This document shows, one piece after another, positions 1 through 63,816 of a DNA stretch of 63,816 nucleotides. The stretch covers positions 1-63,816 of the forward strand of contig JAPLYZ010000011.1 in assembly GCA_026395295.1 (NCBI GenBank), read 5' to 3'. A program made the translations under genes and the position numbers. The notes under the pieces are model-generated. The model did not search any database, had not been told where the DNA came from, and saw only the letters and a program-made list of their open reading frames with translations. How positions within the stretch are numbered: the stretch's first letter is position 1; every line of letters starts with the position of its first letter. Origin of the DNA: Candidatus Staskawiczbacteria bacterium (GTDB taxonomy: Bacteria > Patescibacteriota > Minisyncoccia > Minisyncoccales > Staskawiczbacteraceae).

Positions 1-132
1 AACGAATTCGCCGGGTTTATGCAAAAAGAAAAAGAGAAATTATTCAATAATTTTAAAGGTCAAAAGCTCCAATTCCCGACAACCTTTTCCAACAAAGTCA
101 TGTCCGAGATTTCAGGATCCTTTCTTGATTAG
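1..132 (+). CDS. 3' end of an unidentified CDS entering the window
   Basis: Frame 1 is open from base 1 to TAG at 130-132 (NEFAGFMQKEKEKLF...SFLD*); no recognisable motif. Confidence 0.4.
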   Translation, partial: NEFAGFMQKEKEKLFNNFKGQKLQFPTTFSNKVMSEISGSFLD

Positions 133-164
133 AAAATACTGCCTGCACTGAGATTATCTAAGTG

Positions 165-237
165 TGCCCCCGTCGAGACTCGAACTCGAAACCAATTCCT
201 TAAGAGGGAACTGCTCTACCAATTGAGCTACAGGGGC
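165..237 (-). tRNA. tRNA-Lys(CTT)
   Basis: Reverse complement GCCCCTGTAGCTCAATTGGTAGAGC...CT CTT AA...GTTCGAGTC...GGGGGCA; cloverleaf, CCA not encoded. Confidence 0.95.
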
Positions 238-247
238 GTGTTATTTT

Positions 248-625
248 TTATACGCTTGACCAGCTTCCGGTAAATCCTATTGCTTTCAGAACAAAATCAA
301 TTATCAGCCATGAGCCAAAAACTAAGGCCAATCCAATAATTGCGGCGTAAAGAATTTTTTTGCCAAGACCCATTAAGTTTGGATTGCCCGCTGAAATCAT
401 CATAAACAATCCTCCAAGGGTGAGCGCTATTACTGCCAAGGGCGTTGCTATGTACCAAACAATGAAAGAGTAAATCCTCGCCAGCATTACGAAAAAGTCA
501 CTTAGGCCGCAAGCATTTTGCCCCGGGTTTCCGCATGGCACCAGTCCGTCGGCGCTTGCCAAAAGTGGAACGAAAATTACTGATAATAAGCAAAACAACG
601 CGATTGACGATAGTTTCTTGTTCAT
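248..625 (-). CDS. CPR-type VirB2/TrbC-like pilin
   Basis: Start at MNKKLSS (the longer ORF runs through a tRNA). Signal peptide, GLVPCG..C motif, two hydrophobic helices joined by SAGNP. Confidence 0.75.
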   Translation of the reverse strand: MNKKLSSIALFCLLSVIFVPLLASADGLVPCGNPGQNACGLSDFFVMLARIYSFIVWYIATPLAVIALTLGGLFMMISAGNPNLMGLGKKILYAAIIGLALVFGSWLIIDFVLKAIGFTGSWSSV

Positions 626-634
626 ATTTTTTTG

Positions 635-700
635 TGGTGCCCTCGGCAGGATTCGCCCCGTCATCCGACGGGGCGTCGGGTCGCATGACCCGACGAACTC
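635..700 (-). repeat. tRNA-3'-end echo with double hairpin in the T-loop, copy 1
   Basis: GAGTT CG tcgggtc-atgc-gacccga CG ccccgtc-ggat-gacgggg CG AATCCTGCCGAGGGCACCA, directly 3' of tRNA-Arg(TCG). Confidence 0.85.
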
Positions 701-702
701 TT

Positions 703-777
703 TGGTGCTCCCGGCACGACTCGAACGTGCAACGTCTGCTTCGAAGGCAGGAATGATATCCATTTCACCACGGGAGC
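703..777 (-). tRNA. tRNA-Arg(TCG)
   Basis: GCTCCCGTGGTGAAATGGATATC...CT TCG AA...GTTCGAGTC...CGGGAGCACCA. Confidence 0.95.
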
Positions 778-836
778 CAGCAAGTGTTTCACCACGAGGG
801 CGATTTTTATTTTATTATACCAGTTTTTTGTATATT

Positions 837-1820
837 TTACAGCTCGTAGATCACTTTTGCCAGCTTGTCAGAGTCATGCCTAATAAGTGATCTTTCGGCG
901 CCAAGTTTGTCATTTTTATCAATTTTGTAAACTTTATGGCTTAGCAACTTGTGTTTCAAAAAATTAACGCCCGGCAAAATTTCAGCGTCTCCCAGCTCCA
1001 CCGGTTTCTCGCCAAATCTTGCATATTTTTTCAATAATTTTTGGTCAGGGGTTTCAGTGTTAAAAATGGCGTATTTGATAGCATTTTTTCCGACATATTT
1101 TTCCAGTTCAGAAATGTAATTTTCGGCAGTGAAGCTGTCGGTTTGGCCCAGCTCGGTCATTAAATTAACCGGGTATATTACTTTGGCTTTTGATTTGGCA
1201 ACATTTTCTGACAAACCATCAACCAAAAAATTTGGTATTAAGCTGGTGTAAAGGTCGCCCGGGCTGATTACTATTTTGTCTGCCTCTTTTAGCGCTTTAA
1301 AAATTTTGGGGTTTAATTCGGCGCGAGGTTTTAAATATAGTTTTTTAATGTTAGAAAATCCTCCTTTGTAAAGCTCAATATTTTTTTCTCCAATTATTTC
1401 TTTGCCATTTTTAAAAGAGGCCACAAGTCTTGTGTTTTTCAAGGTAACCGGCAAAACATATCCGCGGATTCTCAAAATTCTGCTGGCTTCTACTACCGCT
1501 GTGTCAAAGCCTCCGGTAATTTTTTCTAAGGTAGATAAAAATATGTTTCCAAAACTGTGGCCTTTTAGCCCGCCGTCGCCATATCTGTAGTTAAAAAGTT
1601 CGCGCAAAGTTTTGTCAGATTGCGACAAAGCCACTAAGCACTGCCTTACGTCGCCGGGGGGTAAAACTCCAAGCTCGTCGCGCAAAACTCCGGTTGACCC
1701 GCCATCGTCAGACATTGTAACTATTGCCGACAAATCCACATTGGGATATTTTTTCAGCCCCGACAAAACCATAAAACTGCCCGAGCCTCCGCCAATTACA
1801 ACAATTTTTTGTTTATTCAT
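837..1820 (-). CDS. yvcK: YvcK/CofD-like (UPF0052) gluconeogenesis/cell-wall factor
   Basis: KIVVIGGGSG, MSDDGGSTGVLR, PPGDVRQC, GHSFGN, PGDLYTS; start moved to MNKQK. Confidence 0.9.
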   Translation of the reverse strand: MNKQKIVVIGGGSGSFMVLSGLKKYPNVDLSAIVTMSDDGGSTGVLRDELGVLPPGDVRQCLVALSQSDKTLRELFNYRYGDGGLKGHSFGNIFLSTLEKITGGFDTAVVEASRILRIRGYVLPVTLKNTRLVASFKNGKEIIGEKNIELYKGGFSNIKKLYLKPRAELNPKIFKALKEADKIVISPGDLYTSLIPNFLVDGLSENVAKSKAKVIYPVNLMTELGQTDSFTAENYISELEKYVGKNAIKYAIFNTETPDQKLLKKYARFGEKPVELGDAEILPGVNFLKHKLLSHKVYKIDKNDKLGAERSLIRHDSDKLAKVIYEL

Positions 1821-2187
1821 TTTCGTTTGCAAAAACAATTTTGAATTCAATGCCGTGGTTTTTAAAGCCGGCTTTTTCATACATTTTATGCACACCCTCT
1901 CTTTCGTGCCGGCTGTTGGCAATGAGTTTGTAGCAGCCGATTTTTTTTGCCTCGGAAACGACCATGTTTATCAACTCGGTGCCAATTCCCTGACCGCGAA
2001 GGCTTTCATCAACAAACAAATCTTCTAAAAATCCAAACGGCTCTTTATGCAAATCGTTTTTCATAATATATAGAAAAGCCCGGGCAACTTCTTTTTTGCC
2101 ACCTGCCTCGCCGTTAGGCGGGTCTTTCTCCACAAAAAACTTTATTCCCTCTGCCTCAACTATTTTTTTGTTTATCTCCGTTTCCAT
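1813..2187 (-). CDS. GNAT family N-acetyltransferase (carries an in-frame palindrome, PPNGEAG)
   Basis: LEDLFVDESLRGQGIGTEL acetyl-CoA motif A; MYEKAGF. Confidence 0.88.
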   Translation of the reverse strand: METEINKKIVEAEGIKFFVEKDPPNGEAGGKKEVARAFLYIMKNDLHKEPFGFLEDLFVDESLRGQGIGTELINMVVSEAKKIGCYKLIANSRHEREGVHKMYEKAGFKNHGIEFKIVFANENE

Positions 2188-2225
2188 GTCAAAATGTATG
2201 TTAAATGCTATTATGGTTTGTCTGA

Positions 2226-2819
2226 TTATTTATCAAATTTAATGCTTGATACGATTTTTTCTATAATTTGGTTATTGAAGCATGCTTGCTTCGGCCAACA
2301 CTCCCAGTCTAATCTGTATGCATTCTGTCCATGAATGAAAGTTATGTTTGTATGTTCTTGTCCTTGCTTGGTTATTTGTATAGATATATTGTTCGTAACA
2401 ATATTTTCTGTGGTAGTTGGGGTATTGGAATTATAAGAAACCTTGGGGACTGACTGATTGTCGGTTATTGACGCGCCATATTCTTTTGCCTCTTGGATAT
2501 TGTATATCGTCAAGCCAAAAAAAGATCCTAGTTTTACGAGATTAGATTGGAAATTTATTCTTTTTGGATAACCAATCATGTTTTCCTCTGTGACAAACCC
2601 AGTTGGGTAAATTATTTCAAGCCCAAGTTGCGAGTTATTGTAGGTGCTCCAATTATCAATAACAACATTTTCAGGTTTTGTAGTTTGCAAAGCGTTTGAT
2701 TTAAATATGTTTTTGATAATTAAGTATCCCGTAGGAAAATTTTTGACGATTAAATATCCCGAGAAAATAATTATAAAAACCAATATGACGATAAATATGG
2801 TAGTTAGTATCTTTTTCAT
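2226..2819 (-). CDS. Membrane-anchored hypothetical protein (PsbP-like extracellular domain)
   Basis: N-terminal TM helix; W-x-T-Y-x-N...YP and C-terminal IVSSIKF pattern. Confidence 0.6.
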   Translation of the reverse strand: MKKILTTIFIVILVFIIIFSGYLIVKNFPTGYLIIKNIFKSNALQTTKPENVVIDNWSTYNNSQLGLEIIYPTGFVTEENMIGYPKRINFQSNLVKLGSFFGLTIYNIQEAKEYGASITDNQSVPKVSYNSNTPTTTENIVTNNISIQITKQGQEHTNITFIHGQNAYRLDWECWPKQACFNNQIIEKIVSSIKFDK

Positions 2820-2953
2820 TTTTTAAATTTATGATTTTTAATCTATATTTGTTTTATTTTACATAAAAAATTGAAAAAAAGCAAATTCAAGAAAAAAAGA
2901 GGGCACCCTTTGAGAGAAGTGCCCATTGCTGTTCGAAGTTCGTCGAACCTGTT

Positions 2954-4303
2954 TTACTGACCTGTCCGTGTTTGGCTGATTCCATCTGGCCATAGCCCGG
3001 GGATCCTGAAACCGTTAAACCAATCTGCATCGGGGTAATCGGTATCAAGAATTCCGGAATTTGGTGTCCAGATAAAGAAGCCAAGCGGAGCAGGAGATAG
3101 CTGGTCGAATGTTTTTCCCGACCAGCCAGCTTCTTCGGTGAGCATGGTGGTGACTAATACCGATGATGGACTGACGTTTCCGAGCAAGCCGTCCACTTGG
3201 AAGTAGCGTGTTGTCCCAGCGGCAATCTCCAGAATTCTTCTCACCCCATCGACTTGCGGGTAAAATTCGGCCACACCGTTAGTTTCCGACGACGGAGAGA
3301 CAACCTGAGCCGGCGCGAGCAACCTGCCATCGGTAGATGACCTTATGGCAACCGAAACATTGCCTACGTCAGAACCAGCGAGCCTGAAGCTCAATTTCCC
3401 TATGCCAATGTCTCCTGACGGATCAGCCGAGATGGAAAACTTGAGCAATGTGTTTGGGGTATAGCTGATCAGGTGATTCGGGGAAATTGGTTCCCACATT
3501 ATGGCGGGATACGACTTTGCCAAAATCATGTTTTGACCCTTGGCACACCCGACAGCCGTGATTTGTTTGCCAGAATTTAATAGAACCCCCTGCGTTTGAG
3601 AAGCATCGGATACTATCGCGATGATGTCGCCAGATCTTCCCGACGAACAAGGACTAATGGGCGCAAAATCTGTCCTCACAATAATCTCTGTCGCTGAATT
3701 TGCCGGCAATGTAATTGGCGGAGACAAGAAGATTACAGCAGAGGTTTGGCCGTTCATGAAATAAGCTTCTCCAAGAAGCGATGATGAACTCCAGCTCCCG
3801 ACAGTCACGCGCACAATATCTTGTTGAACATTTGTAGCCGTTGAGCTTAGAGTTATTCCCAATTTTTGCAAACAGATCGACTCGTACAAAGAAGTCAATT
3901 TGAACACGACAGAAACTACGCCGGTTGACCCGCCGGTAACAAACCTCGACACAGGACTATTCGGGGCTAAAGACACAATCAACTCTGGCGTTAACTGTAG
4001 GAAGCGGTAAAACGCTTGATTCGCCCCCGAAGTTATTGGCAGGGTTACGTCGAACGTGTCAGAAGTGGCGGTTATGGGTTGCTGGTTGAGCACACGCCAG
4101 AGACCGAGAGTCAGTGTCCCTTCGGACGTTGACTCTTGAATCTGGTACAGCTCCCCAGCCTTCCCGTGGACCACAAATCTGGCCGTGCCATCGCCCTTCG
4201 GGTGGAACTCAATGCTCCCCGAATTGGTTTGGGCGAGCGTCGTTGTTGGCCAACATGCGGCAATGGCTGCTATTATCGTTGCTATCATTACTTTCATATT
4301 CAT
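2954..4303 (-). CDS. Secreted beta-rich hypothetical protein, compositionally atypical
   Basis: ATG at 4303 preceded by AGGAG; signal peptide ...TTLA-Q; visibly more GC-rich than neighbours; hairpin downstream near 2901-2925. Confidence 0.7.
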   Translation of the reverse strand: MNMKVMIATIIAAIAACWPTTTLAQTNSGSIEFHPKGDGTARFVVHGKAGELYQIQESTSEGTLTLGLWRVLNQQPITATSDTFDVTLPITSGANQAFYRFLQLTPELIVSLAPNSPVSRFVTGGSTGVVSVVFKLTSLYESICLQKLGITLSSTATNVQQDIVRVTVGSWSSSSLLGEAYFMNGQTSAVIFLSPPITLPANSATEIIVRTDFAPISPCSSGRSGDIIAIVSDASQTQGVLLNSGKQITAVGCAKGQNMILAKSYPAIMWEPISPNHLISYTPNTLLKFSISADPSGDIGIGKLSFRLAGSDVGNVSVAIRSSTDGRLLAPAQVVSPSSETNGVAEFYPQVDGVRRILEIAAGTTRYFQVDGLLGNVSPSSVLVTTMLTEEAGWSGKTFDQLSPAPLGFFIWTPNSGILDTDYPDADWFNGFRIPGLWPDGISQTRTGQ

Positions 4304-4532
4304 AATCTTCTCCTGTAACTTTCGTTCTATCGCAAACACATACGCCTTCCGCAAAGCGGAAAGCTGTCAAATATGCAGTTGTGAAAGAGCGAATGAGGTC
4401 TTGCCCCATATCGCATAATAATATCACCTTATTAGGGCGATGTCAAGGTTTTGAGTGTTCGTGACGTAGCAGTTGATAATCTTTTTGCCTTCCTTGAAAA
4501 ATATCAATTTTTAGATTAAGATGTAAAAATAT

Positions 4533-5996
4533 ATGATAATTCCAAAAGAGGTCAAAAATGTAATTGGAAAATTGGAACAGGCCGGATATGAAGCATATAT
4601 CGTAGGCGGATGCGTGCGCGATTTTTTATTAGGCATAGAGCCAAAGGATTGGGATGTTACAACAAATGCTAAACCCGAAGAAATCCAAAAAGTTTTTCCG
4701 GACAGTTTTTACGAAAATAATTTTTTGACTGTTACCGCGCGCACTGGAAGCAAAAAACCCGAGCTTGCCGAGATAGAAATTACAACTTACAGATTAGATG
4801 CAAAGTATTCTGACAAGCGCCATCCTGACGAGGTAAAATATGCAGAGAAGCTGGAAGATGATTTAAGTCGCAGAGATTTCACCGTCAACGCAATGGCCCT
4901 TCGACTCGGCTCAGGGCAAGCCAAAAAAGAAATTGTTGATTTGTTTGAAGGGCAGAAAGACTTGAAGAATAAAATAATCAGAACAGTTGGCAAGCCGGAA
5001 GAAAGATTTAATGAAGATGCTTTGCGAATGTTGAGAGCCGTAAGGTTTGCGACTACTTTAGGTTTTACAATTGAAGAAAAAACAGCAGAGGCAATTAAGA
5101 AAAACAGCGTTTGGTTGGAAGCAATTTCCAAAGAAAGAATAAGAGATGAATTTGTGAAAATAATTATGGCAGATAAAGCCGCCGAAGGAATTGAATTGTT
5201 GCGCGAGATGGGTTTGTTAAAATTTATTGTGCCTGAACTTTTGGAAAATTACGGCGTGGCGCAAAACAAGCATCATATATACGACTCTTACCAGCATCTG
5301 GTAAAGTCTTTGGAGTACGCCGCCAAAAAAAAATTTAATATGTATGTAAGGCTGGCGGCTTTGCTTCACGATGTTGCCAAAGCCAGAATTAAGGCAGGCA
5401 AAGATGAAGAGGCAACTTTTTACAATCATGAAATTGTGGGAGCAAAAATGACATTTCAAATTTTAAACCGTTTAAAATTTTCCAAAAAAGAAGTTGAGAA
5501 AATTACAAAGTTAGTCAGATACCATATGTTTTATTACAATGTTGACGAGGTAGGAGAATCATCTGTGCGACGATTGATAAAAAATGTTGGACCGGAAAAT
5601 ATAGAAGAGCTTTTGCAGGTGAGATTGGCAGATAGAATTGGTTCTGGCGTGCCAAAAGCCGAACCTTATAAACTAAGGCATTTTAAATATTTGGTTGATA
5701 AAGTTTCCAAAGACCCAATTTCTGCTAAGATGCTGAAGGTTGATGGTGCCGACATAATGAAAATTTTGGACATAAAGCCCGGGCCAAAAATTGGACAGAT
5801 TTTGGATGTTTTGTTGGGATATGTTTTAGATGAACCTAAAAAAAATACTAAGGAATTTTTAGAACAGGAAGTTGCAAAACTGGGTAAATTAGGCGATAAA
5901 GAATTAGAGATTTTGGCGGAAAAATCTAAAGAAGAAAAATTTGAAGTTGTCACAAAGCAGGACGAAATGACAAAACAAAAATATTGGGTAACATAA
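4533..5996 (+). CDS. cca: CCA-adding tRNA nucleotidyltransferase with HD domain
   Basis: VGGCVRD, DWDVTT, RRDFTVNA, EDALRMLRAVRF, ERIRDE, LLHDVAK. Confidence 0.92.
   Translation: MIIPKEVKNVIGKLEQAGYEAYIVGGCVRDFLLGIEPKDWDVTTNAKPEEIQKVFPDSFYENNFLTVTARTGSKKPELAEIEITTYRLDAKYSDKRHPDEVKYAEKLEDDLSRRDFTVNAMALRLGSGQAKKEIVDLFEGQKDLKNKIIRTVGKPEERFNEDALRMLRAVRFATTLGFTIEEKTAEAIKKNSVWLEAISKERIRDEFVKIIMADKAAEGIELLREMGLLKFIVPELLENYGVAQNKHHIYDSYQHLVKSLEYAAKKKFNMYVRLAALLHDVAKARIKAGKDEEATFYNHEIVGAKMTFQILNRLKFSKKEVEKITKLVRYHMFYYNVDEVGESSVRRLIKNVGPENIEELLQVRLADRIGSGVPKAEPYKLRHFKYLVDKVSKDPISAKMLKVDGADIMKILDIKPGPKIGQILDVLLGYVLDEPKKNTKEFLEQEVAKLGKLGDKELEILAEKSKEEKFEVVTKQDEMTKQKYWVT
4896..4920 (+). repeat. Family B palindrome, in-frame in cca (LRLGSGQ)
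   Basis: GCCCTTCGACTCGGCTCAGGGCAAG; matches copies at 16981, 25979, 56145 and 57016. Confidence 0.8.
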
Positions 5997-6003
5997 AAAA
6001 CAA

Positions 6004-6076
6004 CGGGGCGTGGTGTAATGGTAACATGTACCCTTCGGGAGGGTAAGATCTGTGGGTTCGAGTCCCACCGCCCCGA
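6004..6076 (+). tRNA. tRNA-Pro(CGG)
   Basis: CGGGGCGTGGTGTAATGG...TACCC TT CGG GA GGGTA...GGTTCGAGTCC...CGCCCCGA. Confidence 0.95.
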
Positions 6077-6090
6077 CTTTTATAAATTTA

Positions 6091-6135
6091 GTCATTGGGA
6101 ATTGATTGAAAATTGTAAATTGAGAATTGAAAATT
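6091..6135 (+). repeat. Degenerate heptamer (GAAAATT-like) tandem repeat, copy 1
   Basis: GTCATTG...TGAAAATTGTAAATTGAGAATTGAAAATT; near-identical tract at 19489-19540. Confidence 0.7.
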
Positions 6136-6153
6136 CCCCGTGCAACGGGGCTA

Positions 6154-6227
6154 GGGCCTGTAGTAAAGTGGCATTACGCCTCGTTCGCAACGAGGAGGCG
6201 GCAGTCCGATTCTGCCCAGGTCCACCA
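6154..6227 (+). tRNA. tRNA-Ala(CGC)
   Basis: CCTCG TT CGC AA CGAGG; G3:U70 identity pair; encoded CCA; T-loop variant TCCGATT. Confidence 0.93.
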
Positions 6228-6373
6228 CTTCGCTCCTCACTTTGTTCGGAGCTACGCGGTGCGCGGCACGCGAAATATAATGAAGTGTGCCAAGCATATG
6301 AACTAAGCGAAGTGGTGCCCCGCGAAGCATGCCACGCGAAGCCTTGGCGTAGTGTGGTCTTGCGTAGTGGGGC
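6226..6373. repeat. Cluster of nested family A palindromes upstream of GIY-YIG
   Basis: CTTCGCTCC...GGAGCTACG; GCCCCGCGAAGC-[GCCACGCGAAGCCTTGGCGTAGTGTGGT]-GCGTAGTGGGGC; resembles the insert in dus at 56489. Confidence 0.75.
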
Positions 6374-6381
6374 CTACATTT

Positions 6382-6621
6382 ATGTTCTACGTATATATTT
6401 TGCAAAGTGAAAAAGATAAAAGCAGATATATTGGAGTTACTTCTGATTTGAAAAGGCGTATCAGCGAACATAATTCTGGAAATGCAAAATACTCTAGTTC
6501 AAAACGGCCGTATAGGCTGATTTGGTATTGTGCTTTTTTAGACAAAATAAAGGCATATGATTTTGAAAAATATTTGAAATCCAGCTCGGGATACGCATTC
6601 ACGAATAAGAGATTTTTATAA
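6382..6621 (+). CDS. Small stand-alone GIY-YIG nuclease (UPF0213/Slx1-like)
   Basis: MFYVYILQS...YIGVTSDLKRRISEHN...RPY...AYDFEKYLK; start at ATG 6382. Confidence 0.92.
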   Translation: MFYVYILQSEKDKSRYIGVTSDLKRRISEHNSGNAKYSSSKRPYRLIWYCAFLDKIKAYDFEKYLKSSSGYAFTNKRFL

Positions 6622-6671
6622 AATAGGAAAAAAATATTTAATCACTGATATTTATTTTAAAAATAAAAAAT

Positions 6672-8405
6672 ATGGCTAAAAAATATTTTGTTGCATTATT
6701 TTTATTTTTCTCTCTTTTGCTGGCGGGGCAGCCTGCTTGGGCAAGAGATCCTCAAGACATTACCGATTGGTACATACAAAATTTTGAAACAAACATTGTA
6801 GTAAACAAGGACTCTTCTTTGTTGATTACTGAAAACATTATTGCTGATTGCGGAGATTTATATAACAAACACGGGATTTTCAGAGTTTTGCCTACAAAAA
6901 CCAAAACAGACAAAGGAACTTTCAAAACACCGGTTGAGCTGGTGAATATAACAGATTTTAACGGCCAGCCGTATAAATACCAGACAATAAAAAGCAGTGG
7001 CACAATCACTTGGAAAATTGGCGACCCGGATGTGACTGTTAGCGGAGTGAATTATTATAGAATTATATATAAAGTCAAAAACGCTGTCAGGTTTATCAAC
7101 AAAGATTTTGACGAATTGTACTGGAATTTGCTGGGAGCTTTCTGGGACATTGGAACAAATAATTTTTCAGCAAAAATATCTTTTCCGCCGGAGATAACCA
7201 GCCAGAACACGCGGGTAGATTATTACACAGGATACTTGGGCTCAAAAGATAAAAGTTTGGCGACTTATTTTTGGGACGACAATAATGTTTTGAATTTTCA
7301 ATCCGCTTCTGCTTTCCAGCCGCGAGAAGGGTTGACGGCTTCAATAACTTTTCCCAAAAATATTTTTGCCCCATACAAGCTGACATTTTTGGAACAGTAT
7401 GGAGATTACTTTGCATTTGTGTTCTTTTTAATACCAATAGGGGTTTTTCTTTACGCTTTTTCGCGGTGGAGAACATACGGCAAAGACCCAAAAATGAAGA
7501 AACCCATCCCGCCGGAGTTTGGAATTCCAGACAACATTACCCCAATGCAAATGGGAATGGTTTTGTCTCACGGGTTATGGAAAAATAATTTTGTGACAGC
7601 GGCAATTATAGATTTAGCTGTGAGAAAATTTATCACCATAGAGCAGACAGAAGAAAAAGTTTTATTTTTCACGCAGAAAAGTATAATTTTGAAAAAAAAT
7701 GGCGTAAATTATGACTTAAGCAAAGTTACTTCAACAGAAAAAACGCTTCTTGAGTATCTTTTTTCAGCGGGAGACGAGGTTAATCTTACCAGCTTGAAAA
7801 ATAATTTTTATGTTCAGGTAAGGGAGGTCGGGAAATTGGCGACAAAAGATATTGCAGATAAAGGCTGGCTTGAGCCGAGGGGCAGTAAATATGCGGTTGG
7901 TTTTATATTGCTGGGTTTCTTATTGATATGGTTTTCGTTTTGGACAATGATTGTTTCGGTTTTTCTGTTTATGAGTATTCTCGTTTCGGGAGGCATTTTG
8001 GTGGCGTTTGGTTTTGTTATGCCTAAGCGCACCCAAGCTGGCGTGGACTTGCTTTTCAAGATTAAAGGATTTGAAATATATATGAGGCAGGCGGAAAATT
8101 ATCGCCAGCAGTTTTATGAAAAAGAAAATATCTTTGATAAATTTTTGCCATACGCCATTGTTTTTGGAATTGCCGAGTTGTGGGCGCAAAAAATGCAATT
8201 GATATACGGAGAAGATTACTTCAAAAATTATCATCCGGTTTGGCTGGCTGGAGCTGCGGCAGGAAGCTTTAATTTGAGCAGTTTCACAAGTCAATTAAAC
8301 AGCATAACTTCCAGCATATCCTCCACAACTTCAAGTTCATCGGGCGCAGGCGGTGGCGGAGGTTCGGGAGGCGGAGGAGGCGGCGGTGGCGGAGGCGGGT
8401 GGTAA
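6672..8405 (+). CDS. DUF2207 family membrane protein
   Basis: Signal peptide, HGIFRVLP, DELYWN, LPYAIVFG, terminal S/G-rich tail ending GGGGW. Confidence 0.88.
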   Translation: MAKKYFVALFLFFSLLLAGQPAWARDPQDITDWYIQNFETNIVVNKDSSLLITENIIADCGDLYNKHGIFRVLPTKTKTDKGTFKTPVELVNITDFNGQPYKYQTIKSSGTITWKIGDPDVTVSGVNYYRIIYKVKNAVRFINKDFDELYWNLLGAFWDIGTNNFSAKISFPPEITSQNTRVDYYTGYLGSKDKSLATYFWDDNNVLNFQSASAFQPREGLTASITFPKNIFAPYKLTFLEQYGDYFAFVFFLIPIGVFLYAFSRWRTYGKDPKMKKPIPPEFGIPDNITPMQMGMVLSHGLWKNNFVTAAIIDLAVRKFITIEQTEEKVLFFTQKSIILKKNGVNYDLSKVTSTEKTLLEYLFSAGDEVNLTSLKNNFYVQVREVGKLATKDIADKGWLEPRGSKYAVGFILLGFLLIWFSFWTMIVSVFLFMSILVSGGILVAFGFVMPKRTQAGVDLLFKIKGFEIYMRQAENYRQQFYEKENIFDKFLPYAIVFGIAELWAQKMQLIYGEDYFKNYHPVWLAGAAAGSFNLSSFTSQLNSITSSISSTTSSSSGAGGGGGSGGGGGGGGGGGW

Positions 8406-8441
8406 TTCGTAATAATTATAAAAAACAAAACAAATTTTTTT

Positions 8442-9287
8442 ATGGAAAAGCAAATTATAATAAAACTGCATAAAAATTTTGAAGATTGCGCTCGTAATAA
8501 AAATGGGGTTGAATTTTGGTACGCCCGTGAATTACAAGAATTATTGGGTTATGACAAGTGGAGTAATTTTGAAAATGTTATAAATAAAGCAAAAATAGCC
8601 TGTGAAAATGCCAAGCAAAATATCTCGGATCATTTTGCCGACGTCGGCAAAACGATACCTATGCCTAAAGGGGCAAACAAGGAAATACCCGATATTATGC
8701 TCACTCGATATGCTTGTTATCTGATTGCTCAAAACGGCGACCCGAGAAAAGATGAAATTGCTTTTGCTATGACCTATTTTGCCGTTCAGACAAGGAAGCA
8801 AGAAGTTGTAGAGCAGAGATTAGCTCAGTTGGAAAGGTTGCACGCAAGAGAGAAATTATCAATTTCTGAAAAGACTTTATCGGGAGTTTTGTTTGAAAGA
8901 GGAGTGGACAGCATGGGATTCGCAAGAATTAAAAGCAAAGGAGATCGAGCATTGTTTGGCGGTAAAACCACTCAAGACATGAAAAATAAACTTGGTGTCC
9001 CCGAATATCGCCCCTTGGCAGATTTTTTACCGAGCGTAACCATAAAAGCAAAAGATTTGGCAAATGAAATCACTAGTTTCAATGTGAAGAAGAATTCTTC
9101 CTTGAATAATGAAGCTCCGATCGCTGGTGAACACGTGAAAAATAACCAAAATGTCCGCGAAGTGCTTGTTAAAAGTGGTATTCGCCCCGAAGCATTACCG
9201 GCGGAGGAAGATATAAAAAAGATTGAGAGGAAATTGAAATCCGAAGACAAAAAATTACCCAAAAATGTTAAAAAATTAAAAAGTTAA
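8442..9287 (+). CDS. dinD: DNA damage-inducible protein D
   Basis: [48 protein letters not shown]. Confidence 0.92.
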
Positions 9288-9291
9288 CGGA

Positions 9292-9319
9292 GCGGCAGTC
9301 CGATCCTGCCCATGTCCAC
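9292..9319 (+). repeat. attR-like copy of the tRNA-Ala 3' end
   Basis: GCGGCAGTCCGATCCTGCCCATGTCCAC vs tRNA GCGGCAGTCCGATTCTGCCCAGGTCCAC. Confidence 0.85.
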
Positions 9320-9349
9320 AAAGATATTCACTCCGTTCATAAAATTTAA

Positions 9350-11287
9350 ATGCCAGGAGAAAAAAATGGGAAAAAACAAAAAGGGATTGTTTATCCGGAG
9401 GTAAAACTCAAAGATGTTTTGAGGGCGTTTTGGAACGGGATTAGACCCAAAAAATTGTTATTTTTTATTATATTGGCGTCCATGATTTCTGTGAACGTGG
9501 TTGCTATTATTATGCCAATTTTTTATAAACAATTTTTTGACATTATTTCAGGGTACCCGCTTGAGGGTCACGGGAATAGTGCAATTATTGCCCAGCAGCT
9601 TTTCAAAATAATTCTTTATGTTTTAGGGCTTAATATGTTGTCTTGGGTCCTTTACAGAATAGCCACATTGGCAAACAACGTTTACGAACCAAGGGTTATG
9701 GCAAATTTGAAACAGCAGTCTTATGACCACTTAATGTCGCATTCGTATTCCTTTTTTGTTAACAATTTTGCAGGGTCACTGGTGCAAAGAGTCAACAGGT
9801 TCGCCAGAGCGTTCGAGAGAATGACAGACAACTTGGTTTGGAATTTGCTTCCTTTAGCGGTACGAGTTGTTTCCATTTTGGTTGTTGTTTTTGTTATTAA
9901 CAAATGGATTGCGTTGGTTATTTTCATTTGGACGCTTATTTTTATATTGTTTAATGTCACTTTTTCGAAATGGAAGTTGAAATACGATATTAAAGCCGCT
10001 GCGATGGATTCTGTCGCCACCGGATACTTGTCTGACACAATAGCAAACCAAAACAATATACAACTTTTTAATGGTTTTAATTTTGAATCTCAAGGTTATA
10101 AAAAGGTTACGAATGAACAGGCAAACGTAACAGTATTTGCATGGAATTTAGATGCGGTGGTGGAAGCAGGGCAGTCGTTTTTAACCATTGCGATAGAATT
10201 TGCTTTATTCTTTTTTTCAATTAAATATTGGGAACAAGGGCTGATAACAATTGGAGTATTTGTTTTGTTACAAGCATATATAATAAATATCATAAACCAG
10301 TTGTGGGGGTTCACAAGGTTAGTGCGAGACACATACCAAAGTTATGCCGATTCAAAAGAAATGGTGGAAATTTTGCTTTTGTCTCACGAAATTAAAGACG
10401 CGCCCGGCGCCAAAGAATTGGTTTTTAAAAAAGGTGAAATTGAATTTAAAAATTTAGGATTTAGCTTCAACTCCACGAGAAGCGTTTTAGAGGATATAAA
10501 TTTAATAATAAAGCCCGGAGAGAAAGTGGCGCTGGTGGGCCCGTCCGGGGCTGGTAAAACAACTTTTGTAAGATTGCTTCTAAGACTGTATTCTGCCACA
10601 GCGGGAAAAATTTTAATTGATGGGCAAGACATTTCAAGCGCAACGCAGGAAAGTTTGAGAAAAAATATTTCCATGGTGCCCCAGGACCCCATTTTGTTTC
10701 ACAGAACTTTGGCTGAAAACATAGCTTATGGGAAGATAAATAATGAACCCGCCTCTGCACAAGGCTACGGCGAGGCGAAGAAACAGATAGAAAACGCTGC
10801 AACCTTGGCGCACTGCGACGATTTTATAAAAGACCTGCCATATGGTTTTGAAACCTATGTTGGAGAAAGAGGGATAAAATTATCAGGCGGAGAGCGCCAG
10901 CGCGTGGCAATTGCCAGAGCGATTCTGAAAAATGCCCCGATTTTAATTTTAGATGAAGCGACATCAAGCTTGGACTCTAATTCTGAAATGCTTATTCAGG
11001 ATGCTTTGAATAATTTAATGCAGAGCAAAACCGTCATCGTAATCGCTCACCGGCTGTCAACAATTCAAAAAATGGACAGAATTATTGTCATTGATAATGG
11101 AAAAATTATTGAGCAAGGAAGCCACAAAGATTTATTGGAAAACGGAAGCGGTTTGTATAAAAAACTTTGGGAGTTACAAGCAGGTGGATTTTTGAAAGAA
11201 GAGGACGACGAACTTCCGGCATCGCCCGAAGAAATACCGGGCGTTGAAGATGAGGAAGAAGCCGAAGGGAAGTTCGCTAATTTTTAA
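9350..11287 (+). CDS. ABC exporter, fused permease/ATP-binding
   Basis: Six TM segments, GPSGAGKT, LSGGERQR, ILDEATS, IAHRLST; two in-frame palindromic inserts. Confidence 0.92.
   Translation: MPGEKNGKKQKGIVYPEVKLKDVLRAFWNGIRPKKLLFFIILASMISVNVVAIIMPIFYKQFFDIISGYPLEGHGNSAIIAQQLFKIILYVLGLNMLSWVLYRIATLANNVYEPRVMANLKQQSYDHLMSHSYSFFVNNFAGSLVQRVNRFARAFERMTDNLVWNLLPLAVRVVSILVVVFVINKWIALVIFIWTLIFILFNVTFSKWKLKYDIKAAAMDSVATGYLSDTIANQNNIQLFNGFNFESQGYKKVTNEQANVTVFAWNLDAVVEAGQSFLTIAIEFALFFFSIKYWEQGLITIGVFVLLQAYIINIINQLWGFTRLVRDTYQSYADSKEMVEILLLSHEIKDAPGAKELVFKKGEIEFKNLGFSFNSTRSVLEDINLIIKPGEKVALVGPSGAGKTTFVRLLLRLYSATAGKILIDGQDISSATQESLRKNISMVPQDPILFHRTLAENIAYGKINNEPASAQGYGEAKKQIENAATLAHCDDFIKDLPYGFETYVGERGIKLSGGERQRVAIARAILKNAPILILDEATSSLDSNSEMLIQDALNNLMQSKTVIVIAHRLSTIQKMDRIIVIDNGKIIEQGSHKDLLENGSGLYKKLWELQAGGFLKEEDDELPASPEEIPGVEDEEEAEGKFANF
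10748..10780 (+). repeat. Family A palindrome, in-frame in the ABC ATPase domain (PASAQGYGEAK)
   Basis: CCCGCCTCTGCACAAGGCTACGGCGAGGCGAAG. Confidence 0.8.
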
Positions 11288-11309
11288 ATTAAAATGTTAT
11301 AATAAAACT

Positions 11310-11825
11310 ATGGAAGAAAAAGAAAATGTAGTTTCGATAAATTGGGTGATGGTTGCTAAAAAAACTTTTCAGTTGAGTATTTTTGTCGGGTTGGCGGTTG
11401 TGGCTCCATATTTTTCGAACCAGTTAATAACAGGGTCTATTGTAAACGCCCTGCTTTTTATTTCTGTTCGCTTAATGGGAATTGAGTCGGCTTTTTTGTT
11501 GTGCCTGATTCCAAGCTTAATTTCCATTTACACCGGACTTTTGCCACTTGCCTTAGCCCCAATGATTCCGTTCATAATGACCGGCAACGCATTAATGGTT
11601 TTAGTTTTTTATAGTCTGAAGAAAAAAGGATTTTGGTTTGGTGCCATACCGTCTGCTTTTGTAAAATTTATTTTTATTTGGTTAGCTGGAACTGTTTTGG
11701 CAGGTTCGGTTTTGCATGGAATTGCTTCAAAGGTGGCGTTGATGATAAGCTGGCCACAACTTGCCACTGCAATTGCAGGGGCTTCCATTGCTTACTTATT
11801 TTTGAAGATAATTAGAAAATTATAA
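11310..11825 (+). CDS. ECF S-component-like membrane protein
   Basis: NQLITGSIVNALL, PFIMTGN, WPQLATA; about 6 TM helices; TGTTATAAT just upstream of ATG 11310. Confidence 0.6.
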   Translation: MEEKENVVSINWVMVAKKTFQLSIFVGLAVVAPYFSNQLITGSIVNALLFISVRLMGIESAFLLCLIPSLISIYTGLLPLALAPMIPFIMTGNALMVLVFYSLKKKGFWFGAIPSAFVKFIFIWLAGTVLAGSVLHGIASKVALMISWPQLATAIAGASIAYLFLKIIRKL

Positions 11826-11838
11826 AATATAAAAATAA

Positions 11839-12279
11839 ATGGAAGAAAAACCAAAAGTTGGAGTTGGCGTTATGATTTTGAATAATCGGGGAGAAGTTTT
11901 GCTTGGAAAAAGAATTGACGACCCTATTAAAGCAAGCAGTGATTTGCACGGTGAAGGTTGTTGGACAATGCCCGGTGGCAAGCTGGAGTTCCAAGAGACA
12001 TTAATAGATGGGGCAATAAGAGAAGTTTTGGAAGAGACCGGCATAAAACTTGATAAAGAAAAGACCAGCTTAATTAGCATTACCGATGAATTGCGTCCGG
12101 ACACCCACTATGTAACCGCCGGCTTTTTGTGCAGAGATTTTGTGGGAGAGCCAAAGGCGACAGAGCCAGAAGAAATAACCGAGTGGAAGTGGTATAATTT
12201 AAATAAGCTTCCAGATAATGTTTTTCTGCCAAGCGCTAAAATTATAAAAGCATATTTAAGCGGTAGAATTTATAATTAA
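11839..12279 (+). CDS. NUDIX hydrolase
   Basis: Nudix box PGGKLEFQETLIDGAIREVLEETG. Confidence 0.92.
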   Translation: MEEKPKVGVGVMILNNRGEVLLGKRIDDPIKASSDLHGEGCWTMPGGKLEFQETLIDGAIREVLEETGIKLDKEKTSLISITDELRPDTHYVTAGFLCRDFVGEPKATEPEEITEWKWYNLNKLPDNVFLPSAKIIKAYLSGRIYN

Positions 12280-12297
12280 TTAGAAAAACATAGAAAA

Positions 12298-13209
12298 ATG
12301 GCAAAGGTTGCCGGGACAATTGAAGTTACAGATGAAGAATATCCTGACATTTTGAAAAGCGCGCTGGAAAAACTTCAGCCTTGTTTGGGGCCAAAAAAAT
12401 TGTATTGGAAAGGAAATTATTCTGACGACATTTTTGGGAATTGTCTGGCGGTTGTTGGTTCGCGAAGGCTTACATCTTATGGCAGAAAGGCAACAGAGCA
12501 AATTGTAACCGAGGTTGCTGCCTCGGGTGTTACCATTGTTTCGGGGTTTATGTACGGAGGCGATGAAGCAGCGCACTCGGCAGCAGTAAAATGCGGAGGC
12601 AAAACCATTGCTGTAATGCCTTGCGGAATTGATTTAATACATCCTGCAAATCAAAAAGATCTTTACCAGAAAATTTTAGACAACAACGGACTGATTATTT
12701 CCGAGTACGAGGGTTTAACCCAACCTCAAACTTTCACCTATATCCAGCGCGACAGAATTGTGGCTGGGCTTTCAAAAGCGGTTTTAGTTACAGAGGCGGC
12801 TTTAGAATCGGGCTCTTTGATTACAGCTGGTTATGCTAAAAAATATGGCAGAAAAATTTTTGCTTTGCCAGGGCAAATTACCAGCGAAGTTTCGAAAGGA
12901 ACAACAAAGCTGATAAAAGAAGGGGCCGAACCTGTGGCTGAGGCCAAAGATATTTTAGACTTTTTCAAAATTACGCCAAAATTTTCAAAAAAAACATCCC
13001 ATCACAATCTCAGCGATAGCGTGAAATCTGATGGTATTGCTGGCATGCTTGAAGAAAAAATTATAGAACAATTAAAATTAGAGCCCATGAAAGCCGACGA
13101 AATGGCGCGGTTGTTTGCGGTTCCTGTTGCCCAGCTTGGTACAGCCCTTTCACTGATGCAGTTAAAAGGATTCATCAACCACGACAACGGAAAATATTAT
13201 TTAAACTAA
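12298..13209 (+). CDS. dprA: DNA-processing protein DprA
   Basis: AVVGSR, IVSGFMYGGD, RDRIVAGLS, SGSLITA, C-terminal winged helix. Confidence 0.92.
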   Translation: MAKVAGTIEVTDEEYPDILKSALEKLQPCLGPKKLYWKGNYSDDIFGNCLAVVGSRRLTSYGRKATEQIVTEVAASGVTIVSGFMYGGDEAAHSAAVKCGGKTIAVMPCGIDLIHPANQKDLYQKILDNNGLIISEYEGLTQPQTFTYIQRDRIVAGLSKAVLVTEAALESGSLITAGYAKKYGRKIFALPGQITSEVSKGTTKLIKEGAEPVAEAKDILDFFKITPKFSKKTSHHNLSDSVKSDGIAGMLEEKIIEQLKLEPMKADEMARLFAVPVAQLGTALSLMQLKGFINHDNGKYYLN

Positions 13210-13273
13210 GCTTTGTGTTATAATCAGGTTAATCACGATTAAAATAAAAAAGAATTAATTTAGAATTAAACTT

Positions 13274-14809
13274 ATGCTTATAAAAGTGCCGTCGGTGGCA
13301 AATATGGGGTTGGAAACCATAAAGGTTGACATTGAAATAAATTTAGCAAATAAAGGTTTGCCCGGGTTTGAAATCGTGGGACTAGCCGGCAAAGCAGTGG
13401 ACGAAAGCAAGGAAAGGGTGCGCACTGCCATTTTAAGCAGTGACGTGGACTTTCCGCAAAAGAAGATAACAGTCAACATGGCGCCGGCCGATGTGCCAAA
13501 GGAAGGTTCAATGTACGACTTGCCAATTGCCTTGGGAATTTTAAGCAGTGTGCTGAATTTCCCAATTCCCGAAAAGTCATTGTTTTTGGGCGAGTTATCG
13601 TTTGATGGGAGCTTGCGTCATACAAAAGGCGCTTTTTTAATGGCTCTTTTTGCCAAAGAATTTGGTTTTACAAATTTATTTGTGCCAAAAGATTCTGCCA
13701 ACGAGGCGGCCTGCATTAAAGGAATAAAAGTTTTTCCCGTTGAAGATTTGGGTCAAATTTGCAGGCATCTTTTGGGTGAGGAAAAGATTTTTCCCGTTGT
13801 TTATAAACCGGTTTCAGAAGACGCGCTGTCGGCAGTTGAATTTGATATGAAAGAGGTTTTGGGCCAGGAACAGGCAAAACGCGCCATGGAAATTGCAGCG
13901 GCCGGAGGGCACAATATTATAATGATTGGCACGCCTGGTTCCGGCAAAACAATGCTGGCGCGGGCATTGCCCGGCATATTGCCTCCGCTTAACGAAGCCG
14001 AGTCGCTTGAAGTGACAAAAATTTATTCAGCCTCTGGCGGCATTCCGCCCGGAGGGTCTTTAATTATGCGCCGACAATTTAGGTCGCCCCATCATACGGC
14101 TTCGCTGGCTGGGTTGGTGGGCGGAGGATCTAAACCTCAGCCGGGCGAAATAAGTTTGGCTCACCGAGGAGTTTTATTTTTGGACGAGTTTAATGAATTT
14201 CCAAGGTCAATTATGGAAGCAATGCGTCAGCCCTTGGAAGACGGTTATCTGACAATTTCAAGGTCTAAACAACGCATTACCTATCCGGCCGATTTTATGC
14301 TTGTTGCCTCGGCAAACCCCTGCCCTTGCGGATATGCCAACCACCCAAAAAAGAGTTGCGTTTGCGGGCCCAATCAGATAGCCAAATATCAAAAAAGAAT
14401 TTCAGGACCAATTTTAGACAGAATTGATTTGCATATTTCTGTTGTGCCTGTAGACACCGAGGAATTTTCTGAAAACCAGAAAAATTCGGAATTTTTAGAG
14501 CCTTCGGAAAAAATAAAACAAAGAGTGGTTTTGGCCCGACAAAAACAGCAGGCACGCTTTACTTTAGAAGAAATCCATTCAAACAGTCAGATGAAAAATA
14601 GCCACATTAAAAAATATTGCAAACTTTCAAAAGAAGTTGAGCAAATTTTAAGGCAAGCAAGTCTAAAGTTTCAGCTTTCAGCAAGGTCTTATATGAAAAT
14701 GGTAAAAGTGGCGCGCACCATTGCCGATTTAGACGCTTCGGAAAATATTGAGGTAAATCACATGGCCGAAGCTTTGCAATATAGATTAAAAAACTATGAG
14801 TCAGCATAA
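13274..14809 (+). CDS. comM: ComM/YifB Mg-chelatase-like AAA+ ATPase
   Basis: ESKERVR, GTPGSGKTMLAR, FRSPHH, PGEISLAHRGVLFLDE, NPCPCG. Confidence 0.93.
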   Translation: MLIKVPSVANMGLETIKVDIEINLANKGLPGFEIVGLAGKAVDESKERVRTAILSSDVDFPQKKITVNMAPADVPKEGSMYDLPIALGILSSVLNFPIPEKSLFLGELSFDGSLRHTKGAFLMALFAKEFGFTNLFVPKDSANEAACIKGIKVFPVEDLGQICRHLLGEEKIFPVVYKPVSEDALSAVEFDMKEVLGQEQAKRAMEIAAAGGHNIIMIGTPGSGKTMLARALPGILPPLNEAESLEVTKIYSASGGIPPGGSLIMRRQFRSPHHTASLAGLVGGGSKPQPGEISLAHRGVLFLDEFNEFPRSIMEAMRQPLEDGYLTISRSKQRITYPADFMLVASANPCPCGYANHPKKSCVCGPNQIAKYQKRISGPILDRIDLHISVVPVDTEEFSENQKNSEFLEPSEKIKQRVVLARQKQQARFTLEEIHSNSQMKNSHIKKYCKLSKEVEQILRQASLKFQLSARSYMKMVKVARTIADLDASENIEVNHMAEALQYRLKNYESA

Positions 14810-15215
14810 CGAAGTGGGGAAAATTGGAGAGGATTTGGCAAGGCATTATTTGGAAGAGCAGGGGTATAAAATAATTGAGCAGAATTATAAAACAAAATAT
14901 GCCGAGATTGATTTGATTGCTGAAAAGTCCGGCGGATTTTTTGGAAATAAAAGTTTAGTTTTTGTTGAAGTGCGCACAAAAGTTGGTGAGCAATTCGGCA
15001 GCCCTGAAGACACAATAAATAAAGCCAAACTTTGGAAAGTTTTACAGAATGCCAAAAGTTACTCGGCTTTTAAAAGGTGGCAGGGTCAAGAAAGGATTGA
15101 TGCCATTTGTATTGTGCTTGGGCCCCGTAATAAACACGGGGCGCCAGGCGATTCTCGCTCTGGCGATTTTTCTGTCGCGCGCCTGACTCACCACGAAAAT
15201 ATTGTTTCAGGATAA
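14796..15215 (+). CDS. yraN: YraN (UPF0102) putative endonuclease
   Basis: GKIGEDLA, EIDLIA, VFVEVRTK; C-terminal in-frame double-hairpin insert. Confidence 0.9.
   Translation: MSQHNEVGKIGEDLARHYLEEQGYKIIEQNYKTKYAEIDLIAEKSGGFFGNKSLVFVEVRTKVGEQFGSPEDTINKAKLWKVLQNAKSYSAFKRWQGQERIDAICIVLGPRNKHGAPGDSRSGDFSVARLTHHENIVSG
15122..15165 (+). repeat. Two tandem hairpins in-frame in yraN (PRNKHGAPGDSRSG)
   Basis: GCCCCGT-aataaac-ACGGGGC followed by CGCCAG-GCGA-ttc-TCGC-T-CTGGCG. Confidence 0.65.
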
Positions 15216-15305
15216 AAATATTTTTATTGCCAAAATTTTAGGTTATTTTTATAAAAAAAGACCCGTCTATTTTTAAAGACAGGTTTGCGAACGTTGAAAC
15301 AATTT

Positions 15306-15851
15306 TCAACTTAACTCGGGGGAGCAGTCTGAAAGCGAAGTGGCTAATCCGGCTTCCAAAGCTTTGCGCATGGTCGTTGAAGATGCAAGCGCTTCTGTGG
15401 CGGATTCATCGGTCTCGAGCCAGTCTTCGATTTCCATCAGAAGCGGCTCAATTGACTTCCCTTTTTGGACGTAGCCAGTTTTCTCATCATGATTTTGAGC
15501 GAACTCAATAGTTTGGTCGTCCAAAACCGTGAAGTATATCCACGGTATCTGTCGCAAATCTTCACGCTGGCGGAACTTTTTCCAACACCGAGTTCCAGCC
15601 ATGCGGAAACCCCCCTCTTCAACTCCTTGGGGTTTCGGAATTGGCGTTTCGCCAAACGCCCAAGGGAGCATTACGTCGGAGATAACCATGATTGGTTTCT
15701 CGCCTTGCGCCGGCAGTCTGGCGATAAACTCGTAAAATTCACTTTCAGTCTCCACCAATCTCACCGCGAAATCGGTGAAGCGACGATTGACTGCAGACAT
15801 AATAGCCAGCGCTTGTTGCGGGTCATCTTCAATCAGAATTATAGATTTCAT
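15306..15851 (-). CDS. Divergent response-regulator receiver-domain protein
   Basis: ILIEDD, VISDVMLP, IYFTV, YVQKG; more GC-rich, flanked by convergent terminator. Confidence 0.7.
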   Translation of the reverse strand: MKSIILIEDDPQQALAIMSAVNRRFTDFAVRLVETESEFYEFIARLPAQGEKPIMVISDVMLPWAFGETPIPKPQGVEEGGFRMAGTRCWKKFRQREDLRQIPWIYFTVLDDQTIEFAQNHDEKTGYVQKGKSIEPLLMEIEDWLETDESATEALASSTTMRKALEAGLATSLSDCSPELS

Positions 15852-16028
15852 ATTTGCCTTTCAACGAACAATCAGCGATTTTCTAACGATTGCTTAATTT
15901 ATTATGAAAAACATATTATGTCAATGATTTTATACCAAGGCATGGCTATTTTTTAATAAAAATAGTAAAATTAAATAAATATTATTAAAAATAGAAAATA
16001 AAATTATATCGCTACACTACGTAAACTT

Positions 16029-16973
16029 ATGGAAAAAGAAATCAAAAGAAATATACCAAGAGATTTGTTTTTGCATCTTTTGGCAATTGTTACGCTCTAC
16101 TGGTCGGCAGTAAGTTTTGTCACTTTGTTGTGGCAACACGTAAATTATTATTTTCCCGATGTTTTGAACGGATATTATGGATATGCGTCAGCTCTTACCG
16201 GACCAATCAGGTTTGCTGTTTCTTCTTTGATTATAGTGTTCCCTGTTTTTATTTTGGTTTCGTGGTACTTAAATAAAATTTACGCCAGAGAAGCGCAAGT
16301 TAGGGAATCTAAAATAAGAAAATGGCTGATATATTTGACTCTTTTCATTGCTTCGTTGGTGATAATTGGAGACTTAATCAGTGTGATAAATATGCTTTTG
16401 GGAGGGGAAATAACCACAAGGTTTATTTTAAAAGCGTTATCAATACTTTTGGTTGCCGGATTTGTTTTTGGGTATTATTTAGATGACGTAAGACGCGAGA
16501 CACCAACAAAATCAGCCAAATATTTTGCTTGGGCAACAGGCACTTTGGTTTTGGTGGCAATTATCAGCTCATTTTTTATAGTTGGCTCGCCTGCAAGCGC
16601 AAGATTAATGCAGTTCGACCAGCAGAAAGTTAATGATTTACAGAACATTCAATATCAAGTTGTAAATTATTGGCAGAGCAAAGAAAAATTGCCGGTGGCG
16701 CTGGGCGATTTGGACAACAAAATTTCCGGATTCGTTGTTCCATTTGATCCGCAAACGAACTCTCCTTACGAATACATTGTGAAAGACGCCACGAGTTTGT
16801 CTTTTGAGCTGTGCGCTACTTTTAATAAAACCAGTCAGGGAAACGCGATAACACAACCCTATTATCCAACCCCATCTGGCATTGACCAAAATTGGAGCCA
16901 CGCAACAGGAAAAGTTTGTTTTGAAAGAACAATTGATAAACAATTTTACCCGCCGTTTAGCAAAACAAAGTAA
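16029..16973 (+). CDS. DUF5671 family membrane protein
   Basis: IRKWLIYLTLFIA, RFILKAL, GSPASAR, DPQTNSPYEY, FELCATF. Confidence 0.75.
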   Translation: MEKEIKRNIPRDLFLHLLAIVTLYWSAVSFVTLLWQHVNYYFPDVLNGYYGYASALTGPIRFAVSSLIIVFPVFILVSWYLNKIYAREAQVRESKIRKWLIYLTLFIASLVIIGDLISVINMLLGGEITTRFILKALSILLVAGFVFGYYLDDVRRETPTKSAKYFAWATGTLVLVAIISSFFIVGSPASARLMQFDQQKVNDLQNIQYQVVNYWQSKEKLPVALGDLDNKISGFVVPFDPQTNSPYEYIVKDATSLSFELCATFNKTSQGNAITQPYYPTPSGIDQNWSHATGKVCFERTIDKQFYPPFSKTK

Positions 16974-16980
16974 TAACTTG

Positions 16981-17003
16981 CCTGCCCTGAGTTTGTCGAA
17001 GGG
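16981..17003 (-). repeat. Family B palindrome, intergenic
   Basis: Reverse complement CCCTTCGACAAACTCAGGGCAGG. Confidence 0.8.
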
Positions 17004-17049
17004 TGGATATATTGTGGAGAACAGGTATAAAATTATAGGGATAAATTGT

Positions 17050-17838
17050 ATGAAACCAGACCAAGAAAAATTAAGAGACCAGGAATCTCCTGAAGCAGAA
17101 GCCGAGGAGGAACTTCTGAAATTAGGAGTTGCCACTGTGCCGGAAAACATCCGAGTAGTTTTGGAGTTGCAAAAAACTTCCCAGCACCCTAGGGGATTTG
17201 ATGATATCGTTAAGGCTGAAACCTTAGAACAAGCTGAAAAGGCAATGGAAGAAAAGGGCATAGAACATTTTGTCCACGCCGAGGACCCGCATCTTTGGGT
17301 CCACTGTAAAATAGCAATGAAAATGGTTGAGTTTATGCCAATTGCCGATGAAAAAAAAGCAGACTTGAAATTAATTTTGCTGTACCACGATTATGGTAAA
17401 ACAGCGCCGGGAATGGAGTACCGCAGGGAAATAAAAGATATTCAGAGAAAAGAATTGGCAAGGGGTAAATTGTATAAAGTGACAAAGGGCCATGCTTCAG
17501 AAAAATTGGAAGAGACAGAAGCTGGATTTAGGGCAAACGGAATAAGCGGGCGCAAGCTGGAGGTTTTTATGACAGTTGTAAGGAATCACATGGAAACTTC
17601 TTTGCCGGAGATGTCCGGAGCGAAATCGGTGAATTTGTTTGAAGGTTTTGGCGAAACTGACGAGGAAAAAAGGGGGGTTGCTGAATTATTAGCATGGACA
17701 ATACAAGCTGATAGCAACGCCACTTCGCATCTTAAATTTACCGATAGAAGAGAACTGGGTATAGAATTTAAAGACAACAGAACTGGCTTAGATTTTGAAA
17801 AAATCTGGTCAAAGTATTTAGACGCCAAGCGAGACTAA
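17050..17838 (+). CDS. HD-domain hypothetical protein
   Basis: H...LLYHDYGK...GH...NHM...AD pattern; start at MKPDQ. Confidence 0.6.
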   Translation: MKPDQEKLRDQESPEAEAEEELLKLGVATVPENIRVVLELQKTSQHPRGFDDIVKAETLEQAEKAMEEKGIEHFVHAEDPHLWVHCKIAMKMVEFMPIADEKKADLKLILLYHDYGKTAPGMEYRREIKDIQRKELARGKLYKVTKGHASEKLEETEAGFRANGISGRKLEVFMTVVRNHMETSLPEMSGAKSVNLFEGFGETDEEKRGVAELLAWTIQADSNATSHLKFTDRRELGIEFKDNRTGLDFEKIWSKYLDAKRD

Positions 17839-17850
17839 AAGGTCAAAAAT

Positions 17851-17879
17851 TTGACAGGGGGGTTGGATTTTGGTAAGCT
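17851..17879 (+). promoter_or_regulatory. Probable sigma70 promoter for nusA
   Basis: TTGACA-17 nt (contains G6)-TAAGCT. Confidence 0.55.
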
Positions 17880-17941
17880 GATATAAAGATAAGAAAGAGT
17901 TAACTTGTCCGTCTGACCACGGACTTTTTTTCTAAATAAAT

Positions 17942-18049
17942 TTCGCTCGGAAAATAATTTTCTGCTAACGCTCGTGTCCCGCTTCGCGGGAAACTCGCTT
18001 CGACAGGCGCTTCGCGTCCTGTAATACGCTGAAAATCATTTTCCTCGCT
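17942..18049. repeat. ~110-bp multi-hairpin repeat, copy 1 (nusA leader)
   Basis: Outer stem GGAAAATAATTTTC/GAAAATCATTTTCC with inner GCTTCGC hairpins; second copy at 28313-28428. Confidence 0.85.
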
Positions 18050-18061
18050 AAAATATAAACT

Positions 18062-19444
18062 ATGGACATAAAAAGTTTCAAGGGAGCATTGGCTCAAATA
18101 GCAGAAGAAAGGGGCATTTCGCCGGAAAAGGTTATTGAAACAATTGAAGTGGCAATTGCCACTGCTTATAAAAAAGATTACGGAGAAAAAGGCCAGAAAA
18201 TCAAGGCAAAATTCAACCCGACATCGGGCGATGTTAAGTTTTGGCAGGTGAAGCTGGTTGTTGACGATTCAATGCTTTACACAGAAGAGGAAATTGAAGA
18301 AATGAAGGAAAAAAGAGAATTTCCACAGGAAGAAGCAAGACCGGGCGAGGAAACGCCGAAGAAATATGTTTTTAACCCTGAAAAGCACATAATGATTAGC
18401 GATGCTAAGAAAGATTATCCTAAGATCAAAGTTGGCGAGGAAATCGAAATTTCGCTGGTTTCTAAGCAAGATTATGGCAGAATTGCGGCTCAGACAGCTA
18501 AGCAAGTTATTTTGCAAAAAATCAGGGAGGCGGAAAAAGAAACAATTTCTGCTGAATACAGGTCTAAAGAGGGTGAAATTGTTTCGGGAATTGTGCAAAG
18601 AGTTGAGGGCCATACAATTTTTGTGGATATTGGAAAAACTTTGGGAATTTTAAACAGAGAAGAACAGATTCCGGGTGAGTTTTACAGACCAAGCCAGCGC
18701 TTGAAGCTTTACATAATGAAAGTTGAAGAAACGCCAAAAGGCTCGGTGGTTATGCTTTCAAGGGCCTATCCAAAATTAATTTCAAAATTGTTTGAATTGG
18801 AAGTACCGGAAATTGCTTCCGGAACCGTTGTTATAAAAGCAATTGCCAGGGAGCCGGGGTTCCGCACAAAAATTGCGGTTGTTTCCAACGAAGAGGGGGT
18901 TGACCCTATTGGAGCTTGCGTTGGGCAAAGAGGAACAAGAATTATGGCAGTTATCAACGAACTTGGAGGTGAAAAAATTGATGTGATTTCCTGGCAAGAG
19001 CAGCCGGAAAAATTTATTGCCAGCGCTTTATCTCCTGCAAAAATTGTTGGAGTAAAAGTTGAGGACAAAAATACCGCAACGGTTTTTGTGCCAGAAGATC
19101 AGCTTTCATTGGCCATTGGAAAAGATGGCAGGAATGTTCGCTTGGCGGCTCAGTTAACAGGTTGGAAAATAGACATTAAGCCAGTTGCAGCGACACCGGA
19201 AGCAGTTGAGGGAGGAGGGGTAAAGGAAAAAGTTGTAGCAGAAAAGGACACCGCCTCCGTTGAAACTACGGCGGTCAAAGCAAAAAAAGAAAAGAAAGTG
19301 AAGAAATCTAAAAAAGTTGGAACTCCCGCCGACGCTGAAAGCTTTGGCGAGGCAAAGGATGGAGAAGCTGTTGAGGCCGAACCGAGTGAAGTAGACGCCG
19401 CCGCCGAAGAAAAGCCTATGGAAACTTCAGAAGAAACAAAATAA
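18062..19444 (+). CDS. nusA: Transcription termination factor NusA
   Basis: YGRIAAQTAKQVI, AREPGFRTKIAV, DPIGACVG, LAIGKDGRNVRLA; the tail contains two family A inserts. Confidence 0.96.
   Translation: MDIKSFKGALAQIAEERGISPEKVIETIEVAIATAYKKDYGEKGQKIKAKFNPTSGDVKFWQVKLVVDDSMLYTEEEIEEMKEKREFPQEEARPGEETPKKYVFNPEKHIMISDAKKDYPKIKVGEEIEISLVSKQDYGRIAAQTAKQVILQKIREAEKETISAEYRSKEGEIVSGIVQRVEGHTIFVDIGKTLGILNREEQIPGEFYRPSQRLKLYIMKVEETPKGSVVMLSRAYPKLISKLFELEVPEIASGTVVIKAIAREPGFRTKIAVVSNEEGVDPIGACVGQRGTRIMAVINELGGEKIDVISWQEQPEKFIASALSPAKIVGVKVEDKNTATVFVPEDQLSLAIGKDGRNVRLAAQLTGWKIDIKPVAATPEAVEGGGVKEKVVAEKDTASVETTAVKAKKEKKVKKSKKVGTPADAESFGEAKDGEAVEAEPSEVDAAAEEKPMETSEETK
19251..19280 (+). repeat. Family A palindrome, in-frame in the nusA tail (ASVETTAVK)
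   Basis: CCGCCTCCGTTGAAACTACGGCGGTCAAAG. Confidence 0.7.
19325..19358 (+). repeat. Family A palindrome, in-frame in the nusA tail (PADAESFGEAK)
   Basis: CCCGCCGACGCTGAAAGCTTTGGCGAGGCAAAGG. Confidence 0.7.
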
Positions 19445-19488
19445 AAAATAATTAAAAAGTAATTAGTTCCAAGTTTCAAAATTGATTT

Positions 19489-19540
19489 GTCATTGAAAAT
19501 TGTAAATTCAATGAAAATTGTAAATTGAAAATTGAAAATT
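19489..19540 (+). repeat. Degenerate heptamer tandem repeat, copy 2
   Basis: GTCATTGAAAATTGTAAATT...TGAAAATTGTAAATTGAAAATTGAAAATT immediately before the hppA start. Confidence 0.7.
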
Positions 19541-19544
19541 TCGT

Positions 19545-21527
19545 ATGTCGCTAATTTATTTTCCGATAATTGTATCGCTTTTTGCAATTGCGTTTGTGTG
19601 GTTTCTGGTTTTGCAAATTAGAAAAGCGCCAGTTGCCTCGGGCAAGGCTATTGCAATTACAGCCGCAGTGCAAGAAGGCGCAATGTCTTACTTAAAAAGA
19701 CAGTATTTAACAATTAGCATTGTAGGTTTAGTTTTGTTTGTTTTGTTATTTTTCATGGGGTGGAAAATTGCCATCGGATTTTTAATTGGCGCAGTTTTGT
19801 CCGGAGTTTCCGGATTTATTGGAATGATTGTTTCCACTCAGGCAAATACAAGGGTGGCTGAAGCAGCTAAAAAAGGCTTGGCAAAAGCTTTAGACATTTC
19901 TTTCAAGGGAGGGTTGATTACAGGCTTAATGGTTGTAAGCTTGGGGCTTTTGGCAGTTTCAGGATATTATTTTCTAACAAAAGATATCCAGGGTTTAATT
20001 GGTTTGGGTTTTGGAGCTTCGTTAATTTCTGTTTTTGCTCGCGTAGGCGGTGGAATTTACACAAAAGCCGCTGACGTGGGCGCTGACCTGGTTGGAAAAG
20101 TGGAAAAAGGAATTCCCGAAGACGACCCAAGAAATCCTGCGGTTATTGCTGACCAAGTTGGCGACAATGTGGGAGACTGTGCCGGCATGGCAGCTGACAT
20201 TTTTGAAACTTACGCTGTTACAACGGTTGCCACAATGATTTTGGGAAGTATTTTATTTCCTGCCAGTCCGCAATTTGTTTTATTGCCATTGGTGTTGGGC
20301 GCGGTTTCAATTTTAGCCTCAATTGTTGGAAGCTTTTTTGTCCGCCTGGGAAAGAAGCAATCAATTATGGGTTCTATGTATAAAGGAGTTGCCGCCACGG
20401 TTATTCTGTCAGCCATTGCATTCTATCCGATAATTATAAAAATGATGGAGGGTCATACTAAATCAGCCAGCAATTTATATTTTTCAACATTGGTTGGCTT
20501 GGTAATTGCCGCGGGAATGTTTGTCATTACAGAATGGTACACTTCAAAAGATTACAGCCCGGTAAAATCAATTGCCAAGGCGTCAGAAACAGGGCACGCA
20601 ACAAATATAATCCGCGGAATAGGACTTGGAATGCAGTCAACCGCTTACCCTGTTTTGTTGATTGCTTTTGGAACAATTTTGAGCTTCTGGTTGGCCGGAA
20701 TTTATGGAGTAGCGCTGGCTGTTATGGCAATGCTTTCAATTTCCGGAATTGTTGTTGGAGTTGATGCTTATGGCCCAATTACAGACAACGCCGGAGGAAT
20801 TGCCGAAATGTCTGGGATGCCAGAAGACGTCAGAAAAATTACCGATGCTTTGGACGCAGTTGGAAATACAACAAAAGCAGTTACAAAGGGATACGCCATT
20901 GCTTCGGCCGGATTGGCTGCATTGGTTTTATTCTCGGCTTACTCGGAAAAAGTTATTGGCAACGGCACATCAAACTTTTCTTTAACAAATCCTCAAGTTA
21001 TTGCAGGGCTTTTAATTGGCGGACTTTTGCCATATTTGTTTGCTTCATTCTTGATGGGAGCTGTTGGAAAAACAGCCGGAAAAGTTGTTGAGGAAGTTCG
21101 CAGGCAATTTAAACAAATTGCAGGCTTAATGGAGGGCACAGCAAAACCAGAATATGGAAAATGCGTTGATATTGTTACAAAAGCCGCGTTGAAAGAAATG
21201 ATGATTCCGGCATTGCTTCCGATTGTGGCTCCAATTTTGGTCGGATTTATTTTAGGCCCTCAAGCTCTTGGAGGACTTTTAATTGGCTCAATTGTTACAG
21301 GATTGTTTGTTGGAATTTCAATGACAACCGGAGGCGCTGCCTGGGACAATGCCAAAAAATACATTGAAGGCGGAGCTTATGGAGGCAAAGGAAGCTTTGC
21401 CCACCAAGCCGCAGTTACCGGCGACACAGTTGGCGACCCCTACAAAGACACTGCAGGTCCTGCAATCAACCCAATGATTAAAGTGTTAAACATCGTCGCC
21501 TTATTGATTGTAGCTTTCCTAGTTTAG
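19545..21527 (+). CDS. hppA: Membrane-integral pyrophosphatase, K+-independent type
   Basis: [40 protein letters not shown] (Lys), [10 protein letters not shown]. Confidence 0.95.
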
Positions 21528-21529
21528 TT

Positions 21530-21568
21530 GTCATTCCCCGACCCAAAGGGGTACCCCGCGGGAATCCA
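21530..21568 (+). repeat. GTCATTCCC...GGGAATCCA palindrome with nested GACCC/GGGTACCCC unit
   Basis: GTCATTCCCC-GACCCAAAGGGGTACCCC-GCGGGAATCCA. Confidence 0.65.
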
Positions 21569-21705
21569 TAAAAGTTTTCTGAGGGTCAAATGGAAGAAAT
21601 GACCCTCAAGGAAAAAAACCGCCCTTGCATTTCTTGCCTGGGCGGTTTTCGTTTGACTTTTTGCTAAAACAGCGTCAAAGTTAAGTAATAATTAGTAAAA
21701 AATAG

Positions 21706-21855
21706 ATTTATGGACGGGGGATGAACTTGTCTGACAGAACAAAGAGAAAAGATGAATGGTAAGTTTTTTGGCTCGAGCCAAAAAACTTACTAAACACTAA
21801 ACTAGGTACTAAAATAAATTAGTCAGGTTAACCGTGGTTAACCTGACTAATTTAT
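21706..21855. repeat. ~140-150-bp direct repeat with two long palindromes, copy 1
   Basis: 32-bp perfect palindrome at 21759-21790; palindrome with 20-bp arms at 21814-21855. Confidence 0.85.
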
Positions 21856-21895
21856 GGAGGAAGATTGAGAAGTAATTAACGCGGGCGAATAATGA

Positions 21896-21980
21896 GTTCA
21901 GCGTAAATTAGACCTAAATGTATAAATATGCCCTTAGTCTAATTTCCGAAGCAAGTCTGCTCGCCTCGCTCGCAGACCCG
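21896..21980 (+). repeat. 85-bp structured repeat, copy 1
   Basis: GTTCAGCG-stem-loop-CGAAGCAAGTCTGCTCGCCTCGCTCGCAGACCCG; inverted copy at 30579-30663. Confidence 0.8.
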
Positions 21981-21992
21981 AAAAATAAAATT

Positions 21993-22478
21993 ATGAAAAA
22001 AGAAGGACATAAGGAAAGGCACAGGGAGGTTCCGGCGGGGTATGCCCTGTTGATAAAAGAAAACAAAATTTTGTTGCAAAGAAGGTTTAATACCGGTTAT
22101 ATGGATGGAAAATATAGCTTGCCTGCCGGGCACGTTGACGAGGGTGAATCTTTTATGCAATGCGCAATAAGGGAGGTAAAAGAAGAAATTGGCATTGATT
22201 TGAAACCCGAAGATTTAAAATTTGCGCACGCAATGCACAGGCTTTCTGACCCTGAATGGAAAGATTTACGCTACAGGATTGATGTATTTTTTGTTGTTGA
22301 AAAATGGAGTGGAGAGCCGAAAATAATGGAGCCTGAAAAAAGCGATGATTTGTCGTGGTTTGATTTGGATAATTTACCCGAGAATACAATTCCCTACATA
22401 AAATACGTGCTTGAACGCATAAAGAATAAAGAATTTTATAGCGAGTTTGGCTGGGAACAAAACGAATCAACTAAATAA
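21993..22478 (+). CDS. NUDIX hydrolase
   Basis: [25 protein letters not shown]; the upstream ATG at 21918 lies inside a repeat. Confidence 0.9.
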
Positions 22479-22485
22479 GAAATAA

Positions 22486-22626
22486 ATTTATGGGCGAGGG
22501 GATAAGCTTGTATGGTAAAACAAAGGGAAAAGATGAATAGTAAGTTTTTTGGCTCGAGCCAAAAAACTTACTAAACGCTAAACTAGGTACTAAAACAAAT
22601 CAGCTAGGTTGTCGTACGACAACCTA
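22486..22626. repeat. ~140-bp direct repeat with two long palindromes, copy 2
   Basis: 36-bp perfect palindrome at 22538-22573; TAGGTTGTCGTACGACAACCTA at 22605-22626. Confidence 0.85.
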
Positions 22627-22644
22627 AAGGTAAAAAATAAGATT

Positions 22645-23232
22645 ATGATATTTGAGCACTGGTTGGTAATTTTAAGCGCGATTATAAGCATCTCGGGTTC
22701 GTCTGTTTATATTTTTGACACCCTTAAAGGAAAAACAAAGCCAAACCGCGTCAGCTGGTTTATGTGGGCAATTGCTCCGCTTATTGCCACTGGAGCCGCC
22801 TTATATGCCAGCGCAGATATTTGGGTTACGGTTAGAACTTTTCTGGCAGGATTCATGCCTTTGATTATTTTGACTTGTTCGTTTGTAAATAAGCAAAGTT
22901 ATTGGAAATTGACCAAGCTTGACATGGCGTGTGGCGCCTGCTCTCTTCTGGCTCTTATAGTTTGGTTTTTCGCGAATTCCCCGACAATGGCCATACTTTT
23001 GCTTGCTGTCGGCGATGGTTTAGCAGCATTGCCAACAATTTTCAAAGTGTGGAAACATCCAGAGACAGAAACTGGTTTAACTTTCTTAATGGCACTTTTA
23101 GCAACCGTGATAATTTTTCCATCAATTCCGGTTTGGAATATACAAAACTCCGCTTTTCAAATTTACCTTTTTGTTGTGAATATATTTATCGTTTTTTCAA
23201 TATATAGAAAACAATTATTTTTTAAGAAATAA
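22645..23232 (+). CDS. Multi-pass membrane hypothetical protein (PQ-loop-like)
   Basis: TKPNRVSWFMW, LPTIFKVWKHPETE; about 7 hydrophobic segments. Confidence 0.65.
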   Translation: MIFEHWLVILSAIISISGSSVYIFDTLKGKTKPNRVSWFMWAIAPLIATGAALYASADIWVTVRTFLAGFMPLIILTCSFVNKQSYWKLTKLDMACGACSLLALIVWFFANSPTMAILLLAVGDGLAALPTIFKVWKHPETETGLTFLMALLATVIIFPSIPVWNIQNSAFQIYLFVVNIFIVFSIYRKQLFFKK

Positions 23233-23235
23233 ATT

Positions 23236-23673
23236 ATGAAAAAAGATGCATTGTTTTGCGTAGGTCAAAAAGCTTTTATTGAAAAAGATGGAAAAGTTTT
23301 GGTTCTTGCTGACCATCCGTCGGGAAGAGTCGATTTTCCCGGTGGAAAAATACAGGAGGGCGAGGCTAAGGAAGATAGGTCAGTCAGCTTGATTAACGCC
23401 CTTAAAAGAGAGGTTGCAGAAGAAACAAGCCTTGAAATAGAGGTTTTGGACCCATTTGCCGTGTGGTATCACGAGTTTACTAAAGAAGAGAGAAATTTTG
23501 GAAAAGTGGTTTATTTGGTGGCTTTTAAGTGCAAGTATGTTTCCGGTGATGTAAAATTAAGCAACGAGCATGACAGTTTTAAATGGGTTGATAAAAATAA
23601 CTATAAAGAAGTTGACGATGGGAGCGATTATTTTAATGTATTGGAAAAATATTTTTTATCTCAAGAAGCGTAA
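23236..23673 (+). CDS. NUDIX hydrolase
   Basis: DFPGGKIQEGE...ALKREVAEETSL; LSNEH. Confidence 0.88.
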   Translation: MKKDALFCVGQKAFIEKDGKVLVLADHPSGRVDFPGGKIQEGEAKEDRSVSLINALKREVAEETSLEIEVLDPFAVWYHEFTKEERNFGKVVYLVAFKCKYVSGDVKLSNEHDSFKWVDKNNYKEVDDGSDYFNVLEKYFLSQEA

Positions 23674-23695
23674 TAAATAGTTAAATAGAAAAATT

Positions 23696-24262
23696 ATGGA
23701 TAAATTTATTTTGTTCGCGCAACCTTGGTGGGTCAACATTTTTGCCATTACACCGTTTTTGGCATATTATTTGTGGCATAAAAAGAAACTCAACATACCG
23801 AAATCAATTCTTGTTTATGTGGCTATATTTGGGGTGGCATTTGGATTTGTTGAGGCTTCGGTAGTGGTTTATCTGCGCACCGCCATAGGTTTGATTTTGG
23901 GAAAAGGGGTGCTGGCTTTGGGCGCATACCAGCAGGCGCAAATACTAAGCGCGCTTCCTTCAAACTTGTGGGCAATAGAATTTTTCAGAGAGGCGACCAC
24001 GCTTGTTATGCTGATGGCTGTAGCGCTGATTGCCTCTAAAATAACTCGGGAACGCTGGGCGATGTTTTTGTGGGCAGGCGCTTTTTGGGACACTTTTTAC
24101 TATATATTTTTGTTTATTACAATCCAGTGGCCGTCGTCTTTACTGAGTCCGGATGTGCTTTTCTTAATACCAGTGCCGTGGTTCTCCCAAGTCTGGTACC
24201 CTATATTAATAAGTTTGTTAACCATTTCATGTGTATTAGCATCAAACAAAACTAAAAAATAA
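23696..24262 (+). CDS. Membrane hypothetical protein
   Basis: Hydrophobic; EASVVVYLR, REATT, WDTFYY, DVLFLIPVPW. Confidence 0.7.
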   Translation: MDKFILFAQPWWVNIFAITPFLAYYLWHKKKLNIPKSILVYVAIFGVAFGFVEASVVVYLRTAIGLILGKGVLALGAYQQAQILSALPSNLWAIEFFREATTLVMLMAVALIASKITRERWAMFLWAGAFWDTFYYIFLFITIQWPSSLLSPDVLFLIPVPWFSQVWYPILISLLTISCVLASNKTKK

Positions 24263-24389
24263 TTTTATGAAGCGGGCAAGCGTCCGCTTTTTGGTTGCGC
24301 CATTGACAAAATTTATTATTGGATTAATATAAAAACAAGATAAAAATGGGGGCAGGTAACCTGCTCTTTTACAAAGAAAGAGGTGAAAA

Positions 24390-24689
24390 ATGAAACAGAT
24401 GGAAATTGATCCGAATACGCCCAATCAAGGATCGCTTTTGCTTGAGCAAGTGCTTAGCGGGCTTTTTGTCACATTCTTGGCGCGCGGTCAGCAGTTGTTC
24501 TTTATTTCCCGCATTGGCGGGTTGCAGGGAGCTTTCCCTGTTTTACAGGACGGGACAGTTTGTAGCGAAACTTATTTAGGCAATACGCTTGACCCCGTTA
24601 AGGTTTACCTTGGCAAAGATATTCCCGGGCTGAAACTAATCGATGGCGCGAGAATTACATGGGACGAAAGTGGCGTGAAGCCCGAATAG
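24390..24689 (+). CDS. Hypothetical protein
   Basis: GAGGTG Shine-Dalgarno upstream, TTGACA at 24303, terminator-like hairpin downstream. Confidence 0.6.
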   Translation: MKQMEIDPNTPNQGSLLLEQVLSGLFVTFLARGQQLFFISRIGGLQGAFPVLQDGTVCSETYLGNTLDPVKVYLGKDIPGLKLIDGARITWDESGVKPE

Positions 24690-24816
24690 GGGCATAATTC
24701 GCGCAGAACCCAAAGATTGTAGCAATCTGCGGGTTTTTTTATTATGTTAAGCGCGCAAAGCATTGATTTGTTGAAAAAAAAATGTTAAATTATATAATTA
24801 TTATTAAAAAATATTT

Positions 24817-26091
24817 ATGGAAATAAAACAAAAGAAGTTGCCGAAGTCGCAGTTAGAAATAACATTTGAGTTGACAGCCGAGGAGTTTAAGGAGCATGCC
24901 GAACATGCTTTAGGGCACTTAAAACATCACGTGAAAGTTGATGGTTTTAGGCCGGGAAAGGCTCCGGCAAAAATGGTTGAAGATAAGATAAAACCGGAAG
25001 TTTTACTTATGGAGGCCGGCGACCACGCAGTTCAGCATGTTTATGTTGATTATATCAAGCAGAGTAAATTGGAAGCGGTTGGAAACCCCGAGGTAAAAAT
25101 TTTGAAAATAGCCAATGGTTCTCCATTTTCTTTTACAGCAACCATTACAGTGTTGCCCGATGTTGAGTTGCCCGATTATAAAGAGATTGCTAAGAAAGTG
25201 AAAGGGAAAGAAATTTCGGTGACCGAGGAAGAAATCCAGGATTCTATAAATTACATGCAAAAAACCAGGGCTAAGTTTACTTTGAAAAATGCTCCGGCAG
25301 AGAAAAAGGATTTTGTTGAAATTAAATATAACAACCCGGACATAAACAACGGAAAAGAGGTTGAAGACAAATTTATCTTAGGCGAGGGAGGCTTCTTGAA
25401 GGGGTTTGAAGATGGAGTTGTTGGCATGAAATCTGGCGACGAAAAAGAGGTTAAGGCCATTTTTCCGGAAAATTCGCCTATGAAAAATTTGGCAGGCAAG
25501 GAAAGCATTTTTAAGGTAAAAATGATATCTGTCCAAAAAATGGAACTGCCGGAAATCAACGACGAGTTCGCTAAACAGTTGGGCGCGTTTGATACGCTGG
25601 TTGCCTTGAAAACAAGCATGAAAGAAGGCATTGCAATGGAAAAAACAGAACAGGAAAAACAAAGAAAGCGAGGCGAGATTTTGGAAAAAATTGCCGAAAA
25701 AGCCAAATTTGAAATGCCCGAAGCCATGGTGGAATATGAAAAACAAAGATTTCTGGAAGATTTGAAAAACAGGATCACGCAGAGCATTAAAATTACATTT
25801 GAGGATTATTTGGCTTCGGTGAAAAAGACAGAGGCTGAAATAAAAGAAACCTACCAAAAAGAGGCTGAAAAAAGGCTAAGAGGGTTTTTGGTTTTAAGAG
25901 AGCTTGGAAAGAAGGAAAATGTTGAAGTTTCCGACAAAGAAGTTGAAGAAGAGGTGGCAAAGGCGCTAAAAGGGAAAACCCTTCGGCAAGCTCAGGGCGA
26001 AATTGACATAGATCAATTTCGAGAGTATACTAAGGGTGTGATGTATAATGAAAAGATTTTCCAGCTTCTGGAAAATTTATCACAAAATTAA
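24817..26091 (+). CDS. tig: Trigger factor
   Basis: VDGFRPGKAP signature, FKBP-like domain; located upstream of clpP. Confidence 0.95.
   Translation: MEIKQKKLPKSQLEITFELTAEEFKEHAEHALGHLKHHVKVDGFRPGKAPAKMVEDKIKPEVLLMEAGDHAVQHVYVDYIKQSKLEAVGNPEVKILKIANGSPFSFTATITVLPDVELPDYKEIAKKVKGKEISVTEEEIQDSINYMQKTRAKFTLKNAPAEKKDFVEIKYNNPDINNGKEVEDKFILGEGGFLKGFEDGVVGMKSGDEKEVKAIFPENSPMKNLAGKESIFKVKMISVQKMELPEINDEFAKQLGAFDTLVALKTSMKEGIAMEKTEQEKQRKRGEILEKIAEKAKFEMPEAMVEYEKQRFLEDLKNRITQSIKITFEDYLASVKKTEAEIKETYQKEAEKRLRGFLVLRELGKKENVEVSDKEVEEEVAKALKGKTLRQAQGEIDIDQFREYTKGVMYNEKIFQLLENLSQN
25979..25998 (+). repeat. Family B palindrome, in-frame in tig (LRQAQG)
   Basis: CCCTTCGGCAAGCTCAGGGC. Confidence 0.8.
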
Positions 26092-26110
26092 TTATTAAAA
26101 ATAACAAAGG

Positions 26111-26692
26111 ATGCCAATAGTACCAACTATTGTAGAAAGAAGTCAGCGCGGTGAGCGCGCATACGATATATTTTCAAGGCTTTTAGAAGAGCGCATTATT
26201 TTTCTTGCGGGTCCCGTCACAGATATGAATGCAAACGTGGTTATTGCCCAGATGCTTTATTTAGCATCAAAAGACTCAAAAAGAGACATAAAGCTTTACA
26301 TAAACAGCCCAGGAGGTTCGGTTACAGCGGGTTTGGCGATTTACGACACAATGCAGTTTCTGAAATGCCCTGTTTCCACCATTTGCATAGGCCTAACAGC
26401 TTCAATGGCAGCAGTTATTTTGGCGGCAGGCACTAAAGGGAAAAGGTTTTCCCTGCCTAATGCTGAAATACTTCTGCACCAAGTTGCCGGAGGCATGCAG
26501 GGTCAAGCAGCAGACATTGAGATTACAGCAAAACAGATTCTGCATATGAAGGAAAAGTTAAATAAAATTATCGCGTCTCATACAGGACAGCCTTTAGCTA
26601 AGGTGGAGAAAGAAACCGACCGAGATTTTTATTTGACCGCCGAAGAAGCCAAAAAATACGGGTTGATTGACGAAGTAATCGGAGGTAAATAA
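26111..26692 (+). CDS. clpP: ClpP protease subunit
   Basis: [29 protein letters not shown]. Confidence 0.97.
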
Positions 26693-26775
26693 CCTGTAAC
26701 CAGCGAAAAGAAAATGTATTTTATGCACACTCACTGAGCAAGTGAGTTGTTTTATTAAAATTAAATATAAAATTT

Positions 26776-28308
26776 ATGGAACAAATGATTATTTATATTA
26801 TACTCGGCGCAGTGTCCCTTATTTTAGGTTCTATTTTGGGATATTACATCAGGCAAGGACTGGCGAAAAGAAGAGCCGGCACTCTTGAGGCAAAATTACA
26901 GAAAAGAGTTATTGATGTTAAAGAGGAAACCAGTCAAATGGTAAAATCAGCAGAGAAAAGATCTACTGATATCATAGAAAGGGCGCAGAAGGATGTTGAT
27001 GAAAGAAGAAGGGAATTTTTGAAAGCTCAGCAGCTTTTGTTAAACAGAGAAAGCCTGCTGGCTGACAGAATTACTTCTTTTGAAGAAAAAGAAAAAGAAC
27101 TTCAAAGCAAAGGAGAAAAGTTAAAAACCATAAAAGAGAGTTTAGAGCAGTTGAGGCTTGAGGCAGAAGGTAAACTGGAAAAAGTTGCCTCTCTTTCCCG
27201 AGAAGACGCCAAAAAAGAATTGTTGGCGTTAGTTGAGATAGAAAAAGAAAAAGAAATTTTGGAAAGAATGAGGAAGTTAGAGCAGGGAAACCAGGAAAAG
27301 TTGCAATTAAGGGCAAAAGAAATTGTAGCTTTGGCAATTCAGAAATGCGCGGTTCCTCAAACGCAGGAGCTCACAACAACAACTGTGATTTTGGCCAACG
27401 AAGAGTTAAAGGGCAGAATTATCGGCAAGGAAGGCAGGAACATTCGGGCGTTTGAAAAATTGACCGGCGTAGAGCTGATTGTAGACGAAACCCCGGAGTC
27501 GGTTGTCATTTCCGGATTTAACCCTATTAGAAGGCAAATTGCCAAGGTAGCTTTAGATAAATTGATCGCCGACGGCAGAATTCAGCCGGCAAAAATTGAG
27601 GAAAAGGTTGAGGAAGCCAAAGCTGAAATTTCAGCCAAGATAAAAGAAGCAGGAGAAAAAGCAGCTTATGATGTGGGAGTTATCGGGTTGAACGAAAAAC
27701 TGATTCAAATTCTTGGCAGATTGTATTACAGAACTAGCTATGGCCAGAATGTTTTGTTGCATTCAATGGAAGTGGCTTTAATTTCAGAAACAATTGCCGA
27801 GGAATTGGGCGGAAACAGCGCCACAGCCAAAAGAGCCGGGCTTTTGCACGACATTGGAAAAGCCATTGACCAGCAAATTCAGGGCTCGCATATTGAAATT
27901 GGAATTAAAATTTTAGAGAAATTCGGCGAGTCTGAGGCTGTTATAAAAGCAATGCGCGCTCACCACGGCGATTACCCTGTTGAGTCGTTGGAAGCCACAA
28001 TTGTCACTGTGGCTGATGCAATTTCCAGTTCAAGGCCAGGCGCCAGAAAAGATACTTTGGAAAATTACTTGCAAAGATTAAAAGATTTAGAAGACATTGC
28101 CAATAAATTTGAAGGCGTTGAGAAAACTTATGCCATTCAGGCAGGCAGGGAAATTCGCGTCTTTGTAAAGTCAGACAGAGTTGACGATTTGGGCGCTCAA
28201 AAAATAGCCAAACAAATCGCCGCAGAAATTGAGGAAGAATTAAAATACCCGGGCGAAATTAAAGTAGTTGTCATCCGCGAGAACCGCGTCATTGAGTATG
28301 CCCGCTAA
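26776..28308 (+). CDS. rny: Ribonuclease Y
   Basis: N-terminal TM, KGRIIGKEGRNIR (KH), LLHDIGK (HD), AIQAGRE. Confidence 0.96.
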   Translation: MEQMIIYIILGAVSLILGSILGYYIRQGLAKRRAGTLEAKLQKRVIDVKEETSQMVKSAEKRSTDIIERAQKDVDERRREFLKAQQLLLNRESLLADRITSFEEKEKELQSKGEKLKTIKESLEQLRLEAEGKLEKVASLSREDAKKELLALVEIEKEKEILERMRKLEQGNQEKLQLRAKEIVALAIQKCAVPQTQELTTTTVILANEELKGRIIGKEGRNIRAFEKLTGVELIVDETPESVVISGFNPIRRQIAKVALDKLIADGRIQPAKIEEKVEEAKAEISAKIKEAGEKAAYDVGVIGLNEKLIQILGRLYYRTSYGQNVLLHSMEVALISETIAEELGGNSATAKRAGLLHDIGKAIDQQIQGSHIEIGIKILEKFGESEAVIKAMRAHHGDYPVESLEATIVTVADAISSSRPGARKDTLENYLQRLKDLEDIANKFEGVEKTYAIQAGREIRVFVKSDRVDDLGAQKIAKQIAAEIEEELKYPGEIKVVVIRENRVIEYAR

Positions 28309-28312
28309 TCTC

Positions 28313-28428
28313 TTCGCTCGGAAAATGATTTTCTGCTAACGCTCGTGTCCCTCGGGCTTCGCCCTCGGGAAACTCGCTTCGACAGGCGCTTCGCGTCCTG
28401 TAATACGCTGAAAATCATTTTCCTCGCT
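28313..28428. repeat. ~116-bp multi-hairpin repeat, copy 2 (after rny)
   Basis: Matches 17942-18049 except one substitution and a symmetric 4+4-nt extension of one hairpin. Confidence 0.85.
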
Positions 28429-28545
28429 TCTCTAAAGTTTATTGCCTCGCTTCATTGCTGTGCGAAATTGCCTTGCGAGGTGCGCTACAAATCTTTTTCT
28501 TCACCTTTAAAATTCATTTCCTCACTCTGGAGACTTATTCTCGCT

Positions 28546-28586
28546 CACTAAAAAACCGACCGATTCTCTCGGTCGGTTTTTTAGTG
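28546..28586. terminator. Bidirectional intrinsic terminator
   Basis: CACTAAAAAACCGACCGA-ttctc-TCGGTCGGTTTTTTAGTG between convergent genes. Confidence 0.8.
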
Positions 28587-28602
28587 TTAGTCGTTATTCG
28601 TT

Positions 28603-29292
28603 TTATTTTTTTTGTGCTATTTTTGCTTGATTGATGAAAGCGTAATTAATACCCGCCCTTTGGAGTATCTTGTTTTTATGAATGCCTTTTCCGTGGTCAG
28701 AGCCCATAACAACTACGATTGGCTTTTTAGATTTTTTTTGATATTCAATGATTGTATCTGCCATTTTTTTATCTCTAAAAGCTATTATCTCTGGTGAGAA
28801 GTTAGTCAGTTCCTCTACGCCCTTGTTCGGAAAGAAAGCCTTTACATTTTCATCGTAATGAAATCTATTGGGGTTACGCTCACAGACTTTATCAATAACT
28901 AAATTGGTTTCTGTTTCTGTTAAATCGCACCCTATAATTTCAAAACCCATTTCATCGGCAGCGGTAATAATTTTGTCCGCGGGTTTTTGAGGTCTCTCTT
29001 CGCTCCCAATGATTCTGTTTTCTTGTCTAGTGCATTTTTTTGTCTCTGGGTTATAAATCCATCCCGTCAAAAATTCATGTAAAACATATTTTGGCTTAAT
29101 TAATTTTATTAATTCAATCTGTTTCGCTTGTAGCGCTTCATTATTGTGTCCTTCACCCAAAATTATAACTGAAAAATTATCACCATGTTTTTCTACGCGA
29201 TAACCTTTGGTATTCCATTGGTCAACTTGTTCGATGGCAACCGTTTCTTGTTCGGATATTTCTTCTTGTGAATGCTCAAAATATTCTGGCAT
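28603..29292 (-). CDS. Hypothetical protein (TIKI/ChaN-like motifs)
   Basis: ILGEGH, VLHE, RDKKMA, VVMGSDH. Confidence 0.55.
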   Translation of the reverse strand: MPEYFEHSQEEISEQETVAIEQVDQWNTKGYRVEKHGDNFSVIILGEGHNNEALQAKQIELIKLIKPKYVLHEFLTGWIYNPETKKCTRQENRIIGSEERPQKPADKIITAADEMGFEIIGCDLTETETNLVIDKVCERNPNRFHYDENVKAFFPNKGVEELTNFSPEIIAFRDKKMADTIIEYQKKSKKPIVVVMGSDHGKGIHKNKILQRAGINYAFINQAKIAQKK

Positions 29293-29303
29293 AAGTAATA
29301 ATT

Positions 29304-30035
29304 TTAGATAAAGCGGGTGATGGTAAAAATAAATAATGTGCCGAGGATGGTAAGACCCATTAACCGGTAAGAGCTTTGTTTTGAGTGGGCTTCTGGCAAA
29401 ATATCGCTGGCGCCAATGTAGAGCAAAAATCCTGCGAAAAAACCCAGATACAAAACTAAAAATTTAGCAGGAACATGGAAGAATAAGGTGGAAATAGCTC
29501 CTAACACGGGCGTAATGGCAACCAGAAGCAGTAATAGCTTAGATTTTTTGTCCGTGTTCCTGTTCGCAAGCATAAGGCTTACGGTGTTCATCCCGTCGGT
29601 AAAATCATGAGAGATAACAGCAATGGCAACCAGCAATCCAACAGTTGGGTTTACTTGGAAGCCAAGCCCAATGCCAACTCCATCCATAAAACTGTGTCCG
29701 GCAAGAGCAAGGGCAGAGGCAATTCCAATGTTTGGGTGTTTGTGGTGGGTGAAACACTCTTCGTCGTGGCAGTGCTGTATTAGAATGCTTTTTTCCAAAA
29801 TGTGGAAGAGTAAAAACCCTGCCACCAAAGCAATCATAACCTCAACGGAATTAAAGTTGTAAATGTTAACTTGCCTGATTATTTCTGGGAAAATATCAAA
29901 GGCCACAACCCCAAGCAGAACGCCGGCGGCAAAAGCCATAATATAGTGGAGCTTGTCTTTGAATTTAATAGCAAAAAGCCCTCCAAGAAAGGTGGAAACA
30001 AATGTTGCTATTGATAACAGAATTACAGCGACCAT
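29304..30035 (-). CDS. ZIP family metal transporter
   Basis: HSFMDG, SHDFTDG, His-rich loop, DILPEAH. Confidence 0.9.
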   Translation of the reverse strand: MVAVILLSIATFVSTFLGGLFAIKFKDKLHYIMAFAAGVLLGVVAFDIFPEIIRQVNIYNFNSVEVMIALVAGFLLFHILEKSILIQHCHDEECFTHHKHPNIGIASALALAGHSFMDGVGIGLGFQVNPTVGLLVAIAVISHDFTDGMNTVSLMLANRNTDKKSKLLLLLVAITPVLGAISTLFFHVPAKFLVLYLGFFAGFLLYIGASDILPEAHSKQSSYRLMGLTILGTLFIFTITRFI

Positions 30036-30060
30036 ATTAATTAATTATAACAGAAAATGG

Positions 30061-30579
30061 CTAAGACGCCAAAGAGTCTATGATGTTTTTAATTGTTTGC
30101 GCGTCTTCTTTGGTTATGCTTCTTGGGATTGAAATTTGAGCTTTGCCGGAGTTGAAAGAGAGGTCTATCTTATGCAAGTTGTCCACAGGGCTGTGGATAG
30201 GGTCAGATAGCTTTATATTATTTTTATCTGTTTTATCTTTTTTAATTAACAGGGGTGTGGATTTCTTTGTTTTCACGATCCAATTTTGCGTTTTGCCGGG
30301 CTCTATGCCATATTTTCTGTAATCTTTTACAACTTTAAGCAGCCTGGCTTTATAGGTGTTAAGCGAGACAATGCTTTTGTCTTTATGCGCCATTACTAAG
30401 CTTCTGAAAATTTCTCCTATGCTGTCTTCCACCATGTCTATTGATTTTAACTCTTCTGCGTTAAGCTCTTTCTCAAAAATTTTCAGCGCAGATTTTAAAT
30501 TATTTGCCGTGTTGGCGGGATATTTTCTGTTAGCCTTTGCGAAATCTACAAAATCGTATAAATTTATAAATTTAGTCAC
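30061..30579 (-). CDS. Hypothetical protein
   Basis: 172-aa ORF with GTG start abutting an 85-bp repeat. Confidence 0.6.
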   Translation of the reverse strand: MTKFINLYDFVDFAKANRKYPANTANNLKSALKIFEKELNAEELKSIDMVEDSIGEIFRSLVMAHKDKSIVSLNTYKARLLKVVKDYRKYGIEPGKTQNWIVKTKKSTPLLIKKDKTDKNNIKLSDPIHSPVDNLHKIDLSFNSGKAQISIPRSITKEDAQTIKNIIDSLAS

Positions 30580-30663
30580 GGGTCTGCGAGCAAGGCGAGC
30601 AGATTTGCTTCGAAATTTTAGCAGGATATATCTTATGCATTACTGCTAAAAATTTCGCTGAAC
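30579..30663 (-). repeat. 85-bp structured repeat, copy 2
   Basis: Reverse complement GTTCAGCG...CGAAGCAAATCTGCTCGCCTTGCTCGCAGACCCG. Confidence 0.8.
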
Positions 30664-30724
30664 ACCCTGCGTTATTTTATCTTATCTTTTATTATCCTAT
30701 TTTATCACAAAGAAGATATAAATA

Positions 30725-30754
30725 AAAGCCTTGCCATTCTATAGGCAAGGCTTT
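30725..30754. terminator. Hairpin terminator after the tRNA-Arg/Gly transcript
   Basis: AAAGCCTTGCC-8 nt-GGCAAGGCTTT. Confidence 0.7.
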
Positions 30755-30756
30755 CT

Positions 30757-30827
30757 CTTGAGCAGGTAAGGGGAGTCGCCCCGTCATTCGACGGGGCGCC
30801 CTATCGGATGATAGGGCGAACCCATTT
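30757..30827 (-). repeat. tRNA-3'-end echo with double hairpin in the T-loop, copy 2
   Basis: AAATGGGTT CG ccctatc-atcc-gataggg CG ccccgtc-gaat-gacgggg CG ACTCCCCTTACCTGCTCAAG; last 22 nt identical to the tRNA-Gly 3' end. Confidence 0.9.
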
Positions 30828-30835
30828 GAAGCTTG

Positions 30836-30906
30836 AGCAGGTAAGGGGAGTCGAACCCCTCTCATTAGCTTGGAAAGCTAAGGTAATACCGATATACGAT
30901 ACCTGC
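30836..30906 (-). tRNA. tRNA-Gly(TCC)
   Basis: GCAGGTATCGTATATCGG...TTAGC TT TCC AA GCTAA...GGTTCGACTCC. Confidence 0.95.
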
Positions 30907-30916
30907 TTAATTATTT

Positions 30917-30991
30917 TGGTGCCCTCGGTTGGAATCGAACCAACATCTAAATCTTAGAAGGATTCTATTCTATCCATTGAACTACGAGGGC
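30917..30991 (-). tRNA. tRNA-Arg(TCT)
   Basis: GCCCTCGTAGTTCAATGGATAG...CT TCT AA...GGTTCGATTCC...CGAGGGCACCA. Confidence 0.95.
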
Positions 30992-31024
30992 GATTTATTA
31001 GTATCTTATCACAAAACTTTTCCT

Positions 31025-31053
31025 TTGACAATAACCTCTTTTTGATATATTAT
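31025..31053 (+). promoter_or_regulatory. sigma70 promoter for tRNA-Pro/His
   Basis: TTGACA-17 nt-TATTAT, ending about 10 nt before the tRNA. Confidence 0.7.
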
Positions 31054-31062
31054 CCATAGTAT

Positions 31063-31133
31063 CGGGGTATAGTGTAACGGTAGCACGAGTCGTTTGGGAC
31101 GATTTAGTTAGGGTTCAAATCCCTATACCCCGA
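31063..31133 (+). tRNA. tRNA-Pro(TGG)
   Basis: CGGGGTATAGTGTAACGG...TT TGG GA...GGTTCAAATCC. Confidence 0.95.
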
Positions 31134-31143
31134 CAAAATTTAT

Positions 31144-31217
31144 GGCGGCTATGGTGTAACGGTTTCGCACTAGACTCTGTGGCAGTCTCAGAACGGGTTC
31201 GACTCCCGTTAGCCGCC
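31144..31217 (+). tRNA. tRNA-His(GTG)
   Basis: G-1:C73 pair; AGACT CT GTG GC AGTCT; GGTTCGACTCC. Confidence 0.93.
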
Positions 31218-31248
31218 CAAAAAAATATTATTAAAAAATAAAAAACAT

Positions 31249-31650
31249 ATGGCAAAGGGATTTTGTAAAAATATAGAAAAAGACACAATAGAAAATGAAA
31301 ATTTTAGAAAAGTTTTATACACCGGAAAGCACAGCCAATTAGTTTTGATGTCTCTTAAACCAAAAGAAGAAATTGGCATGGAGGTTCACGAGGACAACGA
31401 TCAATTTTTTCGTTTTGAAAAAGGCCAAGGCAAGGTAATTATTGATGGCAACGAATACGAGGTCAAAGATGGATTTGCGGTTGTTGTGCCTGCCGGGTCT
31501 CAGCATAACGTGATAAACACCTCCAAAACAAAAGAGCTAAAACTTTACACCATTTATTCTCCCGCTCATCACAAAGATGGAATTGTCAGGACAACGAAGA
31601 TTGAAGCAGAATCTAACGAAGCGGAATTTGACGGAAAAACGAGTGAATAA
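31249..31650 (+). CDS. Cupin-domain protein
   Basis: IGMEVH..NDQFF, VPAGSQHNVIN, LYTIYSPAHH. Confidence 0.9.
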   Translation: MAKGFCKNIEKDTIENENFRKVLYTGKHSQLVLMSLKPKEEIGMEVHEDNDQFFRFEKGQGKVIIDGNEYEVKDGFAVVVPAGSQHNVINTSKTKELKLYTIYSPAHHKDGIVRTTKIEAESNEAEFDGKTSE

Positions 31651-31706
31651 AATTTTCAAGAGGGGGATAGGGACACTTTCCTCTCTTTTTTTACGTATTA
31701 AAAAAA

Positions 31707-32498
31707 ATGGATAACATTATACAAATAAAAAATCTTACCAAGAAATTTGGCGGACTCACAGCGGTTGATAATGTTAGTTTTGATGTGAAAAAAGGGGAGA
31801 TTTTCGCGTTTCTTGGGCCAAACGGAGCCGGTAAAACAACAACCATAAAAATGCTTACCACCCTTGCCGGTCCAACATCGGGAAGTATTTTAATCAACGG
31901 TTACAACCCGGCAAAACAACAGGAAGAAGCAAGGGCTTCTTTTGGCATTGTTTTTCAAGATCCAAGTTTGGATGACGAATTAACCGCCTACGAAAATTTA
32001 GATATGCACGGCATGCTTTACAAAGTTAAAAAGGAAGACAGAAAAGAGAGAATTAAGCTGTTGCTAACCTTTGTTGAGCTTTGGGACAGGAAAGACGATT
32101 TGGTGAAACATTTTTCCGGTGGCATGAAAAGGCGTTTGGAAATTGCCCGCGGGTTTTTACATCATCCGAAAGTTTTGTTTTTAGACGAGCCGACAATTGG
32201 GCTTGATCCGCAAACCAGAAACCACATTTGGGAGTATTTAAAAAAAATGAACAAAGAAGAGGGTACCACTGTTTTTCTGACCACTCACTATATGCAAGAG
32301 GCCGACAAGGTTTCAGACAGGATTGCTATAATTGACCACGGGAAAATTGTTGCTCAGGGCACAGCAGAAGAATTAAAGTTAAAAACCAAGACAAATTCTT
32401 TGGAAGAAGCATTTTTGGCGCTTACCGGAACCGCCATCCGCGAGGAAATTGTTAAAAACCAGTCGATGTCGGGCATGGCGCGAGGCTGGCGCCGATAA
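31707..32498 (+). CDS. ABC-2 (DrrA-like) ATP-binding protein
   Basis: GPNGAGKTT, FSGGMKRRLE, LDEPT, TTHY. Confidence 0.93.
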   Translation: MDNIIQIKNLTKKFGGLTAVDNVSFDVKKGEIFAFLGPNGAGKTTTIKMLTTLAGPTSGSILINGYNPAKQQEEARASFGIVFQDPSLDDELTAYENLDMHGMLYKVKKEDRKERIKLLLTFVELWDRKDDLVKHFSGGMKRRLEIARGFLHHPKVLFLDEPTIGLDPQTRNHIWEYLKKMNKEEGTTVFLTTHYMQEADKVSDRIAIIDHGKIVAQGTAEELKLKTKTNSLEEAFLALTGTAIREEIVKNQSMSGMARGWRR

Positions 32499-32503
32499 AA
32501 ATT

Positions 32504-33250
32504 ATGATTGCAATTTATACCCTTTGGGTAAGGGAAGTCAAAAAATATTTCAGGTCAAAATCAAGGATAATAGGATCATTGGGCCAGCCGATTTTATTTT
32601 TGGTTGCCCTTGGTTTTGGCTTGGGGCCTATTTTTCAAAAAGCCGGACAGGGCAATTACATTGAATTTTTGGTTCCGGGAATTATTTCAATGAGCATTTT
32701 GTTTTTGGCCATTTTTTCCGGAATCAGCGTTATTTGGGACAGGCAATTCGGATTTTTGAAAGAAACCTTGGTGGCTCCGGTTCCGAGATGGCAAATTATG
32801 CTGGGCAGAACCTTGGGCGGAGCAACCGTGGCAGTAATGCAGGGAATAATTGTTTTTGTAATATCTTTTCTGGTTGGTTTCCATATGCAAAATTGGGGAT
32901 TGGTTTTTATGGCAATAGTTTTTATGGCAATGATTGCTTTGCTTTTCACGGCGCTTGGAACAGCCATTGCTTCTGTTTTAGAAGATATGCACGGCTTTCA
33001 GCTGATAATGAATTTTTTGGTAATGCCCATATTTTTTCTTTCCGGAGCCTTGTTCCCCCTTAGCAATCTGCCCAAGGCATTAAAAATAATAGTTATGTTT
33101 GACCCGTTATCTTACGGAGTAGACGGCTTGCGCGGAACTTTGGGCGGAGTTGCGCAGTTTAGTTTGCTCACTGATTTCTGGGTTTTAGCTGTTATTGTAG
33201 CAGCTCTTGTTGCCATCGGCAGTTATCTTTTCAGCAAAATCCAAGTCTGA
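32504..33250 (+). CDS. ABC-2 type permease
   Basis: FLVPGI, DRQFGFLKETLVAP, FLSGALFP, PLSYGVD. Confidence 0.92.
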   Translation: MIAIYTLWVREVKKYFRSKSRIIGSLGQPILFLVALGFGLGPIFQKAGQGNYIEFLVPGIISMSILFLAIFSGISVIWDRQFGFLKETLVAPVPRWQIMLGRTLGGATVAVMQGIIVFVISFLVGFHMQNWGLVFMAIVFMAMIALLFTALGTAIASVLEDMHGFQLIMNFLVMPIFFLSGALFPLSNLPKALKIIVMFDPLSYGVDGLRGTLGGVAQFSLLTDFWVLAVIVAALVAIGSYLFSKIQV

Positions 33251-33277
33251 TTGTATAAAAAATAGAAAATAATGTTA

Positions 33278-33308
33278 AAAAAATCCGCGAAACTATCGCG
33301 GATTTTTT
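33278..33308. terminator. Bidirectional intrinsic terminator
   Basis: AAAAAATCCGCGA-aacta-TCGCGGATTTTTT. Confidence 0.8.
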
Positions 33309-33327
33309 AGTGCATGTCAGTACGTTT

Positions 33328-34359
33328 TTAGATTTTTTCTTCAAGTTTGGCAGAGAGGCTGAGCTTTTTTCCGTCGCGCAGAACATCCAAGGTTGTTTTC
33401 TCTCCAATTTTGCATTTTTGCAAAATGTTTGCCAGCGGATTTTTAGCTGTAATTTTTTCGCCGTTGCATTCTAAAATTATATCCCATTCTTTAACTCCGG
33501 CCAAATCTGCTGCCGAGCCTTTAATAACAGGCGGTTCGCCCAGCGCTTCTCGCACAACTATGGCGCCATCGTTCACGGGCAGCTTGTTTGCTTCTGCCAT
33601 TTCTTTGGAAATCAAAACATATTTTATTCCCAAAAATGGCATTATAATTTTCCCATATTTTTTAACCTCTTCCAAATCTTTTTTGGCATAGTTTATGGGA
33701 ATTGCGAATCCAATGTTTTGAGCTCCGGCAATCATGGCAGTGTTTATGCCAATGACTTTTCCTTCCATGTTTATCAGGGGTCCGCCCGAGTTGCCCGGGT
33801 TTATTGCCGCGTCAGTTTGTATTAAGCCTCTTAAATTTTGCATTTGGTTGTCTAAACCTCCAAAAGCAGTAATAAACCGCGATAAGCCGGAAACAATTCC
33901 GGCTGACAAGGTGTCGGTAAATTCGCCAAGGGCGTTTCCAACTGCCACCACCTCTTCGCCCAGCTCAATTTTGTGCGAGTCGGCCATTTCTAAATATGGA
34001 AACCTTTCTCCTTCAATTTTCAGCACGGCCGTGTCGTTAATTGGGTTGCGCGATAAGACCTTGGCGGGGTATTTGTGCTTTGGATCTAAAACCACTGTGT
34101 AGTCGGCTGTTGCGTCAGACACCACATGGTTTGAGGTCATAACATAGCCGTTTTCTGAAACAATAAAACCCGACCCTCCGCCAATTTTAGTTTTTTCCAC
34201 TTTGCTTTTTTGACCTTTCCCAAGTTTTGGCATTACATATTCTTTGTCGCCAAAAGGAAAAGAATAAAAATTTTCCGCTTTTGGCAAATCTTTTGAGGCA
34301 ATAACAGTAATTACCGCCGGGCAAACTCTTTTTGCTATTTCTATAATAGGTGACTTCAT
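33328..34359 (-). CDS. HtrA/DegP-like serine protease with one PDZ domain
   Basis: GSGFIV, SNHV, IQTDAAINPGNSGGPL, C-terminal PDZ. Confidence 0.92.
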   Translation of the reverse strand: MKSPIIEIAKRVCPAVITVIASKDLPKAENFYSFPFGDKEYVMPKLGKGQKSKVEKTKIGGGSGFIVSENGYVMTSNHVVSDATADYTVVLDPKHKYPAKVLSRNPINDTAVLKIEGERFPYLEMADSHKIELGEEVVAVGNALGEFTDTLSAGIVSGLSRFITAFGGLDNQMQNLRGLIQTDAAINPGNSGGPLINMEGKVIGINTAMIAGAQNIGFAIPINYAKKDLEEVKKYGKIIMPFLGIKYVLISKEMAEANKLPVNDGAIVVREALGEPPVIKGSAADLAGVKEWDIILECNGEKITAKNPLANILQKCKIGEKTTLDVLRDGKKLSLSAKLEEKI

Positions 34360-34488
34360 AGTTTTATAATTTAAAATTATTTTTCTTTATTGTATCAGAA
34401 CCCGCGTTATATTGCAAAAAGTAAGGGAATATGATAGTTTATAAACAGTTCTTAACAATAACAATTAGCAAGAGAAAGCTGGTGCAAT

Positions 34489-35391
34489 ATGAGCAAATTA
34501 GTTCGTGTGATTGATGGAGGAGGAAACGGTTTCCGCTCGGCAGATGTGATTGGGACAAAAGTGTCCAATTTCACTCAAACGAAAAAAGACGAAATCAGAG
34601 ACGCAGACGCGCTCTTCAGGTTTGTTGCAAACGGACTGACCCCTGCGCATGCCGGTATTGCCTATGCCATGGCAGGCGACATCAAGAACGGAGTCATGAT
34701 TAAATCTCCGCAATTGCCGTGGTTGAACGGTGTTGATCTGCAAACAGGAACCAACAGGGTGTGCAGAAGGCCCGTGCACGTGGACAATGATATGAACGGC
34801 GCCGTTGCCGGTATGGCAACGCTGCTGGACAACCCCCCTTTTTTCATGGGCATTACCCATTCCTCGGGAATCGGCGAGCGCATTTGGAAAGACGGTAAGA
34901 TTTTGACAGTCTCGTGCGAAGGTGGCCATGTCCAAGTGGATCGGTCTCCATTTGCCACGCTCTGCGGATGCGGATTGCGTGGGTGTGTGGAGTCAATATG
35001 CGGTGGTGAGGCTGTCAGGCGCCGGGTGATTGCTGAAACCGAGATTTTAGGAATTACAATTCCCAAAGGTGTTCATCCTTGCGCGTTTTTGGACAAATGC
35101 GCCGAGGACGGACAACCCTGGGCGATTAACATCTACGACATGGTCAACTCAGCCATGGGCTTGTACCTGGCAACAATACAAACCCTTCTTCACTTACCCT
35201 TGGTGGTTTGGAAAGGCACTTTTGCCGCCAGGTCCCTGCCAACCATGGAGCACGAAATCCGGTGCCATATGCGCCGGCACCTCATGAACCCCGATTGGGA
35301 AAAGGATATGAAATTCATCATGTCGCCTGACCCGGAAAAGGACTCCTTGATTGGAGCCGCCGCGCTTTTTGAGCAGGCTTACCCCGGGTAA
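34489..35391 (+). CDS. ROK family protein (sugar kinase-like)
   Basis: IDGGG, VDNDMN, SGIG, EGGH, CGCGLRGCVE. Confidence 0.85.
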   Translation: MSKLVRVIDGGGNGFRSADVIGTKVSNFTQTKKDEIRDADALFRFVANGLTPAHAGIAYAMAGDIKNGVMIKSPQLPWLNGVDLQTGTNRVCRRPVHVDNDMNGAVAGMATLLDNPPFFMGITHSSGIGERIWKDGKILTVSCEGGHVQVDRSPFATLCGCGLRGCVESICGGEAVRRRVIAETEILGITIPKGVHPCAFLDKCAEDGQPWAINIYDMVNSAMGLYLATIQTLLHLPLVVWKGTFAARSLPTMEHEIRCHMRRHLMNPDWEKDMKFIMSPDPEKDSLIGAAALFEQAYPG

Positions 35392-35481
35392 GCAAGGCTT
35401 TCAGCTTTTTTCGCAAAGTGCTTGAGACATCAAGCACTATTTTTTTTACTAATTTTATGCTAATATTATTCAATCAATTAT

Positions 35482-35553
35482 GCCCCTGTAGTTCAATGGA
35501 TAGAACAGCTCACTCCTAACGAGCAAATCCAGGTCCGATTCCTGGTGGGGGCA
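35482..35553 (+). tRNA. tRNA-Arg(CCT)
   Basis: GCCCCTGTAGTTCAATGGATAG...CT CCT AA...GGTCCGATTCC...GGGGGCA. Confidence 0.92.
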
Positions 35554-35555
35554 CT

Positions 35556-35625
35556 AAATGGGTTCGCCCTATCATGCGATAGGGCGCCCAGTCGGATGAC
35601 TGGGCGATTCCTACCGAGGGCACTA
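35556..35625 (+). repeat. tRNA-3'-end echo with double hairpin in the T-loop, copy 3
   Basis: AAATGGGTT CG ccctatc-atgc-gataggg CG cccagtc-ggat-gactggg CG ATTCCTACCGAGGGCACTA. Confidence 0.9.
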
Positions 35626-35633
35626 ATAAAATA

Positions 35634-35813
35634 ATGCAATATATGTTAACGCCAAAATCAGCAGAAAAAATTCAAGATGAAATTTATTATAATATGCCTT
35701 CTGAGAAAAAGATAAGGCTGACGAGCCAGTTTTTTATGCTTGGTAAAAAATTAAAAGAATCTAAAACAGTTTCAAAAAATGAATCCGGAAGAACTATTAG
35801 CCGAGATAGCTAA
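35634..35813 (+). CDS. Small protein, probable partner of the downstream nucleotidyltransferase
   Basis: 59-aa ORF (..AEKIQDEIYYNMPSEKKIRL..) overlapping the next start; below the ORF-track cutoff. Confidence 0.55.
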   Translation: MQYMLTPKSAEKIQDEIYYNMPSEKKIRLTSQFFMLGKKLKESKTVSKNESGRTISRDS

Positions 35814-36248
35814 AATTTTAAAAGACCTGAAAATTTCCTATGCCATCACAGGCGGGTTTGCGGTGTCTGTTTGGGGGAGGCCAAGATATACAGCCGATAT
35901 TGATATTGTTGTAGAGTTGATAGAAAAGAACATAAAACCGCTGGCATAAAAGTTGATTTTTTTGTGATGAACGACAGCCCATATAACAAGTTAAAAGTAA
36001 AAAGAGCGGTGTTGCGAGATATGTACGGAGCAAAAGAATTTTTTGTTTCCCCGGAGGATCTAATTTTAAGTAAACTAACTTGGGCAAAAGAAAGTTCTTC
36101 TCAAAAACAATGGGAAGATATCAAAACCGTTTTGAAAAATTCTAAAATAAAGCTGGATTTTAAATATCTCAAAGTTTGGGCGCGAGAGCACGAAACTATA
36201 GACACTTTGAATGATTTAATGAGAGAGCGAGGGTTAAGTGGTTATTAA
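35779..36248 (+). pseudogene. Nucleotidyltransferase (DUF6036/AbiEii-like) broken by an internal deletion and frameshift
   Basis: N-part ITGGFAVSVWGRPRYTADIDIVV stops at 35949; C-part GIKVDFF..SPEDLILSKL..QWEDI is in another frame. Confidence 0.75.
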
Positions 36249-36256
36249 GTATTTTT

Positions 36257-37273
36257 ATGAATAGGTATCTCAAGATTTTTTTGTTTATCGTTCCAACGAT
36301 TATAATTTTAGTTATTTTTTTGGATGTATTTTCTAAGAACCCTCAGACTGAGGGGTTTTTTACAATTTCAAGAGGAGATAATGTTTTGCAAATTGCCGGT
36401 AATTTGCAAAATAAAGGATATATTACAAGCAGAATAATGTTTGTCTGGCAGGCAGTTGCATCGGGAAATTTAAAAAAAATGAAAGCCGGCAGATATTATA
36501 TAGAAAAAGGTTTAACAGATAAAAATTTGATAGAAAAATTTGTGAAATTTCAGTCCTTGCCCATAAGCGTTTTAATTGCTCCCGGAAAAACCACCAACAA
36601 CATAGCGCAAATTTTAAGCCAGAATTACATAGTTGGCAAAAGCGAGTTTTTGAATTTAGTTTTGAACAACGATAAAAAAAGCTACGCTGAGTTTTATTCT
36701 TCGCTTCTGCAAAAATATGCGTTTTTGTCAGATAAGCCGAAAGATGTTGGGCTTGAAGGTTATTTATTTCCGGATAGTTATCTAATTGATTCTTCGGCTT
36801 CCAGCCAAGACATTGTAAAGCAAATGATGGACAATTTTGACAAAAAGTTGACGCAGGAGATGAGGGAAGAAATAAAAAAACAGAAACGGACAATTTTTGA
36901 AGTTATAACAATGGCGTCAATTTTGGAAAAGGAAGTTAAGACTCAAAAAGATAAACAGGTTGTTGCCGGAGTTTTATGGAAGCGGGCGGACAATGGTTTG
37001 CCTTTGGAAGTTGACTCAACTTTACTATATTTTTTAGCCTCCCAACATCCAAGCGCAATTGATAAGAATGTTGATTCGCCATATAATACATATAAGCATG
37101 CAGGTTTGCCTGTTGGCCCAATTTGCAACCCGGGCATAAACAGTATTTTAGCCGCAATTTATCCTGAAAATTCCGATTATTGGTTTTATTTAAGCGCTCC
37201 CGGCGGAGAGACTATTTTTTCAAAAAATTTAGGTCAGCATTTAATAAACAAAGCAAAATATTTAACTAATTAA
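36257..37273 (+). CDS. mltG: Endolytic transglycosylase MltG
   Basis: LEGYLFPDSY, ASILEKE, SPYNTY...GLPVGPICNPG. Confidence 0.93.
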   Translation: MNRYLKIFLFIVPTIIILVIFLDVFSKNPQTEGFFTISRGDNVLQIAGNLQNKGYITSRIMFVWQAVASGNLKKMKAGRYYIEKGLTDKNLIEKFVKFQSLPISVLIAPGKTTNNIAQILSQNYIVGKSEFLNLVLNNDKKSYAEFYSSLLQKYAFLSDKPKDVGLEGYLFPDSYLIDSSASSQDIVKQMMDNFDKKLTQEMREEIKKQKRTIFEVITMASILEKEVKTQKDKQVVAGVLWKRADNGLPLEVDSTLLYFLASQHPSAIDKNVDSPYNTYKHAGLPVGPICNPGINSILAAIYPENSDYWFYLSAPGGETIFSKNLGQHLINKAKYLTN

Positions 37274-37291
37274 TAACATTAAATTAAAAAT

Positions 37292-40200
37292 ATGGATAAA
37301 AATATATTTCGTTTACGCAATATTCTGTTGGGAGTTTTTTGTGTGGCGCTGATTTCCGTTGGTCTGTATTTTTTTATGGGTAGCCAATCGGGTCTAAACA
37401 TATCTTACAGCGAGAATTATAGGCTGGTCCCGGAAAAAATATCTCAATCAGCTGCTATAAGAATTTCTTTGCCCAAAGGCGTTGATAAACAACTGGCTGA
37501 AAAAGGCGTTACTTTTGACCCGCAAATAAAAGGAACTTGGGTGGAAGGAAAGCAAACAGCATGGTGGCAAGCGCAAAAGGCGATAGCGGCAATTACCGAG
37601 CAAAAAATAAATACAAATTTTATTGTTTTTAAACCGCAGAATTCTTTGGACTTAGATAAATATTATGCGGTTAAGGTTGATTTAGGACAAGGGAAAATTT
37701 TAGCCAGTGATTTCTTGGTGGCGGAAAATCCGAAAGTAAATGCCATTTTTCCGGCCGTAAACTCAGAAGCTCCTGACAATTCTAAAATTACAATAATTTT
37801 TAATCGGCCAATGGTTCCTGTAACAACCATTGATCAATTGGAAGGGCAAAGCATTCCGGTGGAAATAAGCCCTGCCACTGACGGAAAGTTTAAATGGATA
37901 AGCACAAATACGCTTCAATTTATTCCAAAAGACCATTTGAAAAGATCTGCTAACTATACAGTTAAAGTAAAAAATGGATTCACTTCCATGGACGGTTTGG
38001 CGGTGTCTAACTCTGAAAGCTCTTTTCAGGTTTTAAAATTGAGGTATGCTGACAGTGAAAATTACACCTTAATCCAAAGCCAAATTTACAACCAGCCTGT
38101 AAGGATATATTTTAACCAGCCGGTTGATTTAAGCAAAACAAAATCAAAAATAAAAATAACTGACGGAAACACCAACCAAGAAATTCCTTTTGTGGCGGAA
38201 TATGCTTTGAAAACTCAAGATGAGACAAAGAATAACCCGCAATACAAAACAGGAGATAATTTTAGTGGAGGTTTTGGGTTTAATTTTGTTGATCGGCTGA
38301 CAGCCAGTCTTCTGGATATTTTTACCGGCAAAAAGGGAGAGGTTGACCAGTCAATAATTGAACTCTATCCTAAAAAAGATTCTTTTGGCAGGAGCAAGTT
38401 TTGGGATTTCAACAAAAATTATACAGTTACTGTGAGTGGGGCCTACTCCAAAGAGGGAGATATAGCCCTGGATACTTCCAAAATAATAGATGTGCGCACA
38501 GCCGGCGTTGTCAACCAAGGGTCTGCGCATTCAGACAGGACCAATTTAGCAAGTTTAAATTTATTTGATCCTCAGGGATACTTAACCCTGACCTTTTTTG
38601 AAGACATAAATTTATCTAAAAGCCGAATTACCGCCGGTAATTTACAAAAAATAGAATATGGCCAAAAGTGCAAAGACGAGAACAGCTATTACGACCCGAA
38701 TTGCGAGAAAATTCAGGATAACAAAAAAATAAACATATATTTTAAATCCAGTGAAATAAAGCCCGGAGATAAACTCAGTGTCAACTTAGAGAAAGTGGTT
38801 AATACCGGCGGTTTGCAAATAAATAAAGATACTATAAACATCGGCATTTTGACTTATGGCCCGCTGACAATCAGTTTGGGCGATTCGTCAAAGTCTTATA
38901 GTAATTTAGACAAAAAATATTTGGACGGTTTTTATTTGTGTTCAAATAATCCTTTGGCCACCCCGGATAAAAAAGAATTTAAGCAGAAAATTTCCGGAAA
39001 TCTTGATTTCCAAATTAATTCTTTCAGTCAGTCTTGGCCATCATCTGGCGTTTCTCAGGCTTGTCCTTTGGGAACAATGATGACTTTTGTAAGAGGGGGG
39101 TTTGCGCCTGAAAGCATCTATAATCTTAATTTAGATTTGAATGATGTTTTTGGTCAAAATATTAAGAAGCAAATTTCTTTTAGCACAGGAACCATGGAAG
39201 CAGGCAGCGCATATGCCTTTGGGTTGCAACAGAGATATAGCGTTACTTCTCCGCAAAACGCGGTTTTAAATTTTGGCGCGCAGAATGTTTCTTATGTTGA
39301 CTTGGCCATTTGCAAGGCGTCGGCCATAGACTTTAAGCAAATGTATGACAGCAACATTATTGACTCTTCGGTTTGTAGTCAATACAAAACAAAACAAATA
39401 TCTTTGCCGGAAAAGTACTGGGTCAATAATTATTTTTCAGTAAATTTGGCAGATTATTTTACAGATCCGATAGGGAACTACGTGGTTTCCGTAAGCAATC
39501 CTTTGCTCTCAAATTATTCCGGTAAATTAAAAAATTATGTAACAGTGACTAATTTAGCTGTTGCGGAAAAGTCCATTGCCCCGGCAACAGATTATTTGGG
39601 CTCGGTTGAGGAGCAATTATCTTCACAACAGATAAGTAGCCTAAAAAATCTCTATTGGGTAACTGACATGAAAACCCAAAATCCAATTGCTGGAGCCAAG
39701 ATTAGCTTTTATGACAAAGGCGGAGGTTTGCTTGGCAATGCAACAACCAACAGTGACGGGTTGGCCTTTTCTGTGCCATCAATAGGAGCTGATTGCATTG
39801 TGGCCAGCTATGGGAGTGATAGCACAGTTGTTATGCAGAACAACGACCAAATGAACTGGAGTCAAAGCGCCTACAATTATAAAAAGACATTTATATATAC
39901 AGATAAGCCTTTATACAGGCCCGAGCAAACAGTGCATGCAAAAGGCATTCTGCGCATTGGCTACGACGGAAACTACGAAATGTTCAGTGACAAAACAATA
40001 GAGGTTAAAATCAGGAATTCTAAAGGAGTAATTGCTTTGGATAAAAATGTTGATATTAGCGCGTTCGGAACTTTTAACATTGACTTTGTTTTAGACAAAA
40101 ATTCTCCGCTTGGCACATACACCATTTGCGTTAAAGGAAGTTATGACTGCGCGTACTTTGACATTTTAGAATACGTTCCGGCGGCTTTCCAAGTCAGCCA

Positions 40201-43200
40201 AACTTCTTCAAAGAGCGAGTATATTTCTAAGGATACAGCAAATTTAGAGGTTGATGCCAATTATTATTTTGGCGCCCCGGTTGATAACTCCGAGGTGAGT
40301 TATACAATCAGCAGCCAAAATTATTATTTTGACAGGTATACCGGCGACGAATGGTTTAATTTTGGATGGTGGGATGACAATTATTATGATTCGGGGTCAT
40401 ACTACTATGGAGACAAATTTATTTCTCGGGGCTCGGGCACAACTGACAAAGACGGCAAATTTAAATTTTCGCAGAAGCTTGATTTGCAGGAAATGCTAAA
40501 GAGCAGTCCTAATCAGGGCAGCAGAATAATAGTTTTAGACTCAACTGTTAAAAATAATTTGGGGCAAAGCGTTTCAGACCAAAAATCATTTATTGTCCAC
40601 GCCGGTAATTATTACATCGGAGTTAAAACAGACCCGTATTTTGTCGGTAAAAATCAGGATTTTAATTTGAAAGTAAAAACAGTTGATACCGAAGGCAAAG
40701 ATGTGGGAGTTGGAAACATAACAGCTGATATTTATGCTGTAAGCTGGGTTTATGCCAAGCGTCAGGAGGTAAGCGGAGCATTTAATTACAATTGGCAGGA
40801 GAAAAAAGATCTTGTTAAAACAATAAACTTTGGCACAGATAATAATGGAAACTGGAGCCAGAAGGTAAAACTAAATAAAGAGGGGCAATATGACATAGAA
40901 CTTTCGTCTCACGACAAAGCAGGAAACGAAATAAAATCTAAAACCAGCATTTATGTTTATGGAGAAGGCCAGGCGACTTTTATGTTTGATGACAGCACAA
41001 GTTTGAGCCTTAAAGCCAACAAGAAAGATCTTAAAGTTGGCGAACAGGGGCAGTTGATTATTGAGTCTCCTTATTCAAAGTCCAAAGCTCTAATTACCAT
41101 TGAACGCGGGAAGATATTTGATTACAAAATAGTTGATTTAACAGGAAATATTTTGGGGTATAATTTTACCGCCACAGATGATTATGCGCCTAATGTTTAT
41201 GTTTCAGTGTTGTTGCAATCGCCCGACCCGGCTGTAAAATTTGCGTCTCAGGAATTTACAGTAAACAGCGACAAATCAAAAATTGACTTGCAGGCGACTT
41301 CAGACAAAAAGTTTTACAACCCCGGGGATAATGTTAATTTGAGTATTGTGGCAAAAGACGCCAGCGGAAAACCGTTGAAAACAGAGGTCTCTGTGGCAGT
41401 TGTTGATTTGAGCGTTTTGGCATTGAAAGGGAATCCCAAAAAAGATCCTTTGGTCTTTTTCTACAATGGTTTCCCGCTTACTGTCTCCACTTCATCTAAC
41501 ATAAAAAATAAAATTGTTAGGATTGAGCCTGCCGACGCGTCAGATAGTAATAACTCTGAAACCAAGGGCGGGGGCGGAGGAGGCGGAGCTGATAATAAAG
41601 TCAGGGGCGATTTTCGAGACACAGCCTTTTGGTCTGCCACTGTGCAAACAGGCGACGATGGCAAAGCTCAGACTTCGTTTAAGCTCCCGGATAACTTAAC
41701 AACTTGGCAGGCAGAAGTTTTGGGCGTGACCAAAGACACAAAATTGGGCGTCGATTATCTTTCATTCCAAAGCAAAAAGGATCTTATGATTGTTCCATTA
41801 AAGCCCAGATTTATTGTTCCGGAAGACACTTTCAGCATTGGCGCCCAAGTGTTCAATCAATCAGACGGAGACAAAACATTTAAAGTTTCTTTCAAGAGCG
41901 ACACATTGCAACCTGCTGACAATAATAAAGAAAAAACAGTCAGGGTGAATAAAGGCGAGCAACAAACCGTGTACTTTGCGGTGAAGGCTCCGGCGAAATT
42001 TTATAGCGGCTCTCATAGCTTTACAATTTCAGCATCTGGCGGAGGATTACAAGATGCTGTAGCTCAAAGCATTGTAATCAGGCAGAATTCTACATATGAG
42101 GTTACAGCAACCGCCGGTTATACGCAGGGAAGTGACGCCAAAGAAGTAATTTATCTGCCATCCAATGTTTCTGCCAACAATGGAGATTTGACAGTCAAAA
42201 GTTCAGCTACCTTGGCGGTGTTTTTGTCCGATGCGTTAAACTATTTGATAAGCTATCCTTATGGATGCTCTGAGCAAATTTCCAGTAAGTTAAAAGCCAT
42301 TGCCATTATTAAAAATGGTTTGAAAATTCCTAATATGGCTGACAAGTTAAAGTTGGAAAAAGTTCTTTACAAAGACAAAGAATATACAATTGACCAGCTG
42401 GTTGATGTCGGGCTGTCTGACCTTTATAAGAACCAAAATGACGATGGCGGATTCAACATGTGGGGGGCAGGAGAATCAAATTATTTTATGACCCTCAGTG
42501 TTGTTGATGCTTTTAATTCTCTCAAGAAAGCCGGCTACACGGTTAATGCCGATGCGTTAAATAACGCGGCGGATTATCTGTTCAGATATTACAATGGTCC
42601 TGACTACAACCTTTCTGACGACGAAAAAATTTCTTTAGCTTCGGTGCTTTTGCAGACAGATGGTTATAGAAACAATGGTAACTTAATGCAAACAGTGAGC
42701 TCCATTATTACCGATGATTCGGCGATCAACGACCAACTAAGCCAGAAAGCGTTGGCCGAGCTTGGAGTTTTGGTTAGCAACAATTCTTTTGGCTCATATG
42801 CTACAACAAGAATTAACAACGCCCTTGATAATAGAATAAATATTGATTCAAGGGGAGCGTTTTTGTCCTTGCGCCAGGATAATTATTATTACGATTACTT
42901 TGAGTCAACAATTGGAGATACCGCCTTGTATCTTAAATCTCTTGCAGACGGGCAGCGCGACACTGCAATAACAGATAAAATAATAAGATGGATTCTTAAC
43001 TCTAAAGATAAAGATGGGGCATGGGGTTCAACGCAAAATACTTTAGCTGTTGTGGAAGCGTTTACAGATTATCTTAATTGGAAAAAAGAAACCGGCGCGG
43101 TTTATACATTAGATACGATTGTTAACGCTAAGAGCGTTGATAAGTTTGCGTTTAACGCTTCTACTATTCTAGAACAAAGCAAACAGGTGATTCCAATAAG

Positions 43201-43759
43201 CTCTTTGAGAGTGAACGATTACAACACTTTAGAACTAAAAAAGACAGGATCGGGGTCTTTGTATTATGATCTTGGCTTAAAATATTATCTTGAAGGAAAT
43301 GTTGAGCCAAGAGACGAGGGGTTCACTATCACGAGGCAGATGTATGCGTTAAGCGATAAATCTGGGAGCAACCCGCTGGCAAAAGCCAAAGCCGGCGACC
43401 TTGTCAGAGAGCACCTGACCATTGTGGCTCCGGTTGAACGTAGGAATGTTCAAATAGAAGACTTTATACCGGCTGGCATGGAAATTGTTGACTTAAGCCT
43501 GGCTACAGAGAGTAAGGACTTGAGATTTAATCAGGTCCAAATAAAAGCTCCTGAAATTTATCCGGACTTCAAAGAGATACGCGACGACAGGGCATACATT
43601 TATACTGCCCAATTAGATCCTGGCGTATACGAGTTTGACTATTATTTGAGAGCCTTGGTGCCTGGCGCTTATTCCCAGTTGCCGGCAGTAGTTTCAGAAA
43701 TGTACACGCCGGAAAATTTTGGCAGAACAGGCAGCGCAACGTTTCAAGTGACAAAATAG
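37292..43759 (+). CDS. Alpha-2-macroglobulin family protein
   Basis: Ig-like N-terminus, TDKPLYRP, FKLPDNLTTW, thioester YPYGCSEQ, WGSTQ, EMYTPE. Confidence 0.93.
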   Translation: MDKNIFRLRNILLGVFCVALISVGLYFFMGSQSGLNISYSENYRLVPEKISQSAAIRISLPKGVDKQLAEKGVTFDPQIKGTWVEGKQTAWWQAQKAIAAITEQKINTNFIVFKPQNSLDLDKYYAVKVDLGQGKILASDFLVAENPKVNAIFPAVNSEAPDNSKITIIFNRPMVPVTTIDQLEGQSIPVEISPATDGKFKWISTNTLQFIPKDHLKRSANYTVKVKNGFTSMDGLAVSNSESSFQVLKLRYADSENYTLIQSQIYNQPVRIYFNQPVDLSKTKSKIKITDGNTNQEIPFVAEYALKTQDETKNNPQYKTGDNFSGGFGFNFVDRLTASLLDIFTGKKGEVDQSIIELYPKKDSFGRSKFWDFNKNYTVTVSGAYSKEGDIALDTSKIIDVRTAGVVNQGSAHSDRTNLASLNLFDPQGYLTLTFFEDINLSKSRITAGNLQKIEYGQKCKDENSYYDPNCEKIQDNKKINIYFKSSEIKPGDKLSVNLEKVVNTGGLQINKDTINIGILTYGPLTISLGDSSKSYSNLDKKYLDGFYLCSNNPLATPDKKEFKQKISGNLDFQINSFSQSWPSSGVSQACPLGTMMTFVRGGFAPESIYNLNLDLNDVFGQNIKKQISFSTGTMEAGSAYAFGLQQRYSVTSPQNAVLNFGAQNVSYVDLAICKASAIDFKQMYDSNIIDSSVCSQYKTKQISLPEKYWVNNYFSVNLADYFTDPIGNYVVSVSNPLLSNYSGKLKNYVTVTNLAVAEKSIAPATDYLGSVEEQLSSQQISSLKNLYWVTDMKTQNPIAGAKISFYDKGGGLLGNATTNSDGLAFSVPSIGADCIVASYGSDSTVVMQNNDQMNWSQSAYNYKKTFIYTDKPLYRPEQTVHAKGILRIGYDGNYEMFSDKTIEVKIRNSKGVIALDKNVDISAFGTFNIDFVLDKNSPLGTYTICVKGSYDCAYFDILEYVPAAFQVSQTSSKSEYISKDTANLEVDANYYFGAPVDNSEVSYTISSQNYYFDRYTGDEWFNFGWWDDNYYDSGSYYYGDKFISRGSGTTDKDGKFKFSQKLDLQEMLKSSPNQGSRIIVLDSTVKNNLGQSVSDQKSFIVHAGNYYIGVKTDPYFVGKNQDFNLKVKTVDTEGKDVGVGNITADIYAVSWVYAKRQEVSGAFNYNWQEKKDLVKTINFGTDNNGNWSQKVKLNKEGQYDIELSSHDKAGNEIKSKTSIYVYGEGQATFMFDDSTSLSLKANKKDLKVGEQGQLIIESPYSKSKALITIERGKIFDYKIVDLTGNILGYNFTATDDYAPNVYVSVLLQSPDPAVKFASQEFTVNSDKSKIDLQATSDKKFYNPGDNVNLSIVAKDASGKPLKTEVSVAVVDLSVLALKGNPKKDPLVFFYNGFPLTVSTSSNIKNKIVRIEPADASDSNNSETKGGGGGGGADNKVRGDFRDTAFWSATVQTGDDGKAQTSFKLPDNLTTWQAEVLGVTKDTKLGVDYLSFQSKKDLMIVPLKPRFIVPEDTFSIGAQVFNQSDGDKTFKVSFKSDTLQPADNNKEKTVRVNKGEQQTVYFAVKAPAKFYSGSHSFTISASGGGLQDAVAQSIVIRQNSTYEVTATAGYTQGSDAKEVIYLPSNVSANNGDLTVKSSATLAVFLSDALNYLISYPYGCSEQISSKLKAIAIIKNGLKIPNMADKLKLEKVLYKDKEYTIDQLVDVGLSDLYKNQNDDGGFNMWGAGESNYFMTLSVVDAFNSLKKAGYTVNADALNNAADYLFRYYNGPDYNLSDDEKISLASVLLQTDGYRNNGNLMQTVSSIITDDSAINDQLSQKALAELGVLVSNNSFGSYATTRINNALDNRINIDSRGAFLSLRQDNYYYDYFESTIGDTALYLKSLADGQRDTAITDKIIRWILNSKDKDGAWGSTQNTLAVVEAFTDYLNWKKETGAVYTLDTIVNAKSVDKFAFNASTILEQSKQVIPISSLRVNDYNTLELKKTGSGSLYYDLGLKYYLEGNVEPRDEGFTITRQMYALSDKSGSNPLAKAKAGDLVREHLTIVAPVERRNVQIEDFIPAGMEIVDLSLATESKDLRFNQVQIKAPEIYPDFKEIRDDRAYIYTAQLDPGVYEFDYYLRALVPGAYSQLPAVVSEMYTPENFGRTGSATFQVTK

Positions 43760-43872
43760 AGAAGCAATATGTGGGCGTTTTATTTTCATCATTTGACCCG
43801 CTTTCACGTTTTTTTGTTGTTCGTGTTTTGACTACCTTGTGGTAAAATTATATGATTAATTAATAAAAGTTT

Positions 43873-45849
43873 ATGGAGAGTAGTTTGGAAAAAAAATTTA
43901 TAATTGATAACAACGGAGCAGTTTTAAACATAGAAAGTACGGCTACTTTTTTGGGTATCTCGACTGCTACAGTTAGAAATTGGGTGAAGTCAGGCTTTTT
44001 GAGAACGATTGATGCGAATACTAAAAATTTTTTTCAGAAACAAGATATAGAAAATGTGAAACTTAGGATTGCAAACGGTGATTTAGAAAAATTAAGCGGA
44101 AGGGCAAACAAGGTGAACGCCGATAAGGTTTTTACACCAAATGAATATATCCATGATAAGGTTAATCTTGATGCGTTAAATTGCGTAGTTGATTTTATAA
44201 AAGATAATAACATAGCTTTATTATCCGCCATTTTTCTCGTTAGTTTGAATTTACTTAAAAAAGAAAAAATTCTGTTAGAAGTAGATATCCACGATATTAT
44301 AGAAAAGAATGATTTGTCTATTGTAAATAACGAAATCGGGAAGGAAATAAAATCGTGGCTTTCAGAAATAGAGGCAAAAAATATGAAAGAGAACTTTTCT
44401 TATCTGCTCAATTGCGATATTCCGAAAGAAAGAGATGTGCTCGGATTTTTGTATCAGTCCCTTTTAGCTGAAGGAGAAAAATCGCAAAGTGGGTCATATT
44501 ATACTCCGGCAAATATAGTTGATAAAATAATATCTGAGCACGTCAAAAAGGATTCTAAGGTTCTTGATCCTTGTTGCGGAACAGGACAATTTTTATTGGC
44601 ATTTTCGGACATTATAGAAAATCCATCGAACATATATGGAATTGATTCTGACGATATCGCGGTCAAAATTGCCAGACTTAATATTTTAATAAAATTTAAA
44701 GACAAAGATTTCATACCAAACATTGTTTGCAAAAATACACTTTCTGATATTGGAAATTACGATTTGTTTAGTTCAAACAACCAAAATATAAAAGATTTTG
44801 ATGTGATAGCGACAAATCCGCCGTGGGGTGCCCATTTTTCTAGTAGAGACATCGAGAGGTTAAAGAAAATATATCCTGAAATAATATCACTAGAATCTTT
44901 TTCATACTTTCTCATAAAAAGCCTTGGTTTACTCCGAAATGGTGGTACAGTCTCTTTTATCTTGCCAGAGTCAATTTTGAATGTAAAAACACACAGAGAT
45001 ATAAGAAAAATTATTTTAAAAAATTTTCAGGTTAAAAAGATTGTTTGTCTCAATAGAGTTTTTAAGAATGTCTTTACTTCTGTTTATAGATTGGATATAG
45101 AAAAGTCTGAAAATAAAGATGGGAACATACAAATCTGTAAAGAAGATGGGGAGCACTACGCCAAACAATCGAGGTGGTTAAATAACAGGGATTTTATTTT
45201 TGATATTCATGCGAATGGAGTTGATACTGAAATAATTGATAAAATATATCGAATAAACCACGTTACCCTAGAGAACAAGGCTGATTGGGCGTTAGGAATA
45301 GTGACGGGCAATAATAAAAAATTTATTGTCAGCGAAGCAAAAGAAGGGTTTGAGCCCATCTATAAAGGAAAAGATGTCGAAAGGTTTGCGCTGAAAGAAA
45401 CTCCAAACTATGTCCAATTTATACCGGAAAAATTTCAGCAGGTTGCCTTGATAGAAAAATATAGAGCGAAGGAGAAACTAATTTATAGATTTATTTCTAA
45501 ATATTTAGTCTTTGCTTATGATAACCATCAGAAATTAACCCTCAATAGTGCCAATATTGTTATTCCTCAAATTCCAGAGTATCCGATGAAAGTGATTGCT
45601 GCCCTGCTCAATTCATCCTTATATCAATTTGTATTTCAAAAGAAGTTTTCAAGCATCAAGGTTTTGAGGAGTCACATAGAGCAAATGCCATTACCACTTT
45701 GGGACAAGAAAACATTTTCTGAAATTGTCGAATTAGTTGATGGAATAATAAAAGGTGAAGATATTTTCGGAAAATTAGATGACTATATCATGAACAAATT
45801 TGAACTCTCGCAAAAAGAGAAAAACTATATTATTAAATTTAATAAATAA
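43873..45849 (+). CDS. Amino (N6-adenine) DNA methyltransferase with N-terminal HTH, TaqI-like
   Basis: GISTATVRNW HTH; GSYYTP, LDPCCGTGQF, NPPW; C-terminal YKGKDV..EKLIYR..LLNS. Confidence 0.88.
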   Translation: MESSLEKKFIIDNNGAVLNIESTATFLGISTATVRNWVKSGFLRTIDANTKNFFQKQDIENVKLRIANGDLEKLSGRANKVNADKVFTPNEYIHDKVNLDALNCVVDFIKDNNIALLSAIFLVSLNLLKKEKILLEVDIHDIIEKNDLSIVNNEIGKEIKSWLSEIEAKNMKENFSYLLNCDIPKERDVLGFLYQSLLAEGEKSQSGSYYTPANIVDKIISEHVKKDSKVLDPCCGTGQFLLAFSDIIENPSNIYGIDSDDIAVKIARLNILIKFKDKDFIPNIVCKNTLSDIGNYDLFSSNNQNIKDFDVIATNPPWGAHFSSRDIERLKKIYPEIISLESFSYFLIKSLGLLRNGGTVSFILPESILNVKTHRDIRKIILKNFQVKKIVCLNRVFKNVFTSVYRLDIEKSENKDGNIQICKEDGEHYAKQSRWLNNRDFIFDIHANGVDTEIIDKIYRINHVTLENKADWALGIVTGNNKKFIVSEAKEGFEPIYKGKDVERFALKETPNYVQFIPEKFQQVALIEKYRAKEKLIYRFISKYLVFAYDNHQKLTLNSANIVIPQIPEYPMKVIAALLNSSLYQFVFQKKFSSIKVLRSHIEQMPLPLWDKKTFSEIVELVDGIIKGEDIFGKLDDYIMNKFELSQKEKNYIIKFNK

Positions 45850-45852
45850 TCT

Positions 45853-46596
45853 ATGGAAATTTTGAAAAAAGATATAGAACAATTGATTGAGCGATTGCCA
45901 AATAACGACAAGGAGAAATTACGAAGTAATCTCAGAGATTTAATGTCGGTATACCCTTTCAATGAATATGAGTATATCATTTCGAACTTATTAGGATTGG
46001 ACAGAATAACTCTTGCGGATTATCTCAAGATTAGAGGAGAATATCTGATAAGGAACGAATATGTACATATTTATGAAAAATATGGATCTCCGACAGCGTT
46101 TGGAATTACGTGGGCGCAATCACATGTCCATGCTATTGTTCCTGAAATGAAAAAGCCCACAAAAAAAGAACACCCAGATTTTGATAACGAGTATGACTTT
46201 TTTTATAACTATAAAAAGAGTCATATCAAGATAGAGGTAAAAGCATCCAGGGCAGTCGATGCAAAAAGTGATGAGCCACTTTATGTTAAAGCTCTTGCAT
46301 GGAATTCCAAAAAACCATTTGATATGAATTTTCAGCAGATAAAACCAAGTAGTTGTGATGTTTTTATCTGGGTCGCCGTTTGGCGGGACACAATAAAATA
46401 CTGGGTTTTCGCTTCAAAAGATATAGAAAATAATAAGTATTATTCAAGGGGACAACACAGAGGGAATATAGGAGAAGGTCAACTTCATCTAAATCAAACT
46501 AATATAAAAGAATTTGCCAAGTACGAGGCTCAGCCAAAAGATTTACTTGAAAGAATTATTAAAGCATATAAAAGACAGATTTTAAAAATTGATTGA
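45853..46596 (+). CDS. Putative restriction endonuclease (PD-(D/E)xK)
   Basis: EYD...IEVKASRA, NFQQIK; starts 3 nt after the MTase stop. Confidence 0.7.
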   Translation: MEILKKDIEQLIERLPNNDKEKLRSNLRDLMSVYPFNEYEYIISNLLGLDRITLADYLKIRGEYLIRNEYVHIYEKYGSPTAFGITWAQSHVHAIVPEMKKPTKKEHPDFDNEYDFFYNYKKSHIKIEVKASRAVDAKSDEPLYVKALAWNSKKPFDMNFQQIKPSSCDVFIWVAVWRDTIKYWVFASKDIENNKYYSRGQHRGNIGEGQLHLNQTNIKEFAKYEAQPKDLLERIIKAYKRQILKID

Positions 46597-46604
46597 GGAA
46601 TAAT

Positions 46605-48725
46605 TTAATTGGTCTGTTTTATAAATCGCACGGTTATTGTTTCGTTTTGCGATTTAGAGGAGGCTGTTATTTCATAACTGCCTTCTTTTTTTGGAGCAAA
46701 AAATATTTTTTGCTTACCCGTTGTGGTTTCAGCAAAGGCGGGGCCAATGATTTTCCAGTCGGAGACGTCTTTTGCCTCCAGCGAAATTTCTACGCCAGGG
46801 GTAAAAATAAAAACATCGTCATCGTGCGGATTTAGGATGAAAGATTTGTCCTGATTCTCTATAATGTTTTCAGATTTTTTAAAATCATCATTTGCTAAGC
46901 CATATTCAATTCCATTTTTGCCCTGGTATTCTTTTATATCTGAAAAATCAAACTGCGAATTTTGGTTATATTCTGAATTGAGCATCAGTTGCATAACCTC
47001 ATTCCAAATTCTGCCGGCTCCAGTTTGTCCGGAAACTGCATCAGTCGGCGAGTTGTCTGCATTTCCCACCCACACGCCAACCAAAAAATCAGGAGTGTAT
47101 CCGACTATCCAACTGTCAATGTAGTCGTGAGAGGTCCCGGTTTTTAAAGCATAATTTTTTGCTTGCAAATTCAGCGAGCTTTCAGCTCCAAATTGGTCTA
47201 TGCCGGTTTTTCGGTCGCTCAAAATTTTATTTATAAGTTCTACATATTTTTTTGGCGCCACGTCTTTATTTTGGTAAGGGAAATAATTATTATTTATAGA
47301 TCCATCGGTAAATATTTTCAACCCGTTGAGTTTTCCTTGGTTTGGGAAAATTGAGAAATAATGGGTGAGGTCCAGCAAGTTCATTTCTAAATTTCCCAAG
47401 GCGATTCCAAGCTGGTATTGGTCAATTGGTTGTATGGTTTTATACCCCAGGTCTTCTGTTAAAAATTTGTTAAAATTATCTATGCCTGCAAATTCAAGCG
47501 TTTTTACAGCTGCAACATTAATGCTGTTGTCTAGGGCATAATGCGCGGTCATTAAGCCGTGATATTTGAAGTCATAATTTTTAGGATAAATTGGGTATCC
47601 GCCCGGTCCTAAGTATTTGTATTCTCGGTCGTCAATTAATGTGTATGGCCTCATTCCATTTTCAAAGCCAAGCAGATAAATGAACGGCTTAACTGTTGAG
47701 CCAATCTGCCTGGGTTGCAAAGACATGTCAATTTTGTAACCATCGGAAAAAGAGCTTGGGTCAGGCGAACCGATCAACGCCAGCACTTGGTTGTCTTTTG
47801 CTGATAAAATTACGACAGCCGCATTTTTTGCTTTTTTATTTTTCAAAACATCAATGTTTGACGACACTATGTCTCTGATATTTTTCATTAGTCGGCTGTC
47901 AACTGTCAATTGCAGGTTTTTGTTAACATTGCCGGAAAGGTATGGAGCCAGTTCTAAAATTGGCTGGTTTTTATAAACGTAGTTCTGTATATTTTTTTGG
48001 CAATCTTCAGGTTGTGTAAAATTATTGTTTTTTACCCCCAGCGAAGCAGACAAAATCTTAGATTTTTCTATGTTTGCTGAGCCAGCTGGATTATAATCGG
48101 TTGGACTGCTCAATGTCGCAAGCAATTGAACAATTTGCCCGGTGGTTAAGTTTTGCGGAGCAACATTAAAATATGCTTTGCCGGCAGATCTTATTCCCTG
48201 CAATTGGCTGCCGAAATAAACAGAGTTGGCATACATCTCCAAAATTTTCTCTTTGCTATTAAACGTTTCCAATGCCAGTGTGTAAAAAGCCTCTTTTATT
48301 TTATTGTTTATGTTTCTTTGATTCTCCTCCTGTAAAAGTATTTTTGTAAGTTGCTGGCTTATTGTGCTGGAAGCCTTTCTCTGAGACAACCCCAGCTTGT
48401 TTCCAACAGCCTCAAAAATGCTCAAAAAATTGAAACCAAAATGCCAATAAAAATATTTATCTTCTTTTTCTATCAGTAATTTTTTAAAATTATCGGGAAC
48501 CGGGGCAGAGTATTCGGCGTAATAGCCCTTCGGGTTCTTTGAGATTAAAATAACGTTGTTATTTCTGTCAGTTACAGAAAAAGATTGGTTAGAGTTATAG
48601 CTGTTTGTTAACTCTGTGTTCAGAGCATATAGTAAAATATACAAAAACAAAAACGCACCCAAAATTAGCGCAATCACAGTTTTGTGCCGGCGTGCGGTTT
48701 TTTTTATTTGTTCGAATAATTTCAT
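46605..48725 (-). CDS. pbpC: Penicillin-binding protein 1C-like bifunctional PBP
   Basis: EDKYF, ASSTISQQ, STVK, SIN, KTGT; located near a2M. Confidence 0.85.
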   Translation of the reverse strand: MKLFEQIKKTARRHKTVIALILGAFLFLYILLYALNTELTNSYNSNQSFSVTDRNNNVILISKNPKGYYAEYSAPVPDNFKKLLIEKEDKYFYWHFGFNFLSIFEAVGNKLGLSQRKASSTISQQLTKILLQEENQRNINNKIKEAFYTLALETFNSKEKILEMYANSVYFGSQLQGIRSAGKAYFNVAPQNLTTGQIVQLLATLSSPTDYNPAGSANIEKSKILSASLGVKNNNFTQPEDCQKNIQNYVYKNQPILELAPYLSGNVNKNLQLTVDSRLMKNIRDIVSSNIDVLKNKKAKNAAVVILSAKDNQVLALIGSPDPSSFSDGYKIDMSLQPRQIGSTVKPFIYLLGFENGMRPYTLIDDREYKYLGPGGYPIYPKNYDFKYHGLMTAHYALDNSINVAAVKTLEFAGIDNFNKFLTEDLGYKTIQPIDQYQLGIALGNLEMNLLDLTHYFSIFPNQGKLNGLKIFTDGSINNNYFPYQNKDVAPKKYVELINKILSDRKTGIDQFGAESSLNLQAKNYALKTGTSHDYIDSWIVGYTPDFLVGVWVGNADNSPTDAVSGQTGAGRIWNEVMQLMLNSEYNQNSQFDFSDIKEYQGKNGIEYGLANDDFKKSENIIENQDKSFILNPHDDDVFIFTPGVEISLEAKDVSDWKIIGPAFAETTTGKQKIFFAPKKEGSYEITASSKSQNETITVRFIKQTN
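46712..46742 (-). repeat. Degenerate family A palindrome, in-frame in pbpC (PAFAETTTGK)
   Basis: Reverse complement CCCGCCTTTGCTGAAACCACAACGGGTAAGC. Confidence 0.6.
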
Positions 48726-48894
48726 GTTGGTCTATTATAGCAAATATCCTTGTTTTTATTAAATTATGAATCTATTGTCTTTTTGTTTAGTTTGACGTAG
48801 TATGTAGTTTGGTAGAGTCAAGCCTATGTTTGGCTCCACCTGCACGTTGAAAACTAAGCTGAAACACAACAGCAACCAGAAAGTGAGACGCGAG

Positions 48895-50481
48895 ATGAAT
48901 ATTCTTGATTTATTTTCCAAAACAGTTGATGACGTAATAACCGGTGCTGCTGCCCGCAACATGTTGGTGGATAACCCCTCGGAGAGCGAGCTGAGGCAAC
49001 TTGTGGCGCGCCAACCCGGGGTCAAGCAGACCAGATACGGGAGTTTTGTAGTTGAAAGCGGACCCTCATCAAGGGCGGCAATGTTTACCAAGAACAGCGT
49101 CGACAGCCATTTTGGCGACGACGAAGAACGCCTTTTGGCGGAAGCAATAGGTGTCTTATCCAAAGAGCGGATAATTTCTCTGGACCGAGTAGTCGGCGAC
49201 GGCAGCACAGGCACAACGGTTAGATTAGTCGTGCCCGAAAGGTTCGCCCATATTGCTTTGGGAGGTAATCTTTTTCTGCCGCCAGCTGTGTCGGTTAAAA
49301 GTCCGACTTACAATATCTTATTTTTCGCAGACAATGCTTTTGAGGAAAACAGGGCAAAACCTCTTCCTAGGAAAGACATCACCATCAGGTTGGCGATGCT
49401 TCCCGGAGGCAAGTTTGTAAAAGTGGTCAGGAATTCCAATTACATTGGAGAGTACAAGAAGGGCGTTTTCGCGGCCGAGAACTGGGCAACCAAGACTATC
49501 CGGGGCGGAATTTTTTTGCACGCCGGTTGTCGAGAGGATCGCCTTCAAAACGTTCATGGCGACTTTGTCCTTTCAAGGACTCTTCTCGTAGCCCTGAGTG
49601 CCAATGGGAAGACCACAACCACCTGCAGAATTCTTGCCAGAAAAGGCATGGAAGAGTCATGGATGGTCCAGGACGACGGCGGGTCTTTAATGCCCGATGG
49701 TTCTTTCCATGGTTTTGAGGGCGGCGGCATCTTCGTTAAAACTGAACGCGTCAATCCGGGCGAGCAAACCGAAATATTCTACGGCCTGTTGCGTCCCGAA
49801 ACTGTACACGAAAACGTCTGGGTCTCCGAGCAAGGATGCTTGGATTTTGACAATGTGGAAATAACCTCAAACGGGAGGGCGGTTGTCCGCAGGGAACACC
49901 TCATGCATGCCAGCCCGCATATTGGGGTTGAGAGAATCGACAACCTGATTCTTATTACCAGGGGACCTTTGATTCCGGCTATTTCAAAGTTGACGTTGGA
50001 GCAGGCGACTGCTTTGATGATTCTGGGCCAGGCGATGGAGTCGTCAGCTGGAGACCCCACCAAAGCCGGTCAAATTCGAAGCGAGTTTTTCTACGACCCG
50101 TTCGTCATTGGGAGTCGCATTGAGCACGCCAATATTTTCTACCGGATTTTGAAGGGCTTACCGTATAAGATTAACTGCTACTTGTTGAACACGGGCTGGA
50201 TTGGAGAGGGTGAGCATTACAGAAATATCACCCTGCAAGATACCATGGGCATCCTGGATTCTCTGCTTCGCGGAGGTCTGGAAGACTGGACAACTTCTCC
50301 TACCGGCCTGCTGGTGCCAAAAGCCGTGAGAACGGTTGATAGCACTTGTTTTCATCCCGAGAAACACTATTCCGTGGCTGAATTCATGGAAAAACAAAAG
50401 GCTCTTAATGCAGTCAGGCGAGGAGCCATCGAGAAGTTCCAGGGGCAGCTGGACTTCAGCGCCGAGGAGCTGTTCCAATAA
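48895..50481 (+). CDS. pckA: Phosphoenolpyruvate carboxykinase (ATP-type), divergent
   Basis: NYIGEYKKG, LHAGC, LSANGKTT, QDD, FEGG, ENV, TSNGRA, YLLNTG. Confidence 0.85.
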   Translation: MNILDLFSKTVDDVITGAAARNMLVDNPSESELRQLVARQPGVKQTRYGSFVVESGPSSRAAMFTKNSVDSHFGDDEERLLAEAIGVLSKERIISLDRVVGDGSTGTTVRLVVPERFAHIALGGNLFLPPAVSVKSPTYNILFFADNAFEENRAKPLPRKDITIRLAMLPGGKFVKVVRNSNYIGEYKKGVFAAENWATKTIRGGIFLHAGCREDRLQNVHGDFVLSRTLLVALSANGKTTTTCRILARKGMEESWMVQDDGGSLMPDGSFHGFEGGGIFVKTERVNPGEQTEIFYGLLRPETVHENVWVSEQGCLDFDNVEITSNGRAVVRREHLMHASPHIGVERIDNLILITRGPLIPAISKLTLEQATALMILGQAMESSAGDPTKAGQIRSEFFYDPFVIGSRIEHANIFYRILKGLPYKINCYLLNTGWIGEGEHYRNITLQDTMGILDSLLRGGLEDWTTSPTGLLVPKAVRTVDSTCFHPEKHYSVAEFMEKQKALNAVRRGAIEKFQGQLDFSAEELFQ

Positions 50482-50565
50482 AGTTGTTTTTCAGAAACAA
50501 AGGGTGAGACATAAGTCAAACCCTCTTTTTTTATATTTTATTATTTGATATAATAACACAATAAT

Positions 50566-51297
50566 ATGTCTAGCAGAAATAAAAAAATATTTTCTTCACG
50601 CGGGCTTTGGTTTATTGTTGCAGGGTTTTTTGTTTTTACGTTGGCAATTGTCGCATTTGCCAATTTTTATCCAGTCCCTTCTGGTCTGTCAACCGTTTCT
50701 GCAATCAAAGATGCTGCCGTGCCATCGCAGAACAGTCTTTTGCAGTTTACCTCGCAAGGAACTGTTATTGGTTTTCAAAACACAGGAATCATTGTTGCCT
50801 CTCCTACGCATATGCTTAGAGTTGATTTTGTGAACTCAAATTCTGTTGCGCCGGAATCAGCCGGTGGGGGATCTGCCGCCCCGGAATCGTTGATGACTCT
50901 GCCAAACTCCGAGAAAGCAGCTCCACTCACCAAAGTTACATACCGCAATGTTTGGAATGGTATAGATATAACCTACGAAGCCAGCAAAGATTCTTTGATG
51001 AAGAGTACCTATTTTGTAAATCTGAAAGAAAGCGATAAAAGCATTTCTTCAAATAATATTATTTTAAAATACAATCGTCCTCTTTCTTTAGATAAAAACA
51101 AGAATCTTGTAATTAAATATGACCTTGGCACAATTACTGAATCGGCTCCCTTGGCTTGGCAAATAATAAACGACAAAAAAGTTCCGGTGCCAATATCTTT
51201 TTTAATCAAGAGCCAATATGAAGTCGGTTTTACCCTTGGCAAATACACGCCAAACATTCCAATTATCATAGACCCTATTTATAAACGTGTTTTCTAA
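50566..51297 (+). CDS. Secreted protein matching the N-terminal domain of SBBP-repeat proteins
   Basis: VTYRNVWNGIDITY, ESAPLAWQ, VGFTLGKY..PIIIDP. Confidence 0.65.
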   Translation: MSSRNKKIFSSRGLWFIVAGFFVFTLAIVAFANFYPVPSGLSTVSAIKDAAVPSQNSLLQFTSQGTVIGFQNTGIIVASPTHMLRVDFVNSNSVAPESAGGGSAAPESLMTLPNSEKAAPLTKVTYRNVWNGIDITYEASKDSLMKSTYFVNLKESDKSISSNNIILKYNRPLSLDKNKNLVIKYDLGTITESAPLAWQIINDKKVPVPISFLIKSQYEVGFTLGKYTPNIPIIIDPIYKRVF

Positions 51298-51318
51298 AAC
51301 TTATCCACAGGTTGATGC

Positions 51319-51351
51319 TTGTGCGGGGGGGGGGTATTAGTGTGATATAAT
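51319..51351 (+). promoter_or_regulatory. Promoter with a G10 tract upstream of an extended -10
   Basis: TTGTGC-G10-TATTAGTG-TGA-TATAAT, ending 6 nt before the ATG. Confidence 0.55.
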
Positions 51352-51357
51352 AAATTA

Positions 51358-53295
51358 ATGATTAAACGTTTAAAGATTAAAATCTCCGTAGCGCTATGCT
51401 TTACCGGTTTTTTGCTACTTGGATTTGCCAATCACGCCAGCGCGACAACTTACACATGGAATCCTTTTTTGGGAGGGAGTGGGGGTGATGTTAGTTATGG
51501 AGTTACTGTAGATACCAGCGGAAATGTTTATGCCGTGGGATACAGTGATACAACATGGGGCTCGCCTATCAGGGGATATTCTGCACAAGAAGATGCATTT
51601 GTCGCCAAACTTAGCAGTACGGGTTCTATTGTATGGAATACTTTCTTGGGAGGAAGCGGGTATGATGATGGTTATGGAATTGCAGTAGATTCCAGTGGAA
51701 ATGTTTATGTTACGGGAAAAAGCGATGGAACATGGGGTTCTCCGATTGTTGAACCGACTGGTGGTAATAATTATTTTATCGCTAAACTTAATGTCACGGG
51801 TTCTCTTGTTTGGAATACGTTTTTAAGTAACACTAACGTGCCACAAACCACTGCAATTTCATTAGACACGAGCGGAAACATTTATGTTGTCGGAAGCGCA
51901 AGCAGTACGTGGGGATCTCCGATATTACCATGGATATCAGCACAGTACAGTTATGCTTTTGCTGCTAAGCTCAGCAATAATGGGAATTTAATTTGGAATA
52001 CTTTCTTTGGCGGTGGTACGAGAAAATATAATTATGGTAAAGGGGTTGTGGTGGATAGTAGCGGTAATATTTATATTATTGGATATGGTAACGCAACATG
52101 GGGTACGCCAGTAAGAATATATGCTGCCAATCAGGATGCCTGGGTGGTAAAATTAACTAATACGGGTACTCTTGCATGGAGTACTTTCTTGGGAGGAAGC
52201 GGAAATGATTATGGCGCTGGAGTTGCTGTGGATGGCACCGGGAATGTTTATGTTGCTGGGTATAGTGATGCAACATGGGGCTCGCCATTACAATTGTATA
52301 ATTCTAGCAATGATATTTTTGTCGCTAAATTGGATAGCGCAGGGACTATGACATGGAATACTTTTTTGGGAGGAATCCAGGGTGATATTGGAACAGGAAT
52401 TATTTTGGACAATAGTAACAGTGTTTATATTACTGGGTACAGCAATGCCACTTGGGGATCACCATTACGGGCATATTATGGGCAGGCTGCTACCACTGAT
52501 GTTTGTGTTGCTAAACTCAACAACAGTGGTAGTTTACTTTGGAATACATTTTTAGGTGATAGTGGGTCTGATAAAGGTCAAGCGATTGTATCAGATACCA
52601 CCGGGAATATTTATGTTGGTGGAGTCAGTAGTGCTACATGGGAATCTCCGCCGATAGCTCATACTGTAGGAGCCAGCAATGATGCTTATGTTGCCAAACT
52701 CACCAGCGCAGGCGCCCTAGTCACCATAACAACCTCCCACACCATCACAGCCTCAACAGTAAACAGCAATGGCTCTATTACCCCAACAGGAGCCACCACT
52801 GTAGACGACGGCGCAAACCAGACATTCACGATATCAGCCAACGACCCCTACACAACCAACGTCATAGTAGACGGAGCATCACAAGGCCCGCTAACCACCT
52901 ACACCTTTACCAACGTAACCACCAACCACACCATTTTAGCTGACTTCTCGCTAGTGCTTGGAGCAGGTGGAGGAGCAAGTGCAAGCGCATCCAGCGGAAC
53001 AAGCGTGTCCAGTGGAACATCCACCTCTGCCACAAGCTCAACGTCAGACAGCAGTTCACAACCACCAGCTCCTTCTGCCGATGTCCCAACCCCAACCGTA
53101 ACACCGCCACCAACACCGACACCGGATTTAACAAGCTTGCCTCCGGCAACACCCGACGTTACCGCTATCTCAACACCGGGAAACAATACAACATTCACTG
53201 CCGCTGTTATTGTTCAAATCAAACAACAGCTCATAGCTCTCATCACCCAGCTAATTGGAATACTTCAACAGCAATTTATCCAGATGGGGAAGTAA
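51358..53295 (+). CDS. SBBP-repeat (beta-propeller) surface protein with Ig-like domain and S/P/T-rich tail
   Basis: Seven repeats of WNTFLGG..D.G.GIAVD.SGNVYV.G.S..TWGSP; signal peptide. Confidence 0.85.
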   Translation: MIKRLKIKISVALCFTGFLLLGFANHASATTYTWNPFLGGSGGDVSYGVTVDTSGNVYAVGYSDTTWGSPIRGYSAQEDAFVAKLSSTGSIVWNTFLGGSGYDDGYGIAVDSSGNVYVTGKSDGTWGSPIVEPTGGNNYFIAKLNVTGSLVWNTFLSNTNVPQTTAISLDTSGNIYVVGSASSTWGSPILPWISAQYSYAFAAKLSNNGNLIWNTFFGGGTRKYNYGKGVVVDSSGNIYIIGYGNATWGTPVRIYAANQDAWVVKLTNTGTLAWSTFLGGSGNDYGAGVAVDGTGNVYVAGYSDATWGSPLQLYNSSNDIFVAKLDSAGTMTWNTFLGGIQGDIGTGIILDNSNSVYITGYSNATWGSPLRAYYGQAATTDVCVAKLNNSGSLLWNTFLGDSGSDKGQAIVSDTTGNIYVGGVSSATWESPPIAHTVGASNDAYVAKLTSAGALVTITTSHTITASTVNSNGSITPTGATTVDDGANQTFTISANDPYTTNVIVDGASQGPLTTYTFTNVTTNHTILADFSLVLGAGGGASASASSGTSVSSGTSTSATSSTSDSSSQPPAPSADVPTPTVTPPPTPTPDLTSLPPATPDVTAISTPGNNTTFTAAVIVQIKQQLIALITQLIGILQQQFIQMGK

Positions 53296-53362
53296 AAAGC
53301 TGAGGGTAAAAATGGGTTCTAGGTCTGGACAAGGGTGCTTGTTGATGATAAAATAGAGCAAT

Positions 53363-53782
53363 ATGGATAACAATAAAGAACTAGCCAACATAAACGATAA
53401 GTTGATAGATTTAGAGTTAGCCAAAAGCGACAATAAGAACTCAAAAGTCAGGAAATACCTGCCGGCAGTAGTGCTGGTGGCTTCATTCTATTATTCCTTT
53501 CTTTTGGCTCTGGGATTAGCTCTGGGGTATATCGGCGCTAAAATTTTCTCTAAATATTTGCTTGAAAACGGCAAAGTTGACTGCATTTACATTGACTGCG
53601 GTAAATACAAAATTCACTTACACCACTGGATTTTGGGGGCGTTGTTGTTATTGGCTGTATGGGTTATTGACTATTTCTATCTTCCAAGATTTTTCGTCGG
53701 GGTTGTTGCCGGTGTCATTGCTCACGACATTTACGACTTTAACGATTGGCACAAAATTTTAGTAAAAAACGAGACAAAATAA
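53363..53782 (+). CDS. Membrane hypothetical protein
   Basis: Hydrophobic; HLHHW motif. Confidence 0.65.
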   Translation: MDNNKELANINDKLIDLELAKSDNKNSKVRKYLPAVVLVASFYYSFLLALGLALGYIGAKIFSKYLLENGKVDCIYIDCGKYKIHLHHWILGALLLLAVWVIDYFYLPRFFVGVVAGVIAHDIYDFNDWHKILVKNETK

Positions 53783-53856
53783 AGTTGTTGAAAATTAGAG
53801 CACAATGCGGCGAAAGCCGCATTTTAATTTATGGAATTATGTGATATGATGGAAGT

Positions 53857-54897
53857 ATGGTAGAGATAGATATAGAAAATAAAGGAGCGAGAGTTATTTT
53901 TTTAAGAAAAGGCGACCAGAAAGCTTTTTTGGATGGGGTGCAATCTAAGTTAGACATAGGACTTGAAGATTTTTCAAAAATCGCTGGGGTTTGCATTAGG
54001 TCTATGACTGACTGGAAAAGAGAAAAAAATTCCGTTTCCTTGTCTGGGTTGGAAGCGCTATGCAACATCGCTGAAGTTGATTTTCCGAAAGATGTTGAAA
54101 TAAGAGATAGATTTTGGTATATACATAAAGGGGCAAGAGCCGGAGGCTTAGCTACATTCAAAAAATATGGCAGAATTGGAAACGAAAATTATCGTAGGAA
54201 GAAATGGTTTGAATGGTGGGAGAAAAAAGGAAAATTTAATCCAAATCAATATTTTGCGCAAAAAAACATATTTTTACCAAAAAAATCCGTTCAGTTGGCA
54301 GAGTTTATAGGAATTATTTTGGGCGATGGAGGGATAACAAAAAGCCAAGTTTCAATAACGCTTAATAAAATAACTGATTTGGAATTTTCTTTTTATGTAA
54401 AGAAGTTGATCAACGACCTTTTTGATGTGAAAGCGGCGACATATAATCACGGGGTTGATTGTGTAGTAAATATAGTGATTTCCAGAATTCAACTTGTTAA
54501 ATTTTTACAAGAAACTGGGTTAAAAATAGGCAACAAGGTAAAACAACAAGTTGGTGTTCCGGCATGGATTTCTAAATCAGGCTTATTTACAAAATTTTGC
54601 ATGAGAGGTTTATTGGATACGGACGGATGTTTCTATGTGGATAAACATAAATACAAAGATAAAATTTATTTAAACAGCGGTATAAATTTTACAAACAGAT
54701 CCTTGCCACTTCTTAATTTTTTTAAAGACAATTTAACAAAATTTGGCTTTCACCCTACACAAAAGACAAAATTTAGTATATTCTTAAGACGTGAAGAAGA
54801 AGTTATCAGATATTTCAAGGAAATAGGGTCTTCAAACCCTAAACACTTAAACAAGTTCAAAAGATATTTTAACGATAAATCTGGAGGAGTCGGATAA
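53857..54897 (+). CDS. Free-standing double-motif LAGLIDADG endonuclease-like protein
   Basis: LAEFIGIILGDGGI and CMRGLLDTDGCF; last 15 nt lie inside tRNA-Ser. Confidence 0.85.
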   Translation: MVEIDIENKGARVIFLRKGDQKAFLDGVQSKLDIGLEDFSKIAGVCIRSMTDWKREKNSVSLSGLEALCNIAEVDFPKDVEIRDRFWYIHKGARAGGLATFKKYGRIGNENYRRKKWFEWWEKKGKFNPNQYFAQKNIFLPKKSVQLAEFIGIILGDGGITKSQVSITLNKITDLEFSFYVKKLINDLFDVKAATYNHGVDCVVNIVISRIQLVKFLQETGLKIGNKVKQQVGVPAWISKSGLFTKFCMRGLLDTDGCFYVDKHKYKDKIYLNSGINFTNRSLPLLNFFKDNLTKFGFHPTQKTKFSIFLRREEEVIRYFKEIGSSNPKHLNKFKRYFNDKSGGVG

Positions 54898-54966
54898 TGG
54901 CATTCCACCGCTCTCGAAAAGCGGCGCCCAGCAATGGGCTTGTGAGTTCAAGTCTCACCTCCTCCG
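54883..54966 (+). tRNA. tRNA-Ser(CGA)
   Basis: GGAGGAG/CTCCTCC acceptor, CCGCT CT CGA AA AGCGG, long variable arm, G73. Confidence 0.95.
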
Positions 54967-54982
54967 CTTAAAAAATAAAAAT

Positions 54983-55681
54983 ATGTCATGGTTAAATAAA
55001 CTCATAGCACTTACCTACAATCCTAAATTCAGGATGCCCTTTTTCTTGTCGCCATTTTTAGGGATGATTTTTGGTGATATTGGAACAATTATCATGATTA
55101 AAATGGGTTTCCCCAACCCCAAGTTTGCAATCCCTGTTTTTATTGCAATAGGTTATTTCATTCTCTGGATAATAATTATGTACGTGCGTCTTTACAACTA
55201 CATTGGAGAAGACGGAAAATTGCAGAAAAAAACTTTCGTTAAAAACACCCAAGTTTATGATAGGTTCAGACAAGAAGCCAGAAAATATGATTGGATGGTG
55301 AAGGAAATCCCAAAAGTACCTCTATTAATGGATTATGGATTCACGATAAAGGGGGTCGAGCAGGGAGTTGCTTTTGAAATAGCAATGATAGATAATTTTT
55401 CAAATGCTGGAGGATTTAGTGAAAGAGCTGTTTATATTAAAACAAAAAAAGGAGAAAATTTTGAAATATCGCCAGCCAATGCTGTTAAGAATCAATTTGT
55501 TGAGGCGAATAGGGAAGACCTCAATTATTTGATGAGAAATAATAAATATATTACAAAAATAAGTTTCTATAAGGGACAAATGGCAGCATTAATTTTTGAT
55601 TATATAGGCATGTCTTCAAATGTAAAAGAGGTAGTATCTAGGCTTATACAAATATCGAAGAGTTACGACGGGCTTTATTAA
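54983..55681 (+). CDS. Membrane hypothetical protein
   Basis: Two N-terminal TM helices; 232-aa ORF. Confidence 0.6.
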   Translation: MSWLNKLIALTYNPKFRMPFFLSPFLGMIFGDIGTIIMIKMGFPNPKFAIPVFIAIGYFILWIIIMYVRLYNYIGEDGKLQKKTFVKNTQVYDRFRQEARKYDWMVKEIPKVPLLMDYGFTIKGVEQGVAFEIAMIDNFSNAGGFSERAVYIKTKKGENFEISPANAVKNQFVEANREDLNYLMRNNKYITKISFYKGQMAALIFDYIGMSSNVKEVVSRLIQISKSYDGLY

Positions 55682-55750
55682 AATTTTTTTTAATCTTTAA
55701 ATTTTAGGTGGCGTTGGTTTGAGCAAATCGACGCTTTTTTTGGGAAAATT

Positions 55751-56758
55751 ATGGAATTAGGATTCTGGAGAAAACTTAAAAAGCCGATTATGGCTTTGGC
55801 TCCCATGTCCGGGGTAACTGATGAGGCTTTTCGCCTCATGCTTTTGAAATACGGCAGGCCAGATGTTTTTTGGACGGAATTTGTTTCGGCTGAAGGATTA
55901 TTTTCCAAAGGCAGAGATCATTGCTTGAAGCTTTTAAATTTTAACAAAAAAGAGCGCCCCATTGTTGCTCAGTTGTTCGGCGCCAAACCTTCTGACTTTG
56001 AAAAGGCTGCAAGGCTTGTGGCAGAACTTGGTTTTGATGGTGTTGATATAAACATGGGTTGCCCGGACAGAAACATAGAAAAAAAGGGCGGAGGCGCGGC
56101 ATTGATTAAAGATTCCCATTTGGCAAAAGAAATTATCAAAGCAACCCTTCGAGGCGCTCGGGGCGGGCAAAAAAAGATTCCTGTTTCAGTAAAAACGCGT
56201 GTTGGGTACAAAAAGAACCAGATTGACAAATGGATTCCTGCGCTTTTGGAAGAAGACATTGCTGTTTTAACTGTTCATTTTCGCACCAGAAACGAAACAT
56301 ATGCTTCTTCTGCTCGGTGGGAGTTAGCTAAAGAGGTTGTCAGCTTAAGAAATAAATATGCCCCTAAAACATTAATTTTAGGTAACGGCGATGTAAAATC
56401 TCTTGCAGATGCCCGAGAACTGGTTAAAAAATCCGGGGTTGACGGCGTTATGGTTGGCAGAGCTGTTTTGCAGAACCCTTGGTTCTTTGCCCCGCGAAGC
56501 CTTAGCGAAGTGGGGTTTACTAAATTGCCCACTATTCAAGAGAGATTAAAAGCCATTATTAAACACGCTGAAATTTTCGACAAAATTCATAAGGACAGCC
56601 AGCGGAAGAACGGCAGTTATAAGCAGTTTGACGCCATGAAAAAATATTTTCATTCTTACGCAAAAGGTTTTACTGGCGCAAAAGAGCTTAGGGAAAAACT
56701 CATGAAAGTAAAAAATACGGAAGAAACAAAAATGGTCGTAAAAGATTTTTTAAAGTAA
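55751..56758 (+). CDS. dus: tRNA-dihydrouridine synthase
   Basis: LAPMSGVTD, DINMGCP, VSVKTR, GNGDV, GVMVGR; two in-frame inserts. Confidence 0.93.
   Translation: MELGFWRKLKKPIMALAPMSGVTDEAFRLMLLKYGRPDVFWTEFVSAEGLFSKGRDHCLKLLNFNKKERPIVAQLFGAKPSDFEKAARLVAELGFDGVDINMGCPDRNIEKKGGGAALIKDSHLAKEIIKATLRGARGGQKKIPVSVKTRVGYKKNQIDKWIPALLEEDIAVLTVHFRTRNETYASSARWELAKEVVSLRNKYAPKTLILGNGDVKSLADARELVKKSGVDGVMVGRAVLQNPWFFAPRSLSEVGFTKLPTIQERLKAIIKHAEIFDKIHKDSQRKNGSYKQFDAMKKYFHSYAKGFTGAKELREKLMKVKNTEETKMVVKDFLK
56145..56164 (+). repeat. Family B palindrome, in-frame in dus (LRGARG)
   Basis: CCCTTCGAGGCGCTCGGGGC. Confidence 0.6.
56489..56515 (+). repeat. Family A palindrome (opposite orientation), in-frame in dus (PRSLSEVG)
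   Basis: GCCCCGCGAAGCCTTAGCGAAGTGGGG. Confidence 0.8.
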
Positions 56759-56762
56759 AAAT

Positions 56763-57824
56763 ATGATTTTTAATAAAAACTATTTTTATCTGCTGGCTGT
56801 GGTCGTGATTATTTTTGTTGCAGCTCCTTTTGTGGGTTCAGCTTCAACCGAGAAGATATTCTATATGTCGCAATTGAGGGAAAAAGAAGGCATTGCAAGT
56901 TTTAAAAAGAACGCGGACAAAATTGATATTTTAGCTCCTCAGTTCTACACCGTTTCCGCCAAGCTAAAATTAACCGGCTCGCTTGATGCTAACTTGAAAA
57001 AAGTGATAGCGCAAACCCTTCGGGACCCAAAGGGTACCCCTCAGGGCAAGAAATTAAAAGTTATGCCCTTGGTAATAAACGCCGGTTTTAAGCAAGATAT
57101 AATTCACAACTTGTTGCTTTCTGGCCCTGCGCAAGACGCGGTTATAAAGTCCCTTGTTGATGTCGCGAAAAAAGAAAAATATATCGGCTGGCAATTTGAT
57201 TTTGAAAACATAGGTTATTTAGACAAAGACCTATACTCGGCTTTTGTTGAGAAATCCGCAGAGGCTTTGCATAAAAATAATCTGATTATGAGTGTGGCAG
57301 CTGTTTCGCGAAGTGTTGATTATGAAGATACCGACGCTTTCAAAAATTGGGGTGGAGTGTTTGATTACGCAAGACTGGCTAATGCTGTAGATTTTGTGAG
57401 TTTAATGACTTATGACGACCCTAATTCAGTGGGACCCGTGGCGTCTTTACCATTTATAAACAGTGTTTTAGACTATGTGAAGGGTAAAATTCCACCGGAG
57501 AAACTATCTTTTGGAATTCCCCTTTATTATTGGGGTTGGAGCATTGACCCTTTGAAAAAAATAACAGTAAGCGGAACATATGAAAGAATTTTCAATATAA
57601 GATCTAATTTTCGTCATAGTTTGGGTTTTGACGAGGCTTTAGGAGCGTCTTGGCTTACTTACGTCTACCAAAATAAACAATATAAAATTTGGTATCAAAA
57701 TAAACAGAGTTTTGAGAATAAATTAGATATAGTGAAAAATAATAATTTTAGAGGTTTTTCAGCATGGGTTTTAGGTGTTGAAGACCCTGGGATTTGGGTT
57801 GCTCTTTCGGACTTTAAAAAATAG
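56763..57824 (+). CDS. Glycoside hydrolase family 18 protein
   Basis: GWQFDFE, LMTYD, GIPLY, WVLGVED; signal peptide. Confidence 0.85.
   Translation: MIFNKNYFYLLAVVVIIFVAAPFVGSASTEKIFYMSQLREKEGIASFKKNADKIDILAPQFYTVSAKLKLTGSLDANLKKVIAQTLRDPKGTPQGKKLKVMPLVINAGFKQDIIHNLLLSGPAQDAVIKSLVDVAKKEKYIGWQFDFENIGYLDKDLYSAFVEKSAEALHKNNLIMSVAAVSRSVDYEDTDAFKNWGGVFDYARLANAVDFVSLMTYDDPNSVGPVASLPFINSVLDYVKGKIPPEKLSFGIPLYYWGWSIDPLKKITVSGTYERIFNIRSNFRHSLGFDEALGASWLTYVYQNKQYKIWYQNKQSFENKLDIVKNNNFRGFSAWVLGVEDPGIWVALSDFKK
57016..57050 (+). repeat. Family B palindrome with nested GACCC/GGGTACCCC unit, in-frame (LRDPKGTPQGK)
   Basis: CCCTTCGG-GACCCAAAGGGTACCCC-TCAGGGCAAG. Confidence 0.8.
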
Positions 57825-57870
57825 AACTATACATTGCAGTTTAGTCAATTTTGAGGTAATATAAATAATT

Positions 57871-58347
57871 ATGGATATCGCCATTATTTTTTTGATTACG
57901 GCAGGAATTATTATTATAGCCTTGGTTGCGATAAATGCTTTTTTGCTTTGGAAAGCCCGTCAAACAAATGAGAAGATAGACAACTTGTTAGAAAAAGGGA
58001 AAATTAAAGATTTTAAAGATATTTTTTTGTCGCAAAAGGAAAAGATTGGTGATTTGGAGGAAAAAATTAGGGAAGCATTTTTGAAGATTAAAAATTTGGA
58101 AGATATTTCGGAGACAACCATAAGAAGAGTAGGTGTTGTCAGGTTCAATCCATTTAATAACATGGGCGGGAATCAGAGCTTTGTTATAGCTTTATTAGAC
58201 AATAAAAATAACGGATTTGTGATTTCGAGCCTATTTGTCAAAGAGGGGAACAGGGTTTACGCCAAAGTAATAAAGGGCGGTAAATCAGATCATGTTTTAT
58301 CGGGAGAGGAAGTTGAAGCAGTAAGCCGAGCTACCAGCTCGAAGTGA
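57871..58347 (+). CDS. DUF4446 family protein
   Basis: VVRFNPF..GGNQSF.IALLD...RVYAK...LSGEE. Confidence 0.85.
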   Translation: MDIAIIFLITAGIIIIALVAINAFLLWKARQTNEKIDNLLEKGKIKDFKDIFLSQKEKIGDLEEKIREAFLKIKNLEDISETTIRRVGVVRFNPFNNMGGNQSFVIALLDNKNNGFVISSLFVKEGNRVYAKVIKGGKSDHVLSGEEVEAVSRATSSK

Positions 58348-58360
58348 TTTGTGAATTTTT

Positions 58361-59911
58361 ATGGTAAAAAAACAACAAAAAAATAAAGAGATTTTGCAAG
58401 CGCGACCGCCGGTGGTAGTTGTTTTGGGGCACGTTGACCATGGCAAAAGTTCTCTTTTAGAGGCCATTAGAGATTTTAGAATAACTTCAAAAGAATCTGG
58501 TGGAATAACCCAGCACATTGGAGCTTATGAAATTGTTATGGATGGCAACCCGCCTTCGCCAGAGGCTTCGGCGAGGCAAAGGAAGATTACCTTTATTGAC
58601 ACTCCCGGGCACGAAGCATTTTCCGCAATGCGCGCCAGGGGAGCTGAGGTTGCTGATATTGCTTTGTTGGTTGTAGATTCGGCCCAATCGGTTCAGCCAC
58701 AAACAAAGGAAGCTGTCATGGCCATAAAAAGAGCGGAAATTCCGATGATTGTTGTGCTTAACAAAATTGACTTGCCGACAGCCAATCCCGGAAAAATAAA
58801 AGGCGAGCTTTCCAAAATAGATGTTTTGGTGGAATCTTTTGGCGGGACAATACCATCGGTTGAAGTCTCGGCTAAAGAAAAAACAGGAATTGATGAATTG
58901 CTGGAAGTTATATTATTGGTTGCTGATTTGCAAGAATTAAAGGCAGAGGTAGATGCGCCTGCAGAGGGCTTAATAATCGAGTCGTACATGGATGGTTCAA
59001 AGGGGCCGGTTGCGACTGCAATCATTAAAAAAGGTGTTTTGAGGGATAAGGATATTATTGCCACGGATTTAGCCATGGCTAAAGTAAAACACTTGGAAGA
59101 CTTTCAAGGCAAAGTGATTGAAGAGGCTTATCCTTCTCAGCCGGTTATTATTTTAGGATTTGAAAAAGTGCCGGCAGTAGGAGAAAAATTTAAGAGCTAC
59201 AAAACCGCAGAGGAGGCGATGGCAAAAATAAAAACAGAACAGCCCAAGAGAGAAATTGCTTCCGCTGTTTTAGACACAGACCCGAACAAAAAAGTTTTAA
59301 ATATGATTTTGAAAGGAGATGTTTTCGGATCGCTGGAGGCGATTGATGGAATGCTGAAAAATTTACCCCAGGATAAAGCCATTTTACGAATTTTGAAATC
59401 TGAGGTTGGAGAAATAAACGAAACAGACGCCAAGCTGGCGGAGATGTCTAAGGCTATAATAATAGGATTTCGCGTCAAAATTAGCCCATTGGTGGCGCAA
59501 TTTATGAAGAATGATTTAGATAGAAGGCTGAGGATAAAAACTTTTGATATAATTTACGAATTAATACAAGATGTGCGACGAAGTTTGGAAAAAACATTGG
59601 AAGCGGAAACAGTTAGAACCGACGTTGGAAAACTTAAAACACTGTTGGTTTTTTGGGGAGAAAAAAACAGGCAAATTGTTGGAGGGAAAATCACCGAGGG
59701 CGAGTTGAAAAAAGGACTCAAGTTGGAGGTTTTTCGTGAAGACAGAAAAGTGGGAGCCGGGAGGATTATTAACCTTCAGCGCGATAAAAAAGACATAGAC
59801 AAGCTTAGCAAGGGAGATGAAGCAGGCATACTTTTTGAAGGCAATATGAAAATTGAAAAAGGAGATATTTTAGTGGCTTACATAGAAGAACGAAAGAAGG
59901 GCGAGTTGTAA
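58361..59911 (+). CDS. infB: Translation initiation factor IF-2 (short form)
   Basis: RPPVVVVLGHVDHGKS, GGITQHIGAY, DTPGHEAF, NKID. Confidence 0.96.
   Translation: MVKKQQKNKEILQARPPVVVVLGHVDHGKSSLLEAIRDFRITSKESGGITQHIGAYEIVMDGNPPSPEASARQRKITFIDTPGHEAFSAMRARGAEVADIALLVVDSAQSVQPQTKEAVMAIKRAEIPMIVVLNKIDLPTANPGKIKGELSKIDVLVESFGGTIPSVEVSAKEKTGIDELLEVILLVADLQELKAEVDAPAEGLIIESYMDGSKGPVATAIIKKGVLRDKDIIATDLAMAKVKHLEDFQGKVIEEAYPSQPVIILGFEKVPAVGEKFKSYKTAEEAMAKIKTEQPKREIASAVLDTDPNKKVLNMILKGDVFGSLEAIDGMLKNLPQDKAILRILKSEVGEINETDAKLAEMSKAIIIGFRVKISPLVAQFMKNDLDRRLRIKTFDIIYELIQDVRRSLEKTLEAETVRTDVGKLKTLLVFWGEKNRQIVGGKITEGELKKGLKLEVFREDRKVGAGRIINLQRDKKDIDKLSKGDEAGILFEGNMKIEKGDILVAYIEERKKGEL
58549..58582 (+). 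repeat. Family A palindrome, in-frame in the IF-2 G domain (PPSPEASARQR)
   Basis: CCCGCCTTCGCCAGAGGCTTCGGCGAGGCAAAGG. Confidence 0.85.
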
Positions 59912-59953
59912 TTTTCAAATAAAAAGCCTCGCGTGGTAATCGCGGGGTTTTGC

Positions 59954-60106
59954 TCACCGTTTATCAGCGAAACATGACATGAAAAGACATATCGCGGCGC
60001 TGATAATACAGTAAGTGAAGCGGAGCAGAGTGTCGCCGGAAAGAAGGTCTATTATTCCGCCGGCGAGAAGCAGGAGTCCAATGATCTTAAAAATCTTTCG
60101 CGCCAT
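59954..60106 (-). CDS. Small two-helix membrane protein
   Basis: MARKIFKIIGLLLL..., AAAGGTGG Shine-Dalgarno upstream. Confidence 0.5.
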   Translation of the reverse strand: MARKIFKIIGLLLLAGGIIDLLSGDTLLRFTYCIISAAICLFMSCFADKR

Positions 60107-60196
60107 GGTATGCCCACCTTTCTGTAGTTTGCTCATTTTGCTTCCACAAAGTGAATTGTAAAAGGAGCTACTGATATATTATCAAATAAAGAAATA

Positions 60197-60553
60197 ATGT
60201 CAAATAGAATTGATAAAATAAATTCTTTGTTAGAACACGAAATAGGGAAAATAATTTCCAGGGATTTTGCTTTTTCCCCAGAAATTTTGGTCACCTTAAC
60301 GCGTGTTGCAACAACGTCCAACCTAATTGAAGCAAAAGTTTACATTTCTGTTTTCCCTGAAGAAAAGTTAGCAGGAATTATTAATGCCCTGCAAAAGTCG
60401 GTTTATGATATCCAATACAAAATTAACAGAACATTACGCCAGCGCCCAATACCCAAAATAAAATTCGTTAAAGAGACAGAAATTAGCAGAGCCGCGAAAA
60501 TTGAAGAATTGTTGGTTAAAGCAAGAGAAAGCGACCAGAAAGTTGAAAAATAG
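60197..60553 (+). CDS. rbfA: Ribosome-binding factor A
   Basis: RIDKINSLL, AKVYISV, RPIPKIKF; follows infB. Confidence 0.9.
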   Translation: MSNRIDKINSLLEHEIGKIISRDFAFSPEILVTLTRVATTSNLIEAKVYISVFPEEKLAGIINALQKSVYDIQYKINRTLRQRPIPKIKFVKETEISRAAKIEELLVKARESDQKVEK

Positions 60554-60619
60554 GAAAAAATAAAGTAAATTAGAAGAAGGTGGCACCCCGCTTAGCGGGG
60601 TAATAGCCATGATAAGCAT

Positions 60620-60694
60620 GGCACGGTAGCCAAGCAGTAAGGCAGGGGTCTGCAAAACCCCTATACGTGGGTGCAATTCCCGCCCGTGCCTCCA
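60620..60694 (+). tRNA. tRNA-Cys(GCA)
   Basis: GGGGT CT GCA AA ACCCC; U73 followed by CCA. Confidence 0.95.
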
Positions 60695-60695
60695 T

Positions 60696-60779
60696 GCCCT
60701 GGTGGTGGAATGGTATACACGCAACACTTAAAATGTTGTGAGGCTTGTCCTCATGCGGGTTCGACTCCCGCCCTGGGCA
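60696..60779 (+). tRNA. tRNA-Leu(TAA)
   Basis: CAACA CT TAA AA TGTTG; long variable arm. Confidence 0.95.
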
Positions 60780-60781
60780 CT

Positions 60782-60823
60782 AAAAACAAAAAGCTCTGCT
60801 TTTATGCAGAGCTTTTTGTTTTT
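60782..60823. terminator. Bidirectional intrinsic terminator
   Basis: AAAAACAAAAAGCTCTGC-ttttat-GCAGAGCTTTTTGTTTTT. Confidence 0.8.
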
Positions 60824-60827
60824 AGTG

Positions 60828-61268
60828 CTAGCTTTCTAAAACTTCTATGTCAACTATTTTAGCCCCAAAGTTTACTGCCGACTCTCTGTCGGGCATCCAG
60901 ATGTCCACGTGGTAATTTCCTTTCTTTTTGTTCATTCTGTCTTCAACAACGAAAACCTTGTCTCCATATAAATCTGGTATCCTAACCTCGGTACCGAAAG
61001 GTAACATATTGTTGGCGATTATGCCGTCTTCTACGCATTTCCCAGACGCGGTGACAAATGGGCTATCGTCTGTTTGGTCAAGGGTGCTGGAATAAGCAGT
61101 AATAACAACTTTAACCGTTTTAACAACCTTAGGAATGTCCATGTATGGAGCATTAACTGCGCCGGGGAAGTCAGCATCGGTTGTTTGGGGCATAAATAGG
61201 GCCGACAAGCAGATACAGGTCATTATGCCTATTAAAATAACTTTAAATGTATTCATAATGTTTATCAT
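60828..61268 (-). CDS. 3D-domain (cell-wall) protein
   Basis: TAYSS..QTDDSP..TASG, LPFGT, VEDR, VDIW. Confidence 0.85.
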   Translation of the reverse strand: MINIMNTFKVILIGIMTCICLSALFMPQTTDADFPGAVNAPYMDIPKVVKTVKVVITAYSSTLDQTDDSPFVTASGKCVEDGIIANNMLPFGTEVRIPDLYGDKVFVVEDRMNKKKGNYHVDIWMPDRESAVNFGAKIVDIEVLES

Positions 61269-61374
61269 TTACAAAAAACTCCCTTTCGGAAGTATGCATA
61301 TATGTTAGCATAATTTATTATCCGTGTCAATAGTTTTGAAGCAAAAAAAGCCCACCTTTTAGGTGGGCGATTTG

Positions 61375-61446
61375 AGCGGGTGAGCAGAATCGAACTGCCG
61401 TCTTAACCTTGGCAAGGTTACATAATAGCCACTATACGACACCCGC
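61375..61446 (-). tRNA. tRNA-Gly(GCC)
   Basis: TAACC TT GCC AA GGTTA; GCGGGTG/CACCCGC. Confidence 0.95.
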
Positions 61447-61451
61447 TTACG

Positions 61452-61528
61452 TGGTGCCTGGAGCCAGACTTGCACTGGCCACCCCAGCTTTTTCAGAGCT
61501 GTGCTCTAACTACCTGAGCTATCCAGGC
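61452..61528 (-). tRNA. tRNA-Phe(GAA)
   Basis: CAGCT CT GAA AA AGCTG; encoded CCA. Confidence 0.95.
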
Positions 61529-61538
61529 GTAAATTTTG

Positions 61539-61611
61539 TGGACGCTGCAGGACTCGAACCTGCGACCCTCTCAGTGTAAATGAGATGCTCTACCAACTGA
61601 GCTAAGCGTCC
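61539..61611 (-). tRNA. tRNA-Val(TAC)
   Basis: TCTCA TT TAC AC TGAGA. Confidence 0.95.
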
Positions 61612-61633
61612 ATTGGGTGACGAAAAAGACCTT

Positions 61634-61699
61634 TGTGCGCGGGACAGGAGTCGTCCAGTCATCCGACTGGACGACTCCTGTCGTATGACTGGACGAACC
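61634..61699 (-). repeat. tRNA-3'-end echo with double hairpin in the T-loop, copy 4
   Basis: GGTT CG tccagtc-atac-gacagga GT CG tccagtc-ggat-gactgga CG ACTCCTGTCCCGCGCACA. Confidence 0.85.
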
Positions 61700-61704
61700 G
61701 CGTG

Positions 61705-61786
61705 TGCTCTCGGTGGGACTCGAACCCACAAGCTGTGAAGCATACGCACCTCAAGCGTACGTGTATACCAGTTCCACCACGAGAGC
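61705..61786 (-). tRNA. tRNA-Leu(GAG)
   Basis: TACGC TT GAG GT GCGTA; long variable arm. Confidence 0.95.
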
Positions 61787-61792
61787 GTGCCT

Positions 61793-62215
61793 CTATTTTT
61801 TTTCTTCGGCCACTTTCTTTTCTATTGGCGCCACTTCGGCCACTGGTTCTTCAGGAGCAATAGCAACCGCAAAGTCCTTTTTCTTTAACCTTGATTTTTT
61901 CCCTTTGGCAGTTCTCAAATAGTAAAGTTTTGATCTCCTAACTTTTCCATGCCTGACAACTTCTATTTTATCTATTGATGGCGAGTGAATAGGGAAGACT
62001 CTTTCAACTCCAATTCCATCAACAACCTTTCTTACGGTTATTGTTGCCGGAATGCCCTCGCCGTGTTTTTTGGCGATAATTATTCCTTCAAAAATTTGGA
62101 TTCTGTCTTTTTCTCCCTCTTTTATTTTTTGGTGCACCTTAATTGTGTCACCGGGTCTTAATTCGGGATTTTTTTTCTCTTGTTCTTTATTAAATTTTTC
62201 TAAAAGTGTAATCAT
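61793..62215 (-). CDS. rplS: 50S ribosomal protein L19
   Basis: [33 protein letters not shown]. Confidence 0.97.
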
Positions 62216-62216
62216 A

Positions 62217-62987
62217 TTATTTTTGTTCTAAATTTTTAATAATTTTGTTTAAATCGTCCGGTAGTTCTGACTTAAGCTCCTTAACTTCTCCGCCCGGCAA
62301 CTGGATTTTTAGATATGCCGAGTGTAAAAATTGCCTTGTCAACCCTTCCGGAATTTTAGAATTTTTAAAACTGTACATTTTATCTCCCGCAACAGGATGT
62401 CCTAAATAAGAAAAATGACACCGTATTTGGTGGCGTCTGCCTGTTTTAATTTGGACTTCGAGCAAGGTGTAGTCTTTGTATCGTTCCAAGACCCTGTACT
62501 CTGTGATTGCCTCTCTGGCTGATTTGGGGGCATTTATTGCAGAATATGCTCTTTGCTTTCTTGGGTCTCCTTTTGCTCTGGCTATAAGCGTTTCAATTGT
62601 TCCTGTATCTTCTTTGATATTTCCTTCAACTAATGCAATATACCTCTTTTCTATAGTTTTTTCAAGTCCCTCTCTATTCTTCTTGTCCGCCAGAGCCTTG
62701 GCGCCGGCGGAAAACTGTTTTTGCAAAAAAATCAAGGCCTCATTAGTTTTTGCCACCAACAAGACCCCGGAAGTGTCTTTATCCAGTCTGTGAACAATTC
62801 CATATCTTGGTGGCTCCCCGACGCCTGTAAGCTTGGGGTGTTCCTCTACAAGCCAATCTATCAGTGTTTTTCTTTGGCTCGCCGTAGCCTCGGAGGAGGC
62901 GGGTCCTTCCTCAAACACCACAACTCCTGTCGGCTTATCAACAACCAAAACATTTCCGTCCTCATAAATAATTTTCAGTTGAGCCAT
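62217..62987 (-). CDS. rluD: RluA/RluD family pseudouridine synthase
   Basis: [30 protein letters not shown]; two in-frame inserts. Confidence 0.88.
62682..62711 (-). repeat. Family A palindrome, in-frame in rluD ([10 protein letters not shown])
   Basis: Reverse complement TCCGCCGGCGCCAAGGCTCTGGCGGACAAG. Confidence 0.75.
62872..62903 (-). repeat. Family A palindrome, in-frame in rluD ([10 protein letters not shown])
   Basis: Reverse complement CCCGCCTCCTCCGAGGCTACGGCGAGCCAAAG. Confidence 0.8.
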
Positions 62988-63214
62988 TATTTTTGAGTCC
63001 TCGCCAAACAAGCTGAAACACAGGCTTCTTTTGTGGAAAACTTAGACATATCACCCGGAAGAATCCATTTTACGTTTCCGATGCTGTGGCAAGCTGTTCC
63101 GCAGTCTATGACTGTTACGGGGTTGAGGTCTTTTTGGCCCACCCAAATAGTGAGTGCCAGAATTATCACCAAGACAATCAGTATTAATATGCTTATTTTC
63201 TCATTTATTTTCAT
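62987..63214 (-). CDS. Small membrane-anchored Cys-containing protein
   Basis: TM helix followed by two CxxxC motifs. Confidence 0.55.
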   Translation of the reverse strand: MKINEKISILILIVLVIILALTIWVGQKDLNPVTVIDCGTACHSIGNVKWILPGDMSKFSTKEACVSACLARTQK

Positions 63215-63232
63215 AATTTTTGTTTGCGTTAT

Positions 63233-63680
63233 TTAATATTTGACAGTTCGGAATGGCTGGTCATTAAGTGTGCAGTCGCAATCTTGGCAGAGAATACGCT
63301 TGTATCCATAACCGCCTCCTGCGCCAGAGTAATCATTAAGGTATACTTCGCCACAGCCAATTTTTCCATTCCCGTCAGCGTCGGAAAGGTAAACATAGTA
63401 ACCTGTCTGGCTGGCAAAATAGTCTGTTTTATAATTTGATTTATAAATTTTAGACAGGTGAGGACAATTACTGCTATCGGTGCAGGTGGCAGTTTTTAAC
63501 CATGGGTCACCGGTGGTCATATCAAAGTATGCATCGACGTTTCCTTCGCCGTTCTGGCTGATTGGATATTCTCCGTACTGCGAGTAAAACATCATTAGAG
63601 CTTTGCCGATGTTTGTAGCGTCGGCGTTTGCTCTTGCAAGCTTCACCTTGCTGATATATTGGCTTACATTTGTTAAAATG
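63233..63680 (-). pseudogene. Type IV pilin-like gene truncated at its 5' end by an IS
   Basis: Frame extends to ILTNVSQYISKVKLARANAD..ALMMFYSQYGEYP; the N-terminal prepilin leader is replaced by an IS end. Confidence 0.65.
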
Positions 63681-63816
63681 CAAATTCACCCCCGAATCGC
63701 AACTGATTGACGGTTAATGTCGTAAGAAAAACGATTGTTCCTCCACGATTTGATATATTCAAGATTTAACATACCATGCTTTATCATTAATTCAAAAGGC
63801 GTCTTGTAGCCCAGGG
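63681..63816 (-). mobile_element. Right end of an IS30-family-like insertion sequence
   Basis: Minus strand encodes LGYKTPFE (transposase C-terminus) and ends GTTGCGATTCGGGGGTGAATTTG, resembling IS30-family IRs. Confidence 0.65.

Follow-up and report, generated by a model that had tools for sequence, protein, structure and literature searches.

The window, by which we mean the whole stretch of 63,816 nucleotides analysed here, contains four tRNA genes (ARAGORN/Rfam) that are each followed, 7-16 nt behind the gene, by a pair of small hairpins and then by a tRNA 3' end. A sequence-only reading had pointed out these four copies, and we confirm all four pairs at the positions given below (coordinates, strand, identity).

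635..655, minus strand: copy 1, 3' stump of the native tRNA-Arg(TCG), spanning T-loop CG to CCA end; matches the 3' end of the intact orthologue L228
654..695, minus strand: copy 1, hairpin pair (CG, unit, CG, inverted unit, CG), read from the sequence
696..702, minus strand: copy 1, short spacer with a GTT remnant at its end, read from the sequence
703..786, minus strand: copy 1, intact replacement tRNA-Arg(TCG) (703-777; ARAGORN/Rfam) and 9 nt of putative donor flank (778-786)
787..801, minus strand: copy 1, 15-nt 5' stump of the native tRNA-Arg(TCG); identical to the start of genus alleles
22607..22624, strand not given: intergenic lone hairpin with a GGTTG stem and the same core (sister type)
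30755..30778, minus strand: copy 2, 3' stump, exactly the tRNA-Gly(TCC) 3' end, plus 3 nt of flank, read from the sequence
30777..30818, minus strand: copy 2, hairpin pair, spanned by independent contigs
30819..30906, minus strand: copy 2, spacer ending in ATGGGTT (30819-30834) and intact genus-type tRNA-Gly(TCC) (30835-30906)
35482..35564, plus strand: copy 3, intact tRNA-Arg(CCT) (35482-35554) and spacer ending in ATGGGTT
35565..35606, plus strand: copy 3, hairpin pair, spanned by independent contigs
35605..35626, plus strand: copy 3, 3' stump derived from another tRNA-Arg allele; its T-stem misfits the tRNA in front
61634..61653, minus strand: copy 4, 3' stump of the native tRNA-Leu(GAG); identical to 7 of 20 genus orthologue 3' ends
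61652..61695, minus strand: copy 4, hairpin pair of 44 nt, spanned by contigs of X1, X7, X8 and RNA run X12
61696..61786, minus strand: copy 4, spacer and intact, foreign tRNA-Leu(GAG) (61704-61786), matched by 0 of 20 genus orthologues

Each hairpin consists of a variable 5-bp stem with TC and GA around a 4-nt loop, and within a pair the TCATnCGA core is opposed to a TCGnATGA core, with one CG in common. Removal of 40 nt (42 nt in copy 4) yields GTTCGAnTCC in four of four copies, and copies 2 and 3 are identical in 33 of their first 34 nt, both as had been described from the sequence. Copies 1-3 fold as two separate hairpins; in copy 4 the first hairpin is imperfectly formed, and the structure predicted there is a single 18-bp hairpin that includes the stump. 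The middle of the copy 4 pair is an inverted copy of the adjoining stump, which we read as the footprint of a fold-back or a template switch. An assembly artefact is excluded for copies 2-4, which are spanned by Logan contigs with 0 differences, including contigs from runs X7 and X8, which are not flagged as a possible source; population contigs, which drop rare variants, contained no joint skipping copies 2-4 as an excised or empty allele would.

The covariation of the stems noted in the four copies is borne out in an outside sample, which was DNA-anchored and includes related genomes, and which was searched with a pattern that fixed only the hairpin cores and left the stem positions free. 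Among the matches listed, 1279 of 1340 stem positions were paired, whereas none of 500 shuffles gave more than 828, and 127 of 134 matches had at least 8 of the 10 free stem positions paired; the seven with unpaired stems were dropped, leaving the 127 pairs analysed below. The 134 matches listed include 73 stem combinations, the commonest of which all have two different stems. The dinucleotides at flank, middle and flank read XY, its reverse complement and XY in 120 of the 127 pairs among the matches listed.

Native stumps and replaced tRNA alleles

Empty orthologous sites exist, as the sequence-only reading had thought worth looking for, and loci of the same genus are mostly empty: 16 of 17 orthologues for Arg(TCG) (2 of 19 loci showed no tRNA-Arg), 17 of 18 for Gly(TCC), 10 of 10 for Arg(CCT), where orthologues were matched by tRNA and not by synteny, and 20 of 20 for Leu(GAG). 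The two occupied orthologues (L218 and L510) carry different pairs, spacers and replacement tRNAs. These same-genus loci show the stump to be the 3' end of the native tRNA, and the intact tRNA in front to be, often, a replacement allele, most clearly for Leu-GAG and Arg-TCG. In copy 1, the acceptor strand of the 5' stump (787..801) pairs with the 3' stump (635..655); the latter differs from the tRNA-Arg(TCG) in front of it, and the acceptor stem of this intact tRNA matches 0 of 17 genus orthologues. The 5'-stump break of copy 1 recurs in L218 as an independent event, and the copy 3 stump resembles the genus alleles L233, L234 and L243, being one base off each. The notion of a tail that repeats the 3' end of the preceding tRNA holds for copy 2, and does not hold for copies 1, 3 and 4.

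A native stump with a replacement tRNA in front of it implies that the unit is "tRNA gene + spacer + pair", with an exact junction at the T-loop CG. At locus L014, the T-loop CG is the point at which a single native tRNA-Val has been split, and the cargo has the same pair at either end; overall, cargo measures 7-270 bp, and one junction only is fixed. Of the ~50-bp tRNA-homing element originally proposed, the non-autonomous mobile unit and the precise T-loop CG junction stand, while the small size is not supported, as an entire replacement tRNA gene is often part of what moved, and neither is the restriction to tRNA flanks: five of the 12 pairs in the source genome lie away from tRNAs, four of them in frame in proteins, a finding that in part is of the kind named in the sequence-only reading as speaking against it. 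A model of immunity, in which the intact tRNA would lack the CG loop, fails in most loci.

The earlier idea that one T-arm had been split in two is not supported either, since the left GGTT remnant and the stump together form a full 5-bp T-stem in 6 of 43 outside cases among the matches listed, which indicates that left and right side are, for the most part, derived from separate tRNA genes. Mean T-arm pairing was 3.2 versus 2.9 when shuffled, and 25 of 1000 shuffles reached the observed mean among the matches listed; any excess of reconstituted T-arms is at most slight. This low frequency of full T-stems also bears on the suggestion that the element is a co-transcribed tRNA-like RNA acting as a processing signal or decoy. 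It lies directly behind the tRNA and on its strand, and one contig of 887 nt from RNA run X12, a library in which DNA could be present, covers copy 4 and its neighbours, with no discrete RNA seen; in RNA run X9, copies 2-3 are uncovered except for a 44-nt look-alike from another sequence, again without a discrete RNA. The acceptor 5' strand is absent, the two units face opposite strands, stem mismatches show no G-U strand bias, and the same pair is found inside protein genes and upstream of nuclease genes. At gathering score, Rfam reports only tRNAs in the window and thus no described family, as had been supposed. We consider such an RNA function highly implausible.

Hairpin pairs across the genome and a linked GIY-YIG clade

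The source genome (G000) contains 12 hairpin pairs, 11 inverted and one direct: seven at tRNA 3' stumps, four in frame in protein genes (the RelA/SpoT, TsaE, GtrA-like and AlkD-like genes, whose orthologues have no pair) and one intergenic. All 12 differ from one another, so there was no recent clonal burst. Single-unit matches number 38 in the genome versus 0, 0 and 1 in three shuffles, and a chance origin of the hairpins is excluded. Sister hairpin types were seen as well, namely one with a GGTTG stem, one with a GGATAAACC loop and a CCTGCC type. In the outside sample, the gene-less tRNA form accounts for 43 of 127 pairs and 26 anticodons among the matches listed. Some pairs are inserted at anticodon-loop CGs. 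Rickettsial palindromic elements are likewise palindromic repeats found in frame in protein-coding genes; the present element differs in being unrelated in sequence, shorter and linked to a candidate enzyme. The rickettsial elements are named in the excerpts of PMC3733652.

A nuclease, an integrase or a HUH protein had been considered as partner; the hairpin tracks a clade of small GIY-YIG nucleases of ~90 residues, and not an integrase or HUH enzyme. A hairpin unit lies within 200 bp of 68 of 80 genes of this clade (the P0001 clade), versus one of 24 other small GIY-YIG ORFs, and that one of a sister type; these control loci were top Pfam scorers and not a random draw, and of 38 loci, the 12 that gave no scoring ORF were left out. 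Units near clade genes number 137 in 49.9 kb, versus 18 in 175 kb further off, and a tRNA lies within 200 bp at 73 of 80 clade loci. In a tree built with every fifth clade protein, support for the clade is 100/97. P0001 (92 aa) and P0002 (90 aa) match only PF01541 and are single-domain GIY-YIG proteins, and the predicted active-site residues Y5, Y15, G17, R25, H29 and E60 are nearly invariant in the clade. G000 itself has two clade genes, both outside the window and both hairpin-linked, and one of them, C15, lies in a complete cassette of tRNA-Glu, nuclease gene, pair and stump; in 17 of 19 such nuclease-bearing cassettes the stop codon lies inside the pair. A clade gene was found within 350 bp of 30 of the 127 outside pairs among the matches listed, many of which have short flanks, and four genomes of the same genus (G011, G013, G019 and G041) have pairs with no close clade gene found. 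The co-location of nuclease and hairpin does not prove catalysis.

The duplicated tRNA 3' end is also the classic footprint of an integrated island in the excerpts of PMC9897764, where an intact and a partial tRNA copy bracket the inserted DNA; a partial duplicate at the far end is present here as well. G000 does have three tyrosine recombinase genes (PF00589), and the copies could be att-site scars of integrase islands at the T-loop that were later deleted. No unit was seen within several kb of any of these genes, the hairpin follows the GIY-YIG clade, and pairs inside ORFs weaken an integrase reading. The element further differs from tRNA-targeting islands in having no integrase, a cargo of a few to a few hundred base pairs, one fixed junction and, often, a wholly replaced tRNA. 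In viral contigs, 0 of 103 exact core matches had at least 8 of 10 stem positions paired; these matches are unpaired and chance-like, so no phage reservoir with the pair pattern was seen. Island scars are, in our judgement, very improbable.

A closer competitor is plain decay, in which full nuclease cassettes would have inserted at tRNAs and then lost their gene, with no mobilisation of bare pairs in trans. In L331, the final ~45 nt of a nuclease gene serve as the spacer, and the spacers of copies 2 and 3 share their terminal 8 nt with the ends of the nuclease-bearing cassettes L014 and L016, all of which fits simple gene loss; 7 of 80 clade genes have internal stops. Against this stand the four bare in-frame pairs, which lie in proteins without any tRNA or nuclease-gene remnant, the single units inside ligA, gatA, gyrA and sod, the ratio of 43 gene-less to 5 gene-bearing copies in the 3'-stump layout among the matches listed, and stems that are still fully paired in most copies. 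Some gene-less copies probably did start as full cassettes whose nuclease gene was then lost; as an account of all of them, we believe decay to be rather unlikely.

Known systems and a proposed mode of spread

According to the excerpts of PMC2330249, the free-standing GIY-YIG enzyme SegB of phage T4 recognises the T-arm motif of tRNA genes, cuts so as to leave 2-nt 3' ends and promotes the spread of the tRNA genes next to it; its location among tRNA genes is shared by the P0001 clade. With 79 of 127 pairs joined at the T-loop CG by context among the matches listed, and with tRNA alleles exchanged, one could picture SegB-type homing, in which a double-strand cut at the T-arm is followed by gene conversion of the donor allele and the pair merely disrupts the cut site. 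However, the intact tRNA beside the element usually retains a normal TTCGA loop, so the cut site is not removed; gene conversion would leave no stumps or foreign flanks; the insertions in protein genes have no tRNA homology; and covariation at the level of stem structure points to recognition of the hairpin. SegB, as described in those excerpts, homes between phages by double-strand break repair without dedicated hairpin ends, whereas the proteins here are chromosomal, consist of the ~90-aa catalytic domain alone, and leave stumps and gene-less derivatives. Homing of this type appears to us distinctly unlikely.

Two repeat systems are close as well, and by the features compared the element fits neither. 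Like REPINs, in the excerpts of PMC3337134 and PMC3733652, it is a non-autonomous inverted doublet of palindromes with singlets as remnants and some copies in ORFs, and a hairpin-binding nuclease acting in trans is believed to mobilise REPINs too. Unlike them, it has two adjacent hairpins with different stems and no spacer or long end-to-end hairpin, carries and exchanges tRNA genes, and lacks the conserved GTAG/CGTC tag at the stem end described for REP dimers in the excerpts of PMC3733652; no RAYT/Y1 transposase was found in G000 (0 matches to PF01797 in a genome 97.6% complete). The Ssn system (Chenal et al. 2025; excerpts of PMC11893778) likewise combines a ~90-aa single-domain GIY-YIG gene with its own oriented, genome-dispersed hairpin repeat, the NTS/SRM; SsnA cuts ssDNA beside its hairpin, and the authors raise a mobile-element origin, with cutting and not mobility demonstrated in the excerpts, in which a term search found 0 mentions of tRNA or Patescibacteria. 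Here, the repeat is different and the protein clade apparently so, and the element has head-to-head pairs with one common dinucleotide, tRNA-loop targets, replacement tRNAs and in-frame entry into ORFs. The SRM pattern occurred beside a G000 gene at L006 and not beside P0001 or P0002, and, as regards the Ssn clade cd10448, the SRM-flanked protein is separated from the P0001 clade by a 100/99 split, with a long branch and 85 columns. NCBIfam gave no family above cut-off and a PDB sequence search only two weak UPF0213 GIY-YIG matches; the element is undescribed in the literature searched, mainly open papers without supplements, although the motif tables of PMC11893778 could list related repeats.

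The reading we favour is a non-autonomous, REPIN-like element that likely owes its movement to the clade nuclease, with hairpins in single-stranded form as the substrate, by a chemistry we can only propose. We think it probable, with appreciable room for doubt, that each copy, a pair of inverted 18-bp hairpins joined precisely at the T-loop CG, is a gene-less mobile element which depends for its movement on a dedicated GIY-YIG nuclease of ~90 residues whose gene lies in another part of the genome. The nuclease would bind the TCATnCGA hairpin as single-stranded DNA, one unit per strand, and cut twice, at the foot of the hairpin and, in the target, at a CG or CA that lies in a loop; a target 3' end would then be joined to the hairpin. 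To our knowledge, no covalent strand-transfer intermediates are known for GIY-YIG enzymes, so that joining would need host enzymes. At its far end, the incoming DNA (a spacer that may be accompanied by the nuclease gene and a tRNA gene) would be joined imprecisely by host repair, giving a duplication if this joint falls downstream of the first cut (copy 2) and a replacement if upstream (copies 1, 3 and 4); where both ends are hairpin ends, a bare pair would land in a gene. Single-stranded donor DNA could come from natural transformation or replication; G000 has comEC and dprA. A carried or rebuilt tRNA would make insertion into essential tRNA genes harmless.

More speculatively, this may be a new class of transposition, a proposal that we put forward as possible, if doubtful. 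A ~90-residue GIY-YIG nuclease without transposase, recombinase or reverse transcriptase would graft its own 18-bp hairpin onto cut 3' ends of either strand; the hairpin 3' end would copy the target dinucleotide by fold-back synthesis, and two capped ends would join as a pair. The same chemistry would swap whole tRNA genes between lineages and give proteins new peptide loops. Many orphan palindromic repeats of bacteria would then be explained by sister nuclease-hairpin clades.

How REP-like palindromes spread without RAYT, and how palindromes enter proteins in frame, are long-standing open questions, and the present system offers a candidate for the enzyme, a substrate of 42 bp and a precisely defined target (a loop CG or CA), so that a test would take no more than oligonucleotides and a single small protein. 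Should the enzyme prove to be a sequence-specific single-strand nuclease, it would extend the Ssn kind by a new specificity. In these ultra-small Patescibacteria, the 42-base hairpin pair marks tRNA genes that have been duplicated or overwritten and short peptides that have been added inside proteins, and it has likely been spread by the small partner nuclease and not by any known transposase or integrase. tRNA genes are usually deemed stable; in these reduced genomes they are overwritten by alleles of other lineages, which matters for tRNA-based phylogeny and for island prediction.

Architecture and dispersal of the hairpin pairs

Inspection of the sequence shows that the four copies put forward by the sequence-only reading are all present as described and share one architecture:

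654-695 (-), copy 1, hairpin pair behind tRNA-Arg(TCG)
30777-30818 (-), copy 2, hairpin pair behind tRNA-Gly(TCC)
35565-35606 (+), copy 3, hairpin pair behind tRNA-Arg(CCT)
61652-61695 (-), copy 4, hairpin pair behind tRNA-Leu(GAG)

An intact tRNA precedes each pair by 7-16 nt. The pair consists of CG, an 18-bp hairpin unit, CG, the inverted unit and CG, the unit being made of 5 variable bases, the core TCATnCGA and the complement of those 5; it is followed on its 3' side by the remainder of a T-loop, the T-stem strand and the acceptor 3' strand, a partial tRNA end here called the stump. In copy 4 an inverted copy of the adjoining stump makes up the middle and accounts for 2 extra bases; this copy folds into a single 18-bp hairpin. 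Assembly artefacts had been named as a concern; contigs from public runs, some of which are not flagged as the source, read through copies 2, 3 and 4 with zero differences. Rfam matches in the window were to tRNAs alone, with none to the hairpin element, and searches of the openly accessible literature yielded no description of the element. We consider the hairpin-pair element real.

The element is a dispersed repeat. Units match 38 times in the 903-kb source genome (G000) compared to 0, 0 and 1 times in shuffled versions, and a tolerant census gives 12 pairs. Seven of the 12 stand at tRNA 3' stumps, three of them (Arg-CCG, Ser-GGA and Glu-CTC) in addition to the four copies in the window; four others lie in frame within RelA/SpoT, TsaE, GtrA-like and AlkD-like genes and one is intergenic, in direct orientation. 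The insert is absent from same-genus orthologues of all four proteins; in the AlkD-like gene the pair stands in place of 13 nt that lay between two separate CA dinucleotides, a net change of +27, and the net gain in the GtrA-like gene is 24. Single units occur between genes, in ligA (two sites), gatA and gyrA, these three genes being covered by the orthologue comparison, and in sod. A search for the exact pair pattern gave 8 occurrences in G000; of 40 relatives, 4 have a single one, and of 400 genomes of the phylum, 11 have 1-2 copies each. G000 is unusually rich in pairs.

Other palindrome fragments were seen in counterparts of genes that bear pairs in G000, namely the gtrA-like gene of genome G006 (locus L307) and the alkD-like gene of G020 (L323), the latter at a spot identical to that of the G000 pair, which suggests that protein loops tolerant of insertion act as hot spots. 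Two further stretches of the window were noted:

35635-36250 (+), short AT-rich ORFs directly 3' of copy 3, possibly an unrelated small insert at the tRNA; one looks by eye like a nucleotidyltransferase
37292-43759 (+), the window's longest ORF (2155 aa)

Linkage to a clade of small GIY-YIG nucleases

The sequence-only reading proposed a search for a co-occurring nuclease, integrase or HUH gene. G000 has no Y1/RAYT transposase, and none of its three tyrosine recombinases is near any pair; the gene linked to the pairs belongs to a clade of small GIY-YIG nucleases. There are 10 GIY-YIG matches in G000, 8 of them small genes; hairpins accompany two members that are related, P0001 and P0002. On contig C15 the order is tRNA-Glu, nuclease gene, pair and an identical 3' stump, while contig C9 has units within a 5' duplicate of tRNA-Ile. 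For P0001 relatives, taken as the best 80 of 103 loci, a unit within 200 bp accompanies 68 and a tRNA 73; 7 of the 80 genes contain internal stops, and there is almost no variation at the predicted catalytic positions. Of 24 other small GIY-YIG ORFs, those recovered from 38 loci, just 1 has a unit, of the sister type with a GGTTG stem (L469). Tree support for the clade is 100/97.

The nuclease cassettes come in two mirror layouts, tRNA-gene-pair-3' stump and 5' stump-pair-gene-tRNA; in 17 of 19 cassettes of the former kind the pair contains the stop codon. At locus L014 the T-loop CG is where a single native tRNA-Val is split; each end has an identical pair, with a new tRNA-Val plus nuclease gene inside. 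Some pairs sit at anticodon-loop CGs. Tandem amplification was seen in L061, L016, L435 and L461, as tRNA-end plus pair units or as two successive nuclease cassettes.

By analogy, the element may work like a REPIN with a GIY-YIG replacing the RAYT; compared with REPINs as described in the accessible parts of PMC3337134 and PMC3733652, however, it has no RAYT, no spacer and no end-to-end fold, and thus fails as a REPIN. It likewise fails as a member of the Ssn/SRM family on the repeat criterion, its repeat not being of the NTS/SRM type as far as that is set out in the part of PMC11893778 available. In the tree, a split with 100/99 support separates the SRM-flanked protein from the clade, though that protein sits on a long branch and the alignment has 85 columns.

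Other small GIY-YIG genes and hairpins were noted in the window and elsewhere in G000:

6382-6621 (+), small GIY-YIG gene of a different clade, behind tRNA-Ala(CGC) at 6154-6227; a paralogue (G000:C20:11744-11953) is preceded by the same structured sequence, likely another nuclease-repeat pair
22607-22624, intergenic single sister hairpin (GGTTG-type stem, same core); others at G000:C10:66275, 67014 and 67251, C6:26066 and C11:105416, the three on C10 one gene apart and resembling a small cassette array
G000:C11:75040-75452 (L008), GIY-YIG gene with the intact tRNA-Leu(CAA) on one side and, on the other, a 5' duplicate of it that a 20-bp CCTGCC-type palindrome interrupts: a shared design with a different hairpin
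G000:C8:26053-26277 (L006), small GIY-YIG gene with NTS/SRM-type repeats on both flanks, an apparent Ssn-family member in Patescibacteria

Gene-less pairs and stem covariation

A DNA-anchored sample of 120 metagenome stretches (among the matches listed) and 12 phylum loci gave at least 134 distinct matches; as it includes related, non-independent genomes, its figures are counts, not tests. Of the 10 free stem positions, 8 or more are paired in 127 of the 134 matches listed, and in 0 of the 103 that this core pattern gave in viral contigs. The stem covariation noted earlier is borne out: 1279 of 1340 positions are paired among the matches listed, whereas shuffles average 797 and never exceed 828. 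Some positions show four pair types, and there is no strand bias in G-U. Among the 127 paired matches listed, 79 have a T-loop context, 30 a clade gene within 350 bp, and 120 flank, middle and flank dinucleotides reading XY, its reverse complement and XY.

The window-type layout accounts for 43 of these 127 (26 anticodons, spacers 7-65 nt long); among the same listed matches, the gene lies in between in 5 and other cargo in 7. The gene-less form is general. In 16 of the 43 listed the stump is identical to the end of the intact tRNA. The left GGTT remnant completes a T-stem with the stump in just 6 of the 43 and therefore mostly arrives with the donor. Deletion clearly produced some of the gene-less copies, L331 for example.

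Pair halves are modular, with at least 73 stem combinations, certain pairs incorporating a sister hairpin with another loop. Loci L030, L039, L047, L080 and L084 have one or both halves with different loops (e.g. GGATAAACC), showing that halves were exchanged between hairpin families.

tRNA exchange and a proposed mechanism

The suggested search for empty sites in orthologous tRNA loci found them at all four. For Leu(GAG), 20/20 genus orthologues are empty; 7/20 end exactly as the copy-4 stump and 0/20 resemble the window's intact gene. For Arg(TCG), 16/17 are empty, and in the window a different tRNA stands between two stumps of the genus allele, one of 15 nt on the 5' side (787-801) and one on the 3' side, a layout that recurs in genome G024 with another tRNA, spacer and pair. 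For Gly(TCC), 17/18 are empty; the window carries the genus allele intact, with an identical stump, and in genome G011 an independent pair follows a different allele. For Arg(CCT), 10/10 are empty, and stump and intact gene each resemble a different genus allele. The T-loop CG is therefore the fixed junction, and the other junction is variable.

The clade nuclease probably acts on single-stranded DNA, where it would recognise the hairpin in its orientation; SsnA treats its own repeat in this way (PMC11893778, in the part available). Its cuts in the donor and in the looped target would let a target 3' end after CG or CA join the hairpin, and host repair would close the other end. Single 22-nt insertions have one sharp and one ragged edge; together with the middle-dinucleotide rule and the fold-back of copy 4, they are consistent with cut-and-join at the hairpin, but later template switching and selection for pairing explain all three too. 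Two observations count against cut-and-join by the nuclease: no excised allele was seen in the public-run contigs over copies 2-4, and pairs persist in genomes where the search found no close clade gene. A categorically new insertion chemistry carried out by the nuclease alone we regard as unlikely.

G000 has the competence genes comEC (G000:C11:51560-52363) and dprA (window 12298-13209, +), and natural competence is described for Saccharibacteria in the accessible part of PMC10187176. SegB, a GIY-YIG enzyme, targets the T-arm, leaves 2-nt 3' ends and spreads tRNA genes, according to the part of PMC2330249 available. In the orthologue comparisons, the variable junction yields either duplication or replacement, and the tRNA ahead of the pair is often non-native.

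Follow-up and report, generated by a model that had tools for sequence, protein, structure and literature searches.

Palindromes inserted in frame within protein-coding genes (the Rickettsia palindromic elements, RPE, and the intragenic REPs) and pairings of a hairpin with its own nuclease (Ssn) are already known. In cyanobacteria, the small dispersed repeats of Elhai et al. 2008 are reportedly very short and mobile, some of them lying in frame within genes, and we know of no nuclease partner for them. In Di Nocera et al. (PMC3733652) the hosts include uvrABC, tRNA synthetase and pseudouridine synthase genes, and the origin and spread of CGTC repeats in the absence of a transposase stands as an open question; RPE-4 and RPE-6 are CGTC-tagged. 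SsnA, as described in Chenal et al. 2025 (PMC11893778), cuts single-stranded DNA beside a flanking hairpin, on one strand only, and the C right after the palindrome is the position most important for its binding. We describe here Family A, a hairpin found within a stretch of 63,816 nucleotides of a Candidatus Staskawiczbacteria bacterium (hereafter the window, to which all coordinates refer) and followed through its source genome (G000) and related genomes. A literature search, weak on subscription journals, returned no publication on the Family A hairpin, its nuclease clade, or their pairing.

The Family A unit and its distribution

The unit measures 30 or 33 nt and is built of an outer stem, a 3x3 internal loop, a 2-bp inner stem, a 4- or 5-nt loop and a C-R-A-R tail. 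The compared copies carry compensatory pairs in the stems, which bears out the claim of the original prediction that conservation is exerted at the nucleic-acid level, and the unpaired internal-loop bases and the tail are kept across genomes and phyla. In 126 copies the 3' tail reads C-R-A-R (with a conserved C directly after the palindrome), the 5' flank is A-rich or variable, and neither GTAG nor CGTC occurs as a tetranucleotide at the stem end. Two position-weight matrices (trained on the own copies of G000, threshold score >=20) produced 19 and 17 (i.e. 36) genome-wide matches, versus 0-1 per matrix in 5 codon-block shuffles. After one chance match was dropped, 35 copies were kept, of which 30 are genic (about 85%); at only about 35 copies per 0.9 Mb, the earlier designation 'high copy' is not borne out. 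The same matrices identified 22 copies in G003 and 26 in G005 (congeners outside the training set). A strict pattern matched 19 of the 26 genomes of the genus, where its reversed form, used as control, matched 0, and 67 of the 301 genomes of the phylum. No excess identity of left versus right flanks, as a sign of target-site duplication, was detected in 82 and 44 copies; a general duplication, hinted at by tRNA-end and CCC sites, was ruled out by these flank statistics, the 3-nt flank repeat being restricted to some sites of those two kinds. A host-derived outermost stem base was also considered and rejected (by eye, an element-borne base fits most clean filled/empty pairs better).

Filled and empty sites

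All nine sites that had been named were found in the sequence with small coordinate shifts, and all but one of the eight long copies have scores of 32-53 (host gene names match NCBIfam best matches, with curated cut-offs passed by nusA and IF-2 only). In infB (IF-2) a 33-nt unit (58549..58581, forward strand) adds 11 aa and lies in a turn of a predicted G-domain model, flanked there by strands 39-45 and 59-65; the statement that homologues have only a short turn at this place agrees with 18 of 23 empty genus loci and with 60 of 78 parsed homologues from a metagenome scan. The ABC ATPase carries a 33-nt unit (10748..10780, forward strand; sense, phase 0) with a net gain of 10 aa, 11 of 13 parsed loci being empty and 1 congener having a decayed copy (4 of 17 loci unparsed), while in dus a 30-nt unit antisense to the gene (56486..56515, reverse strand; net +9 aa) is common to 1 congener and lacking from 7 of 9 parsed loci (5 of 14 unparsed). 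The GNAT acetyltransferase holds a 21-nt short relative with the outer stem only (2102..2122, reverse strand; net +8 aa), at a site that is empty in 5 of 7 genus loci and occupied by a different 18-nt hairpin in one congener. Both rluD units are 30 nt long and on the reverse strand: the one after the catalytic motif (62682..62711) adds 10 aa, with a separate gain of 5 aa nearby, and is missing from 15 of 18 aligned orthologues (pLDDT<50 at residues 94-108 of the predicted model), and the one after motif I (62874..62903; net +4 to +7 aa) lies in a length-variable loop where 2 of 18 aligned orthologues have Family A (pLDDT<50 at residues 28-36). For these five genes empty alleles exist, and the inserted peptides were not encountered without the DNA palindrome. 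The expectation of clean in-frame insertions in multiples of 3 nt holds for the 30- or 33-nt units with empty orthologues; it is less clear for pbpC, whose C-terminal domain contains a weak, degenerate 30-nt unit (46713..46742, reverse strand; score 16, poor pairing; +4, +4 and +7 aa versus three distant orthologues), and for nusA, in which two forward-strand units (19250..19279, 30 nt, score 32; 19325..19357, 33 nt, score 44) share an acidic C-terminal tail that is unalignable and harbors the unit at varying places in 9 of 23 genus tails.

At the genome scale the inserts of 30 or 33 nt preserve the frame and add 10-11 aa, and same-genus orthologues are often empty: 16 of 18 tightly anchored sites (selected for a net gain of >=8 aa) gained +9 to +11 aa only, and at 15 of 24 anchored G000 sites the protein exceeded one or both of two comparators by 7 aa or more. 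The preference for conserved genes was supported: 27 of 30 host genes have a congeneric orthologue (vs 56% of coding residues), and the host proteins include IF-2, RecA, UvrA and DnaK as well as uvrABC, tRNA synthetase and pseudouridine synthase members, as in Di Nocera et al. The predicted placement in loops is in keeping with two predicted models (IF-2 and RluD), where low-confidence loops hold the inserts at 3 sites. Several frames and both strands do occur, as had been noted, but the distribution is uneven: 60 copies are sense and 7 antisense to the host gene (one G005 match in a doubtful ORF was removed before counting), and 45 copies lie in the frame that codes no arginine versus 0 in the two most arginine-rich frames. 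When the strand that carries most of the neighbouring genes is taken as the leading strand (which leaves 7 genic sites unassigned), the sense bias is seen in co-oriented (41:6) and in head-on genes (12:1), and lagging-strand (IS200-like) targeting was rejected because head-on genes are sense-biased too. G003 and G005 share only about 78% DNA identity and are thus too distant for a fine reading of target preference.

The filled IF-2 alleles are not one lineage: three with shared flanks were rejected as a clade (p-AU 1.6e-5). Present-day activity, asserted in the original prediction, is unsupported, as the copies have diverged (1 of 291 within-subtype pairs identical, with a mean of 9-10 differences) and no clean empty allele was seen in the contigs of 4 runs (window 44000-63816). 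In the contigs of the same 4 runs, the joints across the infB unit had other letters and derived from relatives; the metagenome scan contained no close strain (best identity 76-81%). In its dispersed copies, its empty orthologous sites and its frame-preserving length, Family A behaves like an RPE-type in-frame palindromic insertion element, and the analogy drawn earlier (dispersed in-frame palindromes in unrelated conserved genes) stands.

A GIY-YIG nuclease clade linked to the hairpin

Within the window, the 3' end of tRNA-Ala(CGC) (6154..6227, forward strand) overlaps the left arm of a Family A unit with a 17-nt enlarged loop (6223..6269, forward strand), which begins inside the tRNA 3' end and is co-oriented with the tRNA; homologous loci have the same layout. 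It is followed by an inverted unit (6314..6372, reverse strand) in whose loop a second unit is nested (6328-6357), and which lies 9 nt 5' of the ATG of a stand-alone GIY-YIG nuclease gene (6382..6621, forward strand; 79 aa; Pfam PF01541, E=3e-18). The first reading had overlooked both of these copies and left a mobilising partner unnamed. Residues Y5, Y16, R26, H30 and E62 of the nuclease are all present, and its nearest solved structures are UPF0213 1zg2 and 1ywl. Since both hairpins are upstream of the gene and none is on its other side, the cassette is unlike a two-ended excisable element. At tRNA-Ala(CGC), hairpin and nuclease are present in G000, G014 and G017 and missing in G003 and G005.

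The hairpin is tied to one particular GIY-YIG clade: Family A lies <=300 nt upstream of 43 of the 66 genes of this clade (23 being without a scored hairpin), versus 0 of 47 other GIY-YIG genes, in a sample that was drawn with the nuclease of the window as query and whose kin are not independent; downstream, it was found for 6 of 65. The clade (SH-like support 98; FastTree, 82 columns; hairpin arms modelled on copies that do not adjoin the nuclease) has members in Patescibacteria, Bacteroidota, Alphaproteobacteria and Kiritimatiellota, and its genes sit at tRNA/tmRNA 3' ends. Proximity to tRNAs was dismissed as the cause of the linkage, because 29 of the 47 other-clade genes also flank tRNAs and none of these 29 carries the hairpin. 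A further GIY-YIG gene of the same genome (C8:26053), which is flanked by NTS, falls outside the 66-row clade. No clade nuclease was found in G003 and G005, despite their 22 and 26 copies, and G017 has the nuclease with only 1 strict-pattern copy.

Spread of the hairpin and comparison with known systems

We consider it somewhat favoured (with a rough probability of 0.55) that Family A is a REP-like hairpin which occupies loops and tails of conserved genes without breaking the frame, and whose single-stranded form is recognised and spread by the clade of 79-aa GIY-YIG nucleases. The enzyme would nick single-stranded DNA at the site of the hairpin, in the manner of SsnA at NTS, and host repair or recombination would join the released unit into single-stranded stretches, for which the sense strand during transcription and DNA arriving by transformation are candidates. 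Selection would then retain inserts that preserve the frame and are poor in arginine, in loops that tolerate them; short patches with filled alleles may afterwards pass between species, and the hairpin they carry may be exchanged. This mechanism is supported by the linkage (43/66 vs 0/47), the presence or absence of the whole cassette at tRNA-Ala(CGC) in different genomes, the SsnA precedent, the strand and phase bias, the rejected clade of filled IF-2 alleles, the competence genes of G000 (ComEC, DprA, ComM-like) and the absence from the 97.6%-complete G000 of Y1, IS110 and IS4-type DDE transposases and of reverse transcriptases. Against it, copy number does not track the nuclease (G003, G005, G017), the cassette is not two-ended, 23 of 66 clade genes have no scored hairpin, the linkage sample was query-based, the contigs of 4 runs showed no empty allele, and the sense bias could stem wholly from selection on the peptide. 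To our knowledge GIY-YIG enzymes cut DNA and are not known to rejoin it. A bolder version, to which we would give somewhat less than even odds, holds that a second minimal GIY-YIG clade, which in lineages from Patescibacteria to Bacteroidota resides at tRNA 3' ends, mobilises a transposase-free 30/33-nt hairpin as the smallest kind of selfish element, entering bluntly into the transcribed strand of essential genes, and that filled loops travel between species and offer landing sites on which hairpins belonging to different nuclease clades replace one another or nest. If true, the clade as mobiliser would be the missing mechanism for RPE-type in-frame repeats.

The alternative that survives best, although clearly the less probable, is that host recombination, by transformation and ectopic gene conversion, is the sole means of spread, and that the nuclease recognises the hairpins for other ends (ssDNA restriction like that of SsnA, or control of its own expression) and creates no new insertions. 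It would account for the short shared flanks in non-sister IF-2 alleles, for the different hairpin families that occupy one site in different species (IF-2, GNAT, UvrC, TatD and others), for the competence genes of G000 (ComEC, DprA, ComM-like) and for copy numbers independent of the nuclease, and what has been shown for SsnA is a lowering of transformation, not transposition (PMC11893778). The clean blunt 30/33-nt inserts at many unrelated sites, however, have no flanking homology to a donor, and so call for a first insertion step beyond homologous recombination. Movement of ordinary REP-type repeats by a transiently visiting RAYT/IS200-like HUH transposase is unlikely: Family A does resemble REP/REPIN, as outlined in PMC3733652 and PMC3116915, in being an imperfect palindrome of similar size, in forming inverted doublets and nests and in lacking target duplications, but G000 has no Y1 transposase (PF01797: 0 matches), the GTAG or CGTC tag is wanting, orientation tracks transcription and not the replichore, and the tight linkage is to a GIY-YIG clade instead. 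Still more doubtful is passage through RNA, in which transcripts of the unit, as part of tRNA trailers or mRNA, would be returned to the DNA by a reverse transcriptase. Such a route would yield the 60:7 sense bias and suits the first unit at the tRNA 3' end and the rluD contig of an RNA library, in which both units are kept; yet no reverse transcriptase was found in the 97.6%-complete G000, neither poly(A) nor target duplications nor a 5' truncation pattern is seen in the Family A flanks and copies, and RNA folding of 8 single-copy strands was mostly unremarkable (z -0.5 to -2.5). We attach very little weight to the reading that selection keeps the inserts because they serve the host, be it as structures in mRNA or as peptide tags on housekeeping proteins: the enrichment in conserved genes (27/30) and the inserts common to several congeners are set against a patchy presence among sister species, the use of more than one frame and of both strands, the exchange of one hairpin family for another at a given site and the low-confidence loops of the predicted models. 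An independent origin of each hairpin (local template switching or chance in GC-rich loop codons) might fit the weak pbpC copy and the dinD match (9179-9208, rejected as chance: a conserved protein motif whose orthologue shows no length change), but the 36 matches against 0-1 in shuffles and the unpaired bases and tail conserved across phyla speak against it, and for copies with clean empty orthologues it is largely refuted.

The tie of one hairpin family to one small nuclease clade bears on the spread of transposase-free RPE-like and CGTC-type repeats and puts the question within reach of experiments on a 79-aa protein and 30-nt oligonucleotides; it may also extend the known specificities of site-specific ssDNA nucleases by a new one. 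Moreover, the streamlined genomes of Patescibacteria carry dozens of foreign 10-11-residue loops in IF-2, RecA, UvrA, DnaK and other proteins, a natural map of insertion-tolerant sites and a reason for caution in alignments and phylogenies.

On the published descriptions used here, RPE and intragenic GTAG/CGTC REPs are, like Family A, dispersed palindromes of a small genome that have entered conserved genes, unrelated to each other, without loss of frame (PMC10969869, PMC3733652). RPE-1 is about 150 bp long, in contrast to 30/33 nt, and of the short RPE families, RPE-4 and RPE-6 differ from Family A in their CGTC tag. The GTAG/CGTC REPs are tagged and REPs are mainly extragenic, whereas Family A has no tag, a 3x3 internal loop and 30 of 35 copies in genes; this separation from the families of PMC3733652 is based on descriptions, not on consensus sequences, and an overlap with minor families is possible. 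In the accounts consulted neither RPE nor these REPs come with a candidate partner enzyme, unlike Family A. With REPIN/RAYT it has in common inverted doublets, nesting, blunt insertion and a dedicated single-gene partner, but that partner is a Y1 HUH transposase (PMC3116915), whereas the partner of Family A is GIY-YIG and its genic unit is a singlet, mostly inside genes. Family A lacks the target-site duplication of MITEs. The likeness of the cyanobacterial small dispersed repeats to it is one of description. The Ssn nucleases (cd10448) with NTS/SRM, as described in PMC11893778, are likewise small single-domain GIY-YIG genes beside their own hairpin repeat, with a similar linkage rate (71%, vs 65% in the Family A clade), corresponding catalytic residues (Y6/Y17/E64 in SsnA, Y5/Y16/E62 in the nuclease of the window, as predicted from its sequence), a directional hairpin with a C after the palindrome and a host with competence genes. 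They differ in that the Family A hairpin is unlike the published NTS in sequence, its nuclease clade is separate from the NTS-flanked C8:26053, its hairpins at the nuclease lie upstream only, at tRNA/tmRNA 3' ends, and its genic share is about 85%, versus 2% for NTS.

Structure and abundance of the Family A unit

The genome carrying the window (0.90 Mb, 40% GC, 97.6% complete; the window is its contig C14) harbors a hairpin unit, Family A, composed (from 5' to 3') of a 6-nt outer stem (usually CCCGCC), three unpaired nucleotides (usually TYC), GC, a 4- or 5-nt loop, GC, three further unpaired nucleotides (TWC), the complementary stem and a C-R-A-R tail; the form with the 4-nt loop totals 30 nt, and that with the 5-nt loop, whose right arm is bulged, 33 nt. 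Within a set of 126 distinct copies (chosen by core sequence alone) the stem positions covary (first inner-stem pair among 82 four-loop copies: G-C 30, T-A 24, C-G 15), the outermost pair is found as four Watson-Crick types and the internal loop mostly stays unpaired. All nine sites of the original prediction (one each in GNAT, ABC ATPase, pbpC, dus and infB, two each in nusA and rluD) are present in the sequence, and matrices trained on the genome's own copies yielded 36 matches at a score of at least 20, as compared to 0-1 per matrix in 5 shuffles. One match, in dinD, was dropped as a conserved protein motif (its orthologue shows no length change); 30 of the remaining 35 copies lie within genes, whose products, named from sequence reading, include RecA, UvrA, UvrC, DnaK, GrpE, YchF, TatD and ribosomal proteins. 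The strict pattern was recovered from 19 of 26 genomes of the genus and from 67 of 301 of the phylum; reversed-pattern controls gave zero or nearly zero matches. The view of Family A as an active repeat was not borne out: copies of the same subtype differ on average at 9-10 positions, identical pairs amount to 1 in 291, and the contigs of four sequencing runs (covering window 44000-63816) showed no empty allele.

Further repeats were observed in the window. Fragments resembling tRNA 3' halves (633-703(-), 30760-30826(-), 35556-35614(+) and 61632-61700(-)) lie directly behind intact tRNAs, bear a double hairpin in place of the T-loop and constitute a second repeat family; an RNA-library contig (run X9) misses 30 nt at 61650, a loss that could stem from hairpin skipping during cDNA synthesis or from real processing. 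Another short hairpin family (28 pattern matches genome-wide) is found in frame within the tRNA nucleotidyltransferase and trigger factor genes (4898-4915 and 25980-25996). Two intergenic copies of a structured repeat of ~110 nt (17942-18049 and 28313-28428) have 63 identical nt and different central hairpins, while a 113-nt repeat with a long perfect palindrome (21717-21829 and 22498-22610, 88% alike; core 18-mer palindrome with 14 strand matches genome-wide) flanks a 186-aa ORF that is NUDIX-like by sequence reading; 21941-21980 matches 30579-30618 in inverted orientation. The window also encodes an SBBP beta-propeller repeat protein (51358-53295, internal repeats of 177-186 nt) and, in the stretch 37292-48725, a 2155-aa bacterial alpha-2-macroglobulin near pbpC, a usual pairing that few genomes of the order possess (the pbpC C-terminal region occurs in 20 of 201).

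Filled, empty and reoccupied sites

That the unit is an insertion is close to certain. The IF-2 turn is short in 18 and filled in 5 of 23 genus loci, and short in 60 of 78 parsed metagenome homologues; for RluD, 18 of 25 loci could be aligned, and of these 18 orthologues 15 have an empty site 2 and 2 hold Family A at site 1; empty sites were likewise found in the ABC ATPase (11 of 13 parsed loci), dus (7 of 9 parsed loci) and GNAT (5 of 7 loci). In-frame insertion relative to orthologues, as originally proposed, stands for these five proteins and is less clear for PbpC, which exceeds distant orthologues by only 4 to 7 aa and whose copy has a matrix score of 16, and for NusA, where the copies lie within a low-complexity tail (9 of 23 genus tails carry a unit, at differing positions). 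Comparison with two same-genus genomes, G003 and G005 (~755 kb of each), produced many DNA alignments with one single gap of 30 or 33 nt. The gain was +9 to +11 aa at 16 of 18 tightly anchored sites preselected for a net gain of at least 8 aa; only 15 of 24 anchored sites of the window's genome exceeded a comparator by at least 7 residues, and the rest were shared, decayed or in variable loops. No general target-site duplication was found at Family A copies.

The occupant of the IF-2 turn varies within the genus: the window's genome has the 33-nt form there and G003 the 30-nt form, G007 carries another kind of short hairpin, and both G006 and G010 have compound palindromes. In a tree built without the insert region, filled alleles adjoin empty sisters (G003 with G005 and G024, 100/99; G010 with G011, 98/96). 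Altered flanking codons are common to the window's genome, G003 and G007 and absent from empty alleles, and a clade of these three was rejected (p-AU 1.6e-5, for a group defined after alignment and tree were viewed). Similar swaps were observed in GNAT, UvrC, TatD and others, and nested hairpins at window 6314-6372 and in rluD of G010. We infer that short patches moved from one species to another and that their hairpins were then exchanged. The genome possesses competence-type genes (ComEC, DprA and a ComM-like ATPase), and Saccharibacteria are reportedly capable of natural competence. Several unrelated short inserts, many of them palindrome-like, are carried by the rluD orthologues L040, L044, L046, L047, L048, L051, L052 and L055, and fill at least four further RluD loops across the genus.

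Protein position, strand and frame

The predicted loop peptides fall, on predicted models, in coil or low-confidence segments: the IF-2 insert forms a coil between strands 39-45 and 59-65 of the G domain (pLDDT 83, 63 sequences), and the two RluD inserts are located in the only segments with pLDDT below 50 (model pLDDT 77, 18 sequences). An RNA-library contig extends across rluD, both inserts included, with zero differences, which argues against their removal from RNA (DNA carry-over being possible). Orthologues in G003 or G005 exist for 27 of 30 host genes, as compared to 56% of coding residues. Across three genomes, 60 of 67 genic copies are sense and 7 antisense, a bias that holds in both co-oriented (41:6) and head-on (12:1) genes. 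Although any of the frames can usually be read through (53-82 of 84), 45 copies are in the arginine-free sense frame and none in the two most arginine-rich ones; we read this frame preference as selection on the peptide, which may be part of the reason for the strand bias as well.

A candidate nuclease partner and known systems

Neither a reverse transcriptase nor a transposase of the Y1, IS110 or IS4 type was found in the window's genome, which has 10 GIY-YIG matches, mostly small stand-alone genes adjoining tRNAs or palindromes. The one in the window (79 aa, 6382-6621(+)) lies downstream of tRNA-Ala(CGC) (6154-6227(+)), the 3' end of which is overlapped by the left arm of a forward unit; between this unit and the ATG come an AT-rich spacer and then an inverted unit. 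Upstream sequence was available for 113 GIY-YIG genes. Of these, 66 have a C-terminal motif in common and group in a single branch (SH-like 98); 43 of the 66 are preceded, within 300 nt, by a scored hairpin of Family A, versus 0 of the 47 others (29 of them beside tRNAs), and the downstream counts are 6 of 65 and 1 of 46, respectively. We predict, with good though incomplete confidence, that this branch recognizes the hairpin. The hairpin-nuclease cassette occurs at tRNA-Ala(CGC) in three genomes of the genus, and the two others examined lack it there; genomes that have it and those that do not diverge markedly in the 3' part of this tRNA, which suggests that tRNA sequence may have arrived together with the cassette. 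A simple cause-and-effect reading is opposed by G003 and G005, which have many copies and in which no nuclease of this branch was found, and by G017, with a branch nuclease and one strict-pattern copy. G003 and G005 contain Family A hairpins in which a tRNA supplies the left arm, with its 5' end in the case of tRNA-Gly (antisense strand) and with its 3' end in that of tRNA-Ser (G003:C8 near 110011; G005:C1 near 208400; tRNA-Ser(TGA) of G005).

A second small GIY-YIG gene of the window's genome (C8:26053, 26053-26277) is flanked by two inverted NTS-type repeats that match the published NTS (17 pattern matches in the genome) and falls outside the Family A-linked branch, which points to a probable Ssn alongside a separate Family A system. 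Other small GIY-YIG genes (C9:13277, C10:12248, C11:75131 and C15:19789) begin either within a few bases of the 3' end of a tRNA or after a duplicated portion of one, and some have a hairpin type of their own.

As the most likely mechanism (probability roughly 0.55), we propose that the candidate nuclease would recognize the hairpin when it is single-stranded, much as SsnA recognizes its repeat, that host repair would complete a blunt insertion, and that selection would filter the inserts for frame and peptide. The text of PMC11893778 describes SsnA as acting on ssDNA only, on one strand, with the cut directly upstream of the repeat. Family A works similarly to RPE and intragenic REPs but lacks the tag of GTAG/CGTC-tagged REPs; it is also distinct from RAYT systems and, having no general target duplication, from target-duplicating elements. 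No description of Family A was found in the literature searched, the comparison covering text passages of PMC3733652 and PMC11893778. As in Ssn/NTS, to the extent of that text, a hairpin is paired with a small GIY-YIG gene, but the two systems have different sequences, clades, layouts and genic shares (2% for NTS; PMC11893778). The Family A observation is real.

Follow-up and report, generated by a model that had tools for sequence, protein, structure and literature searches.

The 79-residue GIY-YIG nuclease encoded behind tRNA-Ala(CGC) forms, together with a leader of short palindromic hairpins (family A units), a cassette docked at tRNA and tmRNA gene 3′ ends. This cassette is probably a selfish element (we put the probability at roughly 0.6), whose enzyme would nick single-stranded DNA at its own hairpin and whose host would insert both the cassette and 28–30-nt copies of the hairpin. 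The window, i.e. the whole stretch of 63,816 nucleotides that was analysed, corresponds to contig C14 of a 903-kb Candidatus Staskawiczbacteria genome (G000), which is 97.6% complete. The locus contains the following features:

6154–6227, forward strand: tRNA-Ala(CGC), the docking site, which contributes its final bases as the left arm of the first hairpin.
6222–6262, reverse strand: tRNA-proximal family A unit (unit 1), with its CGNAG cores on the minus strand, the one predicted to fold.
6263–6317, no strand assigned: variable spacer ending in an 11-nt arm (6307–6317), delimited from the sequence, the predicted fold and homologues.
6317–6373, forward strand: outer, ATG-proximal family A unit, with its 3′ boundary 8 nt short of the start codon.
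6331–6358, forward strand: nested family A unit inside the loop of the outer unit.
6382–6621, forward strand: GIY-YIG nuclease gene, 79 aa, single domain, FExYLKSxSGxAF clade.

The tRNA and the ATG of the nuclease gene (6382; stop at 6621) are separated by 154 nt, and this gap holds three copies of the family A unit, which has the form stem-CGNAGC-loop-GCGNAG-stem. Unit 1 begins within the last bases of the tRNA, and the outer and nested units have the opposite orientation, with eight bases (6374–6381) left between the outer unit and the ATG. The opposed units, one nested in another, had already been recognized in a preliminary description of this DNA, where leader and reading frame were treated together as 6226–6621, and their arrangement is confirmed here. 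The spacer arm is exactly complementary to positions 6223–6233, which gives an alternative long-range stem in the predicted fold, and the same arm is present in homologues. The leader folds as DNA with a z-score of −3.2. The genome contains 19 strict family A units, compared with 4, 1, 0, 2 and 0 in five block shuffles. No Rfam family reached its gathering score in the leader; the only matches were tRNA in the window and tRNA or tmRNA in 20 homologous loci. Two other readings of the frames were rejected: a longer start at GTG 6352, as the first 80 homologues mostly start at the codon equivalent to 6382, and a 130-aa ORF spanning both tRNA genes, which has no Pfam match.

The protein is a bare catalytic domain, as judged from its match to Pfam GIY-YIG (PF01541, E-value 3.4e-18), which is its sole domain, and from an AlphaFold model with a pLDDT of 88. 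Residues Y5, Y16, G18, R26, H30 and E62, which we take to be the catalytic positions, are invariant in 39 of 39 aligned clade members. The closest solved structures are UPF0213 proteins and Slx1/HIGLE (PDB codes 1zg2, 1ywl, 7wme and 6seh), with an E-value of 7.7e-9 by sequence for 1zg2 and Foldseek TMq scores of 0.59–0.75 for the solved relatives. The relation to Slx1/UPF0213-type domains proposed earlier is thus supported, and both the fold and the motif residues are shared. Slx1/UPF0213 proteins are structure-specific repair nucleases or uncharacterised and, to our knowledge, have not been associated with a repeat or with tRNA genes. The match to TIGR01453 is weak (17 bits, cut-off 56). Among the matches listed, the closest named homologue records are from Patescibacteria, two of the top three being Candidatus Staskawiczbacteria, and the hosts of the clade include Patescibacteria, Alphaproteobacteria and Bacteroidota.

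A tree was calculated from 207 small GIY-YIG proteins, drawn from the best 80 of 310 genome hits, from 120 stretches covering the highest-ranked hits in 60 relatives, and from this genome. Two loci without a usable ORF and four ORFs outside 60–130 aa were left out. The query protein is one of 86 that form a single clade (FastTree support 0.993) and share the signature FExYLKSxSGxAF. A family A unit lies within 250 nt upstream of the gene in 72 of the 85 clade members with enough flanking sequence, compared with 1 of 119 other small GIY-YIG genes and 8 of 262 distant windows, counts that include non-independent kin and use a unit pattern designed after the tested loci had been seen. When the relatives are considered alone, the unit is upstream of 8 of 13 clade genes and 1 of 114 others, and the five misses are variant leaders by eye. 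Because the pattern was written after viewing the first loci, the comparison was repeated on loci picked by protein profile score: the unit is present at 16 of 20 loci above ~94 bits (one of which repeats an earlier locus) and at 0 of 20 loci scoring 80–93 bits. The gene and the hairpin are therefore paired in a clade-specific manner, and the enrichment of the repeat around homologues that had been anticipated is found. Units downstream of the gene occur in only 5 of the 85 clade members, so that there is no second end to excise.

A tRNA or tmRNA end is located at most 300 nt upstream in 73 of the 85 clade members, compared with 38 of 119 other small GIY-YIG genes; the corresponding count for the metagenome loci is 58 of 72. 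In 61 of the 73 cases, the distance from the called RNA end to the first core is −1 to +5 nt, and 40 of these 61 have an offset of at most 2, so that their stem is built partly from the tRNA's own last bases. Pairing was found at 99 of 138 positions over 23 distinct stems, compared with a mean of 50.6 and a maximum of 72 after shuffling, although related stems are not independent and a few are mis-parsed. The 114 distinct proteins are distributed over 25 different target RNA genes. The target differs in 2 of 32 protein pairs above 90% identity and in 37 of 90 pairs at 80–90% identity. Additionally, the tRNA 3′ arm is repeated behind the gene at 11 of 71 loci (one of these being a second tRNA), compared with 0.6% of 4,620 control pairs; no such duplication is seen at the window's own cassette. 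Neither the docking at tRNA/tmRNA ends nor the one-sided placement of the hairpins had been part of the preliminary description.

Orthologues above 60% identity are present in 4 of the 60 relatives. The cca-linked tRNA-Ala site is empty in four of the genomes (G024, G020, G012 and G011) and filled in another (G017). These empty sites, together with the switching of targets, show that the cassette moves. Units that are dispersed within coding genes were also found, three of them in the window:

56489–56516, forward strand: dispersed family A unit that keeps the reading frame of dus; 3 of 11 congeneric genomes have this site filled.
58548–58576, reverse strand: dispersed family A unit, in frame in infB; the loop is filled in 4 of 20 congeneric genomes, with family A in 2.
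10747–10775, reverse strand: degenerate family A unit that keeps the frame of an ABC-transporter-like gene.

The dus unit has the same stem and core as one of the leader units, as the earlier comparison of the two had indicated. The ychF unit is a clean 30-bp insert found in 1 of 19 congeneric genomes, and the dnaK and uvrA units, each in 1 of 22, are replacements. The dispersed units are thus lineage-specific and recent. No target-site duplication is visible at the ychF unit, the dnaK and uvrA units being replacements and the infB site too diverged. Within coding genes, family A units occur in both orientations. The unit mostly ends in a CAAG-like tail, and several lineages have nested copies with different sequences in the unit loop. 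No joint skipping the cassette was found in four read runs (contigs only; two RNA runs cover short pieces only), and no carrier of the cassette was found in viral contigs, plasmids (E-value 1e-12) or phages (E-value 1e-10).

Other changes were observed around these sites. The infB loop (window 58540–58590) contains three repeat kinds across four congeneric genomes and is an insertion-tolerant hot spot. The gene or its leader is tandemly duplicated at five homologous loci (L053, L079, L059, L007 and L288), consistent with recombination at the cassette. A second cassette in this genome (L081; G000:C20, 1126–11983) has the same leader and a protein that is 86% identical, and is parted from tRNA-Ala(TGC) by a 10.4-kb island that encodes a serine recombinase, a nucleotidyltransferase and Cap15 pair (CBASS-like), a helicase-nuclease and a tyrosine integrase. 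Six nucleotides of the tRNA end recur before the leader of this paralogue, which suggests that the island probably displaced the cassette and that the paralogue formerly lay directly behind tRNA-Ala(TGC).

Strict docking at conserved RNA gene ends, a one-sided architecture, a duplicated tRNA arm at some loci, and filled and empty alleles would also be expected of a homing endonuclease. Such an enzyme would cut the empty tRNA 3′ end, the leader would refold the target and shield the filled allele, gene conversion would copy the cassette, and the dispersed units would be by-products. Free-standing GIY-YIG homing endonucleases include the T4 Seg family and I-TevI. GIY-YIG ORFs are described in non-intron rRNA inserts of CPR bacteria in the accessible part of PMC11270868, and the cassette resembles both groups in being a selfish nuclease gene at a conserved RNA locus. 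However, it differs from GIY-YIG homing endonucleases in that its enzyme is a lone 79-aa domain lacking a separate DNA-binding domain, and in having a fixed hairpin leader and many unrelated targets (25 different RNA genes with unrelated flanks). Homing also leaves unexplained the lineage-specific units in ychF, dnaK, uvrA, dus and infB and the correlation with copy number described below, and we consider it unlikely.

The relation between gene and copy number was analysed in 250 other genomes of the class, 37 of which have the clade gene by a score of at least 94 bits, a soft boundary. The median excess of units is 7 with the gene and 1 without, the excess being that of the core pattern over its control, with a pattern that has no stem check and in draft genomes that often lack tRNA flanks. 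An excess of at least 10 is seen in 16 of 37 genomes with the gene and 25 of 213 without; if two units per cassette are removed, the former count is still 12 of 37 (p = 0.004). The direction of the association between gene and copy number is the same in 18 of 19 families (permutation p = 2e-4), and near-scoring non-clade GIY-YIG genes have no clear effect (p = 0.07). The predicted genome-level correlation is thus present, but it is incomplete: the clade gene was not detected in 25 of the 41 unit-rich genomes, and the filled relative G017 has an 87% identical orthologue yet no strict dispersed unit matches.

The unit-rich genomes without a detected clade gene may be taken to mean that another enzyme, such as a Y1/RAYT-type transposase, or host repair spreads the units, and that the GIY-YIG gene is only a passenger in a cassette bounded by hairpins and located at tRNA hot spots. 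Y1 transposases are encoded in 34 of 61 related genomes, and the single infB loop that received three kinds of repeat would fit as well. Nevertheless, no Y1 transposase (PF01797) match was found in this 97.6% complete genome, which has private inserts. Among the relatives (30 Y1 loci), family A units lie beside 2 of 27 parsed Y1 genes, compared with 72 of 85 clade genes, and other GIY-YIG clades of these genomes carry other repeats. Hitchhiking on a different enzyme is therefore judged quite unlikely.

The variation of the units bears on the strand that folds. Among 67 distinct units, the two cores vary freely at their middle bases, without a pairing constraint (AA 36, AT 10, TA 10, AG 6, TT 2, GA 2 and CA 1); by contrast, none of the 67 departs from the A or the closing G, and most retain the first G. 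GCGNAGC mini-hairpins show this pattern, and the units may adopt their fold. Such mini-hairpins contain a sheared G·A pair and are more stable in DNA than in RNA, according to the portion of PMC13037366 that was available. On the transcribed (sense) strand, mismatches in the tRNA-proximal stems are A·C in 15 cases and G·T in 1, whereas those in the ATG-proximal stems are G·T in 25 cases and A·C in 7. In the window, unit 1 folds with a z-score of −2.2 on the minus strand, and the nested unit with −2.3 on the plus strand. The split in mismatches and folding suggests that the opposed units likely fold on opposite DNA strands, via sheared G·A pairs of the GNA mini-hairpin motif, and that the first unit likely does not fold in the pre-tRNA. 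The mismatch patterns thus point to folding as single-stranded DNA.

These patterns are difficult to reconcile with a leader that acts as RNA, for example as a terminator, a processing signal or a hairpin that hides the ribosome binding site, and that restrains a toxic or host-serving nuclease uninvolved in the spread of the repeat. The cassette and the tRNA point in the same direction, the last unit is mostly 8–9 nt before the start, purine-rich words resembling a Shine-Dalgarno sequence occur in the last 19 nt at 62 of 135 loci (a raw count without a control), and an 11-bp sense-strand stem can pair with the tRNA end, all of which would suit such a role. On the other hand, the tRNA-proximal unit has A·C rather than G·U mismatches on the transcribed strand (15 versus 1), units occur in both orientations within coding genes, and GNA mini-hairpins are firmer in DNA. 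An RNA function in place of mobility is therefore very unlikely, while a regulatory side role of the leader would be compatible with a selfish element.

If the cassette is a selfish element, as we favor, cutting and mobilization would be performed by the 79-aa enzyme in combination with the host. GIY-YIG enzymes hydrolyse DNA without a covalent intermediate, and a hydrolytic nuclease cannot itself perform strand transfer; joining would thus be left to the host. The enzyme would bind and nick the hairpin on the CGNAG strand when the DNA is single-stranded, either during replication or on uptake via ComEC, and a ComEC-family gene is present in the genome. Cut ends bearing the tRNA-complementary arm would anneal at a tRNA end and be joined by host repair. 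Short units might be captured likewise and retained where the reading frame survives. Choice of the target by base pairing is known from IS200/IS605 elements. Ssn nucleases cut hairpins assembled from two separate oligonucleotides (accessible text of PMC11893778), which makes pairing in trans plausible here. A further-reaching proposal is offered tentatively, as possible and no more: the cassette may be a transposase-free mobile element, among the smallest possible, made up of a bare GIY-YIG nickase and a leader of DNA mini-hairpins, with an arm that pairs with the tRNA/tmRNA 3′ end and so chooses the target, with host repair doing the joining, and it may be one of a set of clade-specific nuclease–hairpin pairs that make palindromic inserts in Patescibacteria genes.

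The closest published systems are the Ssn nucleases (SsnA, cd10448), single-domain GIY-YIG enzymes whose site-specific cleavage is confined to single-stranded DNA and to one strand, at their own NTS hairpins (Chenal et al. 2025, PMC11893778, from the accessible text). The query protein is similar in being a small single-domain GIY-YIG enzyme (79 aa, compared with ~80–100 aa in Ssn) encoded beside an oriented, imperfect and dispersed hairpin repeat, and in both systems enzymes and hairpins form clade-specific pairs. In contrast to Ssn, the SRM pattern is present in 0 of 85 clade flanks, and the three SRM-positive loci, one of them in this genome, belong to another clade. The hairpins are one-sided (with a downstream unit in 5 of 85), unlike NTS-ssnA-NTS and REP-RAYT-REP arrangements; the available text gives hairpins on both sides for 42% of Ssn homologues. 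Docking at tRNA/tmRNA ends is a further difference, and many family A units are inside coding genes, compared with 2% of NTS in N. meningitidis in the same partial source. The query clade is separate in the tree from the SRM-flanked loci L083, L212 and L224, with 39% identity to L083, the comparison being made through these loci and not SsnA itself. Assignment to Ssn was rejected, since SRM flanks and two-sided hairpins are absent.

REP, REPIN and BIME elements, served by RAYT (HUH Y1 transposases; Di Nocera et al. 2013, PMC3733652, as far as its text was available), are likewise short, oriented and imperfect palindromes (20–40 bp) that form opposed pairs, cluster at the enzyme gene and in part lie in frame in genes. 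The differences are the enzyme fold, the lack of any Y1 gene found here, and a family A unit with no GTAG or CGTC tag, and filing under RAYT was rejected as there is no PF01797 match in the genome and units are at 2 of 27 Y1 genes of relatives. The notion of a GIY-YIG and hairpin system analogous to REP/RAYT, raised in the preliminary description, gains from the clade-specific pairing and the copy-number link, but it is not new: Chenal et al. made the comparison (PMC11893778) and, in the accessible text, proposed a REP/RAYT-like origin with transposase-free spread of the repeat as a hypothesis, so that the concept is already in print. No paper on the query clade, its leader or its unit was found in a search with mainly open-access coverage, and the supplements of PMC11893778 may list members; the part of the Minerva preprint (10.64898/2026.09.22.753630) that was accessible does not mention GIY. 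What is likely new here is the query clade together with its unit and its tRNA-end docking, a system that would work like Ssn/NTS with another enzyme branch, hairpin and target.

The genome encodes nine small GIY-YIG genes, with one further match in a 473-codon frame. One of these genes (L083, G000:C8:26053–26277) is Ssn-like with SRM-matching hairpins on both sides, and the published system and the query clade thus occur in one genome. Six others (L082 and L084–L088, on G000 contigs C8, C11, C2, C15, C9 and C10) belong to other clades. Inverted repeats of 12 nt flank two of them; four are at tRNA genes, three of the latter with duplicated tRNA pieces bearing other palindromes. In a neighbouring GIY-YIG group, many of whose members have a KSGWG motif (L352, L357, L359–L361, L363, L365 and L371; L061, L068 and L069), the leader at tRNA ends follows the same logic, an arm pairing with the tRNA end, with a different core.

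The window also contains other repeats. Behind tRNA-Arg, -Gly and -Leu, the tRNA 3′ ends are duplicated, and double hairpins of a second family (629–703, 30760–30830, 35548–35631 and 61632–61673) are placed within the T-loop of these duplicates. An AT-rich heptamer-like repeat is found between tRNA-Pro and tRNA-Ala (6094–6135, 19499–19540), with many copies in congeneric genomes. A short GC-rich in-frame stretch in cca, the gene for the CCA-adding enzyme (4907–4921), resembles another insert family in the infB gene of G007. Two near-identical repeats of 60–110 nt are present in two copies each (17942–18049/28313–28428 and 21717–21829/22498–22610).

The analysis provides a common hairpin repeat, inserted in frame in genes such as dus, infB, ychF, dnaK and uvrA, with a candidate cognate enzyme that can be tested. 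The Ssn principle, a small GIY-YIG enzyme with its own single-stranded DNA hairpin, is extended to a second clade, whose hosts include Patescibacteria, Alphaproteobacteria and Bacteroidota. An enzyme of 79 aa with a putative new single-stranded DNA specificity would also be a useful tool. If mobilization by this enzyme is true, short repeats would be able to spread without a transposase, through a simple hydrolytic nuclease combined with host repair.

Follow-up and report, generated by a model that had tools for sequence, protein, structure and literature searches.

Most known free-standing homing endonucleases come from phages and organelles. Proteins which combine a LAGLIDADG fold with a helix-turn-helix (HTH) domain and are free-standing in bacterial chromosomes are represented by WhiA, a conserved, catalytically dead regulator that carries its HTH at the C-terminus. 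Endonuclease genes located among tRNA genes have been described as well. SegB of T4 is a free-standing GIY-YIG homing endonuclease which recognises a T-arm motif and cuts at tRNA 3' ends, and a cleavage between the last codon and the stop codon of segB during tRNA-Arg maturation was proposed as a way of damping (PMC2330249). Beside the long tRNA arrays of cyanobacteria, HNH genes such as all8564 are located upstream of the tRNAs, are co-regulated with them and were proposed to spread them (PMC8421152). In the Patescibacteria, LAGLIDADG genes have been reported from rRNA introns, and the spacers of rRNA operons are described as carrying homing endonucleases (PMC7143001, PMC11809585 and PMC8172020). 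No description of a LAGLIDADG family linked to tRNA-Ser was found in a literature search whose coverage lay mostly outside subscription journals.

The gene P0001 apparently belongs to such an undescribed family of tRNA-locked, free-standing LAGLIDADG genes. It is located in the window analyzed here, i.e., the whole stretch of 63,816 nt of contig JAPLYZ010000011.1 from a Candidatus Staskawiczbacteria bacterium, whose genome (0.9 Mb, 97.6% complete) contains one called tRNA-Ser(CGA) and P0001 as its one family member (Table 1). As in the case of segB, a free-standing endonuclease gene is found among tRNA genes; segB shares a transcript with tRNA, and its product cleaves the DNA of tRNA genes and is mobile together with the neighbouring tRNAs (PMC2330249); for P0001 co-transcription and cutting are predicted. 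In contrast to SegB, P0001 belongs to a chromosomal family which is confined to the 5' end of a single tRNA type, shows its signals in the D-arm and has no match in 50,697 phage records, and its nuclease domain is LAGLIDADG instead of GIY-YIG. The T4 seg/mob enzymes cut hundreds to thousands of bases away from their genes (PMC2988022), whereas the site inferred here would lie within ~30 bp, on a cell chromosome. P0001 shares with all8564 the position of an endonuclease gene 5' of tRNA genes in a cellular genome, but the all8564 type is an HNH gene beside accessory multi-tRNA arrays, while the P0001 type is located on single resident tRNA genes at native loci. From WhiA it differs by its patchy occurrence, its retained active site and the position of the HTH in front of the nuclease domain. 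The family does not have the characters of WhiA, and weak matches to PF14527 occur in only 10 of 134 homologues.

Table 1. Features of the P0001 locus (positions in the window)
Feature	Position	Strand	Description
Membrane-type ORF	53363..53782	+	139 aa; native upstream neighbour marking the locus
Terminator-like hairpin and T run	53804..53826 (hairpin 53804-53823)	+	Predicted to insulate the unit from upstream transcription
Extended -10 and spacer	53842..53856	+	TG-A-TATGAT (53842-53850), 6-nt spacer GGAAGT; predicted leaderless start at the ATG
ORF P0001	53857..54897	+	346 aa; XRE-like HTH and monomeric double-LAGLIDADG
XRE/Cro-like HTH	53902..54099	+	Residues ~16-81; structure match Z 7-9 to Aca10, CapH, ImmR and C proteins
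Double-LAGLIDADG domain	54277..54885	+	Residues ~141-343; D157 (54325), K227 (54535), D256 (54622)
Overlap of ORF and tRNA	54883..54897	+	15 nt; last four codons and stop = tRNA positions 1-15
tRNA-Ser(CGA)	54883..54967	+	ARAGORN call; single called copy in the assembly
ORF without known family	54983..55681	+	232 aa; 15 nt 3' of the tRNA; no Pfam match
Terminator-like hairpin	55710..55741	+	Predicted end of the ORF-tRNA-ORF unit

The preliminary description of this DNA, made from the letters alone, had reported an ORF that ends inside a tRNA-Ser and is preceded by an extended -10, and both features were confirmed. The ORF terminates with GGA GGA GTC GGA TAA within the tRNA, which was also recognised by Rfam at 54883-54966 (RF00005, 50.3 bits, E 1.8e-9), although it was missing from the whole-window Rfam run at the gathering cut-off. 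An indel error hiding an earlier stop had been named as a possible refutation. Such an error, or an assembly error, is unlikely, since the region shows 0 differing letters in the assembled contigs of five runs (X3, X4, X6, X7 and X8), of which four may themselves be sources of this DNA and X8 comes from the same study as X7, so that the runs are not independent, and since 36 of 102 homologues likewise overlap their tRNA. No terminator-like site was called between the tRNA and the 232-aa ORF, which is possibly on the same transcript; no copy of this ORF was detected in the 60 relatives searched with it, nor in the other loci fetched. In one metatranscriptome, exact contigs cover 54898-55046 and regions farther downstream and none covers the ORF; these are assembled contigs with possible DNA carry-over, and the gap is uninformative on expression or transcript ends. 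The distance from tRNA-Arg(CCT) to tRNA-Ser(CGA) is ~650-1100 nt in many genus-mates, and in the window ~18 kb (35554-53363) lie between tRNA-Arg(CCT) and the 139-aa gene, a spacing that points to an insertion or rearrangement.

The P0001 protein contains the two motifs GIILGDG (D157) and GLLDTDG (D256) and matches PF14528 above the cut-off (E 4.6e-10). Its structure model, built with a 134-row alignment, has a pLDDT of 94, and the LAGLIDADG domain of the model, which most resembles I-Tsp061I and intein endonucleases, aligns with I-Tsp061I at Z 20.5 and an rmsd of 2.8 Å over 186 residues (Foldseek E 2.2e-11). A sequence search of solved structures gave 0 matches at E up to 1. I-Tsp061I, TliVMA, PI-PfuI and I-DmoI share with P0001 the fold (Z 16-20.5), the two catalytic aspartates and the conserved lysine; these enzymes are intron- or intein-encoded, whereas P0001 lacks a splicing element and carries an XRE-like HTH at its N-terminus. 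With two LAGLIDADG helices in an alpha-beta-beta-alpha-beta-beta-alpha fold, an acidic residue at the end of either motif and a basic residue, P0001 is by its structure a monomeric two-motif LAGLIDADG endonuclease, for which cutting is predicted. By Pfam the HTH is weak (HTH_26, E 0.051); HTH_3 was matched in 37 of the 134 homologues, and the structure model resembles XRE-type HTHs, as the preliminary description had suspected when it noted an HTH-like N-terminus in front of two LAGLIDADG motifs. This domain is possibly an autorepressor or a second grip on the DNA. D157, D256 and K227 are intact in 133 of 134 aligned representatives and in 109 of 110 locus-derived rows. A dN/dS of 0.10-0.23 was obtained for 13 of 15 hand-picked close pairs, the other two being saturated, and split or frameshifted copies were found at 8 distinct loci. 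The Rfam scan of the window revealed no intron family, and no intein family reached the cut-off in Pfam or NCBIfam, the latter giving only weak matches, below the cut-off, to intein-bearing proteins in their endonuclease part. As no splicing element was found and both the tRNA and the upstream gene are whole, P0001 is not of the intron- or intein-encoded type, which bears out the absence of intein termini and intron context noted before.

The family comprises 354 clusters at 50% identity (E up to 1e-30). Homologues occur in records named Candidatus Moranbacteria and Saccharibacteria, and the named members seen are annotated as hypothetical. For the analysis of gene neighbourhoods, the loci L001-L175 scoring at least 280 bits were used, which gives 110 loci after removal of 9 duplicates; their metagenome part consists of the best 80 of 452 confirmed relatives. 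A same-strand tRNA-Ser directly follows the ORF at 104 of these 110 loci, five end at a contig end and one shows no tRNA; such adjacency is far beyond chance. Among 13 further loci of the phylum, 12 are linked to tRNA-Ser and one to tRNA-Tyr. The survey of homologues proposed earlier thus revealed the expected linkage to tRNAs, but the notion of an endonuclease homing to tRNA 5' boundaries in general has to be narrowed to tRNA-Ser, with only sister clades at other tRNAs. These sister clades are located before tRNA-Tyr(GTA) (L168, L170-L173, L175, L354), before tRNA-Gln(CTG) (L017) and just after tRNA-Leu(CAA) (L018, L020, L025, L026). The sole full-length copy without a tRNA behind it (L010, genome G014) has a tRNA-Ser(GCT) on its other side, pointing away, an arrangement which suggests a rearrangement.

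The gene is patchily distributed: within the class, 23 of 301 genomes carry it, and within the phylum 17 of 401 (strict cut-offs, sister clades included). In a FastTree phylogeny the clades track the anticodon (14 changes vs 49.6 in shuffled data) and a separate Tyr clade is formed. Copies from the genus of P0001 are spread over four distinct clades, of which two occupy the same GCT locus, and P0001 itself clusters with CGA-linked genes of other families, while its genus-mates carry GGA-linked and two kinds of GCT-linked genes. The gene tree is therefore unlike the host grouping, the nearest relatives of P0001 being found in other families, as expected for horizontal spread (both from FastTree, with no AU test). 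Phages were considered as the main carriers, but neither phage records nor viral contigs gave any sign of this: no match was found in 50,697 records of annotated phages, and of 13 loci in viral contigs one is a close relative before tRNA-Ser(GGA), the others being weak and within long ORFs. A close homologue in a record titled Nanoarchaeota (L001) is probably mis-binned, as its contig is 1.8 kb long and has a promoter of bacterial type, and its score of 410 bits compares with a maximum of 191 in 300 genomes of that phylum.

Empty alleles, whose identification had been proposed as a check, were found both at the CGA locus of the genus and at a GCT locus. tRNA-Ser(CGA) is present in 23 of 25 genus-mates; all 23 lack the ORF, and 21 of them retain a homologue of the 139-aa gene 5' of the tRNA (56-90% identity). 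The usual empty allele consists of a hairpin, a -10 box (typically an extended -10), 8-9 nt and the tRNA, with a hairpin comparable to that of the window ahead of the tRNA promoter in many cases. In the window, the hairpin and the extended -10 are followed by 6 nt, the ATG, 1 kb and the tRNA. The ORF thus fills the 5' leader of the tRNA, as it lies between promoter and tRNA where genus-mates typically have 8-9 nt. In a pair of sister species, one filled (G007) and one empty (G013) at the GCT locus, the tRNA-Ser(GCT) genes are 98.9% identical; the blastn match across the tRNA starts at +1, and the filled allele has an extended -10 in place of the -35/-10 of the empty one. The coexistence of filled and empty alleles of a locus in related genomes, together with an own promoter and start codon and no intron or intein, are the characters of a free-standing homing gene. 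A relative co-occurring in the same samples carries the gene at the same locus with ~83% identity in gene and flank; the window allele is therefore neither unique nor necessarily recent, and this copy also fits long vertical inheritance. No convincing match to decayed remnants was detected before empty alleles, and metagenome contig joints that skip the ORF came from other organisms, with low likeness and no exact boundary.

Upstream of the start codon, the motif TAnnnT is present at a distance of 6 nt in 68 of 101 homologues, accompanied by TG in 49 and followed by GGA in 46. Among 672 ORFs of the host, TGnTAnnnT-6-ATG occurs in 20, compared to 0-11 at other spacings. This arrangement, which is family-wide and normal for the host, points to a leaderless mRNA. 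Shine-Dalgarno-like words are not enriched before the ORFs of the host genome G000 (39 vs 48 in the upstream background, 672 ORFs). An explanation of this promoter as just the former tRNA promoter proved only partly right, since the pair G007/G013 shows a replacement and the GGA-spacer motif recurs throughout the family.

Two architectures can be distinguished. Overlap types make up 36 of 102 members (mostly CGA, TGA and GGA), whereas the other 66, including 58 GCT members, stop before the tRNA (gap types). By a simple in-house score, a -35 (TTG-type) and a -10 (TAnnnT) precede the tRNA at 40 of 66 gap-type but only 3 of 36 overlap-type loci. In 48 of the 66 gap types the -10 is located 2 nt after the stop codon, and a 17-nt spacer leads to a TTG within the last codons 47 times. 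An antisense promoter at the ORF end of GCT members was considered and dropped, as a sense -35/-10 fits better. Gap-type members thus appear to provide the tRNA with a promoter in their last codons, whereas overlap types, including P0001, would make the tRNA from the nuclease transcript. RNase P cuts at tRNA position +1, which in the overlap type would leave a non-stop message; RNase P RNA (rnpB), RnpA, tmRNA and SmpB were all found in the host. Removal of the stop codon by RNase P, which the preliminary description had put forward, cannot be a trait of the whole family, given the 66 members that stop before the tRNA, but it is predicted for the overlap types as they rarely have a separate tRNA promoter. 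It is not a new idea, since it was already proposed for segB (PMC2330249), and processing did not prevent the mobility of segB or segG (PMC2988022). T4 seg/mob genes take the place of host promoters and carry substitutes for them within their coding region, favouring retention, and the gap types appear to be alike in this respect (PMC2988022).

In addition, the tRNAs linked to family members were compared with those of empty alleles. The canonical D-arm start TGGCYGA is present in 4 of 63 linked but 38 of 61 unlinked tRNA-Ser(GCT) genes, the latter from 60 genomes hand-chosen out of 150 listed rows. In nine families with both states, the canonical D-arm was found in 0 of 9 linked and 14 of 29 empty alleles (shuffle probability 0.006; as kin are not independent, this and the other p values are overstated), and in three of four same-genus pairs the empty allele is canonical and the filled one altered. 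The tRNA-Ser(CGA) of the window has only 79.8% identity to its nearest genus-mate, the lowest of 24, compared to a median nearest-neighbour identity of 97.6%. Both this tRNA and the linked GGA tRNA of G010 have a D-arm and an anticodon stem unlike every empty allele, while their acceptor strands have a match. Positions 8-14 are the most variable in Ser(CGA) and Ser(GCT), with identities of 0.58 and 0.64, respectively, vs 0.71-1.0 in ten other tRNAs. Whereas the target had been placed at the tRNA 5' boundary, this signal favours a site within the D-arm region no less than one at the boundary. An alteration of the D-arm is not a requirement, as the tRNAs of G007 and G013 are 98.9% identical and the linked D-arm of G024, like that of G007, is also found in empty alleles. 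Family f72 shows the opposite trend. Four linked tRNAs with a canonical D-arm are located next to enzymes with intact D/D/K, so that dead enzymes were rejected as an explanation of such partners, and L344 is a fifth canonical case. Altered D-arms could thus represent hitch-hiking donor tRNAs instead of resistant ones.

The tRNAs of the genus are variable in general, and many isoacceptors occur in several distinct sequence types. In the window, tRNA-Leu(GAG) (61704-61786, minus strand) is an outlier of the genus too, with 73% identity to the nearest of 6 genus-mates and no adjacent nuclease gene. The genus shows many different rearrangements of the Ser(GCT)/Ser(TGA)/Arg(GCG) cluster, and the contig of L298 (G087) carries two different tRNA-Ser(GCT) genes 6 kb apart.

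Taking both possible positions of its target site together, P0001 is probably a homing nuclease. This reading rests on the placement between promoter and tRNA, the empty alleles, the retention of both catalytic aspartates, the patchy polyphyletic spread and the divergent tRNA. We give about an even chance to P0001 being a chromosomal free-standing homing endonuclease in the tRNA-Ser(CGA) leader that is predicted to cut the 5' third (D-arm region) of empty tRNA-Ser genes. When DNA with and without the gene meets, e.g., after DNA uptake, the enzyme would make a double-strand break, and repair by RecA would copy the gene together with part or all of the changed tRNA, which would be resistant to recutting; RecA and ComEC are present in the host. 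The insertion would be nearly cost-free to the host, since RNase P would trim the 1-kb leader. In the overlap allele one leaderless transcript would serve both nuclease and tRNA, and cleavage by RNase P at 54883 would lead to a stop-less message and tmRNA tagging, keeping the enzyme scarce. Imprecise loss of the cassette would remove the tRNA promoter, so that retention would be favoured. The large family on cell chromosomes, with a target gene named by position, makes specificity testable with short substrates. It also suggests frequent DNA exchange among uncultured small-genome bacteria, offers a cause for the variable tRNA-Ser genes in such bacteria and for odd archaeal tRNA introns, and represents a pool of new monomeric meganuclease scaffolds.

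A homing nuclease might instead recognise a site which straddles the promoter or leader and the first tRNA bases and is destroyed by the insertion, the D-arm differences then being co-converted donor sequence. The match of G007 and G013 beginning at tRNA +1 and the replaced promoter agree with this, as do the shared GG(A/T)G starts of the four Ser isoacceptors in a family that stays on Ser, and intron-encoded enzymes cut no more than 25 bp away from their insertion (PMC2988022). We nevertheless regard a boundary site as unlikely, because the sequence 5' of empty tRNAs is poorly conserved except for the -10, gap types rebuild a -10 shortly before the tRNA and so resemble an empty allele, and the archaeal D-loop inserts described below would stay unexplained. 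Anticodon-tracking clades are also expected from allele exchange at one locus, and P0001 could be a passenger, i.e., an old endonuclease gene before tRNA-Ser that is moved by ordinary homologous recombination at tRNA hot spots and does not cut there. Both flanks of tRNA-Ser(CGA) bear variable cargo across the genus, and the tRNA types are scattered over the host infB tree (11 changes, 17 genomes). We consider this very improbable, as it does not account for the position of 104 of 110 copies within tens of bases of +1 and leaves the jumps among Ser isoacceptors only, the kept active sites and the same placement in archaea unexplained.

Purifying selection and the ~83% identical gene of the co-occurring relative would also be compatible with a gene that serves the host, either a domesticated WhiA-like binder controlling tRNA-Ser or a toxic nuclease restrained by tRNA processing and freed on phage attack or stress. 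The combination of HTH and LAGLIDADG fold matches WhiA at Z 15.7-17.4, and expression of the overlap types would be tied to RNase P. Against this, most relatives are without the gene, several distant lineages of it occur in one genus, the catalytic residues, which WhiA does not have, are invariant, the HTH is N-terminal and not C-terminal as in WhiA, and 66 of 102 members have no overlap. A host function therefore appears improbable to us, and the homing reading with a target in the D-arm region is preferred.

When 301 genomes of the phylum to which a record titled Nanoarchaeota belongs were searched with the profile, 71 contained distant relatives, a tally which includes G730 (whose close copy is probably mis-binned) and the unpublished genome G975, the DNA of which was left out of the analysis. 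For 51 of the best-scoring archaeal loci (L358-L408), ARAGORN allowing introns placed a tRNA within 150 nt of the stop codon on the same strand in 20 cases and on the opposite strand in 9, compared to 0 in shuffles. In the 40 archaeal loci scanned with Rfam many of the tRNAs were confirmed and several with inserts were missed. The partners belong to many tRNA types, and overlaps of 10-16 nt are found repeatedly. Inserts in the D-loop are present in 5 of 13 archaeal tRNAs linked at their 5' end vs 1 of 58 others, which come largely from ten of the same genomes (Fisher p 5e-4); a looser parser, used without a matching control, found them in 9 of 21 linked loci. These inserts agree with the D-arm shift in bacteria, because an insert would break a site in that region. 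Tentatively, and with more doubt than confidence, a cross-domain class of chromosomal homing endonucleases can be envisaged, in which tRNA 5' leaders would serve as a neutral home, RNase P would take the role of the intron and the D-arm DNA would be cut. In the Patescibacteria such enzymes would drive the turnover of tRNA-Ser D-arms, and in the Nanoarchaeota group the resistant alleles would be tRNAs with D-loop introns. If this is true, nucleases would be a driving force behind non-canonical archaeal tRNA introns. The archaeal relatives adjoin their tRNAs in two ways, in the same orientation at the tRNA 5' end or convergently across its 3' end, and most of the convergent tRNAs carry inserts in the anticodon region.
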